In this document: piece by piece, positions 1 through 64,000 of the stretch
Layout: each line of letters starts with the position of its first letter
Position numbering within the stretch: position 1 is the stretch's first letter
Source: Amoeboaphelidium protococcarum X5
Lineage: Eukaryota > Fungi > Aphelidiomycota
Length of the DNA stretch: 64,000 nt
Assembly: GCA_023515725.1 (NCBI GenBank)
Contig: JALDTO010000266.1
Coordinates: 893,070 to 957,069, forward strand
Reading direction: 5' to 3'
Program-made: the position numbers and the translations under genes
The notes under the pieces: model-generated
What the model saw: the letters and a program-made list of their open reading frames with translations, nothing else
What the model was told of the DNA's origin: nothing
The model's database searches: none

Positions 1-597
1 GCTTAAGCAAATTGGTAGTGATTAAGAGTTAATTATTATCTGCAAGATGGTCCCGGACCACGAAGATATCGTCGTTATGAACTTTGGCTCTCAGTTTCGA
101 CCAGGCTGGATCAATGAATGTCAGAATATCTAATGAAGTTGTATTCCCGCAGAATATCATCTAAATCGTGGATTTATATAATGCTAATGGTGATAAGTTC
201 TCGTATATACCTTAATACATTGAAAAAGCTATCGCCAATGCTGTCGTAAAAGTCGTTTTGAAGGAGCCTGCAACAAGCACGTCTAGATTCTGATTCTTTG
301 AAGGCTTACCAGTGTCTATACTGGAAAATAACGCTGTAATAAGACTGTATATCAAAATCTGGCCGACTGCTATGCTAGCCTCAGAAGTTTAAGAGTTTGT
401 GAAATTCAGAATTGGCACTTGGCTTTTTCCAGCACATTTAATGGCATGATACTCTGCCCGAGAAGCAAGTATCATTAATTTAGATGTTCTTCACTGAAGC
501 CAAGTATGCTCGAGCAGATGTGCTGGTCTGTGAGGTTGAACGCCTGATTAAGGAGTTTTATGGATGTAAGATGGAAGCTCTGTTGGGTGATTTATGA
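1..597 (+). pseudogene. 3' end of F-box-like tandem family copy 0 (runs off window; disrupted)
   Basis: Family C-terminal motifs (SRF*FFEGLP..., ELALGFF); closest to copy 5 (19490-19700). In-frame TGA at 291-293 where copy 5 has TGG, plus frameshifts; final TGA 595-597. Confidence 0.75.
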
Positions 598-1491
598 AGG
601 AAGAAGCGTAATGTTCTAACTTGAACAATACTATCATTATAAACTTTGATCCTATTTGTGTCTACTTTTCAAAGCTCAACATTCTTTTTACGCCTCACTG
701 CTAGTCGATCGCGTTGGACGGCAATTTGTAACTTGACTTGTTTCAGCCTCTTAAGATGACAAATTAGCTGTTGACATACACATCCGACCGAAATATACGC
801 TGAATATGATGTGACTGTAATTCTGCCATTCAGTGTAAATTTGCATGATAATTCCCTTACTGACTGTTATTATCTTATGCAACAGATAGCTTTGTCGAGT
901 CATTGACGCGTCCCTCCGTCAAATAAGGCGCGTCCTCTCCTTTTGATGAAAACTGATGAACAGTCAAACTCAGCTGCAGACTGTCTTATCACATATAATC
1001 ATGTCAGATTTTATAAACCTGTTACAACTTCCGACTATTCATTTGCAATAGTGCTTAAGGTCTGTAGTTCTTTTACAACTTTGTTTGAGTATAGTAAGAA
1101 ATGGTAATGCGGAGAATAAATGTTCAAATGATCCTGTATTGATCAAACTACGATATGTAATATAATTAGGATCAAGGCTCTTATACAATTCCGTGCATGT
1201 GTCTCTTTTCCTCACAGTACTGTGAACATCAGCTTCTCCGCCTACAAAGTACATGTTCATATCTTTATAAACACCATTACAATCTCGCCACCACTTTTAG
1301 AGACGAGCGCATATTCTATCCACCAGATATCATTGACAGCTAAACATAAGTCCCATATTATTTCCTCTAGCCAATAAGTCTGCACAGAATTTGGGACGCG
1401 CTCCAAACAAAATATCTCCGTTAAAGTTCAAGCAGGCGAGACTTTTCTCTTCGCATAGCATTGCTTTACAGTATTCGCAACTGCTGACGTT

Positions 1492-3820
1492 ATGCTAACT
1501 CTGACAGATTTACTAGTTCTGCCTACAGTTCCTGTATATAGATATCTAATGCCGGTGGATTTACTGCAGTTGTATTAATGCAATCGCTAATGTTAGAGCG
1601 TAATTTAGACTTAGAAGGCTCAAGTAGAGAGACATACCTCAAGTATTATGGACCTCTACTAGCTGCCCATCGCATAAAGTCTCATCCGTATCTCAATTTA
1701 AAGACTGCTGAAGATCACTTATTCTTCTTCCATGAAGATATGAAGTTTAATGAGATTTTGGTATCTTCTGTTAACAAAGTCTTATGTCTCCAACAGTGAG
1801 AATGAAGTGGACGAGTGGAAGAAGGCATTGTGTAAGTATTGTGAATTAGACTTTGGTTATGAGGCTCCCAGGTAGTTGTACTTTAAGCAAATGTCAGATT
1901 TATACATGCGGCAATAGGAGGATTTATAGGTGGAGTCTGGGGAACTGTTTGCCTATTCATAGGATGATTTTCTGCTTACGCTATGTTTCACCTATTGTAT
2001 GGACTTTGAATATGACAAGAAGGATATTATCGGTAAATCTGTGTATGTGTCTCGCTTTGGATACTTTCAAGATGCAATGAATAAGTATGGATTGGAGATA
2101 ATAATTTATAATCTGGTGAGGTACAATCAGGGAAGAGGCTTTACGGATCCAGCTGATACCTCTGAATTCTTGACCAACTTTTGTTAATTCTTTTGCTTTG
2201 GCTCATATTCTGATTTATTGGTGCAGATTGAGAATATTCTAGATACTCGCCCTCATTTCTATGCTCTAGAAGCATACTTTTTAGTTATGAAGGGTCTCCG
2301 CAAGTATCAGACGATAGATAGAAAATAGAGATTTATGGCGTTCTTCTCAAAGCTTATATCATAGCCTGGTCATTTTACGATGCTCCGTGAATATAAGGAT
2401 ATGATGAGAGAGCGTCTCTTGTGTGAAGCATGCAATCTGGTGGCTGACTTATTTCAATAGCACGTTAAAGTTAAGTGGATTGTGAATCAGATCAAGTCGG
2501 TGAAGCATGTAACTTGTTTAGAATACGGATGGGCTGTGGTGTAAGTATTGGTGATTTATAAAGATTAGTTTGATGTACCTAACTTTTACAGTGAGTTGAT
2601 GGTGGAGAAATTCAGTAATTAAGAAACTTTAGACGAGGCCAAGTTGCTGTTAATGTCCCTGGTGTTGCTGCCAAGGAAGTAACGTACTTTGTATATTGTC
2701 TTAATGACGGAGCTGTTTGCCAAGTACAAGTGTAACGTGCTTACGGTTATCAAGTCTCTACTATAGACAGATTTTGTGGTTAAGAATGCCGACAAGTATT
2801 AGCTTTATTAAGCTGTGGATTATTTCAGTAAGCTCTTGGCTGATCATCACGAAGAATTGTTCGGTATTGCTCTGGCATCGTTTAGTAAAGTACATCCTAA
2901 AGGCACTGTGGATTGTGGTGGAGAATACCATGATGGAATGGTCAAGATTCTTATTCATTAGGTGGACACAGGCAGTATTAAAAATTCCTGGCTAAGCTGG
3001 ATGTGGCAACAATATCTGATTATCATGAGTATATTGTGACTAATTTGCTGTTTGAATACTGCTCCTACTATAAAGAGTCTTTTACGGATAAGGCGTTTAT
3101 GAAGCTGTTGACTCTATACTGTAAGCTTGGTGATCCTATCAAGACTGCAGGATTCCTGAAGATTTATCTTGAAGATGAAGATCGTGATGAGAACTTTTTG
3201 AAGACACTGAAGCGCCTATGTAATGAAGAGTAATTACGCGCTGTATGTGAGCTTTTGAATGAAGATGTAATTGAAACGTTGAAAGTGGGAGATGAATACC
3301 ATAAGCCTTGGATGAAGGAGATAAACTTGGCCATCAAGCTATCATTTCCTCAAAATATAACTAAAGTTGTTTAACTTACGAAAGATTAATATGGCAGTTT
3401 GGAGAAGGCACCTCAGATTGTACAAGCTTACATGCAAGGCCTTTGCATAATGGTCATCACTGATAAGCCTAAAGATTCTACATCCAGATTCTACTTCATT
3501 GATGGACTTCCGGCGTTTGTTTTAAAAGGGAAGGTGATATTGGGCAGTTATGTGCGCATGTGCGCATGTGGGCCTTGAGTTCATTGTTCAATCAGTATCC
3601 GAATATTCCACCGTAATAAGAACTGGCTCATGGGTTTTTTAATTGGTTGGAGAATAATAATAAAGAATTATCGCCGGAAGAACGTCGGTAGATGGTTAAG
3701 AATTTTGCAAAGGCTGCGACTCAAGAGGAAATGGTGGACAATTCGCTCATTGAAACTGTTACTGCATTGGCAGAACGTCTCGGTTATGACTTTGAAGAGA
3801 ACACGGATGAAGAGTACTGA
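1492..3820 (+). pseudogene. F-box-like tandem family copy 1 (frameshifted)
   Basis: MLTLTDLLVLPTVPVYRYLMPVDLLQL..., KYYGP, SRFGYFQDA, SRFYFIDGLP, ELAHGFF. Frameshifts near 1630 and 1790 and an 8-bp duplication at 3553-3568. Confidence 0.8.
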
Positions 3821-3966
3821 AATTAATTACTCGTGAATGATAATATTTGATTTCTAATTTTATGAGTGAGGATCATCATGTGGGTCCTTTTCCCTTAGGC
3901 CATCCTTAGACCGGTGTTGCACACTTTTATCCGTGTATTTGTTCATATCAGCAATCGCTTACCACA

Positions 3967-6294
3967 ATGACTTTTTCGTTGTACTAAATTCTATAGCTGC
4001 AGGATACCACGTTGTATGACTATTTGAGACCAGTAGATTTACTTCAATTAACACTGACTAGTAAATAGTGCAAAGACATAATACTGAGTTAGAGATCGCT
4101 AGTGCGACATTCTTATTGGAAATATTATGGACCTGTGTTGGCCATGTATCGCTGCAAGTCTCATCCCTATCTTCAACTAAAGACTGCCAACGATTACTTA
4201 CTCTTTCTGCACAAGGATTTGGGCTATGATAAATTACTGCATTTGAATTCGCTTAATTGGTGCGCACTTTATAATGAGGCTCCGGTCGAGGCATGGAACA
4301 AGGCAATCTGGAGTGGATTCTCTGTGGATGATCGCTATATGCCCCAAGAGTAGTGCAGAGTAAGTGAATGGCGGTTTTTCTATGAACCTGATATCAATTA
4401 CAAATCTCTGAATATGGAAGAACCTTTGGCCGTTTCCCAACTGGATTTTTTGATAATTCTATTCGGATTATACACCCACAATCAAGAACATTATGCCAAG
4501 GTTGATATGCGCTGCTTGCGGTATGGCTACGTCCACGATGCTCTAAAGAAGTTTGGCTTGCAAGTTCTAGTGTTGATATTTAACCTATATTACGATATGA
4601 AATTTCACGGGCGTATCAATAGACCAGAGACTGTTTCAATTGGGTTGTTTGAATCAATCTGCTAGCAATTTGCTCTGGGTGATGGTCGATAGGTATTGCA
4701 TAGATTGGCCAATTAAATGGAGGCGGCTCCTAATTTCAAAGTACTATTAGCACATTACAGAGCTACTAGAGATTTAGGATTGAATGATCAGTTGGATTTA
4801 AATGCATATTACATGGATGCTGTGACGCGCGTAGTCAAGCGTTATAGCTGTGCTTCTACCGCGTTATCAGACGAGATTGGAGGAGACTTGTATAGCCATT
4901 ATTAAGGTCTAGAAATATCTGATCGTCTTAAAGCAGAAATGCTTCGGTACTTAACATACGATTGGCTGTGTAAATTATTTCAGCAGTATGATTTTATACC
5001 TTCTATAGAGTTTGGTTGGCTTATGATTGAATTGTCGTCTGCTTTAGATGAGAATTAGTCTCTAGTAGTTCTTTAGTAGAAACTTGCCGATAAGATCAAT
5101 GGTGGTTGTATATAAGAAGCGGCGCATTTACTTATTGCTATTACTTCGTCCTAATTCATCAGGCTTGATTTCATGACATAGTTTGACATTAATTTGTTCC
5201 AAGAGTCGAAGGATGCAGTGACTCAAGTTTTGATGAAGCTGTTTGACTATATTCCTCGACTGTAAAATGACTATTTCAATGGTTGGCTCTCGATAGCGTT
5301 TATAGCATTCGGAAGAACGCTGGTAGATGAGCAACAATTGGCGATGTTATCTCGTCTCATATATGCTTATAGCTGTGCTTTAGGTCAACATAACAACGAT
5401 GTTGGTGAAGTTCGCGATTGTAATGAAATTGTACGTACTATCGGCGCATTGGGAGATTTTGATTTGTTCTAATAATTCATAAAGTCTCTAAACGCCAAGG
5501 ATGTGTCACAGTATAATGAACGTATGATGGGAAGAGTACTTCACATCTTGAGGTCTCGGTACAGCATGGAATAGGTGGATAAGCTTTTTTCCACATTGCT
5601 ATCTCTGTACAGGGAAATTGATGATCCCAAGAAGACTGCTTTATTTATTAATTATCATTGTTAGGAAGGCATTTAAGGCGACAAACTGCGGGAAATGGTA
5701 AAGAGTCTCCACTCAGAGGAGTAACTGAAGCAAATTAGTATGAACTTGGAAAGTGATGTCATTGAAGATTTAAAGTTGGGGCCAGAGTGTCATTCATCCT
5801 GGATCAAAGAGATTAAATAAGTTGCATCTCAGCTCAAGTTTCCTCATAATATGATCAAAGTAATGCGCATCGCCAATGACAACTGCGGCTCTTTTGCCAA
5901 TGCTCCTAAATGCGTTTAGAAAGAATTGCTATCTTTGATTGAATCGACCATCTTCATGCCGCTGGAATAGCGTAAATCACGATTTTACTTCTTTGATGGG
6001 TTGCCGTATTTTGTGTTTAAAGAGAATTTAATTATCCAGAAGTATATAGTTTCTTGGAAATGTGTCAAGGTGAGTCTGAATCGCCATCAGATCCCACATG
6101 AGTCCGAACTTGCCCATGGATTCTTGTCGTACGTTCATTCTGACAAGGTGCCCGTACGCGATCGCAGGTAGTTGTTGGGGAAATTTATCAAAGAGAATTC
6201 TCACTTGAGACTCATCAGCGTGGATTATATTACGAAGGTTTTAGTTGATGATTATGGATATCCACCTACATTGTCGACTAATGATTTTCAGTGA
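3967..6294 (+). CDS. F-box-like tandem family copy 2, intact 775-aa intronless ORF
   Basis: Read codon by codon with TAR=Gln: no TGA from ATG 3967 to TGA 6292-6294. N-terminus LQLQDTTLYDYLRPVDLLQLTLTSKQCKDII resembles the F-box consensus. Confidence 0.85.
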
Positions 6295-6457
6295 AATATA
6301 CTAGTGGAATCTCACTTTATTTTTTTTTTGACAGATAATATCACGTTGAACTTACTGCATATGGCAGCGGTTGTCACAGATCTTTATGACTTGGAACGCT
6401 TATACCGCTGGCTCCAAATTTCTATTTGATACACTTCACTCAGCTAAACAGCTCGCC

Positions 6458-8885
6458 ATGATGAATTCATCACTTTATGAAATACTGCAACTGCAGGACA
6501 CATCGTTATATGACTATTTGAGACCAGTAGATCTATTGCAATTAACTCTGAAAACCGCGAGTGTTAGGACATCATTCTTGGTTAAAGACTTATGGTGCGC
6601 AACTGCTATTGGAAGTATTATGGCCCGCAATTGGCAATGTACCGCGTGAAGTAGCATTCTTACCTGCAGTTGAAGACTAGCGAAGATTACAAGTTCTTTT
6701 TAGTGACTATCTTGGGTGCCGGGTGATCATTTATTGCGTTTATCAGCTCTTGGTAGTGTCCGAATCTGAATGGTACTGACGTGCCTGCATGGAACGAGGC
6801 CATCTTGCAATCGTTGGATGATGATCTGGATGAGTAGGACTCTGATGGAGGAGATTATCTCTTCTCCAAGTGGTCCGACTACTATAAGTATGGCGCAAAG
6901 AACATATGGCTCACTTTCGATGAATACCTTGCAACTTCCCCTATGGACGAGCTATTGATTACTGTATGTCGCGAATTTGCAGATGGTACTCTCGGCTCCC
7001 TTGACGATGAATCCGATGATGATAATGAAGATTCTACTTCTAAGAAGACCTAATCTTATAGAAGATTCATCTAAAAGCATCCTTACGTATGGAGATTTGG
7101 TTATATACATGATGCACTGCACAAGTACGGTATGCATGCCATGGTGTTTGCCGTGAACGACTTCTATGAGGAAATTTTTCTCGATACATTACGAACCTGG
7201 CGAATAGAGTCGGGCTAGAATATTGAAGAAGCTTTGCAAGCACTTTGCACTGTACTATAGCTGCTCGCTGGTGGAGCAATTTGAAGCTTAGTTTATTGCT
7301 GATCCTAATTTAAGAGTCCTTTAAGCTTATTACAGAGTGGTTCAAGAATTGGGTTTGTATGATTAGATGGATGTTTGTGTCCATATGAAGCAAGCTGTTT
7401 TAAAGATTATTGAACATTATTAGAGTATCGCTGGGTGTTAGAAAACAGTGCCGGAGGATAATGCTAGTGATCTTTACAGCTCAATGATCTTATCTGAGGG
7501 ACTTAAGCTCGAGTTACGTCAGAATCTATCATTTGAATGGGGTTTTCAACAGTTTGATCAAGTAGCAGTGGTGAATTCTATCCGATCCGCTTAGCTTATG
7601 GTTTAATTACTGATTGCATTTGATGTGCCTAATGGTTTGGATTACGTATATAAATAGCTGGTAGATAAGATCTCGTTGATAATGCAAAGTATCTACTAAT
7701 TGCTTTAGCTTCGTCTTAGTATAGCGTTAAAGAGTTGAAGCGTGCCTTTAAGACTGAGCAGTTGGAATAGTCAAAAGGCACTGTAGTAAGAGTGATATAC
7801 GCTCTGCTCGGTACTGATGAGATTGTTAGTAATGCAAGTCAGAATGGCTTGTCACGCGTTTTCGAACTATTATATTCGCTTTTGCTAAATTAGAAGAAGG
7901 AACTCTTTGGTAAAGTCATTTTAGTATTTAGCAGAGTGTATGATGAAGCCTCTCAAGACGATTTTTATTACACTTACCCACATCAGACTGAGCTGCTGAA
8001 GATTGTAAATCTATTGGGAGGTGCAAAGGAACTGGTGTAATTCATTGTCAATTAGAATGCTTAAACTTTATCCTAGTACAATACTAGCATTCTGCCATAT
8101 CTGCTGTATGAATTCAATTAAAAAATTAAAGAAGATTTGGTTAATAAAATGGCTGTACGTCTCGTGTCTTTGTATGCAGAAAAAGGTGATTTATAGAAGA
8201 CTGCCATGTTTTTGAAAACTATGTTGGCGAAGAGATATACTGTAGTGATGTTATTGGACGTAAATTGAAGAAGATACATACGCCTGAACAGCTAAAGTAG
8301 ATTTGCTCCTATTTGGATGCAGACTGTATCGATGCTCTACAGCTTGACAATCAGTATTAGAGCACTTGGATTCAGGAGGTCCACAAGGTCGCTGAACAGA
8401 GCCAATTTCCAGAAAATGTTATCAAAATTGTTTAACTTGCCATTGAAAATTGTGGTAGCCTGGATAAAGCTCCAGAATTTGTCGAGAGTAGATTGATTAG
8501 TATTTTGATGGGAACCGTAGTGGACCCACCTGAGGACTGCACGTCTAGATATTACTTCTTTGATGGACTGCCGTACTTTGTTATGAAAGAGAAGCTGATC
8601 ATCAAGTACTTTATTCAAGTTTGGGGGTTCGGTCCATTCTTGAAAAGTGATAGACAGCCGCCTGCTGAATCCGAACTAGCATTGGGCTTCTTTGACTATG
8701 TTCACTCTAATGATGATGATGATGACAATAAGGTGCCTGTGCACGATCGTTATGAAATGGTTTAGACATTTGCAGAGGTGGTATCTCTGATGGGATCTGC
8801 AGATTTGAAGGCTTCAGTTGTAGAATTGGCTTCCGAACATGGTTATGAAGTGTATGTCAATTAAGACGACTTTCTATTTGGGTGA
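6458..8885 (+). pseudogene. F-box-like tandem family copy 3 (disrupted)
   Basis: MMNSSLYEILQLQDTSLYDYLRPVDLLQL; frameshift at A4 6551-6554, TGA at 6724-6726; RFGYIHDA and SRYYFFDGLPYFVMKE motifs; ends TGA 8883-8885. Confidence 0.8.
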
Positions 8886-8974
8886 ATTTAGGTGAACTCT
8901 CACGATATGACACACGTAGTGAAGAAATTGAAAGCCTTTACTTAATTCTAAGAACTCTAATTATCATCAAATTT

Positions 8975-10657
8975 TCAATGATCAATTGCAACATCGTCAG
9001 TGTCTTCTAGTTTCCAAGAACCGCGCAAAGTCTTCCCACTGGTAATATTATCCTAGAAATGATACACCTTGCCTCTGGTAACATCCTCGCCAAAAATGAT
9101 CTCAATGCGATTTATGAAAGGATTTTCAGTACCTTTCACTATAGTCTCCAACGTCTCAAACATGAATTCATGCCCAAGAGCCAAATTTATTTTAAGGCGC
9201 TTTACTCGAGCCAACTTTAAAAACGCCTTTATAGCTTTAAGAGTGTTCTATGCATGAGCATCGGCATCCACATCAAAATTTGTTTCATACCAAGTATTGA
9301 CTACCGAGTCATGCAGAACGCGTTAATTATTTCCACCATCAGGACCCTTATAGTTGGCAAACTATAATTAGCTTTAAATTCCAGTCTAATTATCATCAGT
9401 AGGATTAGCTAAATCTAAAATAAACTAGATATAGACAGGATTTAAATAGATGAAAACAGGCACAATTTGGTCAAAATATCCAGCTAAAGCCATCTGCAAT
9501 CTAAATTTCTCAATCACCTCATAATCAAATTCATTTCGATAGCAGAAGACATATTTTAGTGACTCTGAAGGTAACCTTTGCAGGTTCAACTCTAACAATT
9601 AACGCTGAAGGCTGTGCATCTGATATCCAAAATCCTCGTTCCAACCGAGATCAACATTGCCTTCATTGTCATTCATTGTATGTAAGTTAAAAATGAACAA
9701 TATATCATTTCCCATAACTCTATTAAACTTCTAGAGCAATTTAAGCCAATCTTCCGCCTAGAATTAAGGACAGCTCCGCAGATTTAGTATAATACCTCTA
9801 ATATCATGCTTATACTTTTCAAAGCCGTTCAATAGCACAAAGCTCACATCGTCCCGAACATGATCAAGATTACAGACCGCGTATTCAATATCATACGGTA
9901 AATAAGCCTTAGATTGCAAGTTCATATGTCTTAATTTGGCCGATAAAGATGCAATGGTACTCACAGCAGAGCCGAATGGCAACGACCCCTCTGCGAAAAC
10001 ACCGTATTCCGTCTGATCCAGTTATTCAATCTGAAGAGGGACAGTACGCGCATACTCACCAAATTTATAGATCCTGGCTCCAACCAAAGATTCTGTCAAG
10101 CGCTAATGTTCTCTAACTCGCTCCTTTTCACATATTCTGATACCCTTAAAGTTTGATAACCACCATAATTAATTCTAGTAGACGAATTTTTACATATTCT
10201 TAAACCCATTAGCAGTAGACTTGAACCAGCGTGGGTCATAAACCGGATAAGGATCAATATAGTGCTCATAAAACAATTAAGGCGAGATTAGCGGATGCAA
10301 TTATCCTTTCACTATGCGGTGAATTTTTATCCAATTCAGTTATTAATGACACCATTTTAAGTCGTCCACCCCGCCGGGCGGCAGGAGTGGCTTATGTAAC
10401 AGAGTGGAGCTTTGCAGGACAGACTAGCAGAACTAATCAACAGCGTCCATGTACACGTCAGCATCAAGGGAATACTCCATTTGAGGACGCGTCAATCTGC
10501 TTGAGTCATATTTAGCACGCACCAGAATGTCCATTTTCATATCCTGAGGCAGCTCAGAGATATAGCCGGACAAAGTTTTATCTGGAGATACTTGCGCCGG
10601 TGTACCAAACACCAAATCCGACAAGGCAGAAAGCGAAATCAAAAGTCTAAAGTTCAT
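8975..10657 (-). CDS. Orphan 560-aa protein with probable signal peptide (candidate secreted effector)
   Basis: Continuous ORF with TAR=Gln joining track fragments 10433-10657 and 9764-9982; hydrophobic N-terminus MNFRLLISLSALSDLVFG; TGA at 8975-8977. Confidence 0.75.
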
Positions 10658-10829
10658 CTAATATAGGCTTGATATTTGATAAAATGATAAGAAATTGGCT
10701 CCGGGAGGATAGACGCACCAGTGGGTTTTGATATTTTTAAAAAATTTCTGAAAAAACTGCAGTATTTTGATAAGAAATCAATAAATTCGGTACTAAATTC
10801 AAGTTTATAGAGATGATGATGTGGATAAA

Positions 10830-13800
10830 TCACGAGCTGGATGACTACGTACGACCTTTTGATTGGATCGTCGTCTTCCCTTCTCCACCTTTGATTTTCC
10901 CGATGCAAGTACCGCGGGCGGTTCCACCGGGACATCCAGGATTGTCATACCTTCTTAGACCGCAACCTTTGCATTGCTTATTATTGCTAAGACTCAAAGA
11001 TTTTGGTTACGCAACTTAAATCTCTTTTGGTGCTACCTATACTGACTGATTAGAGGACTTTTTACTTACTTATACACTCGTCGCAACTAATTACATGCGC
11101 CGACTGCTGGTTTCAGCATTCCGAGACAATCATTGTGATCCAGAGATGACAGAGACTGGCTATACGACCAGCTATTAATCTACTATGCTACTTTGCTGGC
11201 ATGTGACATTAGCCACTAGATTCTTCTCCGCCAATGTCTAGCTGAGGCTATCATTGTCGCTATCATCAACGCAAACCGCGTTATGAGGAATCGAATCGGC
11301 TTCCGCAGGCTTCAATAAGTGCAGTGATATAGCTCCAATGTCACTTTCCAATAAAGCGCTCAACTACGCTGTCGAGGTGGAGGCCAAGCGATGAGCAGAA
11401 CTTCGTGTAACAATGTCAAGGTATCGAGAAAGATATAGCTCTAAATGTCGAGGAATCTTCTTGAATATAGTGAAACCATCCGGAGTTGCACAGCGATAGC
11501 CAGTGTTCCACTCATCCGCCATCTTCTGAAACGATATTCTTTTGATACTCCCAACTTGCCTTAAGTGCAAATTTAAAAGACTTTCAAATTATTAGTGCTC
11601 TTGAGAATTGAGCATAGGAAGGTAAGGAACTACAGACTTCGTCTTCTTTGCCAAATACTAGATAGATGGCTTGTAATGCCTAATCTATTCCTCAGATACG
11701 CTCTCATATTAATCTCGAGGAATGCAAGGGATAACTCCAAAGTATTCTGAACTAAGTGTGAGATCTGTCAAATCAGACCACCACTTGTGAACTGAGCTTC
11801 CATAAATAGACTTGGAAAAATTTTACACAAGGTCCATTAGGAAGTGGTCATAATGTCCTAGCTTAGGAAATAGACGATTTCTCTCGCTTGCTCTTACATT
11901 AAATCGGTGTCTTATTAGACTTAGAGCTGCGTCAGCAAATGCAGGGCCGGCATTCCAAGTCTTAAATTTCCTCACTAATTTCTAATGAATCCCCCGTTCT
12001 AGATCACTAGTACCTCTAATACATCGATAAGTTGTCAGCCCATTACTATCTTGACCTGTCTCGTAATACAGTCCGATTCCAACAGGGTCAGATAAGCATC
12101 CTTTATCGACGTGAACAAAAAGCTTCTTGAACGCATCCAGACAATCTTCATCAAGGAGTCGGACACCATCAGATGGATCACAATAGCAGTCCTTTATATA
12201 TTCGGCAATCAATACTTCAAGCCGCTTGCGGAGCTCCATAGGACTAGGAATTTCACGCCGACATCGCTCGAGAACCCAATCCGGCCTTGCAGCCATCAAA
12301 TCATCAAACGACTCATACTCATCGCTCTCTTTTACGTACTATTCTAGCGCAGCTCTATCTTAGGGATGTATGATAAATAAAGCATCTCTAAATTTACGGC
12401 AAAACTGAGGCGTAAACGCGTGACCTTTCTTAACCGGAATTCTCGCCATGGCATGATATGAATCTAGAAGCACCCTTGTTGTCAAACTAGCGTCAAACTC
12501 CGATCCATCACTGGTAGGACTGCAACAATCATCAGAGTTAACGCACGAAGAAATATAAAACTCTCTATCAATATGCTGCAGATATACTAAAAGACTTGCC
12601 ATCGCATCCTTAGCGGCATAGATTTACTACTCCTAAGTAAGTTTAGATTTCGTCCAATTTGACAATCGAGGCCCATTGGCAGACTTTTCCAGCTTATAGC
12701 CAAGAACTATTTAAACGAGAGCATCCAGGCTCAGCGTAGCCTTTTTAACAAGTCCAACGTCTTTAGCCCATTTCGATAACTCTAGAGTTTGACTGACACG
12801 GATGTTAAAATCTTATAGCAAATACTTAACATCGCCGCCGATAGATCTACCAATGAAGAGACATAATTACGATTCCAAAAGTAATTTGAGACTTGGAGGA
12901 AACTGCTTGAAAGAAGTGAGATGAAACAAGTAAACAACGCCATCTTGAAACGCCAATTGCAATAGGTCCACTTTACCGCCTTTCCAACATTATTAATAGT
13001 CCATTCAAAGTCCAAACCAATCTTCACCTGATCTTTGGTGGATACGCATCTACTAAATAACTCAAAAGCAGAAGCACAGGCAGATGAATAATCATTGAGG
13101 TAAATAATTTGCTTTGGATTAGGGAATTCAGATATCAGCTATGTAGAATGACGAAGGCTTGGAAATACAGATTCGTAAAAAGCTCTATCGTTGCAGAAAT
13201 TGTCCGTGTAAACCAGTTCGGGCGGTTAATGCCCCAAATTATTGTACGTCTCCTACATGTTCTCCATCTGATCCCTCAGATAGTCGTTGGACACTGATTA
13301 TACCAATGATTGCTGGAGAATCTCTTCATATTCATTCATGACTGAGTGCAATCCTTGGAATAACTACTACCCATTAACTTGCATTAAGTGCTTCGTCCAC
13401 TTAAAGCTGTGGTCAACCGAAAACACCTTTCCACCTCTTCTTTGTACCTCCAGATCGTAGTAAGACTTCTTTCTTTAATAATCTTTCAAAAAGACGGATA
13501 GCAAATAGTTGCCAGAAGAGGTGAATCCAGAGTACCCATTGGGATCGGCGAACTTTGAAAATTGAACAGCGGAAGAGTCAATCTTAGACGCAAAGAGTCT
13601 CGTTTACGACGCATATACAGCTTTCAAAGTATTTAACGCAGAGTAATATTGAGCCTCCAGTTCTTGATGCTTTAAAGAATGCAACTCTTTTAGATAGTCT
13701 GCTACAGCTTAAGGACCCATTGATTGATCAATAAAGATGTTAAGCATCTTTACAATCTTCAAATCAATTCCAGAGCGCTTCGACAATAAGCATGGGAATG

Positions 13801-14904
13801 CAAACTAAACCTCTAATGGAAACTAGCGCAAAACATCCGCTGACGTCGGCACAAAATGAGTATTACAATCTTTGCATTAATACCTGCATGTAGCTATGTA
13901 ATAACAATCTTCTAAGTCAACGATTCTTCGCAAATAGTCGGGAAACCCTTTTGGAACCACTGACCCCGATTAGCATGAAGGATTCGGACATGGGATCTTT
14001 AGATGAGGAAACATCACATCAGGTACAAATACAAACACTCTAGGATAGTAAAAATCATTTGGCTTCACTTAAAGTCCATCATTGATAGACTTAGTTATTG
14101 CCACAAGAGGATTAGGTGGTTCAATCCAAAACTACCACCTCTCACAGCTTTCATTACATTACTGTTGCGATCTTTAACTCTGGTAAAGACGGAAGCGAGA
14201 TACTCTGCAACAACAGAGCCAGCCTTAGGTTAAGCCAAATCATCATCAAATTCTTCAGACAGTTCATCTACTACCTGATTAGATTAGACGTCAGAGCGGA
14301 AGCCGCAGTTCAACTCCTCAAAATTATGGTCAGAGCCCTCCTACGGATCATCAATATCTCTTCCCTGATCTGACACTGGATCAATCTTTGCACTTTCATC
14401 ACTAGATGTTCCGACAGATAAAGTCTCAAACACCGGAGCTAAATTTGGCTAAGCAAGGGGGGCTAATCTACAGCATCAGCTGTTTCAACTGTGGGCGTTG
14501 CCTACAATCTACTGTCCGCAGAAGCTGCTTCAGAGGTTACAATCGGGACATTGATGAAAATATTAGGCTAATTTTAGTCATCATTGTCCACAATATCATC
14601 AGCCACGACTGCTTTGATCTTTTTGGAAGCTTATCTATCATTGTCAATAGAATCTGCAGCGGACTTTCTACCAGCACCAGCGCGTTTCCCTCCACGATAT
14701 TCTGGCAACTTGAATCTACATTTGCAGTATTAAAAACCATGCAATTATATAATTAGCTTACCTTGGCTCCTCCACAATCTTCTTCTTCCTACCAGAATTA
14801 AGTCTAGCCCCACCGCGACAGTACTTTTTTTTCTCAGCACCCAGTTGTTTTGGTCCCTCACCAGTCACAGCTTCGGGCTTAATCTTCAACCACTTATCCA
14901 TCAT
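10830..14904 (-). mobile_element. Zisupton/KDZ-like DNA transposase with inserted DEDDy (WRN-like) 3'-5' exonuclease; frameshifted as assembled
   Basis: Motifs in order: RGG..GRK basic motifs, Cys cluster (CPNPSC...RYQCKDC), FSVDHSFK, VMNEYEEI, YTDNFCND, exonuclease GLDFEW...YAAKDA, LLDSYHAMARI, YRCIRGTSDLERGIHQKL, C-terminal CKGC..CPG..C. One ~46-nt intron near 14716-14761; frameshifts at about 14460, 14130, 12982 and 11140. Confidence 0.75.
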
Positions 14905-15146
14905 GTCTCGTAGTTATTCTAAAAATGAGTTCTTTTTTATATCAGATTGCTGGCCTTGTTGGAATTCCGAAGCCTATTCTACACTAAATAAATAATAGCG
15001 GATGTGAGTGGGGAATAAAGATTACAGTGTTCTATTGTTTCAGCGTTTGTGACGTCGTTGCCATTGGTATTATCGACACGAGCGCGTTTCATTCTTCCCC
15101 CTCTCGCGCTCGCGCTTTTGCTTTTTACTGTTTACTGTCGGTGCGT

Positions 15147-17055
15147 TAGTCATAAGGTTGTCCAGTTTTGCAGAGGACGTGCTGTTCTCTTCCGGATAAG
15201 CTGATCAAAATGTTGGCCATCGTTCAAAAAGGACTAAGGCTGAAGACTAAAGAGTCCGGAATCTTCCATATGTCTAGCGCTTTGGTTATATCCACGATGC
15301 TATCCGTAATAAAGGCGTTGAAGCGTCGGCATTCGCTATAAATCATTACCATGATTAGTTTATTCACTTTGGTCATGATAGCTGGGCAGAGATGCTAGAA
15401 TCTTTAATAAGCTTTGTGAATACTTTTAATTGGGCGAGAGTGGCCAAGTTGTTTAAAAGCTTGATGATTTATGCAAAGATGATCCTAGCTTCTCAGATAT
15501 CTTGGATTACTACAGAGCGGTTCAGGAATTGGGTCACTAGTTGGATGTAAGCTCTCATCTTTAGCATGTGGTAGTTTGATTGATTGACCAGTGCTTATAC
15601 AACTCTCTGTCTGAAGAGGAAGAAGATTTCGGGAGCAATCATGTACGTCGACTTCATTAGCTTTTATTTATACCTGGTGGGTTATAGCCGTATTTGCGTT
15701 AATATCTGTCTTATAATTGGGTACGCTCGTAGTTTGAAGGTATCATAGTTTTAAATGATATCCTGATCGCTTGGCTTATAGTTGAAAGGCTTGCAGCGTA
15801 TGAGAATCCAGACAGTTTGTCGTTGGTGTGTGAAAAAATTGTAGACAAGCTAAATGGTGGACTTCTTGATGAAGCGATGTATTTACTCACTGCACTCATT
15901 TCATCAGATTGTGCTCGTGATTACTTGTCGTGCCACCTAAAGATTAAGAGATTCCATGTATCTAAAGCGGCTCTCTGTAAACTGTTGATTAATATGCTTG
16001 AAACTGATTACATGGTTATAGACGCACGTTATTATAGTCTGTCTAAAGCTTTTGAAGTATTTGAGCCTATCTTGGTGGATATGAAATAGGAATTTATCTC
16101 TAAAGTTATCATAGCGTTCAGTAGAGCTCATGAAACGATTAAAGATTTTCATCAATGCCCAGAACATTAGTAATTAGTGCGCGTTGTCAATGCCTTAGGA
16201 GGAGCGAGAGGATTTGAATAGTTTATAATGTCGTTAGGTCCACTCATTCTATCTCAATGCCATCCCTGTGTTCTGAATTGTCTCTTCTATGAATACCGTT
16301 CAGATTATGAGGCAGAGTTGGCTGACTAGATTTTCATTAAATTATTGTCTGAGTACGCTAAATTAGAAGATGTATAGAAAGCAGCTGAATCTCTAACTCT
16401 GTATCTAGACGAATAGATGGATGAAGATATTGAAACTGTAGGCATTTAGCTGAAAATGTATTTCCTCATGATCAACTTTAATAGATTTGCTAACACTTAA
16501 GCTCCGATCATATTGAGGCTTTGGATATTTGCGTATAATTTCAAAGTCCTTGGATTTAGGAGATTGATAATATTGCTCAATCGATCCAATACCCTGACAA
16601 TATCACTCAGATTGTCCAAATTGCCAAGGAGCATTGCAATATGCTAAGTAAAGCACCAGAGCGCGTAAAAAGTTAATTCTTGTCGCTGATTTTTCAGGAA
16701 GTTTTAAAGCATCCATAATGAGAATTCACGTAAGTTCCAACTTTTTGAATATCTGCCGTATTCTGCCATGAAAGAGAATGTTATACTTGAATAGTTTATA
16801 ATGGTGTATAAAATGGGTAAGTTACTGATTACGTTGACTGGGAAATATTTCCCTTCAGAGTCTGGTCTTGTCAAAGGCTTCTTCAATTATGTCCGATCTG
16901 ACAAGGTTCCTCGTAAATGCTATAGTAAACTGGTAAAGACATTTGCCAAGTGTGTGATGTAAAATGGTTCAGACAGTCTCAAGGATTTAACTTAAGAGCT
17001 GGCTGACGAGTATGACTATGACATTGACATGGATGATCGTTGTGGCTACTAATGA
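15147..17055 (+). pseudogene. F-box-like family copy 4, 5'-truncated next to the transposon
   Basis: Starts mid-protein (..PYVQRFGYIHDA), DKLNGGLLDEAMYLL, FQLFEYLPYSAMKE, SGLVKGFFNYVRSDKVP; lacks the N-terminal F-box region; internal frameshifts. Confidence 0.75.
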
Positions 17056-17184
17056 TTCGGATGTTGATATTACTGCATACTAATAAACGTGTTTGTTCTG
17101 ATTCGCATCAAATTTTATGGTACAGATCCGTGAGCGACTTTATTATTATCTCCAAGTAGAAAAAGTTCAAGCTATCGCCCAGCA

Positions 17185-17310
17185 GTTCACTACTTTCTCA
17201 TATCAGATTCGTAAATCCAACCTAGCAGAGAAGAGGCACGCCGGTCAGCTTTTAACAGCGAGATGAACATGATCTTGTCTTACTCAGACTAGTCCATTAT
17301 ACTACTTATC
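17185..17310 (-). pseudogene. Short remnant paralogous to the Crinkler-like gene at 20244-21872
   Basis: High nucleotide similarity to ~20820-20940 (e.g. tcagcttttaacagcgagatgaacatga shared). Confidence 0.8.
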
Positions 17311-17436
17311 ATCATTATAGATCAGAGACAAGCGCGCCGGAGACCCCTTTATCAATATCTTGTCAACTCCTCAATGTTGATAAATTGAGAGGAGAGAGAG
17401 AGTTAAGCCATCCAACAGAAAAATTATCTTTAAGGC

Positions 17437-19810
17437 ATGATGTCTAATCTCACGAATCTTCTCTAGCTGCCCACGACTACTTTGCATTAATACCTGAGGC
17501 CTGTGGATCTATTGGAATTGTGTATTAGCTGCAAAGAATGCCGTGACACCATTCTTAAGTAAAGATTGCCTCTTTTTAAGGTGTACTTTTGGTACTATGG
17601 CCCTCTGATTGCTGCGGACCGCATCAGACATCATGCGTACCTCCAGCTAACGTCTAAATAAGATTACAGACACTTCCTCCATTCTTATATTAAACATTTT
17701 CCGGTTCTATTAGACTTTGCAAGGCACCGTTACGTCAATGAAAACGAAGAGACTTTCATATTAGATATAGCATGAAGAAATGCCATCAAGGAGTTTTATC
17801 CCTCTAATACGAAAAGTTCTATTAGGAAGGGTAAGTACGAGCAAATAAGGTTTAAGAAATGGTCAGATTTGTATAGTAAGAACGAAATATATTGTACAGA
17901 TAGCAAAGACTTGGTGCTGGCTTCATCTCAGCTTGACTTGATTATATCATTATTTGGCATAGTTGCGAAAGAGTTCTGGTATCCCGGGACTGAACAAGAT
18001 CCTCCTGTTATGTCGGTTTTTGGTTATTATCACGATGCTATAAAGAACTTCTGGCTTGATGCTCTGATGATTGTCGTAAATAAAGAATTTGATGCCCGAG
18101 ACTATGATCATTGTAGGTCATTGAGCCGGGCTTTTAATCGAATTTCTGGCTCGGTTCACCGCCTTGACGTATTTATCGGTCGAATATGCGATTACTGTTG
18201 CCTTGGTACATGCGATGAAGTGAGAGAGAAATTGTTCAATTACTTGGAAGTTTCTCCCCATTTCTGTGGACTCTATGCGTATCTTAATATTCTCAAGTAA
18301 CAAGACTTGATCGATGATAGTAAGAACCCAAAATAGTTCTTTTCTGAATTAGTGATGAAGATTTTGAACCACCCTGGCCAATCGAATCTTATTTCAAATG
18401 GTCTTCACCGATTTTGGTTGATCAGAAATTATATGCAAATTTCTAATAAATTTGGTCAACTATTAACGCGTCATTTGTCTACTGAGTGGATTCTCCAATA
18501 GATCGAAGAAGTGGAAGTTGCGTCTAGCATTGAATGGGGATGGGCTGTGTTGTCTCTACTAAAGTTGTACAAGAATGTTACTGAGATTAATGGTATTTAC
18601 AGCTTGATTGTCATCGAAAAGCTCAACAATGGTCTGGCAGTAGAGGCCATGAATTTGTTTATTGCTTTATATTCTTCCAAGGCTGAATACGCGTTTGAAT
18701 GTGATACAGAACTGCTCTCTGATTCTGCAGTGTAAACGTTAGTCCAAGTGCTGGAATCACTATTGGAAAGTTAGATTGTACTTTGGAATGCTGTAGATTT
18801 TCAGATAGGGAAACCATTTTTATCTGCTGAGAAGTTCTTACTAGATCATAGATAATTTTTCATATGCAAGACTATATCAATGTTTAACCGAGTTCGCTGT
18901 AATGTAATGTATGATTGTACCGGGTTGCATGATTAAGTGAAAATGATTGTTGAAAGTCTTGGTGGACTAAAGAAATTTACAAAGTATGTGCTAAGTATTC
19001 AGCCAGACGTATTTAGTGGACTGAATTATTGCCTTTTCATGGATATTCTATGCGATCACATCCCTCTTCATGATCAAATTACTCTAGAGGAAGTTTCCGT
19101 CCATATGGTGGAATTATGTTTTCAATAGACTCACTTCTGCCCTGACATTCTAGCTTAATACTTTGAAAATATGTACAGGTGTAACGCGTACTCCCCGGTG
19201 GCTTGCTAGAAACTATTAAAGATTGCTGATTATGAGTAGTTAGAGTGGCTATTCAACTATTTTAGTCAAGATGAGATAGTTGCTTTGAATATAGGATCAC
19301 GGTTCTTGCAGCCGTGGGTTAGTAAATTGATTAAGATTGAAGAAGACTCTTAATTCCCAGATAACATCATATAGATTGTGCAAATTTGCCATACAAATGA
19401 TAAAAATTTATATTTTGCTCCCACTAGCGTTCGCAGAATTCTGGCTCGCTGCATCAGTAATGCCGTCTTGCTATAGCCGGAGCACAGTACATCTAGATAC
19501 TGGTTCTTTTGAAGGATTGCCACTTTTAATTATGCAGGAAAGAATCATACTGAGAATTTATATTGATATTTGGCCTCATGCAATACTAGCGTCTCAGAGT
19601 TTAAGAGTCTATGGGTATGAGGAGCTGGTTCGTGGCTTCTTTCATTGCATTGAGTCTAATGAACTTTTGCCTCAGGAGAGAGTATCGCTGATCTAGTCGT
19701 TCTGTCAAGAGGCTGCGGATGCTAATAATGATGCCTTGTTGGATGTGGCCTTGACGTTGGTAGAGCAGTCAAAGATCATTTCCATGGATGATTTGGAGCC
19801 TATAAGGTGA
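17437..19810 (+). pseudogene. F-box-like family copy 5 (near full length; one nonsense codon, one frameshift)
   Basis: MMSNLTNLLQLPTTTLHQYLRPVDLLELCISCKECRDTIL; TGA at 17773-17775 at a family-conserved Trp; extra T at 19507-19510; ends TGA 19808-19810. Confidence 0.8.
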
Positions 19811-19943
19811 TACATTTGTAATACATTTGATAATCCGATTTTATATCTTAATTTTAATAACTGGAGGGCCACATTTCGTTTTATCTCTCTCTCCTTTAAA
19901 ATCTGTGACAGCTTTGACGCGTCGATTTGTCACTCTCAAACTT

Positions 19944-20165
19944 ATGAACGCGGCATCTATACTTGAACTCTTACTACTTCAGGACTCAAAACTTTATGGT
20001 TATTTACGGCCTGTAGATTTATTGCAGTCGAAATTGTCATGTCGCGATGGTCAAGATATAATGTTGGGGTAAAAGTCTCTAATTCGTCGCACTTATTGGA
20101 AGCACTGTATTACGGACCAATGTTGGCAGTCTATAGCTGAAGAGTGTCAGTGATTATATGATGAG
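19944..20165 (+). pseudogene. F-box-like family copy 6, 5' fragment
   Basis: MNAASILELLLLQDSKLYGYLRPVDLLQSKLSCRDGQDIMLGQKSLIRRTYWK, then degraded YYGP region; similarity ends near 20165. Confidence 0.75.
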
Positions 20166-20243
20166 TCGCCTAAAGATTTAGATATTTTATATTCCCAATA
20201 TTTTTCATGAGATTTTATTTAATTCATAAAATGCAGCTAGAGT

Positions 20244-21872
20244 TCAATTAGTGTATTTATAATCCAGATCGGACACGAGCAGGAACTAGGAAATCTTACT
20301 CAGCAAAGACTTGTTGCCTTCAACTAAACGAAACCTCTTCACGGCATTAACAAAGATTTACTGCTTTACAACGCCTTCCTCCACTCCATTTATTAGTTCA
20401 GACGCAGTATTATACCCATGATTGGCCAGAGACGCAGCTCTTTTTATGCCTATTCCAGACAGACTTTCGACAGGACAATTTTCAATCGATCTCATTTCTG
20501 GCTCAATTTTGCGCGCCTTAAAATCATCCATACCTTTGCAGACTACGAACACCAGATTTATCTTCAAATCTTTTCTATCAGCATAACCTTCTTTAACCAG
20601 AAATTCAATCAAAGAGCCAGACTTTACATCGTGATTATAATTAAGTGTGATCTAGAACAAATAAAGTTGATTAGGAGCAAGTTCCAACAACCCATCAAAA
20701 ACAGGACAATTTTACGAATGGACGTGTTTGTACTGATTCGCACCAAAGTCTAATGCCACAGATCCGCCAACAGCTGGAGAATCCTCAAGAGGCAGGAGTT
20801 CAAACTATCCTCCAGAGGTCAACTACTTTCTTATATCAGATTCGAAAATCCAACCTAGAAGAGAGGATGCTCGCGGATCAGCTTTTAACAGCGAGATGAA
20901 CATGACCTTGTCGTGCTCAGAGTAGTCAATTATACTTTTTTAAACTTCATCTGCCACATAAGCAGAACAAAACTGCAGCTTATACATCCTCAGGGTAGTA
21001 AACGCGCCAAATTCAGGTTTCATAAAGAGCATTAGATGAACGACTTCTTTCGAATTAGCGTTAAACACCACAAAGTCATTCAATTAGGAATAAGACTTGA
21101 TACCTCGACATTCCGCTTGGAGTTCCTAGATATAATCTTAAACCTAATCAGGATCCAATGTCAGGCAAATACGCGCAGTGCCACCAACTAACGAATATCT
21201 TCTCTCAACCTCCGCTTGGCCAATATCCAAATTTAATATGTCGCGCGCCTCGAGCAACTCATCCAGAGACCAAAAAGGCATGTAGTAAATAGCAGGTGCA
21301 CTTTTGCTACTGGATTTGAGCCAGCTATAGTTCGGACTAGTAAAGCAAATCATTTGTGTCCTGTGTGGAAAAGAAAAAGGAGGCCCATCGTACAGATGAA
21401 TAGCATCCGGATAATCAGTGATGAGATCCCTTGCGTCAATTTTTTTCAACTCGCCATTTGCGCTTCTAGCATGCTGAATCTCCTGAGCCCCATCTCTCAA
21501 TCCCTTATGTGGCGGATAAACGACGACTTCTAACAAATTTCTACCCCCATCAAAAGCGGCAGCCACAATCTGCTTGAAAGGATATGATTCGCGATACTTT
21601 TAAAAGAAATGAGCATAAAATACAGACTTGCCAATACCTGGAGTTCCGCTTACAGTAGTAATAAACTTTTTCTTGTCCAAGGTTTGGATGAGATATTCAT
21701 AATACTCATCATAGCAGTCGCGAATGTAATATTTAGAAAAGGCAGCCTGGTTAGACTATGGCAGCTAGAGCTGAGCAGGGGTCATGTCGAATACAGACTA
21801 CGCCATCATACTATCATAGGTAGCATTGAAGGCACGCGCGTCATAGGTCCTATTCAAATTCTAATCTTCCAT
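20244..21872 (-). CDS. Crinkler/RHS-type P-loop NTPase + PD-(D/E)xK-fold nuclease + helix-hairpin-helix protein, 542 aa
   Basis: Intact intronless ORF (TAR=Gln): YYIRDCY, Walker A GTPGIGKS, HLYDGP, FTSPN, YYMPFWSLDEL, GGTAR, GWIFE, NCPVFDG..LFQIT..H, HhH LSGIGIKRAASL. Confidence 0.8.
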
Positions 21873-21964
21873 ATTTTATTCAGTAAAAAAATAAGTGTAT
21901 CGTTTAACTCAGTGTTGTTAAAAAAATGTTTTGGTTAAAAGAAAGAAAAGAAGAAGGAGAAATT

Positions 21965-23435
21965 GTGGGACATTTAACAAGTAATAGAATAGATCTTGAA
22001 GAGAACCATCACAAACCTCTGTTGATAGAAATATTAACTAATTATCAATCATCACAATCAAATACCCGTAACTTAGTACGATAACAAGAAGTGGTAGAGA
22101 ATTCATGAGAGTTTGTAAATATCTGATGCTCTTCAAGACGTTATATACGATTGTTTGACTCATGGCCAAGTGTGGGATTTTATTTGGTCAATCGTATCTG
22201 ATGGATTTCTTTCACAATAAAGTTAAAGATGGGCTTGTGGATGAAGCGGCTAATTGGCTTATGGCTGTTCTGACTTATAAACCTTTAGGAGAATATTTGT
22301 CTGAATATCTAAAAGTTGAGTTATTCAATGACTACAAGGATGTCATCGCCCAAGTATTTGACAAGTTGGCAGGCACTCCAGAAGTTTTGAAAAATGCACG
22401 ATTCTTTGATCTTGCTATGGCTTTTAGCTTATTTAGCAGTTTACTGGCCGATGCATAGCTATAGCTGCAGATACTGTAGAAAATCATTTTTACGTTAATT
22501 ATGGTACATGATAACATTAGAGATGCGTTAGAGTGTTTTAATCACAGTCAGTGGATGACCATTGTCCATTGTCTGGGAAAGGTGAAAACCTTTACATTGT
22601 TTATACTAAATATGGACGCAAATACGCTCTCTTAATGTCACTGTTGCGTATTGGCTCAAGTTATGCATACATACGTATCCAATTACAGGTAGAGAGAGTA
22701 GAACGATAAGCTGAGTATTCATTTACTGCACTTGTATAAGAAATTGGGGATTTTGAAAAGACTGCCGCGTTTTTGAGTGCGCTATACATTGATCATATGT
22801 CTTCTGATGCTGTCGTACAAGTAATGAAGACTTTGTACTGTGCAGAAGATTTGCATTAGATTTAATCCCAATTATATGATGACTGCGTAGATGCTTTTCG
22901 ACTGGGACCAGCATATCACGATACGTGGTTTCAAATGGTAAACACCGCCGCTGAAGAGTTGCCATTCCCCTAGAATATCATCACAATTGTCCAACTAGCT
23001 ACTGAGAACTGTGGTGAATTCATGCAAGCTCCTGATTGTGTAGTGAATACTTAAGTTCAGGTGATTTAAAGTGCCATAACAAGGCCGCTAGAGGAACGTA
23101 CCCCCAGGTTCTACTTTTTTGACGGAGTGCCTTATTTTGTGATGAAGGAGAAACTGGTGATTCAATATTACATTTTAATGTGGTCATTATGTCAGAGGAT
23201 GTAAGATCAGCCTTGTATGAACAGTAATATGCTACCTGACGATTCGAAACTTGTCTATGGATTCTTCGAATATATCCATTCTAGTCAGGTTCCAGAGTTA
23301 GATCAATAGCAAATGGTGGAAACTTTTGTCAAATATGTTGATTTTGGGAATCGCGATAGTATGAAGACTTTGGCCAAATCGTAAGCACAAGAGCATGGGT
23401 ATCAAGTTATTGCAAATGGTATTGGATTTTTCTGA
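21965..23435 (+). pseudogene. F-box-like family copy 6, 3' fragment (start approximate)
   Basis: HESLQISDALQDVIYDCLT, KVKDGLVDEAANWL, PRFYFFDGVPYFVMKEKLVI, SKLVYGFFEYIHS; internal deletion and frameshifts; TGA 23433-23435. Confidence 0.75.
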
Positions 23436-23761
23436 CTCTTCCGATTTAATATCTCTTCCGTTACTATCTCATTTAAAGATTTTTACGCGCTTTACTGTAA
23501 ATACTGTATTATTATTATACCATTTCATTAGTCTCTATTTAAAAACGCTTTGTAGACTTGTTTGAGACTGCTGATGTGCCTCCAATCAATATTGAATTCA
23601 ACTTTTAGCTTGTTGTTTCAATGCTAGTGACGGATATTAGGAAGGAGCAAGCGCACTGTGAAACTTCATCTGATTCTAACGCGGGTTACGCCTTGATAAA
23701 TAATTGTTACAACTGAACTAAGTTTTACGAGTGTCTGTTTTTTAGTTGATAATCACCAAAA

Positions 23762-24824
23762 ATGTCCCAAAAAGAATGAAAATCAATTACTCTCTGAAGT
23801 TAAACAGTATTATGGCAAGACTTTAAAGACGACTAAAGATTTACAAACCTCAGCTTGTACGGCCGCGTGCACTCCACTTCCATCTTCAGTTCACCACGCG
23901 TTGAAGAATGTTCCGGATAAAATTATTGAGAAATTCTATGGTTGCGGTACCCCAATTCCACTTGGTATAGAGGGACTGACGGTACTGGATTTGGGTTCCG
24001 GTAGTGGGCGCGACTGTTATGTGCTGTCTCAGCTGGTTGGAGCTCAAGGCAAAGTGATTGGTCTGGACATGACGAAGGAGTAGTTGGAAGTTGCTCGTGA
24101 GTGCATGCCTGACTTTGAGGCCAAGATTGGATTCAAGAATATAGAGTTCCGTCATGGTTACATTGAGAGCTTAACTCAACATGATATTGCAGAAGAGTCC
24201 GTGGATTTGATCGTCTCCAATTGCGTCGTTAATCTATCACCACGCAAAGACCTGGTATTACAAGAAGTTTGGAAGGTGTTAAAATATGGTGGTGAGCTTT
24301 ACTTTAGTGATGTGTATGCTGACCGCCGTGTTAGTGAACTAGCTCGCAATGATGAAATATTGTGGGGAGAATGCATATCCGGTGCTCTGTACTACAATGA
24401 TTTCTTAGACATCGCCAAGTCGGTAGGATTCAAAGATGTCAGACGCGTATCAATCTCTGAAATTGCCATTGATGACAAATGTAGAAATATTACTGGGAAC
24501 ACCAAGTTTTACTCCGTCACGTATTGTCTGTTCAAGTTGCGTGAAATGGATAATCGCTGTGAAGATTATGGACAGATTGTCAAGTACTTGAGCACCGTGG
24601 GTGGTCAACCGCTAGGCTATCAGCTCGATGAAGATCATTACTTTGAAGCTGGTAAATGGGTCAGTGTCTGTGGCAATACGGCGGCAATGCTCAGCGAAAG
24701 CTGGCTAGGAAAGTACTTTACAATCACGGGTGATAAATCTATCCATTATGGCGTGTTTCCTGATTGTGGTAGTAGCGCTGCATTCAATTAAAAACCTTAA
24801 ATGAAACTGGGCGGTTGCTGCTGA
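23762..24824 (+). CDS. AS3MT: Arsenite S-adenosylmethionine methyltransferase (ArsM/AS3MT)
   Basis: YYGKTL..DLQTSAC, FYGCG, LDLGSGSGRD, DMTKEQLEVAR, SNCVVNL, WGECISGALY, C-terminal GGCC then TGA. ATG 23762 is one base out of frame (A5 run at 23769-23773), so the start is uncertain. Confidence 0.9.
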
Positions 24825-25014
24825 TCTGATCTGATATTATATTTTATTAATCTAAAGAGAGAACTTTCTCTATCTGTAATTATTCGACATATTAATCTAA
24901 TAAATTATTCTACTATCTTATTTTAGTCAGAGGGATAAGCGTTGACACGAATTTATTCAGTTGGACGGTGTGGGTGATCAAAACAAGTTATGATTAACGA
25001 AACGCGTCTGAACT

Positions 25015-26599
25015 GACACACAGCTCCCACATCGGGCTGAGTGGAGAACCAGATTAGCAAGCTTGAGGCGTTAAGAGAGTGACTGGATCACCTATTTATT
25101 GAAACAGTTGGCATCATTGTTCTCTTCTTTCCACGATATAATTTTGTAACAATCAGGAGAAATCATCATCCCTGAAGGCCCGTCTTATAAGAGCAAAAAA
25201 TAGAGTATAGTTGTCCGTTTTAATACCGATATTGAAAGCTGCGCTAGTGAAAGTGATGTTGAATCTGAAGTGTCTGTGGAATCTCTTGATATTGATGTGG
25301 GGTCAGATGATGATGCTAATATGCCGATGAACGCAAAGCTGGTGGCTAATCGCGTCTTTCTTGACAATGAAATTGCTAGATGGGAGTTGGTGGACTCTAC
25401 ACTGTATAACTCGGATGATGATTTCAAAATTGTAAAGAAGCCAACCTGGTCTCATATGCATCATCTGGTGTTAAATCCTTATTTGTATAGAAGTCTGCAA
25501 CCGATTGCCTCTCTTGATGCCTTTGCAACTCTAGTCGGTGCTCCTGCAAATTGGTCCGAAATGTGCAATAAGAAAGTTATGAGCAATGGCGTAGTTGATT
25601 ATATATATCGCTAATTTATTGGTTTAGACGATTCTACGAGCGAGGTCATAATCTAAAACATGTTTGAAAGTTTAGTTATTAGGATAGCATTTGTCTTGGA
25701 AGTACGATTTTTCATAAAGATTAAGATCCATTTATTGTTGGTGGTATATTGGCGCAACCATAGTATGATATTCGTGGAAGATCTGATACTATTTTTTATG
25801 GCCTGTCATGGAACACTCTACTGGCGACAGAGTGCAAGAAGGCTTCTGCATTCGCATCCGAAAAGTTATGGCACCATGGCTCACGTGGTGTCTAAACTTT
25901 TTCGACCATGTACTGCACGGGAAGTCCAACTATCCTCTACTCTTAGAAAGCTTTTAAAGTTTTTGTGGAGAATGATAGTCGGGACGCTGTCTTTACTTGG
26001 CCATGCACCAGTGGCTAAGATAGCTGTAGCACCATACCTTTTTCTATGGAAAGGGTGGCTGCTTCTTATGCCATTCAGTATATGTCCAGTTAAATTAAAG
26101 TTTTGAAATGTGGTTGGAAAGACTAATAAGAGATGATCAATATATTACTACTAAGCGGTGTTAAAAGTCTAAAGTAAAGAGGTGATCGTCAGATCAGCGA
26201 GAGATCAGCGAGCGGATCAACCTAAGCTAGGAAGCACCGAAGTGGCGCAGGGATCAATATCGCTAACATAAAGAAATCATTGCGATTTGTTTAATGGCGT
26301 TTGGCGATGGTGACCTGGACTCCTCTTTGAGGAAAGTTGCTGGTGAGTACTAGAGAACGCCGGTAAAGTATTCGGTTGTTACGCGTCAGGGTGCTCAGAC
26401 TGGCGAGTAAGTTGGAAAGAAGAGAAAGCTGGGTGATGATGAGGAGCGGAAGTAGGCCAGGTCTGCAAAACTTCGAGCCATTGCTCCCAAGTTCATCTCT
26501 GATTTTGTCGATGGACAGCCGGTCTATACAACAGTACGCGTTGCCTCTGAGGAATTGATCCGACAGATGGAAGCTCTCGATATTGAAGTACTTGATTGA
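25015..26599 (+). pseudogene. Orphan gene with putative PD-(D/E)xK restriction-endonuclease-like domain; frameshifted, start unresolved
   Basis: After a frameshift at T5 25708-25712: IVGGILAQPQYDIRGRSDTIF..LLATECK..SRGVQ; second shift near 26200; ends PKFISDFVDGQPVYTTVRV..TGA 26597-26599. Confidence 0.55.
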
Positions 26600-26922
26600 C
26601 TGACCTCCGTGTCTAATTCGTAATCGTATCAGGATGGCGTTATGTTATTATAAATTTTAAATATTACATTAATTTTAGTTTCTCGGCCTCTTGAGAAATT
26701 GATAATATTACTCTTGACTGTATGGAATGACGCGGAGTTGTAGATATCCAAAAAGTTGCAATTATGATTGATTGTTTGATCAACGCGAACGAGATGAGCA
26801 ACTTTTGTTTCAACAAATGAATTCATTTGGTATTGGATGAACTGTATTTGGCTTATGACATCTCTTTCACTTAACCATTATTGAATAAATTATATATAAG
26901 TTATAAGAATATCAGTATTAAG

Positions 26923-27452
26923 ATGTGTCATAAGATTCTGTAACAAAGCGATTGCAAAGCGAGCTGTGTTAATTAATGGTAATTTATCAAGATTGACACA
27001 ATATGATACCAACGGCTAATCTCAAGTTTTGAATGTAGATGGCATCTGTGCCGGGCATATCAGCGTTCCCTGAGAGCGATAACCTGAGGAAATGGATTGG
27101 AACTGTTGAAGGTGCAGAAAACACTCCTTATGCTGGTTAGACATATAAGCTGTAATTGCAATTCACATCTGAGTATCCATTCAAGGCTCCAGTTGTCAAA
27201 TTCATCACCCAGATCTATCATCCAGACGTAGATTTCGAGACTGGCACCATCTGTCTGGATATTCTGAAAGAGGAGTGGAGCGCGATATATAACGTTCAGA
27301 CTATCCTTATTTCGATCTAATCGCTGCTTGGTGAGCCGAATAATGACAGTCCACTGAATGGACAGGCAGAGCAGTTGTGGTCAAACAAGAGTGATTTTCA
27401 GAAGGTGGTCAAATAGAAATACGAAGCTAACAAGCTGGTCAACGAGCCATGA
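26923..27452 (+). CDS. Ubiquitin-conjugating enzyme E2, UBE2C/Ubc11-like
   Basis: [16 protein letters not shown] | intron 26979-27038 | [61 protein letters not shown] 26923 is out of frame with exon 1. Confidence 0.85.
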
Positions 27453-27555
27453 TGATTTTTGTCGCTGTGACAGTTCAGTATTTCGATGATAAAGTTTAGC
27501 TGACTGATGATGATGGCGATATAATTTTGAAAATGAAAGAGTGAGTAATAATACT

Positions 27556-29136
27556 TCATTGTGAACTTTCACTATTCCTAATATAATTATTGAGATCAAC
27601 AAAACCGCATACACCATCATTCTTAGATTAAAGCTCCTTGAGACACTATACAACATGGTCAACTGACAGTTGCAAGCTAGAGCCCATAACTTGACGGCGA
27701 TCTTTACCAGACAATTTATATCGCTCACCCATAAAGTCTCTGTACAAGACTCTATTGATCTCCTCAGCCAAAGCCTATCTGCCAGAGATAGCAAGCAAAC
27801 TCCTGACTGGACTCTGCATAGGATCAGGATATGCCAATATACTAAAAGTATCAGTGAGAACACTCTAAATTAATGGTGAATCATCATCTCTAAACTCTTC
27901 TTATAAACTCTGTCCGTATTATAAAGCCTAGGCAAGGATAACGTCACCCGATTAACTGCTGTCTGTTGACATAATACTACCATCATGGGCACCATCAATC
28001 TGCATCTAATGATCAGCATTCTGAGGATTATTGACTTGGATTATCATTTCAATAAACTTTCTGCATTTTAGATGGACGTACGCAAGCTCTTCGTCATCAA
28101 AAGCATTCGGATAGACTCGGTCGATCAGAGAGATGGCATTATCAATATCACCCTTATGTATAAGACTGCATATATTCCTTCTCTACTCGCAGTCCTGCAG
28201 TCTGCGCTATAGATCTGCTTAAGATAACTAAGGAAATGAACAAGCCAATGAACGTGCACTCTCCAGCATACCTTCATACAAGAGATAATTGAGCACAATG
28301 AGGCCGAGATCATCCTCGAGAACATCATAACTGCTATGGATAACCTGCTAATACACCTTTGCCTTCTCCTCCTTGATGTATTAAATGATGTCAAATCTGA
28401 ATGGCTTCTAACCGAAATTAGACTCTACTATTTCACTAACTGTCCTCAGGCCAACACACGGATAAAGTTGCAAATTCTACCTGGTAATAGTTACGGCAGA
28501 AGTTCGCGCTGAAGACCCAGAAGAAGATTGTAAATTTAACTGCCGGTAAAAGTCCCTAAAAGCAACACCAATTAATGATCCATTCTTGGTATAGAATATT
28601 TCGCCAGAGTGAAAGTTCACACCACAACCAATCACATCCCCAGTAGTAAAAGTGGGTCCAAACGGAACTCCAGTCCCACTGCAACCAAAGCTGTTACCAT
28701 CATCTCCATGATATCCCCAACTCTACAACTCCCAACCGGGAAGCCGGGCGAGGGATACATTCTACAAACAATACCCAATTCCTATATACCCATCTCTACC
28801 CTTGTCCACAATAGTTGTCTCATAGTAGTGGATGCTGTGATACGGACGAGCATACGTATTAGAACGGACAGATGCAGCGTCAGAATCAGACTTTCCAGAC
28901 CCACTGTAAGTTACCCTGAGCTGTTACCGTGACAAGTCTAGAATTGAACACTTATCCTTGGTACTCCAACCACTTGGAAACTGATTAATAGACTATGAAT
29001 TAGTGTACTCTTGTATGGAATCATCGCCAGTGTCACCAAATGGGTACAAGCTAAGATATTACATATACTCTGGCATCTTCTTTAACTACCCCGAGACCAA
29101 AATAGGTACTTATTAATTCTCTTCACTCGGCGTCAT
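27556..29136 (-). CDS. RanBP9/10-like (Gid1) SPRY-LisH-CTLH-CRA protein, 526 aa
   Basis: [83 protein letters not shown]; intact with TAR=Gln. Confidence 0.9.
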
Positions 29137-29541
29137 ATTAATTACTACCGATTACAGTTAATCGCTTTAATGTTGAATACTATAAGATAAGACTGATGGT
29201 ATGCGGATTGTTAGTAATTTCGACTGAAAAGAATCCACAGGCTGATCCGACGAGTAATTCGCTCGCTGTTTCAAACGAAGAGACATTGAGCGTAATTTAA
29301 CGTTATTCAGCCCGTGACGCGTTTCAGTATAAAAGAGCTGGCGTTTATCTCCTCTCATGGTATTGCTCTAACTATAGAGTGGAATTTTCATCCTCTTAAC
29401 TGAAACATTGCTCGGGATAATACAGTAGTTGTAAGATTAGATTCGAAGCATGTGAAAAACTTTTGAAATGACAGAAAGAAAATCTGATGAAATTTATTCA
29501 TCTATCAAGACTAATAGATACAAACAGTGGATGAACATGTC

Positions 29542-30091
29542 TCACTTGTACAGCACCTTGATCATAACTGCTGCGATGAGTACCAATGGAACAAATAATC
29601 TGACGTAGAACATACCATCTGCCTGTTACTAAAGGCCTCCCTTGGCACTGTTAGAAGATGACGCAGAACTCTTGTTAACTTGAGTATTAGGCGATTTTAC
29701 AGCACCATCAGAAGTCTACATGAGAACAAATAACGCTGAAAGCAAGCATTATAAAAGATTCATCTTAGTATGGCAATGATCTAACCTTTAAAGAGCCGAC
29801 GAGGTAATCTTTCAACTGCTCTCGCGCGTCTTCGCTGTGTCCAACATCCTCAAAAGCTTCAGTAGCATCCTGACCAGCATGTTCAAGCAAAACTTCTTCT
29901 CCACCAGGACTACATAATATATTCGGTGATAAATGAGTTCAAGTCACTGAACCAACATAATTTGAGACGACTTACTGCTCATCCAGGAACTTTGTCACGT
30001 TATATACTTGATTGTGGACGGTGAACCAGATGTCGGTCTTTGCCTAATGCATCGCAACCTCATCTGCTGAATACTCTTTCACTGGCACCAT
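29542..30091 (-). CDS. CYB5: Cytochrome b5, tail-anchored
   Basis: [40 protein letters not shown]; introns 29910-29975 and 29716-29785; hydrophobic C-terminal anchor. Confidence 0.92.
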
Positions 30092-31062
30092 TTAATTACT
30101 AATTATCTATTTAGATTTCTTCAAAATATCGAAAGACGTAATAAAATTTGCAGTTTGAAGCAGGCCCGCTGTGCGTTAAATTCCCTCTGAAGAAAGAATT
30201 ATCGGCTTTGAAGGCTCGGCTCGAACGCGACATTTAATGGAATTGTGGCTGAAAGAAAATGGTGCAAGTCGAAGCTTCATCGCTAGTTCCATATATCAGC
30301 CCTCATTTAATTCCGGGCACATGCAATTGGTCCCATACGACAAGGTGAAGAAGACATTAGGATGTGAGTCAGTACGAGATTTTACTGAAACGAGAATATG
30401 ATGAGCATGCTAAATACATACTAAAATTATGAGCACAATTTGACTTAATTCGTTAGTCTGATGAGCAAAATCTATTCTATTTATTATAGAAACAAGGAAA
30501 GTCCTCTAATTACATGGCTAAGCTACGACTTAATCTTAAAATAGCTGAAACTATTTTCAAGTTCTATAATAGCGAGAGAGACGGGATCATCAATCTATGC
30601 GTAGTGATGGCAGAAACAAAAGCAGTTGCTAAGGAGAAGAATGCATGGAACGCGCGTAGTAAACTGTTGCAAAGGAGGAGTCCGATAGATGAAACGCGCG
30701 TTTCAGACAATGTGAAACAGAAACGCACTCCGTTTCAGAGAATATCATATGACCATTGTAAAGTGGAAACAAACAAACAAACAATCGAACAAAACGCAAA
30801 CTCGACCCCGCACTTACTTCTTATCCTCCTGGCTCTACACATTAACGAAAGTAAAATGTATATTGCTGGAGAACTGTGCGATTTTAGTGAAGCATCTAAT
30901 GCTGAAACTACTTCTACTACTTCTACTACTCTGTTGGGTGCCACCACTGTGGTCAGAATGCGCTACACTTCAGCTGCTTGTTGGGCGTTTCGATTTGCTC
31001 CACCTCCACCATCCCCCCTCATCTCCACCTCCACCTCACCCGAAACACCACAAGTACAGAAG

Positions 31063-31961
31063 ATGTAGCATTGTCCTAGTACCTTCTCTACTTCTCTGCC
31101 TCCTAGACAAGTGCTGAACTCTGTGTCAGTGACGGGAGAGCCGGCCTCGAGAGTAGATGAAGTGAAAAGCCAGCAATCTGAGGCGACAGTGGTTACACAA
31201 GGCAACACTGGCTCTGGTTCTGGCTCTGCTGTCTCTGCTCCGCTTGCTGTAGCTGTTCCGTCTGCCGCTGGTTCCTCTGGCCCTGAGACTGATGCCGCTC
31301 CTGCCTCTGCTCTGTGTCAGGTTATTGCACCGCTGATGCCTCGTGCTCCGGTGTTTCCGACTGGCGAGCTTCGATCTCCTCGTCCAGGATTCGGTATACC
31401 TATGGTTGAGTTGCGCTTGGCTGCACTGGGCAATAAGGAAATTCAGTAGAAGGCTGGTAAATCCAGTCGTGCTGACAACTTCCTTAAAGCCATGAAGTGT
31501 GGTCCGGCGTAATACATCGACAATAGGGAAGTCGATAAAAGGGTGAGGAAAGAAGCAACAGACAGGTGGTAGGCTAAGCTGAAGACGATGGGTGGCACTC
31601 GTCGCTTCTCCCGTGTCTGGCACTCTGTCACCCCTGACAATCTGGAAGACTTTGACATCCTTCGGGAGGCCAAGCCTGAAAGATTGCCAAAGGAGCAGAT
31701 TGCAGCCGGCGAAGTAAAGAAGATGGTTCCCTGGTCTAATGGCAAGTCTTTTTATAGACGTACCACGATCGAGATCTCCTTCTTGTAGACTGCCTACTAC
31801 GCAACGATGGACTTCTACATCAAGCGGAACAGAGCTGGTAAGTCGAATCAGGGCTGGTTTGCCTTGTGGGACTACTTTTAGGGGCTGGTCATCTCTGAGT
31901 AAGTTTATATCTATCTGTTTGCAATTATCTCATCTGTAATGCTCCTTTGTGTAGTTCATGA
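31063..31961 (+). CDS. Orphan protein (Ala/Ser/Pro-rich N-half, basic C-half)
   Basis: Track ORFs 31111-31449 and 31588-31788 are one frame with TAR=Gln (frame open back to ATG 30514, so start uncertain); probable terminal GTAAGT..TGTAG intron ~31899-31954. Confidence 0.45.
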
Positions 31962-32067
31962 ATATGAATCTGGATGGCCACCTCAGCTTTGTATATAGGA
32001 TCGACTACACAACAACACAGCAACTACGACGACAACACCAGCTAATACACAACTAACGTAGTTTAGT

Positions 32068-32126
32068 AATAAAAAATACAAAAAATACAAAAAAAATAAA
32101 CAAAAAATATAAAAATACCAAAAAAA
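32068..32126 (+). repeat. A-rich low-complexity tract (AAAAATAC-like units)
   Basis: aaaaaatacaaaaaatacaaaaaaaataaacaaaaaatataaaaataccaaaaaaa. Confidence 0.8.
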
Positions 32127-33422
32127 GGTCCTAGACCATGTTCTCTAACCTGTTGAATGTGTAGGTACTCGATTGCTGCTGCGACGTTCTGGTTTTGGAC
32201 TCTGTGTGGACTTTTTGGACTTTATTGGATTTTGTGGTAAGTGTATTCTTTATTGAGGTGACGACAAGGTTTTGGTACGAGAAGCAAGTGGCGGACGTGA
32301 TACATTTTCATTCATCGGTAAGATTCTACTACCTTCTGATATTGCAACATTATACTTTATGCTCTGTCTTTGTAGGATGAGTTTGTGATTGCAACTTGCT
32401 TCGCCCAGTTAAGGTTGCAGCAGAAAGGTAAGCTTGTATAATTCGTTGTTGTAATTTTCGATTCGTTGTAGGTGTCATATTGCTCTGGTTGTTCTCACTT
32501 TGTCTCCTGGTCAGCCTGTTACGTTTCATCTGACAATGCTCCTCATGTCTGGTTCCCAATCGCTAGCTATTGCTGCCTTCCTCTCTGTTGCACTGGTGTT
32601 TTAATCTCTGTCTCTTGCCTGTTTTTACAATTGCTCTCCCAACTCCTCATGCTCAACCTCATTGCTAGTCTGTCTGAGTTTTTGTTTGGCTACCTTGTTA
32701 GGAGTGATCCTCTTAAGCTTCTCTGCATCTTTCTGGTTGATGGCAAGTTTTGGTTTAGTTCGTCTCTATCTGCTTAATGGTGCTTAAACTTTAATCTAAT
32801 TCTGCTCCCCTGCTCTGTCAACTCTTCCTGTCTCTGATCTGTCTGGCTTCTGCTTACGTCTTGCTGGTGTATCCTCTTGCACGCGCTCCTCGATGTCTTA
32901 ATATCCGATAACACATTATGTACCTTTGCTGCCTCCTTTGTTGGTATCTTTCCTCTTTCGCTCTCTTTGACTCCTCTCGGTTGGTATCCTCTACCTCTAC
33001 CTGTCTATATCTCTGTTGGTATCCTCTTCCTCTATCTGTCTGTCTCTCTGCTGGCGTGCCTCTACCTCGCTGGATCACTTTGGATGTTGAACAATGATGG
33101 CAGTCAAATGTTATTTCTTTCTCTTTTTTACATACTATGTCTTAATTTGGTTGTCTCGCATATTATACATTTCAATCTTAGTGAATGTGAATTAAAGCCC
33201 CAGTTTCAACTACAGTACCAAGGTCCAAACAATCTTCATTTTGAGCCGCGGTAAATGCGATCCTTAACGTTGCCATTCTTGCGTGATTAACTCAACTGTG
33301 ACTGAGAGCGAGACAAAGGGGCGCTTAGAGATTCCCTATTGGCACTTTAGTTTCGCTGAGGATTCGTCTATCGAGCGTTAATACAACAATAACCCACACT
33401 TACACATTTTCAAGTCTAAAAT

Positions 33423-34225
33423 ATGGCCAAAGTACCGCGTAATTTCAAGTTGTTAGAAGAGCTGGAGAAGGGAGAAAAGGGAATTGGAGATGGAAGTGTC
33501 AGTTATGGACTGGCAGACAGCGACGATCTGCTAATGTCCAACTGGAACGGTACCATACTTGGTCCATCACACGTAAGTTGAACTTATAGAACTTGCTCTT
33601 ATAAGCTATATAATGCTTTCGCTGACTGTTGAACCTCATACGTCTTTATTGTCCTGATTGTCAATCTCAAGACGCTCTGTCGGCTACTATTTTCCAAGTG
33701 TATTATGTTCCAAATATGTTGTAGTAGCCTGAGCATATAGAGATTTGAACGATGGATGTTGAGTGTATGAGATCTATAGCTGAAGTGAATCTATACTATT
33801 TTGTAGACTGTGCATGAGAATAGAATATACTCTGTCAAGATTCATTGTGGTGACAATTATCCTGAAGAGGCACCTACCGTGTAATTTCACAGCAAGATTA
33901 ATCTGAGCTGTGTGAATTAGTCTAATGGACGCGTAAGATTTTATCATAATATATGCTCTATTGTCTTACATGCTAATACTGTATGTTATTCCATTGTTAT
34001 GGTTTTGATGTAGGTTGAAAAGTCTAAACTGAACTGTCTTAGCTCTTGGAGAAGAACATTTTCCATTGAGACTGTGCTCAGTGAATTGAGAAAGTAAGTC
34101 TAGTACTATGGTTGATGCTATATACTGTGATGTCCTTATATTACTCTTTGATCAAGTGTAGAGAAATGGCATCTGGATCTAATAAGAAGGCAACTCAACC
34201 TCCAGAAGGTTCTTATTACAATTGA
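33423..34225 (+). CDS. MMS2: Ubiquitin E2 variant Mms2/UEV1
   Basis: [38 protein letters not shown] | HENRIYS..CGDNYP; introns 33573-33806, 33933-34013, 34094-34161; ends [12 protein letters not shown]. Confidence 0.95.
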
Positions 34226-34405
34226 TCACTGTATTGTACTGTATGTCAGTGTATTGACTATCACACTGATGATGGTACATTGATCGCGATTTAATACACT
34301 CTGTATACATAAATCTAGTTGTTGGTAGAATTTTTTACAATCTTCTTAAGTTACGCATAAAGTAAGATAAAACATTCGTAATGTTTAGTAGGTACACGAT
34401 GATAT

Positions 34406-35695
34406 TCATACTAAATTCTTGAACAAGTCTTCTTTAAGCTATTCAGCATCAAGAGCATTCTGTAACCTGAGTTGGCAAATCTCGACACGACTCTACAACT
34501 GGTCCAACTATTAGGATACATAAGACAAATGTGGCTTAATCAACGCTCTATTATCAGCAGAATCAGAATCTTTAGTATTATGTTGATCTGAATGACTCTT
34601 CTTCTCCTGTGGACTCTGCAAGCCTTTCTGCTACTATTATCGACCAAGATGAGTGGACTAATTCAGACTATAATCAGACAAGTCTCGCTCCATCGGCTGC
34701 TTATCACTACTGCGTGTAGATCCACCACCTGAAGCCAATTGATTAACATTAGTGGATGAAATATCGTGAGGCAGTAGGGTGTACATTGATGGATTGTAGG
34801 TGGTATTGTTACCGCGTTCCATAGATTCAATTTGACTGCAACTTGTTATATCTTCAATAGCTGCGGCAATCGAATTAATGTCCTCACACACCAGCTTTAA
34901 AGCATGACCATCCGCACTGAATAACGGGTTCACAGTAATATTGTCCAACCAGTTCTCCTTGTCCAGATGCTATAAGAGTACACGATCAGATTCACTCTAG
35001 AAATATGAAATACTTAGCGGATAGTACTTGTCAGCATGTACACCCAGGTCATCCAACTTATCCTGCGGTATGTTATCATACTACTACTTTTGGACTTTCT
35101 TTGACGTGGCGGTAGCGGTAGTAGTACTCTTAGATTAACTATTAGCATGATGATGATCACGAGGATAGGTTCTAAATGCTCCAATCTCCACCTTCTAACG
35201 TCCTCCTTCGGCATTACTCAACGTTGTCTTGGGATCAATCACCACAGCCAAGTACGGTTCACTAAACTACTGTTGCAACTGCTGAGTACTAACATCAATA
35301 CCGCTGAGCCAGCATTTATAGCCGGGATGCGAGTGATACCATCCGATTACATTCTCCATGCGTCCACACTGGTGATACATCTCCATGTATTGCACCATAT
35401 ACTCATACGCTTCAGCCTGGGCATTCACACGCGTCTCCGTACCCTCTACAGGTAGACTGAATGAATCCAGCACCACCAGACTGTTACCACTCACCCTACC
35501 AATCATGAGGCCCATCACTTCAATATCTCCTCCAGAATGAGCATGTGTTGTCATTTTAACCAGAGCCGATGCAGAGATGTGGACATGTTTAAAGTATTCT
35601 GGATCACCTAGCCATGGCTTTGCGTCCAACTAAGACTTTTAACTCCTTGGATCAAACTTGTATAATTAAGAATCGACCTCGTGGTTACTTTCCAT
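34406..35695 (-). CDS. CSN5: COP9 signalosome subunit 5 (JAMM isopeptidase), 429 aa
   Basis: [64 protein letters not shown]. Confidence 0.95.
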
Positions 35696-35923
35696 TATTA
35701 AATTCTAAACAGTCATACTATTATTATAGTATCACTTTAAATTGAACTACTGCTATCAGATGAAGTGGTGAATAAACGTGCTTTGATTTAATAAGAAAAG
35801 AAGATCAAACGGAGCAATCAAGTAACAAGCAATAGACAATTTATTGCGGTGATATATCAGTAAGGTAAGTAGAACGAAAAAAATATTATCACCTCCACCA
35901 CCACTAAAGTTTCAACATTATAA

Positions 35924-38840
35924 TCAAATTTCAAACTTTTGACGCTTGATGTGCAGCACGTTCTGCTTGATCAAATCGCGAAGCATTGGCTGATATACAC
36001 ACTTCATGGTTGGGAGGAGGATTCCTTTATCACCAAGACCATTATTCAGGATCAGATTAGCTCCAATAGCGGCTGGGATACCGACAGTCTTTGCCATGGC
36101 TGTATGACCAGCTGGATCACCATACTCAATCATGGAGATGGTATGTCTCTCTCTGACCGAATCTCCCTTCTAGATTGTAAAGTCATGATGAAGTATGACC
36201 AAATCTCTCTCACCTTCTTGGTATATCAACTTTTACTGTAAAACTTCACATAAAGCATCCAATTTGGAATTTTTGTTCGTAATTTTAAGATCATTGTTGA
36301 ACAGTCCAAGCCATTTGAAAGCATCCACCACAGAGACTCTCTGGTTATCATGGATCTTGTTGGCGAATAATTGATCTAGCGACTAAGCATCTGCAGACTT
36401 GAGACAATAATCCCAGAATGATGTCCAATCTTGAACTGAAGATGGAAGACGCTTTTAAATGTCCAACATACCCAAATCTCTCACGCCACGCATCAACTCG
36501 CTAAATCCTCTGAATCTCAACGTTCCTCTGAACATTGTGTCCAAGTCAGAATCAACCAGGCCATAAGTCTTGATATACTTCATACTATCTCTGTTAGGAA
36601 GCACTTCAAGATTGAAGCCCTTATACAATTCAATACCTTCCGCATAATCTAAAATCGCACCACCTTCCCCAATCTTGACCAATTCTCCATCCATTCTATA
36701 CTACGCCGGATTAAGAGCTGCTAGTAATACCCCACGTGGAGACCAACTGAATTTGTATCCAAACGGATTATCTGAGCACTCGGGTGCAGGTAGACCGCCA
36801 CAGACCGACTTGAAAGATGTGATTTTGTATCCTTGAGCCTTCACAGAATCAAAGAACTCCATAGCTAGCAGGTGATCAATACCAGGATCGAGGCCGACTT
36901 CATTAAGAACAGATATTCCAGCTTAATCAATCTCTCCTCTCTTGGACTCAATCTAAGGTGACAGATAACTGGCAGTCACCATATTTCTCTTTGCAGATAT
37001 ACAAGCATCAAGCACTTGCGGATGAAACATTGCAGGCACCAAACTGATTGCAATATCATGTCTGTGCACCAAATCATGGAGTTCTTGTGCATTGGATACA
37101 TCTAAACCAGCAATCTGAACATTCTTGTATGGCTGCACAAGTTTCTGAGCTTCTTCCTGATTATTACTTGCAATAGTGATATCAACATCGCCTTATTACT
37201 ATAAGTAGTCAATCACGGGAGCGCATACTCTTCCAGATCCCAATATCAGTGCTTTTTTGGTCACTTTAATGTTCAATGCAGAATCAACTAGAGGCTTCAA
37301 ATTCTAAAATCTAGAAACCAACTTTCCATTTTAAGCAATAGTAGCATTCTACATCACTTTATTGCTGCCTTTAGATAGATATTCCATTAACAGAGGTGTC
37401 AAATGAGTACTGAAATGCTAAGTTGCTTCAAATGGCATTTCCGCCGGCAGATTATCAATGGACATGACTGTAAACCCATCTTTACCAATGCCTGGAGTCT
37501 ATTTTATCGTTGGCTTTGATGCATCAACCGTAAAGAATGGCTCATCAATAGTGGAAGCATGATCCATAAACTCCAGAGGCCCAGAAATGTCACAAGATAT
37601 ATCAGCTACAGCCAACATCTTCAAAGGGGCTGACTTTTATAGTTGATGCAATTAAGCATTAGTCAAGAGTCGTGGATAATTTTCATCCCAATAAGCACCA
37701 TTTACAAGAACTGAAGTATGGGGTACAACTTTCTCGTGGAATACAGATCGATACGCCTTAGTACCTTGTGTTAGATAATCCTGCATATCAAACCGCTTAC
37801 CTTGAGTGTTCACCAGATAATCCTCAGGCTTCAGCATAACTCCATAAATCTTGTCTCGTTTCAATTGATCTGCACCAGTCTTTAATAGCTACTCCAACGT
37901 AATCATCTAATGAGGTAGTTTTTGAAAGATTTACAATGCTCCCTACACCTATTATATTAAACGATGTGAAAACGAGGTACTTAATAGCTCAGAATATATA
38001 AAAGTACATATATACCTTGGTCACGTTGCCAGCACCGGTAAACATAAAGATCAGAGGAACAAAATCTTTAGATAGTCCACCTGAGGCGATCAATCTACCA
38101 GCAGCGGCAACTTGCTCTTCAGCCTGCTTCAGCTCATAATGATTGTAAGCTCTGGATATGTTCACAAACGGCGTATTATATCCATGAGACAATAACTTTA
38201 GTCCGAGACCATGAAGAATATCAATCATACCAGCGTATCCAGCATATTATCCAAAAGCTACCAATCTTCTTTACTACTAGTCGACCAACAGTTCATAATC
38301 CATTAGATGAATATTCTACAATGAATGAAGTAATTAAATATCCCATCACAATATGAGTGAGTGTAAACACAACAACATACCTTTTCTAGAACATTCTTTA
38401 GGAGTGGCATATTGTGCTTCTATCCCTTGTGCGTATGACTAAAGAACATGTATTACTTATTAGGAATCAGTTGCTTGGTGGGAACCTCCTTGATACCCAA
38501 TATCAAATCAGCATCACTCAAATCATCCCTAACAATTGCACCAGCCTACAAATTATCACTAATAAGAAAACTGATATATAATGTAATGATAACGAGGAAT
38601 AAAAAATACCTTGGAATACTCTTGATCAGTGAAAATTCTCTTATTGCAAGGTTGAATGAGCACTTTCGAATGTTTACTCAATTCTGAGACAGCCTGAGGA
38701 GTCAGTGGTGAGCGCCGTTCCCACTTTCCCTTATCCTCCCTCCTGATACCAATAGATTTGAACCTCTTCTAAGAATACTGTAACTATTTCACTGCATTAC
38801 CAGCATTAATTCGCATTGACAAGGATTGTTTCAACATCAT
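35924..38840 (-). CDS. AASS: Bifunctional alpha-aminoadipic semialdehyde synthase (lysine-ketoglutarate reductase + saccharopine dehydrogenase)
   Basis: [52 protein letters not shown], then [44 protein letters not shown]; three short introns in the 5' part; presequence-like N-terminus. Confidence 0.93.
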
Positions 38841-39452
38841 GATGTATACGTCCGTTAGACACTGCTCGCCGAGAAGAATCAAGGTTCGGGAATAATGAAC
38901 AGCCCAGATGGGCAAGTTTTAGGCGACAGTTGTCGTTCGAAACCACCGCCACTTCGGTCTATCTCTGTTTCAGCAAGCAAGACCTTTCCCGCCCGGGTAA
39001 AACATTGCTGCCGAGTATATGCGCCGCGCTGATCACAATCAACTACCTCCTCCCTGTTAGTTGTTGTGTCGGCACTTTTTATGCTGCAATTGAAGATCAT
39101 CGCGTTGGTGTGTGTGTCATAATCTCGTGTGAACTTTGGTAGCCACTTATAATGTTCTTCTATTCAACTCTTACGCGAAGTACATATATGTACACAGTAT
39201 ACATTTCTATATATGCTATGCAATGTACAGTAATTACTGTATGATCAAGCGCCGAGTCGGAAAATCAAGTCTAAAAATAGCCGCCACTACGCAATGCAGA
39301 AAAAAGCATATCATGATTACTGTACATCATCTGGCTGTTACAAGATGCATTGCCTTTACTCATATTATCTTTTCTTACTCATTGTTAAAAATAAATTGTA
39401 TATAAAGTGCATATTTAAAACCCAAATACTGCTTCTGGTTTGTTGAAAGGGA

Positions 39453-42290
39453 ATGATCATCTAGAATTTCATTGGGATATTATAGGCTCTTCTGTTGCTG
39501 GTAGTGAATGGACAATTTCCTGTAAACACTGGTGGAATCAGGACTTTATTTGCATCAAATGAAAGAGGGACTTTATATGGTGTTGCCATCACCTCTGATC
39601 AGTTGTTGGTAATGTCGGTCGATGCTATCACTGGGTCATTCAATATTATGCGTAATTTCCTTATCGGAAGCAATACGAATGTGGCAATCCCCAATGTAGC
39701 ATTAAATAAGAATGCTACAACTTTGTACGTCTTTGGCCATACAATCAATAAGGTAGACTCTCTATGTAATCCTGCTAATTGCGCAAGGAACAGTGTATTC
39801 ATGATAATTATAGATATTGCGACGTTTAATAGCACTTTTGCTTATGGTCCCTCTGATAACCTCTCGTTAAAGTACACTGTTTATGGCGGTGCAGTTAACT
39901 CGGTTACCGATAACGCTTATCTGATCTATGGCTCAGAATCACTCTATTTTTTAATCTATTGCTATTTTAATGCAAGGATTCTGACTTATAGTCCTAATAC
40001 TAAGAGCTATTCTAATGTTGGAGGGAAAAGTCTAATTACTGTATGCGGTTATGGGGGATCAGCTCTTATCAGTCAGACATCTTCTGATCAAATGGTGTAT
40101 TACTTGTCTGTGTAAACAAATGAAGGTGAACTTCGTTATGATTTCATTTAATTTGACGGTAGAACTAGTAATTAATAGCTCTCTGGCTCGCCACCATTTT
40201 TCACGGCGTTTGGTTATTCCTAGTATTTTAACTAATCGGTCGGCTTAATCTGGTAAAATGGTGCTAATCTGTTGCAATACTATGCTCCTAATAAGTATGA
40301 GCTGCGGTCAAATTTCTCTCTACCTTCATATTTGAATACTTCAGTAGTCCCATCATCCTTGTCCTATAGTGAAAAGTACGTCATATTTGCCAGTACTAAT
40401 GGGTGGTTAGTTTTTGTAAATCAGACGGGCACCATTGGATATAATGTATCTACTGGACTTTCGAATATTATCTCTACTGCATATGACCCTGCTACAGGAT
40501 TCATGTATCTATCCACTGTATCATAGATAGTCTAATTGCCTTTACCTGCATTGTTGATGGGTCCGAGGATTATCACCACCACTACGCCGACAACGACAAC
40601 TACCACCACGACAACTACCACCACGACAACAACAACTACTACTACTAGTACAAAGACTAGTTCCTCGACCATCACGTCATCTACAGTAACACCTTCTACC
40701 GCGATGACGACTACGAAGGCATCTACGGCGACGACCACTACCACTACTACCACCAGCACAACGACTACTACCTCCACGCCTACTACTTCGACATCGACCA
40801 CCACCACCACAACATCCACTACGACGACGACTATCTCAACTCTTACTAGCACTTTGGTGCTTACCAGTTCATTATCATCTGTACTTCCGGCTACTAGCAT
40901 TGTTATTTCCACATCATTGTACAATGTCAGTGATGTGTCTGCTTCCGTATATACTGGACTGGAATCTGTTATATCGCCCTCATTCAGAAAGACGTCTTTT
41001 ATCACGTTCGCGTTAAGCCATACTCCTTATAGTTCTTCCTTCCTGGCTACCACGTCTCTCAATGAAGACGTAGCGGGACAAATCTAGCCTGGTACTTAGT
41101 TCTCTATGATGACATTATATATAATAGTTATTGCTGTAGTTTGTGTTGTAATCGTGGCACTGGTTTTGCTGACTATGTATTGCATCAGGCGAAGATACAT
41201 TAAAACTCGCATGAGATCATCCCAGGCACTGCTATCAAAGAATAATGGAGGTATGACTGATCAAGTATTTGATACGGCGAATTTTTTGGTGACGTAAATT
41301 GGAGGTACAGCGCTGAGTGGTACAACCTTTATGAACACATCAATGGAAGTTGCAGTGCCTGCATATTTGGAGTTGAAACGTGATCTGAACTTCAGGATGG
41401 TACCTAACTCGTTTGTCAACAAGGGCGGATAAGCTGAGATTTAGATTGCTGATATATTTTATTATCCGCTTGGACATCCTTTTGCTGCGAGCGGTGAATA
41501 ATTTGTGGCTGCTAAATGTTTCATTGGTGACATCAAGAGAGACAGTGTCAAGTAGGAGATTGCTTTAATATGGAGATTTAAAGATTACGATCAGATTGCA
41601 AAGTTGATAGGATTTGATAGCCAGCAGAACATATTGCTTATGATCAATTACTAACTAGGCTCTTTGGAATCTCTCATTCAAAGTCAGACTCAGTATGCTC
41701 AGTAAGTCGACTTCTCTTTCCAGTTGTAGTAAATTCTTTGCCTGGATGTTATCACAGCTTTGACTATCCTGCACCAGAATGCCGTAGTTCACAATGACAT
41801 CAAGTCTGGCAACTACTTATTGTATTAAGATGTCAATGGGTTTTTGCGGGCTGCTTTGACCGATTTTGGTATTTGTACCCTCCAATCGCAGGCCATCTAT
41901 GTTTAAGGCATCCAATGGAATAGGCTTCAAGGTCACTCTGTCATGTATGCTGCACCAGAAGTTTTGTCCAGATCGTAGGTACCCGATTAGCTTCTCCCTG
42001 CTAGAGATGTTTATGCTGGCGCTGTGGTGATGTTTGAGATTTTGGCGCGTAGAAAGGCATGGGCTGGCTACAAAGCAGCTCAAGTCTCTGAAATGGTACT
42101 GAGTGGGTAAAGACCGGAAGCCAAAGTTCTGGATGATCGTGCACAAATGCTCCTTTAGGTGATTTAACTAGCCTGGGCTTAAGATCCTTCCATGAGGCCT
42201 TCCGCTGCATAGGTGGTTAGTGAGCTGTAGAATTTGCATAATTTTAAAAATAATGATGATAGAGTGATATAGTAATTAGATTATTAGTGA
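39453..42290 (+). CDS. Receptor-like transmembrane protein kinase, 945 aa
   Basis: Single frame with TAR=Gln: signal peptide, beta-rich ectodomain, Thr/Ser stalk, TM helix (41110-41185), kinase motifs VAAK, HNDIKSGN, DFG, YAAPE, DVYA, RP. Confidence 0.9.
40573..40835 (+). repeat. ACN-codon low-complexity repeat encoding mucin-like poly-Thr stalk
   Basis: Runs of acc/acg/aca/act; translation TTTTPTTTTTTT... Confidence 0.9.
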
Positions 42291-42316
42291 TTTTTGTGTG
42301 TTGGATTTAAACTATT

Positions 42317-42913
42317 TCATGATTGAATACGCAATTCATATGCATAATATCCATCTTTATCCATCAGAGAATATTCATTCCGAGCCATCTTGGATATCTG
42401 CAAACGATTGATAGACACTTCGCCCAACTCGAAATCTTTATGCAAAGTCATCAGTTCCGTAGCATCAAATGGCCTGTTGTCAGCGTACTTGACATTGATC
42501 AAAGTCATGTGCAGTTTCAGCTCTTCAAAGGCAAAGCGCGTCGCTAATCCTTCGCAAATGTACCGATTCAACAGATCCTTTAACATGGTCTCTAACAATT
42601 AATCAGGACATTGTACATTCATATAAACAACCTTGGCAGATTTCATTGTTCCCTTCATTAGGTGAATACCCTGCAATTTAACGCAAATGTCAGCTGGTAG
42701 TTGAAACTCACGTAGTACGCGCTTACACCTTTCCAATTTGTCAGCATCTTGAAGATTAAACATCCCCAAAGTCAAATGCAATCTATTCCAAGGGAGAATC
42801 GCGTTATCAGGTACTCCGAGAGACTTCATCTAAGTCACCAGCTTACTATGGGACTCGGCAATGCAGTCATAATTCAATGGAATAGAGAGAAAATGTGTCC
42901 ATTATCTTCGCAT
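42317..42913 (-). CDS. 2H phosphoesterase, AKAP7/ASCC1-like, 198 aa
   Basis: WTHFLSIPL, RLHLTLGM and KLHMTLIN (two HxT motifs), FDATELM, DGYY. Confidence 0.85.
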
Positions 42914-43133
42914 ATTTGACACTCTATATTTAAAACGACTTGCTGTGATAACAAAAGGATTAGTTTGGAATTAGATTTCCGTGTCATTCATTATCTAATG
43001 AAGATGCGATAAGTCAACGTTTCAGCTTTGTTCCAAGTACCATAAACGATAAAACAGACAAAAAGAGAACTTCGAGATGGCTAAAGATGCAATATATACT
43101 AATCTATAAACAAGCTACTATATGCAAGAACTG

Positions 43134-44897
43134 TCAAACGAATAGAATGGAAATCCTTCTAATCCAGTTGCCAAAACGGGCTGTGACGCCTTTAGTGCCT
43201 CCCAACAACTAATCCCTGGTCGTGGCACCAAATGTCTATGCCAATTCCTGATCACCTTCCAGAACGACGCGTAAGAGCCCATTCCGCGCCTTGTCAAAGT
43301 AGGTCACAGTAATGTATTGAAAATGCTCACTGAAAACCAATTATTCTCGTACTATAGACTCCCATTACTTGATAATTTCTATGAACAGGTCCAGAGTCCA
43401 TACTATGATATTGTATCGCTTTATAGGCAAGTCTAAAACTAATCTAAATTTCTAGATCCACTACTACCAAATAACCATTTCTTTGCATTCCACCGACATA
43501 TCCTCAAAAGGTAAAGCCTAGATACCTTATGGCAAACTTTTTATAGTATTCTTTATTTTCCACCTATTTACTTCGGCTTATTGAATATCCATAGAGCGAA
43601 ACTTCAAATTCAACGGGGCAAGGCCATTTTGCAGAATCTCAGTCAAATAATGGTCAATCACTATGTCATTTTTTATTAGTCGCAGAAATCCATTCTGATC
43701 CAGTCTTTAGATAATAATAGTTTCAAACCCGTGGAAGTCAATAAAGTTATCGCGTGGAATAATATTACGCCAAAAATCCCCATAAACTGATCGGGCATGA
43801 TCGACCCAATGCCTATCACTTAGATGATGATCATTAAATCGGAATCTAAATTCAAATCTAAACTTCAAGTCTTTCTCCAATGACAAAGACCGCAACTCAG
43901 CAACAAGCTTCTTTATTATTAAGGCATATGTCGCAGCATTTTTTCTATAAGTATTAAGAAACATCCACTGAAATCTAAATCTCACCAATCTGGTATGGGA
44001 AAGCTGCGTACCCTGCTTAAATCTTATATTGCCATAATTGGAGTCCTAAGCTAAAGATTCTAGCATATATGACGAGACTTCCAATTCCAAGACTCTATGT
44101 GATTCTATAGTTTAGAACTTATGAGATATAGGACTCAAAGACTACTATTTCAGCCAAAAAGCGTGCAGATTACCTCGTATAATGGATCCCCAATTAGACG
44201 GATATTACTCATCTACATTGACACCCAAATAAGTAACGCCAGACTTTTGCTGGACAATATAGGTAGTTCCAACTAAATCAGCTCTAAATATACGCTTCTG
44301 TCTAAATTACAACTAATCCAGAACGCGTAAATAAGACTTATCCTAACGCGACAATAAATATCCTTTGCATTGGAAGCTGACAAAAAAATCTTAATATGCT
44401 TCTGCTGGGAATTTCTTCGTGCTTTCAGACAATAGCTTTATAATTTAGATCTACAACTTAGTCAGAATACTGTTGTAAGAACCGTCACCCTAAGCTAGGA
44501 TAGTTATCCTATTTTAAAGAATCAAATCCTATCCATACCGAGTAATGCTTTAGATTGGAGAATCATCCTAAGGCCAACGAATCTTGAACAGCAGCATATA
44601 CACACTCGCTCTGAATTCCATAGACAGACACCACACTGACCAGTCCGGCTCTAATTATAACGATAGTCTCAAGGTGTTTTTATCAACAGAAAATAGGCGT
44701 CTGAGATGCCCACAATGCTATTTGACGCGATGGAAATAATGCAGTGGATCCTCAGTAGCTAGGAGTGTTGGACGTCTCGGTATCACTCGTTGAAGAATAT
44801 CGCGGCCTTAAGCATCATCAAGAAGTCGTAGATAAGTCTGAGAGCCCTTCACTAAATGAAGCAATAAGGCAATGCATTTGACCAGCACTAGCCGCAT
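43134..44897 (-). CDS. Orphan 587-aa protein with probable signal peptide (candidate secreted effector)
   Basis: Intact with TAR=Gln; N-terminus MRLVLVKCIALLLHLVKG; includes track ORF 43707-43988; TGA 43134-43136. Confidence 0.75.
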
Positions 44898-45074
44898 GTT
44901 GATAGCAGAAGATTAATGCGGCGCGGATGAAAGGAGGAAAACATCTGAATAAGATCCCCTGAGTAAAAAAGTTATTGTAAACAATATCTTCTCAGGTCAC
45001 TCACTACTACTGCTCTATCAAAATTCTCACTATTGAAGAAGCACAAGAATTTAAAAATTTAACTCAGATAATAT

Positions 45075-45700
45075 TCAAAAATTCATTATTGATCTACCCA
45101 CGCGATATATCCAGCTTATCCAGCTTTCTGAATAAGGTTTAAACTCTTCTTCTTCAATAGCACCAAAATCGCCATGTAGATATTAATCTCTGGTGAGTGC
45201 ACCGAACTGTTAAGCCAACTCTATGTCACCTTCCAATACGACGCGAAAATATCTATTCTTTTTCGTATCAAAGTGGCTCGCAATAATATATTCGAAGTGA
45301 GCACTATACGTCAACTAATCGCGCAATGCAGTACCCCATTCGGTAATTATTGTATTAAAATTGTCCTCACTACCACTCACCACTATGTTATACCGCTTAA
45401 TTGGGAGTGGAGTGATTAATCGCATTTGGCGACTCAAGCGTCTCCAAGTCGGCCCTAAGGGAAATTCAACGTACATATCTTCAAATGGAATAGCTTAAGC
45501 CTTCTAAGGAAGCCTGTCTATAGCTCTCAACATTGATTATTAAAACTTTGTGACTTAATTGAATTTTACGACGTTGGAATTACGCTTAATCTAGATGCTG
45601 TCATCCATTTATAATCGCCTCAAACTATAATCTTGAACTACATTTATCATTCGGGACATATTCGTAATGTCCGTTAGCAGTAAGTCTCTCGATGAACACG
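45075..45700 (-). pseudogene. 5'-truncated paralog of the 43134-44897 gene
   Basis: LPQKAQAIPFEDMYVE..LPIKRYNIVV..FRVVLEGDIELAQQFGALTRDQ aligns with LPQGIQALPFEDMSVE..LPIKRYNIIV..LRVVLEGDQELAQTFGATTRDQ. Confidence 0.75.
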
Positions 45701-46071
45701 ACTTCGTTCGTATTCACTTTCATGTATTTATCCTGCATGATAACATTAGATACAAAGTTTATACTGTATATACTTTTTAAGCCTACGGAGACCTGAGTCT
45801 TACTCGCTTTGTTTGTTCAGTGTGATTGGGTCCGATCGGTCTTGGGACTCGCCCAGCAAACTCGCGACTCGTCCTTGGTTTATTTAAAACAAAATCGTCG
45901 CGAAGCTATTGACCACTACTGTGGAAAAAAGTAGTTTGCAAATCGGGACGATTAGTGCTGCGCCACTATGTCATCCTATCTCGCTGGTTGATTTAAAATC
46001 ACCCCTTAGTTTCCTCAGTTGACATCCTTAGAAGATAATCTCTTATGGAACACAATGTTTCTATTCGTCAC

Positions 46072-46931
46072 TCATTTCAAATAAACCACACCTAGAAACC
46101 GCGGAAATAGGATCTTATCATGTCTCCGCAGCACCACGACTTGAGACGCAGTGCCGCTAAGTGGCTCGGAACACGATTGAATAGCTTTATAATTTCTTGT
46201 TACGGGTCCTTCAACTACATCATAATCTTCGGACAAAAAGGAGGATAGCCTATCTCTGCCCGCTTCTGATCATTAAAAATGCAGATATGTTACTTAACCA
46301 ATATCTTCCACGAATCCCCATACACGTGATAATTCTCCAAGTCATCTACTTGAGACCAATCGAACACCAGTATTGCCTGTCCTCCTGACTTATATTTGCT
46401 TATATGCTTAAATACATGTTCTAAACTGTAAGAGCAATAGATTCCATCCCACAGCTCGTTGGGGTTTTCATATTACGAAGACAAATACTAGAAACCATAC
46501 CCCACCTATTTAATGACTAGCGCAGAATTCACAACACCATGATAAAGCAATTTAGATGAGTCTAATTCATCTCGCAATTGTTGAGTAACGGCGGAGATCT
46601 GTTTCAGATCTTGAGGGCATCGAATCGCGTGTATCGTCGTTTCGGCTCGATCTCCGCGTGCACCAACAAATAACTCTCCCAATTTGAATGCCTTTAACTA
46701 TGATGATACTGCGACAGGCACGAATCCAGATGGTATTTGTTTGCCATGTATTCCTCTTTCAGTAGCCATCTAAAAGAGGTGAGCATTTTCGTCGCGTCCC
46801 TCTGGGATAACCACCTCGACCATATCTTGTGCAAAAGCCAGAGCAACATCAGTTGACACGCGAAAGTTCTCCTGAAATAATAGCTAGATTCTTTACTTTC
46901 TTTATTATTATTATTATTAGTATGAATCCAT
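46072..46931 (-). CDS. Putative ADP-ribosyltransferase-fold protein (DUF3990-like); one frameshift as assembled
   Basis: MDSYQQQQQQ (TAA x6), LLYHG, NELWDGIYCS, AILVFDW; after adding one base at A5 46235-46239: YDVVEGPV..SQVVV, TGA 46072-46074. Confidence 0.55.
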
Positions 46932-47340
46932 ATATAAAGAAATATTAGGAATGGATGTTATCAGAGCACCATCTCCAGGCTCTTTCTATTCAGCACTCTT
47001 TGATTGGTTCATTTCGAAATGGATACAATCCAAGTTGAAACATTGATTGGTCAAAAGACTCGTAAATATTTATTCTGGTTCCGGTTGAATTCCTCTGATT
47101 GCTAACACTGAAACAGACAATGGTGTCGTTATAAAAGATCCAAATTTATACCGTGCGCACTCAATTAATGGTGCTGCATATACAGTAGTATGAGACAAAA
47201 GTGGGAACATATATCTTTCATAATTTAACTCGATAGCAATAAAAGCCTTCAACTTAAAGTAAAAGTGTTATTTAATGTTAATGCTAAATGAACATGGGAA
47301 TATATATATATATATATGTATATATATATTTCAAGTAACT

Positions 47341-48801
47341 TCATTCAAAATTTACCAGTTTCCCCTTAACGTACACATCTTTTATTGGAGAATCAACCAT
47401 TTCATAGACAATATGGCGCCAATCTATGTGATCTACAACTACAAAATTAGCCCACTTGTCCTTTTCAATTGAACCATGCAAGTCACTTTTATTGAGCGCG
47501 TATGCAGCATTGATAGTGCTGGCATTCAAAACCTCAGCCAGAGTCATACGCATAATCACACAAGACAAATTCATAACAAACGGCATCGACAAACAGTGCT
47601 ACATTAATAGACATTATGAATCAGAACGTAAGATTTAATGTATAGTTTACCGCATTAGGATTAAAATCGCTTCCCAGGGCTACGATGATACCGCGATCAA
47701 TCATCGATCTGGCAGGAGGTGGTGTGATCCGCAGTATGTGAGCCGTTGTTGGTAGAAGTACTGCAGCGCAATCAGACTTTGCCATTGCCTGTATACCATC
47801 TTCACTAATCTACATTCTCAAACAATAACGGCTGAACAATCATTGAAAAAATAATTTGAGTTCATTAAAACGTACTTACCTCCTCTAAGTGGCTAATAGC
47901 GCGAGAACCAATGGAGGCACCATATTCAGCAGCACCGACGTAGTTGAGCTCATCGCCATGAAAGTTCAACTGTAGGCCAGCTTATTTACCAGCCAGCAAT
48001 AACTACTTAGCTTCATCACCTTCAAATACGTTTCGCTCCATAAAGATATCAAAGTTGTCGCATTACACTGCACCGCTCTTGATTTGAGACAACAGTTGCG
48101 GTAGCTGCTTCTCAATGACATTGCGGGTGGCATCTTTACTAGTCAATCCTTTCGGGACAGAGTGGGCACCAAGAAATGTGGGAGATATTGCAATCTGATG
48201 CAACTGATTAGCTCTGGTCAAGACACGCAGCATTTTTAGCTCAGTCTCAGTCTCAAGACCGTAGCCACTCTTCGCCTCAACTAGCGTAGTGCCCTGCTTC
48301 AACATTCGATCCAGCCTGGGCATTAGAAGTTGAAGCAATTCATCCTCTGTAGCCTGACGCGTCTTCTCAACAGTGAATTGAATACCACCGCCAGCCTGAT
48401 GTATGTCCATATAAGTCGCACCGGCAATCTTCATCTCAAACTCATGAACGCGATCACCAGCGAAAACGGGGTGCGTATGAGCATCTACCAAGCCTGGTAT
48501 AAGGACTTTACCTCGCATATCCACAGTCTAATCAAAAGCAGCATTCATGTACCAGTCTTACTTCTGCAAATTAGCTTCAGTGTCCACAGCAAAAATCTTA
48601 CCATCATTGTCCACCACCACTGTTGCATTCAAAAGCAGGCCCACCTACATTAACCAAGGTTACATGAATTCAATTCGCCAATACAATTCACATCAACAAA
48701 CATACATCATTCATCTCTGCTTTACCGCGCTTATATTATTTTCCATCGCTGCATATAGTCACTACTTGGTCAGCATTCCAAAATCTTAATGGGAACTTCA
48801 T
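47341..48801 (-). CDS. AMDHD1: Imidazolonepropionase (HutI)
   Basis: PGLVDAHTHPVFAGDRVHEF, GGGIQFTV, GTTLVEAKSGYGL, FLGAH, FHGDEL, SHLE, LGSDFNPNA; three short introns. Confidence 0.95.
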
Positions 48802-48932
48802 TTTACGGATGTTGATTGAATAAAAGTTTGAAGACGCGAGTGGTGAATCTACAAAAGTGCTACGTATGAAAAGTCAACAAGAAAATTATTGATCAATATA
48901 CAAAGCCATTGTTTCAACTATTTCAAATGAAT

Positions 48933-51900
48933 TCAATCCTGTTCAAAATTAGTCTGCTAGTCGTAGTAAGCGTAACGCTACTTGATGCTTACCAGAGCTT
49001 AAATACAGGCCAGTCTCTTGGCAGCAGCACTGGTGTTGCTATAAGCCTGACACAACTGGTCGTCATCCAAGTAAATTTTACAAATGGACTGATTTACACC
49101 ACTTTCGTTACACATAATCTTAACTCTATCCTGAGCTATACCGAGCTTGGAACATTCTTCATTAAAATCGCGCACAGGATTAGCCAACTTTGAATGGTCA
49201 GACTCGATACAATGCCGCTTGATAAATGGGACCAAGACGCTATCACCAATGATCTTCCAGACAGCGTGTAAGTTACAACCAGAATTTAAATACAATGCAC
49301 CGACGAAGCTTTCAAAAACATCTCCAAGAACTTTAGGCGCCTCAAATGGCATCATATTAGGATGGATATTCTAATTTGCTTGAACTGCAAGCCATTGAGT
49401 AAACAGGTCAATATCCGTTTGCAGTTGCTGAGTTTCATGCCTAATATATTAGTGCAATCCTAGCTGACATCCCAATCTAGCGAACGAAGTATTGTTCACT
49501 ATGACTTGACGAATATCGCTCATATCAGAAGATTAAGCCGTGGGGAACTAATCATGAATATACTTGGTCACAAGCCAATCTAAAACAGCATCACCAAGAA
49601 ACTCTAATCTCTAGTAAGACAGCACACTACTATTGTTCTTGGACAAGTGAGTGAAAGCTTCAGCAAAGATACCAACATTGATCATCTCAAAGTTCAATTG
49701 CTGCTCTAACGCACTGTACTTTCCACTAATCACTTTCTGTAATACTTATTTCTACGCAGTTACAGCAATAGAATCCAACTCATGCTACTAAATAAATCCA
49801 ATTCGAACCAAATACTTATTCACTGCATCAGCATTTCCAGCACCATCATCATCATTAAATGAAAAACAGTGAGCACCTACTAAACTCTCAAAGAAATCGG
49901 CAATCATCTTACTGCTCAACTAATTTTCAACTAGGAGGCGATCATCTCTGCCCATGGCTCTCTTCATACCGCACCATCTCCACGTCTTGAGATTTAGGGG
50001 AGATGCAATGAGATAGCCAGGCAGCTCATTTTACACTGATAGCTCATACAGTTTGGCATTGCTAACTCTATTAGCACGCAGAGTACTAAGTCCGCCTTCA
50101 TCAAGTTGAGGCTGCATTACGTACAGGATCGCAGTGACAATGTACTTCAAGTAAGAATCTCCCAAGGTCTCTAAGCGTTCATAATTGACATCCTCATTAG
50201 CATTAGGAGCAATGAAAGCAGGATATAGCTACTCAATGGATAAACTGCAATCAAACTTCTTCTTGAATTCTTAAATAATCAGCTGACTCTCAATCTTGTG
50301 CAAAACAGAAGGCACTAAAGAGAATAAAGACTGTACATCATCATAGAATTGGACAACATAGCACAACTCTGGAGGAAGATAGACAAACGCGCGACGTTCA
50401 TCTTGCCGCTACACTAACCTCTTTGGACGCGAAAGGTTCCGCAGTCCTGGAGCATAAAGTGCCTGGATAAGATTAAGATCTGGTCTTTTTAACTTAATTT
50501 TATACTTGTCCAGGTAATACTACTCGAATGTTCTGTCATTGACATTGATAAGATCTTCTTCCTATTCCACATTGTCCTGATCGTCAATCTCTCCCTCCTC
50601 CACACTATCACTTTTCACCTTGTTGACATCAGCACCAATTTACACGGCAGACTAATTTTCCAAAGAGTCAGACAACTTGGACTTTTAAGTAAAGTCACTC
50701 TTACCACATGATATATACTTGTTCATTGTATGCTGTGCAATAATGTATTAATCTCGCGTACGGTATTCAACACATTCGGATAGGGGATGATCAGATGCTT
50801 TGTAACTGCAAACCTTTTCAATCGTATCAAAATCTATAGAATATCGCTATTACTCACTATTGTCACCATATTAATATAGCGATAGAGGAGCGACATAGTA
50901 CCACTTCTTACCATGCATGGGCAAGGCTGTAGATAATCTATTAACACCATTAAACTAAGTGTCAACACTATTGATTAGCAGAGTAAATACTTTTAGATCG
51001 AATTCCAGAATTTACTAAAACTAAGTAAGCGAAAGCTGTGTCAACTCTTGGCCAGTACAGTCCACTGAGCATTTTACAACCTGACCATCTATGTAGACAC
51101 TAAAGTCACAAAGTTCCGCATCAATTTTAGCGAGAGTTAACAGTCCAAATACGCGACAACTCATACTATTTCCACCTTATTCATTTCCCATATTTTAATT
51201 GATTTTAATCACAGTGAGCCATCTGCACTCAGAAACATCATAATGTATCAGTGGGCGACCATGAACGATACCAGATAGAATTTCATTCAAACTGAGATAC
51301 TGGACAAAGTCGACTTCAACGTGTAAACTCTATGCCACAACTTTTCTATAATATTTCACCTTTTTAACGTCCATGAACACCTTCTTCTCCGACTTTATGG
51401 TGAGCTTAGCCTGCTGCTCTAGTTATTGAATCTATATGGCAGCCTAGTGGTACGCGCTTCTACGAGCAATCAAATTATTCAACCTCAATCCACCCAAGAT
51501 TTCCCTAGTAGACAATAGGGATGGCTGAGGCAACTTGAGAGCTATCTGATGTTGTAAACAATCACTGCGAGCATTATACTACAGAGGCTATATACTCTAC
51601 CTTCGATGATAATTGTCCAAACTAAGATTGGAGCAATGTTACTGCACCACCTACATTGACTATTCTAAACTAAAATCGGCAAATCCCATCAGAGAGAAGA
51701 TTTAAGAATACAACTCTGGGTCCATTTTTATCAACAAGCCATTGCGACTGTACTATAATCTCTTACTCTCCTATTGCAACAGATATTCAACTAATGGCGA
51801 CTAAATTTATGATGAATGATCATCTCCACTCTCAGTCTTAATAAAGAAGCATTACTGATTAGAAATTACATTCCAAAACTTGTTCATGTTCACACTCTCG

Positions 51901-53018
51901 TCAAATATAATCAATAGATCAACATGACTAAGAGGAGGCTCAGTGGATATAACGATATTACAATCTTGATTATTTCCATTATAGTTGCACTTGATCTAAT
52001 CCAACTTGAGACCATTAAAGAAATCACATAGCAGCTTTGCCGTTGCCTTTCTATCAACAGCAATTAACACTCTAGGTGGAACTTTACTTGTATCACTATT
52101 ATCATTCACGGTAATTACTGCAGATTCATCAGTCACACCTCTATCCTATATCAACGATTATAAGATATTGAGTAGAGAGAACACTTTATCAGAAATGAGC
52201 CTCAGGTCTAAATCATTAATCAACTGAAGTAAATTAAGTTCAGGTAAAGCAGTCTTGAACAGCATCAACTAATCCACACTACCGCCGCTATTCCCCAACT
52301 GCTAATGAGAAAACTCCACCATTTGGGGAATGGCCACTAATTTGAATACACCGTCTTCATCAACATGACTCCTCTTTAGATGAACTTTAGGCACGGACCG
52401 CTTCAAAGTGTTAATGTACTCCAGTGCCAATGCAGCCTAAAAGTATAGGCCCAACTCTTTCATATCATGAACCATCTTAATCATTTTATTCATCTTATTG
52501 ACGGCAGAGGTATCGCGTGCAGCATTATGTAAATTGACCAACAAGGACATATAATGACTATACGCGACATCCACATCACAACCAGATTTTAATTAGAATT
52601 GGGGAAACTAATGATGAGCATTATTGGGAGAGTACAGCTGAACGGAACGCGTAATTGGTTCATCAATGTACAATGTACGAGACTATTGTGACAGAGAGGA
52701 TGAAGTGAAATTTACAACAATCACTTGCTTCTATGACACATACTTTCCAGGTACATTGGCAGCAGACTCATCATCATCAATAACAATACACTTGACACTG
52801 TGGATCATGTCAGAAGGGGTTGAATTGAAAGATACCAGAGAAGTGTCAATGTAATGTACATAATCACCGGCATTTCCATAGATAACGACAGATTTTGAGT
52901 ACAGCTCACACAGAACTGCAATCAAAAATTATTTAAATTACAAACTGCACAGAACTCTATGTAGATCTTACTGCAATTTTTACACTACTTGCTACACAAA
53001 CTATTGTATGGTGTCCAT
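48933..53018 (-). CDS. Dicer-like RNase III (degenerate helicase region, dsRNA-binding fold, PAZ, 2x RNase III, dsRBD), about 1361 aa
   Basis: NYERLETLGDSYLK and SYQRLEFLGDAVLD signatures, KMIADFFESLVG and KVLGDVFESFVGA, PAZ-like TFEQYYLDKY..YLPPE, NPVRDF; start and stop in one frame (not every codon checked). Confidence 0.9.
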
Positions 53019-53112
53019 TTTTACTGTAGTTACCGAATTAATAATGATAAGAGAAAAGGAAATAAAACGCGCCCGGTTGACCAAGCGAGAGAAAATATTT
53101 CTTCGACTGAGC

Positions 53113-53146
53113 AGAGAGAGAGAGAGAGAGAAAGAGAAAGAGAGAG
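53113..53146. repeat. (GA)n microsatellite upstream of Dicer
   Basis: agagagagagagagagagaaagagaaagagag. Confidence 0.8.
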
Positions 53147-53363
53147 GCTTCAAAGCTTTTTACTGTAGATCGCGTACTGAAAGTCAGCTAAATAGCGTAA
53201 TAGTGTCCAGCATCTTGCCAAGTTTTAAATAAGAAAATAATCAGAAACAAAATTAAAACAATAGAAATTCATAAAAAATAATCGACAAAGATACTTCATT
53301 CCATGCAACTATAGTTGTATCACACAAATGCACACACAAATTAGCACAGAGGAGAGTGAATCA

Positions 53364-54745
<1,382 letters not shown>

Positions 54746-55006
54746 CTTAAATCTTGAAGTTTTAAATTGATAATAAAGTATATAATACCGGTGACGAGTA
54801 TTACTACGAGAGCGTTAACATTAAAGAAAGAGACGAGAGACAAAGCAGTTTTGTTTCGAATTGGAATCGCCGCTCAAGAAAGATTTAGCTTCTAGCGCGA
54901 CAACACACCAGGTCAGTCAGTCAGTCAATTAGAGGCAGAAATTTAGAATTCTCAAAGCAATGTTTTCATATAATTTCAAAGAATAATACTAAAATATTAA
55001 CAAAAT

Positions 55007-55675
55007 TCACATCTTGGACTACTCTGAGGATGAGGGGGATTTCTACTTTTTCTCCAAGCCCTCCTTGACCAAATTACTGATGGATTTAAACTTGTCGTGT
55101 TTCGCATCACGAACCAGCTGAAACAAGAGAGAATCCGTCGTGCTCACAGTGACGCGATTGGATCCGTTCTGCGCCGAGGATCCATCGAGTTGACTCAATC
55201 TCTTTATGGCAATCTCCTTCTCATACAGCGACGAGGCGGATATGGCATCATGAGCCAGATTCACATTGTATCCCAATTCGAAGAGATCAACGGTAGTCTG
55301 GAGTATGCAAACGTGAGCCTCAATTCCAGTCAGAATAAAATGTTGGATATTTTTCATTTTCTGCAATTCATGTACAAACTGTGGAGTGACCATGGAGAAG
55401 AGCGATTTCTACTCAAAGTTTCTCACTTGCAACGTGTCCTTGTTCTACTCCATTATCTGCTTCAACTCTCCCACTGTATTACCGAATGCCTTTGGGTATT
55501 GTTCACTTACAAACACCGGCATACTGAGTTCATTTGCAGCGTGTACTAGCCTGGATGCATTATAGATCATGCTGTCATAATTCACAATAGATGATCTGAA
55601 TCTCTCCTGAATGTCACAAATCAATACAGCAGTATTAGAATGATGAGGTAACAGCTTGGACATTTTTCTCAACAT
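55007..55675 (-). CDS. Isochorismatase-domain protein (ISOC1/2-like), 222 aa
   Basis: ICDIQERFR, SEQYPKAFGNTV, KSRFSM, GIEAHVCILQT; ends SKM TGA. Confidence 0.9.
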
Positions 55676-55987
55676 TTCACTAATTCTTTCTCTTTCTTAA
55701 TAGTGGAATTGATCAGTGAGTCAGTAATAGTTACCCGAACAGAGTCTTCTGAGACAGATCGTATAAACTGAATAACAACGACAATGTTTAACGCGAAGAA
55801 AGTTCTAACGCGGGCGGCTGTTGAATATAATGAGAAAACCCAATTCGATCAGTCCAGTTGACTGCTCTTATGAGTTATTAGAACATTAGATCTACTCAAA
55901 TCGCTCAACTTCACAGCTAATCTTTACAAACATTCCATGAAATAATATAAAAGTATAAAGTCAGCGATAATGATATATATCAAATAA

Positions 55988-56629
55988 TCAAGTTCCTTCA
56001 CGCGATGTCAAAGTGTATAGTCCAAGTATGGCCAAAAGTCCAAACTTGAGCATTGGGTAATCATTCATCCAGATGGTGAACATTCCAGCATACGGAATGT
56101 ACCCAACCACTATTCCCATCATATCTTCGCGGTGCAAGTATTCCTACTTGGCATTGTACAGTCCGCGGTCATCCACCGGGTTATTGTCTCCCTTAGTGAG
56201 GATGTATTGCTTTATACTCTTATCACCACCATTCTTGGGTGTAGCGTGTCTTAGCGATAGGAAATCAGTTAACGAACCGACAATAGCCTTCTCATCTTCA
56301 ACGGCACTTCCAGTAAAGTTTAGCTACTGATTGTGCAATTTTACTACTCTGTGCACTATCGGAATGTCTTTCCCATGTAGCTTGTACACTGTAACATCGC
56401 CCAACTTGATATCTCTGTGTCTAGGCAAGTGCAAGAATAGAATGTCTCCACGATAGAATAGCGGTTCCATCGATCCACTCAGAACAACCACAATTGGACT
56501 TTCAGTATTTAGCACGACGGATGCGCCTTTCCATGCCATGTACGCTCCACTCACAACCAGTAATAAGTTGACAAATTAAACCAAAGTCTACCGCAAGCTC
56601 TTTGTTCCCAATAATTTATTCAAATCCAT
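55988..56629 (-). CDS. SEC11: Signal peptidase complex catalytic subunit, 213 aa
   Basis: [57 protein letters not shown]. Confidence 0.95.
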
Positions 56630-56968
56630 GCCAAATGTGAAACTCGATATTCTTCAGTCTTACGGCAATGATCAACAACAATAACAAAGTGAGATGTAAA
56701 ATAGTGCAATTTTCTACTACAACAACTGGAGTGTGTGTTACAGTCCACAAGAAAGATGCAGCGCATTTAACAACAGAAGCGCGCGAAGTTCTCTCTCTCG
56801 CGAGCGCTCTCTATTTAACAGAGAAACTCTTCGCGATCGAAACAGTAACTTTGCTGAGCGCTGCTGCCAATTGATCCAGTATAATTCTAGCAGATATTCG
56901 CCTCGCGTATATATTTAGAGTCATTAGTTAAGTGTGAGATTAAATATCGATAGTTTTAATTGATTGGT

Positions 56969-57361
56969 ATGAGTGCAAGATATAATCCAGAGTTGGTTCT
57001 CTGTAGAAAATAAACTGGAATTAGTGTTGGTAGATTGTGTGCAAGATGCGAGGGAAAGTGTGTAATGTGTGATTCCTACGTACGCGCTCATACTCCTGTA
57101 CGGATATGCGATGAGTGTAATTTCATATAATAGTAGTAACGAGAGACTTCAACATCAATTGCATCTGATTAAAGTAGTAGCGGTGGGAAGTGTATCATTT
57201 GCAACGGGCGAGGAGTATCAGACGCGTATTATTGCCGAAGTTGTGTCATTTTGCAAAGAGATCGTGATGGCTGTCCCAAAGTTGTCAACATCAGCACCTC
57301 TTATAAAGATTACTTTTATGAGAAGAAGGGTTCTGGCTCTGCATTCAACTATTACAATTGA
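56969..57361 (+). CDS. PHF5A: PHF5A/Rds3-like splicing factor, 130 aa, divergent
   Basis: [58 protein letters not shown]; missing from the ORF track because of TAR codons. Confidence 0.92.
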
Positions 57362-57648
57362 TGGTGATTTCCCATGAAATTGATAGTCCTCCCGTTCCAT
57401 TATCTCGTGGATTTTCCAATCTAGCTGTACGCGATAGGATATGCTACGCTTGATTTACATTTACACTTAGCTGTAATGTTTGTCTTTACATACATAGGAA
57501 TTTTTGTTTAAAAGGCTTGAATTCATTCTTTTATTTCTCTTTAGCAACTATTTCTCTTTCTCTCACTCTTTTACTCTTTGCCGATAAACTTTCAATTGAT
57601 CCGCATTCAGCAGGTTAGTTCAGCATTGATAACTCTTGGTGTGCAATT

Positions 57649-59664
57649 ATGGACCCGGAGGATATATAACAAGTTATATAATAGCTGGCAGAAGACTAGT
57701 CTGCGGGTGAATTTATAAGCGATGATCAGCCGTAGAATTTGGACAATGATGAAGAATTTGGTAATAGCCATAACAGCAATAAAGATGATGAAATGGACTT
57801 GTACGCTGTGCTTAACGTTCCACGCGACGCGTCATTGGATTAGATCAAAGCTGCTTATAAGCGTCTATCCATGCTGTATCACCCAGATAAACATCATTAA
57901 AAGTCATCTGATGGGTAGAATAACACGGAATTATAGCAAGTGCATGTACTTGAGGACCAATTTATGCGTGTCAATACTTCTTATGAGATTCTCAGTGATT
58001 AATAGATGAGGCAAATGTATGATCTTCATGGTATGGATGGTGTTCATATGATGAGAAACTGGAAAGTGGGTCCTTAGTTGAAGACTGCATAGGAGCTATA
58101 GAACTATTATGAGTACAAGCGATTAGAGCAGAAGAAACAAGAAGTTGAGCAGCTGAATTCGACCATCGCAGGACAGGTGGAGATGACTGTTGATGCTAAA
58201 CGCGTATTCAAGTTTCTATCTGGTTCCACTGATGCGGATGATGATATGGATGGCTTTTAACCGTCTCTACCATGGTAAGGAAGTTATTCCGAATCTGCGA
58301 ATGATCTGATCCAACGACTAACACCGAAGGTTGAAAGTATAGTTTTACAGTCCAATAATGAAATTTCCATTTCAGACTCGGACACTGTAAGTGTGGGCGG
58401 TGTTCTGTTGAATAAAGGTATTCGAGGTGGTGGATATTCTCTCCTATCATGGAGGCGGTAGATGCTACACGGGAGGTTTGTGGAGAGTACTTTGCAATTA
58501 GGTTCTTAGTCTCTGCTTTCATTAGGATTTGGTGGTGTCCTAAATGTGAGTAAGTCTTTCGCATAAGTCAGTTCTAATTAGATGCAAATGCCAGTAATGT
58601 TCAATTGTGGATTGTAATTTCATCATTGGATCTTGGATTGTCCTCCTCACGTGGAAGTTACTCTTAGTCGAGCCATCAGTGTAAAAAGTGGAATCGTTGG
58701 CAGTCTTACGTACAAGTCTGGTGATTGGATTCTTGGCTAATGGGGTAGGGAGTTTTTTGGTGATAATCATCAATTACAAGATTCTATCACCGCCTCCATC
58801 GAAAGATCTGTTCCGTAACTTGGCTCCACTTGGAACTCGTACGTGACTTTGGGGATGCTTGGAATGGAAGTTGGCGGTAGGTATTCCGTAAAGATTGCCA
58901 AGTAGGCATCAATATACACGTCTGTTAAAGTATCCTCTCTGAGTTCATCGTCGCTATCTATAGGATACAGGCAAACTGTGTGGGATCGATATCACTCAGT
59001 AAGCGTAAGTCTATCGCAACAGTTGGATGGATTGTCCATGATAAAGTTGAAGTTTACGCGTTATGCTTAATCTTTTGGGTTGCCAATTATTGTGAGTGAT
59101 GAGTTTAATGTCGCAGCATTGCTCATAGCTGCTGGAGTTCCTTTAGTTGTGAGTGGCTTAGTTAGATAACTGTACATTTAGCCTGGTAGAAGGAAGCTTA
59201 AATAGTAGAAGATTATGGAATAAAAGAAGTAGATGCAAGAAAGTGTGACGTCAAAGTTTAATGATCTAAAAGTAACTGTGGAGGCTATGAAGTCCAAGTA
59301 TGAAAGTGTTGTGGAGTATGAGTGCAAGAATAGTGGTTTGATCATTGAAATGGCTCTGTACGGCTATGGTTTAGATTAACAACTTCAACTAGGTGGTGAA
59401 TAAAGTCCTAGTAGTGTCGACGAATGGTAGTATATCGATTGCACTGTGATGTTGCAACTACTCGTTCAAGACTCCAAGTTGGTATTGGATAGTGGCGGAT
59501 CAAAGTCAAAGCTTATGGGATTGTTTGATCCTTGCCCATGGTATGCTAAATCTTAACGTAAACAACTCTATATCAAGTACACGTTTAATGATTAGCTTCA
59601 TGTCGCGCTGTTTGAAGATAAAGAGTCTGTAATTTTGCCACAAAAACGTCATTTGATATTGTGA
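57649..59664 (+). CDS. DNAJC11: DnaJ homolog subfamily C member 11-like, 671 aa
   Basis: J-domain DLYAVLNV..YHPDK; C-terminal GLIIEMALYG..SKSKLMGLFDPCP..KQLYIKYTFNDQLH. Confidence 0.88.
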
Positions 59665-59900
59665 CGGAATGCGTAATATATAATAGACTGTTGATGTTCA
59701 TCATTTGATGCTTACTTTAAGGGGTGCTCTGAGTGAAAGACGTAGTGGTTTATATGGCACGGCCGCCGCCCCTATAATGTCTCCGTTCAACCTCCGCCGC
59801 AGCTTTTACTTCTATTTAATTCTCTTTGCAACTAAAAGATTTATTTATTGCTTTGTATACTGCTTTTTAGATTAGATTACTACTATTGAAGTAACAGTGT

Positions 59901-61345
59901 ATGGATTAGAGCGAATTACGTGCAAGGCTTTTGAATTTGAGGAGTCAACCCGGACTGGGCAATGATCAATGCGCTGATTGTGGTCAAAGCGGTAAGACTT
60001 TCGTCATAATGACGCGTTAATAATAGTATTAATTCATAAAATTTATATGCTTGTAGACCCAGATTGGATTAGCGTTAATATCGGTGCATTTATATGTGTC
60101 AACTGTTGCGGTACTCACAGACACTTGGGCACTCATGTCAGCAGGATTAAATCGATAAAGCTGGATGACTGGACTGATTAGTTTGTGGAAAAGGTTGAAC
60201 TGGCCGGTGGTAATTCGGCGGTGAATGATGAGTTTCTATGCAATCTTCCGCCGTACTGGAAGAGACCATAGGTGGGTGTGAATGATCCTGCGTATGTGCG
60301 CGAAGAGTTTATTATCAACAAGTACAAGCGACGATTATTCCATACGTCTAGTCCGCGTCCAGAGATGGTGCCTGTTAAGGGCGGCTTCTTGTGGAAAAAG
60401 TCAAGCAAAGATCAAGATTCTAATAGTAAATGGACTCAAAAGTTTTTTATGCTTAGTGGATCGCGCCTGGTGTGTTATAAATCACCGGATAATATTTAGA
60501 AGCCCATAGGAGAGTTCAGTCTGTATGACGCGAAGATTTACCTCGCTGATAAATTATGCGGACGAAAATTTTCAATCCACCTAGTGGCTGGTATCAATAC
60601 TTAAGAATTGTAGTAGAGTGGTTCGGACAATATTCCTGCAGAGAGTTGGTTTTTATCAGCAGATAGTGGGCAACTTGTACTGGAATGGCTCAATTTATTT
60701 CGACTGGCCAGATTTAAAGATTTTGCTGCTTTAAGCACACCTTTATATTAGCAAATTTGTTTTGATTATTAGCATTAAGGTCCATTGATTAAACTGAATG
60801 CTCTAATATCCATGTCTGAGGATAACACTGGTAATAATAGTCACGCTTCATCCACTGATAAATGGTACAATTACAAGTCTTCGAAAAAAGTAAAGTGGGA
60901 GTCTTATTATGCATCTTTAGATAAGAATCATATTTTATTTAAAAAGACATACCTCAGTCATTATTCTTAAGCAATAATAGAGTTTAGCTCTGATTGTCGA
61001 CTAGAAGCGGTGCCATTAGATCGATGGATTGTTGACACTTAGGAGTCCGTAGATTCGAGTAACTCTGAAGGTTCTGATCTATAATAGCTATCCCCATATG
61101 GTGTCAGCTAGGACTTGCTGTAATAACTTAGGAAACAGAAATAGTAAGCTAATAGTTTTGTGCTGAATATAAGTGGGAATTCAATAACTTTTGCAGATTA
61201 TGGATTGAGTAAGCCTTCAAAGTAAATATTTACTCAGTTGACCTTAATTTTGGCGTGTGAATCCTCATCTGATCAAAGTGGCTGGATGCAGGCAATCAAT
61301 TAGTTAAAGCCATTGGAAAAGGAAGATATTGAGCTGGACCGATGA
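59901..61345 (+). CDS. ArfGAP with PH domains (ADAP/centaurin-alpha-like)
   Basis: NDQCADCG | intron 59992-60056 | [38 protein letters not shown]; PH motif [14 protein letters not shown]; second PH-like region ending WMQAI. Confidence 0.88.
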
Positions 61346-61412
61346 TATTAAAGTTGATTTGTGTTTTAATAGTATAGTATAGTTATATACATCTAATATG
61401 TAAGTATTTCAT

Positions 61413-62339
61413 TCAGTAAAATGCTATAGCGCGTTCTTTCTATCCAAAGTCTATCCAAATCTGAGCTGTTCTAAACAGATGTCGGAACATGTCTAGAATC
61501 TACTCGGTTTAATGCGCACCTCCTATTTCAAGTACTAATTTAGGAATTTGCCTGATATAAATGTCATTGAGGGGATTATCTAATTCAGCTTTAGAGACTG
61601 TAAACTATCCTAATGAGCGAGTTGAACAAGATTCTGACCCTGATTATTTCATCAATTCCAGTAAACGACGATAATAAGACAATCCATCCTGATTGCTCAC
61701 ATTACCAGTAATAGCGCGTCTATCTTCCCATAATTTAACACTAGACTAAACACCACCATCACATACATCCGAGTAGTTGAAATCATTGTCTGATATGTAA
61801 GGCGGATTACAGACTATCAAATCAAATTTTCTACTGATATCATCGAGCTTTGACGTGAAGATATCTTGGACACAGTACCGCACCCGCTTATCGAGACAAA
61901 GTTTGCGCGCATTCAAATTAGCAACTTGGACAGCACGGCGCGACACATCAACTCCTTTTACGTGCACTTGAGGTATGTAGTTAGCCAGGTGGAGCGATAT
62001 ACATCCGCTTCCACTGCAGACGTCCAAAACATTCAGCTTCGATTTTTTGTCGTAAAGCTTAAGATCCAGTTAGATGATGTTTCTAAGTACTAATGACCAT
62101 TACTCCGTCTCTGGACGTGGAATGAGAACATCAGATCGTATAACCAGATCCTATGGCAATTCACCAAACGGCTGTGACTTGAGTATATATGCAAGCGGTT
62201 TATCCTTGACAAAGTGCTGATATTCCGCGAATTTTACGCGCTATGCCACAGTCATAATACTAGAACCACTATGGTATCGATCATGATTAAAGTGCTCTCT
62301 GATCCACCGTTTAACTGCTGAGGACTTTTATAAGGACAT
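61413..62339 (-). CDS. HemK/PrmC-family release-factor glutamine methyltransferase (Mtq1-like), 308 aa
   Basis: PLAYILKSQPFG, VLIPRPETE, LDVCSGSGCI, CNPPYI, WEDRRAI. Confidence 0.9.
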
Positions 62340-62506
62340 GAATCTCAACAGTAGGTAGGTACAGGAGGTGGGTGTCTGATCGTGAAGCAACACTCTGCGC
62401 AAAGAAATATACCACCAAAAATAAAAATTAATAATAATCAAGACTAAATATTAAGATTGTAATACTTTTATTCACGTAGATATGATGACATCTGTTCAGT
62501 CAGTGA

Positions 62507-62854
62507 TCATTCTTCCAGAACCTGAGTCTACAATCCCTTGAAAGATGTGACAGGGACAAAGCTGCAGACAACGTACAACTTCTCTTTAGGATTCTCCTCC
62601 TCACTTCTCTTTCTGGACATCTGGACGCGTAGTCTGTTAGGCAAGTTCTTGATACCATTTGACCAGACAGCCTGATTTAAAGATGTGTCAATACGTACAT
62701 CAGTAGTGCCCATCACTTTGGTGGCAAACTATTTAATCTTCTTGATTGCAGTAGGTGCACGCTTCTTAAACTACTTTCCATAGGTCAGTTTGTGCAGATT
62801 GACTGTGTAAATACGCGATACAACGTCCTAAGCAGCGGATCTCTCAGTAGCCAT
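62507..62854 (-). CDS. RPL31: 60S ribosomal protein L31 (eL31), 115 aa
   Basis: [56 protein letters not shown]. Confidence 0.97.
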
Positions 62855-63122
62855 TTTCTATCTATGTTTATACAAACTAATGCAAGTTTTTAGGCTAAAG
62901 TCCTCAAAAGCGATTAAATTAGAGCAATGACGGACGTTCAGATTTGAAGGAAAGGTTAAAATTTTGAACGCGCATCTAAGGTCGGTTAGTTGAAGAGCCG
63001 CCCGCGGATTGACTCTCTCGCGTTACGTTTGAGATGAGAAGCAAGAAAGAAAGAAAGAAAAGCGGTGAAAATCTGTCAAATTCTGATTGTATTACAGAAG
63101 GACAGTTACAAGGATAGGAATA

Positions 63123-63743
63123 ATGGCACCTAATATATTCATAACTGGAAGTGTTGGCACAGGAAAGTCTAGGCTATCTAAAAAGCTGTAAAGTCTATGT
63201 TAATCACAACTGGGCATAGATTATGAAATCCTGAATCTATCACAAATTGCGATCGAAAAATAATTCTATGAAGAATTCGATGAGCAGTTAGACACATATG
63301 TAGTTGATGAAGACGCGTTATATGAGTATCTATGTGAGTATATGCAGCAAGAGGACAAAAGTTTTATTGTAGACTACCACTCTGCCTCCTCTATTCCTGA
63401 GAGTATGATTGATCTTATCGTGATTCTCCATTGCAACACTGAAACCCAATTTGATCGGTTACTTGCGAGGAAGTATAGCGAGGTGAAAATTCGATCTAAT
63501 GTGGAAGCAGAGATAATGCAAGTTGTCAAAGAGGAAGTTTATGAATATTTTGGGCCTAAAGCTTGTTATGGAGAGCGTGATGATGATGATGATAATGGTA
63601 GCGATATTAGCGGTTGCACTTCATCGTCAGACGCTTCAGAATCGAATAACTGTATAATTGTCGAATTAGATAATAACAATTAGGACGATCTCTCTAACAA
63701 TCTTGATCGTATTATATCATGGATTGACTAAAATGTGAATTGA
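63123..63743 (+). CDS. AK6: Adenylate kinase 6 / Fap7-like, 206 aa
   Basis: PNIFITGSVGTGKS, VDED, IVDYH, LLARKYSEVKIRSNVEAEIMQV. Confidence 0.9.
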
Positions 63744-63792
63744 TGAAATTTGTAAATAGATTCTTTAATTGTTAAAGTCCCGATACTGATCT

Positions 63793-63830
63793 TTTCTCTC
63801 TCTCTTTCTCTCTCTCTTTCTCTTTCTCTT
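63793..63830. repeat. (CT)n-rich tract upstream of the last gene
   Basis: ttttctctctctctttctctctctctttctctttctctt. Confidence 0.75.
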
Positions 63831-63845
63831 GCATTATAATTCAAA

Positions 63846-64000
63846 ATGGGTAAAACTAAAAAGTCGTAGTAGAAAGCGAAAAGCAAGTAGACTCTTATAA
63901 CTGAGCAGTCGCATGATAGGATGAATTACTTGTCTCAATTGAGCTTATATGCGGCTGTTGACACTTCTAATCCGTAAATGTAATCTCTCAGCGCGTTCTA
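63846..64000 (+). CDS. RNase P subunit Rpr2/RPP21-like, 5' part only
   Basis: MGKTKK...HDRMNYLSQLS resembles the R(L/M)NYLYQ motif; truncated by the window end. Confidence 0.55.

Follow-up and report, generated by a model that had tools for sequence, protein, structure and literature searches.

What kind of protein is encoded by a family that is spread over more than 20 kb of the genome of Amoeboaphelidium protococcarum, and what has become of its genes there? The molecular biology of aphelids, the sister group of fungi, is almost unexplored. The DNA studied here is positions 1-23435 of a 64,000-nucleotide stretch (the window), which a first-pass annotation had described as a tandem birth-and-death array of F-box-like proteins. 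Under translation table 11 the region contains almost no long open reading frames, while translation with TAA and TAG as glutamine and TGA as the only stop (code 6), which is adopted throughout, yields long frames; TAA/TAG codons in one paralog align with CAA/CAG glutamine codons in another. Searched by tblastn in this code, the region holds eight co-oriented units of one family (~775 aa) on the plus strand, the strand that carries the motifs named earlier. The first description had seven co-oriented and apparently intronless paralogs; orientation and absence of introns stand, but the count rises to eight with a 3' fragment at the left window edge. The units were rightly called highly diverged (23–49% amino-acid identity between them), and only one of the eight, at 3967-6294, is intact as assembled; it aligns with its paralogs end to end and without introns. 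The array is not an uninterrupted run: unrelated genes and a mobile element take up 8975-15165 and 20160-22041. Upstream of the window it goes on, with two further N-terminal modules at C264:889376 and 891344.

The family is large and restricted to one species. An N-terminal profile (A1) has 57 matches in the A. protococcarum assembly, corresponding to about 57 loci, and pieces of the protein are matched genome-wide 51 times for the N-terminal part and 22 times for the C-terminal part; the members are about 775–810 aa long. In size the family at least equals the whole canonical F-box set of the genome (about 30–38 loci). A profile search of 1.84 billion protein representatives returned 19 matches at E<=1e-10, and those looked up were all A. 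protococcarum 'hypothetical proteins' or unnamed Logan contigs. Strong matches came from A. protococcarum only, in a word search as well, in keeping with the earlier claim of lineage specificity. Three candidate distant relatives were rejected: P0018 and P0021 are translated satellite repeats, and P0022 consists of one F-box unit repeated six times, which inflates its E-value. The family escapes domain annotation and is unknown outside the species, and a literature search combining A. protococcarum with 'F-box' found no paper. In the public annotation, MIR68_011512 (P0036, 1429 aa) contains residues 1-736 of the intact copy fused with a neighbouring pseudogene, MIR68_001030 has an unrelated upstream fragment spliced onto a family gene, and the breaks of unit 3 (6461-8885) are spanned by invented introns; correction of the two named gene models is warranted.

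The intact gene (unit 2, 3967-6294) encodes 775 aa with 26 in-frame TAA/TAG (Gln) codons. Since its public record exists only within the fused P0036, the AlphaFold2 model was made from P0038, which is 84% identical to it. The model is all helical (pLDDT 84.8, pTM 0.79), so that the helical character proposed earlier for an unrecognised substrate-binding region is upheld at the level of prediction, its binding role being likewise a prediction. Three parts can be distinguished along the gene. The F-box-like N-terminal motif (3967-4092, residues ~1-42), delimited by alignment, hhalign and model helices, comprises a leader helix, an LQ(LP)D turn, a YLRPVDLLQL helix and an SKQCKDIIL helix. It is followed by a family-specific linker (4093-4230) with the near-invariant pattern R..VR..YW.YYGP.L.A.R.K.H.YLQLKT..DY (alignments A1 and A4), which is the best-conserved stretch of the family, with near-invariant columns at Y50, Y54, G55, P56, H66, L69, D76 and F80 (A4). 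The remainder (4231-6291, ~690 aa) includes the RFGY.HDA, K.NGG..EA and SRFYFFDGLP motifs; this body (~650–700 aa) is modelled as an irregular alpha-solenoid of the ARM/HEAT fold class, an assignment of class only and not of family membership. By structure it is best matched by karyopherins, Ltn1, Pex8, FANCI and designed helical repeats; searches of the PDB, Atlas and VIA with the full model gave generic solenoids only. When the full profile was searched against PDB sequences, the matches were confined to designed helical repeats (E>=0.003). As the first-pass annotation had implied, no characterised family was matched over the full length above threshold, either in Pfam (26 full-length members and ten stop-free pieces) or in the PDB.

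Resemblance of the first 40 residues to the F-box had been proposed from the pattern of residues alone. Pfam matches, profile–profile comparison and language-model search agree with it, and in register, but the Pfam gathering score is reached by no family member (F-box PF00646/PF12937, clan CL0271). PF00646, the family matched by most, is hit in 5 of the 26 members and PF12937 in 2 (best E 0.0059), and all PF00646 matches with coordinates seen are N-terminal and share one register. The best protein-scan scores against the PF00646 cut-off of 20.5 bits are 16.9 (P0010) and 16.5 (an L038 piece), while the best for PF12937 is 18.9 bits against 24.3 (P0024, which is not an aphelid protein). A distant copy of the module at C154:180631-180714 reaches 20.1 bits against 20.5 (PF00646, genome scan). 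Genome scans with PF12937 and PF00646 matched about 30–38 canonical F-boxes and none of the window copies at E<=10. When the module alignment was compared by hhalign with eight canonical F-boxes of the same genome, the score was 26.9 (P=6.5e-5, probability 64%), against a mean of 9.6 (sd 2.0, maximum 16.2) for 120 column-shuffled controls; with the full-length family profile P was 0.071. A PDB search with the module profile returned the F-box of FBXW7 alone, in register, at E=1.1, and in a language-model search with residues 1-130 all of the top named look-alikes were F-box clusters (best score 0.92).

Model helices at 16-19, 22-31 and 33-41 occupy the places expected for F-box helices 1–3, with pLDDT about 85 for the latter two, and helix 1 has only four residues; canonical F-boxes have ~3 residues more between LP and YL. 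The intact copy has LQ for LP and a third helix without Trp, and LP is retained in about half of the copies. Foldseek gave no match for the 74-residue module model, and VIA-align gave Z<=3.8, which is noise, with F-box proteins at Z 2.6 only. At the level of architecture, F-box proteins usually carry their module at the N-terminus, ahead of a large body of repeats. The module here occupies residues 1-85 in every full-length member, and a separate solenoid of ~690 residues comes after it; the same module also stands at the start of proteins in which no similarity to the intact copy could be detected further along. Homology of the very divergent motif (~45 aa) to the F-box is, on these sequence comparisons, supported but not proven.

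The family probably consists of divergent, lineage-specific SCF substrate receptors with predicted Skp1 binding, undergoing birth and death. In such a three-part protein, the F-box-like N-terminus (~45 aa) would dock on Skp1 within the SCF (Skp1-cullin) ubiquitin ligase and would be joined by the near-invariant linker (YW.YYGP...RIK.H.YLQLKT) to the irregular alpha-solenoid, a variable body that would bind targets and thereby select them for destruction; the proteins would be cytoplasmic. Skp1 genes are present at four loci in the genome. If the members are indeed SCF receptors, the substrate-targeting repertoire of this parasite is more than doubled by them.

The motif might instead be no working F-box, arising by convergence or left as a degenerate remnant, and the family a lineage-specific alpha-solenoid scaffold with its functional site at YW.YYGP...H...D and a role outside SCF. 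Every Pfam F-box match is sub-threshold, the intact copy and many paralogs lack the Pro of LP and the Trp of helix 3, the fold search with the module is uninformative, and the invariant columns at residues 50-80, 139 and 187 lie outside the F-box-like part; as conservation peaks just beyond that part, the key function of the family may sit there. Against this, four independent weak signals (PDB profile, Pfam, hhalign and language model) favour an F-box in a single register, and the more divergent module copies (L046, L038 and L040 types) retain both LP and Trp, as expected were the ancestor a true F-box. A scaffold outside SCF is on balance unlikely.

Whatever the members do, most of those in the window appear unable to do it. 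All units lie on the plus strand. Unit 0 (2-594), whose start is upstream of the window, is a 3' fragment matching residues ~586-784 of the ortholog C212:498378-500660 (tblastn, code 6) in three frames, with identities of 58% (frame 2), 56% (frame 3) and 76% (frame 1). Unit 1 (1492-3817) is a pseudogene with 90% nucleotide identity to C212:495189-497414 (DNA alignment), its coding sequence being read across frames 1, 3 and 2 with frame-breaking indels of -1 at 1626, +1 at 1756 and -1 at 2953; a further break, at 3550, is a tandem duplication of 8 bp. Unit 3 (6461-8885), a pseudogene with 87% nucleotide identity to C212:482135-484564, has breaks that include -1 at 6552, +1 at 7183, -10 at 7669 and -1 at 8215. 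Unit 4 (15269-17025) is a 5'-truncated copy that matches residues ~191-800 only, in four frame segments; its N-terminal module is absent, profile A1 finding no match between C264:899777 and 910533, and its 5' end is replaced by a low-copy mobile element of 4.36 kb (10800-15165). This element has a full-length copy with 98% identity at C179:84751-89121 plus further partial copies, and is missing from the corresponding array on C212, where the match is limited to the final 34 bases of the query, and these belong to the flank. Unit 5 (17437-19807), a pseudogene with 82–90% amino-acid identity to C212:473750-476101, is broken by a TGG-to-TGA change at a conserved Trp (17773-17775) and a +1 insertion at 19507. 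Unit 6 consists of a frameshifted 5' part (19944-20160, residues ~1-78) and a 3' part (22041-23435, residues ~295-777, frames 3, 1 and 3), kept apart by 1.9 kb that carry a nested minus-strand P-loop gene; the same split is found on C212 over the stretches read, which exclude C212:470930-472366.

The window array and a homeologous tandem array on C212 form a pair, of which the window array is the decayed member. The two are collinear, with 83–89% nucleotide identity, and the C212 array, read outside 470930-472366, 478294-480000 and 510001-511976, has at least nine unbroken frames as well as three units extra with respect to the window. Seven of the eight window units are disabled by frameshifts (including the 10-bp deletion and the 8-bp duplication), a nonsense codon, truncation beside the mobile element, or a nested gene. 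Introns were considered as the source of the frame changes and rejected: the alignment to intact orthologs is continuous across every break, so the frame changes are indels. On the evidence of the sequence, the breaks are real mutations. It is improbable that the decay is mostly an artefact of single-base errors in a long-read assembly, with more than one unit truly intact. Some of the frame-breaking indels are single bases adjoining homopolymer runs (8215, 6702 and 19507), and units 3 and 5, once their frames are corrected, have dN/dS values of 0.25–0.27, not above that of the intact pair, so either the breaks arose recently or they are not real. On the other hand, the deletion at 7669, the duplication at 3550 and the nonsense change at 17773 are atypical errors for such assemblies, as are the 5' loss beside the mobile element and a split of unit 6 common to C212, and the intact copy and the flanking genes are free of breaks. 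The birth and death announced in the first description is borne out by the pseudogenes, the mobile-element insertion and the copy-number differences between the homeologous arrays, units having been gained or lost relative to the C212 partner. The paired arrays are a clean instance in which two copies of a duplicated genome have lost genes unequally.

Comparison with the homeolog of the intact copy (C212:489917-492238; 83.5% amino-acid identity) gives a dN/dS of 0.27 overall; residues 1-250 give 0.12–0.13, and values reach as much as 0.69 within residues 501-660. The intact copy is under purifying selection, and the label 'rapidly turning over' of the first description finds no support in that form. 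A flanking methyltransferase gene has a dN/dS of 0.089; a value about three times as high in the intact copy is still no evidence of an arms race, and the comparison gives no sign of pervasive positive selection. A link of the family to conflict or immunity is a conjecture. One form of it seems doubtful: the members, more than one further set of SCF adaptors, would make up a diversifying intracellular sensor repertoire with a new invariant module (YW.YYGP-H-D) beside a relic F-box, kept in 'accessory patches' where fragments of toxin-like ADP-ribosyltransferases, mobile elements and a Crinkler-like P-loop NTPase also lie. If true, fungi's closest relatives would possess a kind of locus for innate immunity or self/non-self recognition that has not been seen before. 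Some bacterial and nematode pathogens of plants use F-box effectors to hijack the Skp1/SCF of the host, and the same could be imagined for A. protococcarum, an intracellular parasitoid of algae, with the proteins delivered into the algal host. Delivery is very improbable. In its favour, the family is lineage-specific and diversifying, its patch holds mobile elements and a secreted orphan, and ubiquitin-mediated proteolysis genes of the parasite rise during infection (PMC8657485), but the same paper does not mention the family, residues 1-250 are strongly constrained with no sign of pervasive positive selection, and the N-termini of the intact copy and its paralogs, read by eye, are unlike signal peptides, as the first-pass annotation had noted.

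Like the ARM/HEAT alpha-solenoids (the karyopherins CRM1 and transportin-3, Pex8, FANCI and the N-terminal domain of USP38), residues ~200-770 are modelled as stacked helical hairpins, with Foldseek E-values of 1e-4 to 7e-3 and VIA-align scores up to Z 9.0; TM-scores are only 0.12–0.29, the Z scores do not reach what the tool itself counts as meaningful for helical repeats, and sequence similarity is absent in PDB sequence and Pfam searches. FBXO47 likewise has an F-box followed by armadillo-type helical repeats (Pfam PF24467, ARM_FBXO47), a resemblance of repeat type only; the aphelid proteins are nearly twice as long. Kinship with FBXO47 was rejected, as PF24467 matches weakly in a single one of the 26 members (P0040, C212:487374-489731; E 0.0046, well below the 27-bit cut-off) and a genome scan with it gave no match, the controls being silent too. 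Among the closest analogues are the lineage-specific expanded F-box receptor families of nematodes (FBXA/FBXB/FBXC) and plants (FBA/FBK/FBD). In contrast to these, the aphelid motif stays below the thresholds of Pfam, its first helix is shortened, the body is a predicted alpha-solenoid outside any Pfam family rather than FTH/DUF38, kelch, LRR or FBA, and much of the 'death' in the window consists of homeologs lost from one of two copies since the genome was duplicated. Common to all are a variable body for protein binding that is headed by a short F-box-type module, a conserved N-terminus with a more variable C-terminal half, and dozens of tandem paralogs, many of them pseudogenes, restricted to one lineage. 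Should the aphelid proteins be SCF receptors, a holomycotan example would join the expanding F-box arrays of nematodes and plants.

The tandem array encodes a species-restricted protein family that is missed by domain annotation, and that combines a divergent F-box-like head with a novel solenoid body. Under the bacterial code (table 11) the array region contains almost no open reading frames; long frames appear throughout the window once TGA is read as the only stop, and in-frame TAA or TAG codons of one paralog are aligned with CAA or CAG glutamine codons in other paralogs. The units were mapped by querying the window, translated under code 6, with the 775-aa product of copy 2, and then by using orthologs from the partner array on contig C212 as queries; the motifs described in the first-pass annotation were located on the plus strand. 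The map confirms a co-oriented plus-strand array with a single intact copy (unit 2, 3967-6294, 775 aa), as had been proposed, while the proposed count of seven paralogs becomes eight with the left-edge fragment included. This fragment (unit 0, 2-594) is a 3' remnant in three frames. Units 1 (1492-3817) and 3 (6461-8885) are frameshifted, unit 4 (15269-17025) retains residues ~191-800 only, unit 5 (17437-19807) carries one TGA and one frameshift, and unit 6 is split (19944-20160 plus 22041-23435). The array ends at an ordinary SAM-dependent methyltransferase gene (23697-24824, plus strand; Methyltransf_31, E 1e-15).

This array, on contig C264 with the window at 893070-957069, is the decaying member of a homeologous pair. 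Its partner, C212:498902-466558, runs collinear with window positions 5-10685 and 15233-26000 in the opposite orientation, with 83-89% of nucleotides identical. Such an arrangement is consistent with a reported genome-wide duplication in A. protococcarum (PMC10608142). The C212 array holds at least nine units as single unbroken frames, and three C212 units (C212:492605-494905, 487374-489731 and 484738-487053) have no window counterpart. In addition to the ~88% identical C212 homeolog, window 16790-21956 has a 97.4% identical copy at C98:1150425-1155590 and window 22040-26000 a 93% identical copy on contig C200; parts of the region are therefore present in more than two versions in the assembly.

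The lesions were located by DNA alignment to the intact C212 orthologs. Unit 1 has -1 deletions at 1626 and 2953, a +1 insertion at 1756 and, at 3550, a tandem duplication of 8 bp; unit 3 has -1 deletions at 6552 and 8215, a +1 insertion at 7183 and, at 7669, a deletion of 10 bp. Unit 5 has a +1 insertion at 19507 and a nonsense change from TGG to TGA at 17773-17775, where the copies on C98 and C212 both keep the Trp. Introns were rejected as the source of the frame changes, since the alignments run unbroken across every one of them, as expected of indels. Assembly error could account for a few single-base indels that adjoin homopolymer runs. The nonsense codon, the duplication of 8 bp, the deletion of 10 bp, the truncated unit 4 and the split unit 6 are lesions of a different type.

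In unit 4 the first ~190 codons are missing, and its C212 homology begins exactly at the end of a low-copy mobile element of 4.36 kb (window 10800-15165, approximately), which replaces the 5' end of the unit and is absent from the C212 homeolog. Further copies of this element were found on C179 (98% identical and full-length at 84751-89121; 94% and partial at 485290-487826), with end fragments on C205, C192 and C162; no Pfam match was returned for stop-free pieces of the ORFs on its minus strand (11130-14239). Unit 6 is interrupted by 1.9 kb, most of which is covered by C212 and C98 sequence, and because the same split is found on C212, over the stretches of that contig that were read, it appears to be older than the homeolog divergence. 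The 554-codon minus-strand ORF nested there (20244-21908) carries the Walker A sequence GTPGIGKS and, at its C-terminus, weakly matches a helix-hairpin-helix (PF14520, E 1e-3). It is probably a live gene, given 91% identity to C212 with a dN/dS of 0.28 (305 alignable residues), and most of it also lies within the 97% identical DNA copy on C98. Another minus-strand ORF within the array (8975-10657), with a signal-peptide-like start and no Pfam family, is conserved on C212 at 75% amino-acid identity and a dN/dS of 0.42.

Copy 2 and its C212 homeolog differ by a dN of 0.086 and a dS of 0.316 (dN/dS 0.27), against a dN/dS of 0.089 at similar dS for the flanking methyltransferase; the family is therefore still under purifying selection, with a rate of evolution about three times that of this housekeeping-type neighbour. 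By region, dN/dS of copy 2 is low across residues 1-250 (0.12-0.13) and climbs to 0.69 across residues 501-660. With frames corrected, units 3 and 5 give 0.25-0.27, which makes their inactivation a recent event compared with the split of the homeologs. In public gene models, MIR68_011512 (1429 aa; window 3967-8882) is a chimera in which copy 2 (to window 6174) is joined to pseudogene unit 3 by four short invented introns, which bypass the frameshifts. In MIR68_001030, a family gene on C98, the F-box-like start is replaced by an upstream Tse2-type ADP-ribosyltransferase-like fragment. Such toxin-like fragments, with a PF18648 match that exceeds the cut-off (E 1.3e-7), border single family genes on C98 (positions 7482-7736 and 4000-4243 of C98:248001-258000) and on C142 (positions 5003-5245 of the stretch designated L036).

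A genome-wide search of the 23.6-Mb assembly with the profile of the N-terminal module (A1) gave 57 matches, and the C-terminal piece of copy 2 gave 22. In many module copies (on C155, C179, C298, C154 and C162, and at C264:2.26 Mb), resemblance to copy 2 is confined to the N-terminal ~80-110 residues, and what follows therefore appears to be different. Among 1.84 billion representative proteins the profile matched 24 at E<=0.001, of which 19 also passed E<=1e-10; the strong matches that were looked up are proteins of two A. protococcarum strains, with locus tags MIR68 and MP228, or come from unnamed Logan contigs, in agreement with the lineage-specific family suggested earlier. Those of this assembly are recorded at NCBI as 'hypothetical protein MIR68_... 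[Amoeboaphelidium protococcarum]', and a word search returned A. protococcarum proteins only. The weak matches outside the aphelids proved to be translated satellites, a true F-box unit present as repeats, and a short F-box-like protein. We conclude that, within the databases searched, the family is specific to the species or species complex.

Protein-level analyses drew on stop-free pieces and on public protein records. The protein folded, with a family alignment of 26 members, was MP228_010486, a stand-in 84% identical to copy 2 and 93% to its C212 homeolog. Its AlphaFold2 model (pLDDT 84.8, pTM 0.79) is almost wholly helical, as had been predicted for the body, and matches in every structural library were limited to generic solenoids of the ARM/HEAT/TPR type: karyopherins, Ltn1 and designed repeats by Foldseek against PDB (TM 0.12-0.29), Pex8 (Z 9.0) and FANCI (Z 7.8) by VIA-align, and a TM of at most 0.39 in the ESM Atlas. 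Sequence search of solved structures gave nothing beyond designed repeats. The near-invariant residues (Y50, Y54, G55, P56, H66, L69, D76, F80, Y139 and G187 of MP228_010486) lie in the linker directly after the F-box-like part; this linker is the family's true signature.

The array reported by the first-pass annotation is real and its interpretation reasonably good, the F-box assignment being the part with evidence on both sides. Against it, genome scans with PF12937 and PF00646 found ~30-38 canonical F-boxes and no window copy, and none of the 26 members scanned reached a Pfam gathering score; the LP-to-YL stretch is three residues shorter than usual, and copy 2 has LQ instead of LP and no helix-3 Trp. 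Yet PF00646 is the commonest Pfam match (five of 26 members, plus two for PF12937, below gathering score), those inspected with coordinates being all N-terminal and in one register, and a distant module copy scored 20.1 bits in the genome scan, just short of the cut-off of 20.5. Divergent module copies retain LP and Trp, the pattern that descent from a real F-box would be expected to leave. Aligned by hhalign with the genome's own canonical F-boxes, the module scored 26.9 (P=6.5e-5). Controls with shuffled columns (n = 120) reached 9.6 +/- 2.0 with a maximum of 16.2, and the reversed alignment scored 16.4. Fold searches with the module were uninformative for so small a helical unit; the AlphaFold2 helices are placed where F-box helices would lie. 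Among PDB sequences its profile matched the FBXW7 F-box alone (non-significant E of 1.1), and in a language-model search with residues 1-130 every top named look-alike was an F-box cluster, the best scoring 0.92. The N-terminal motif is thus quite probably homologous to the F-box. Skp1 genes occur at four loci, a number compatible with a pair of genes that each have two homeologs, and on balance the family proteins are predicted to serve as SCF receptors.
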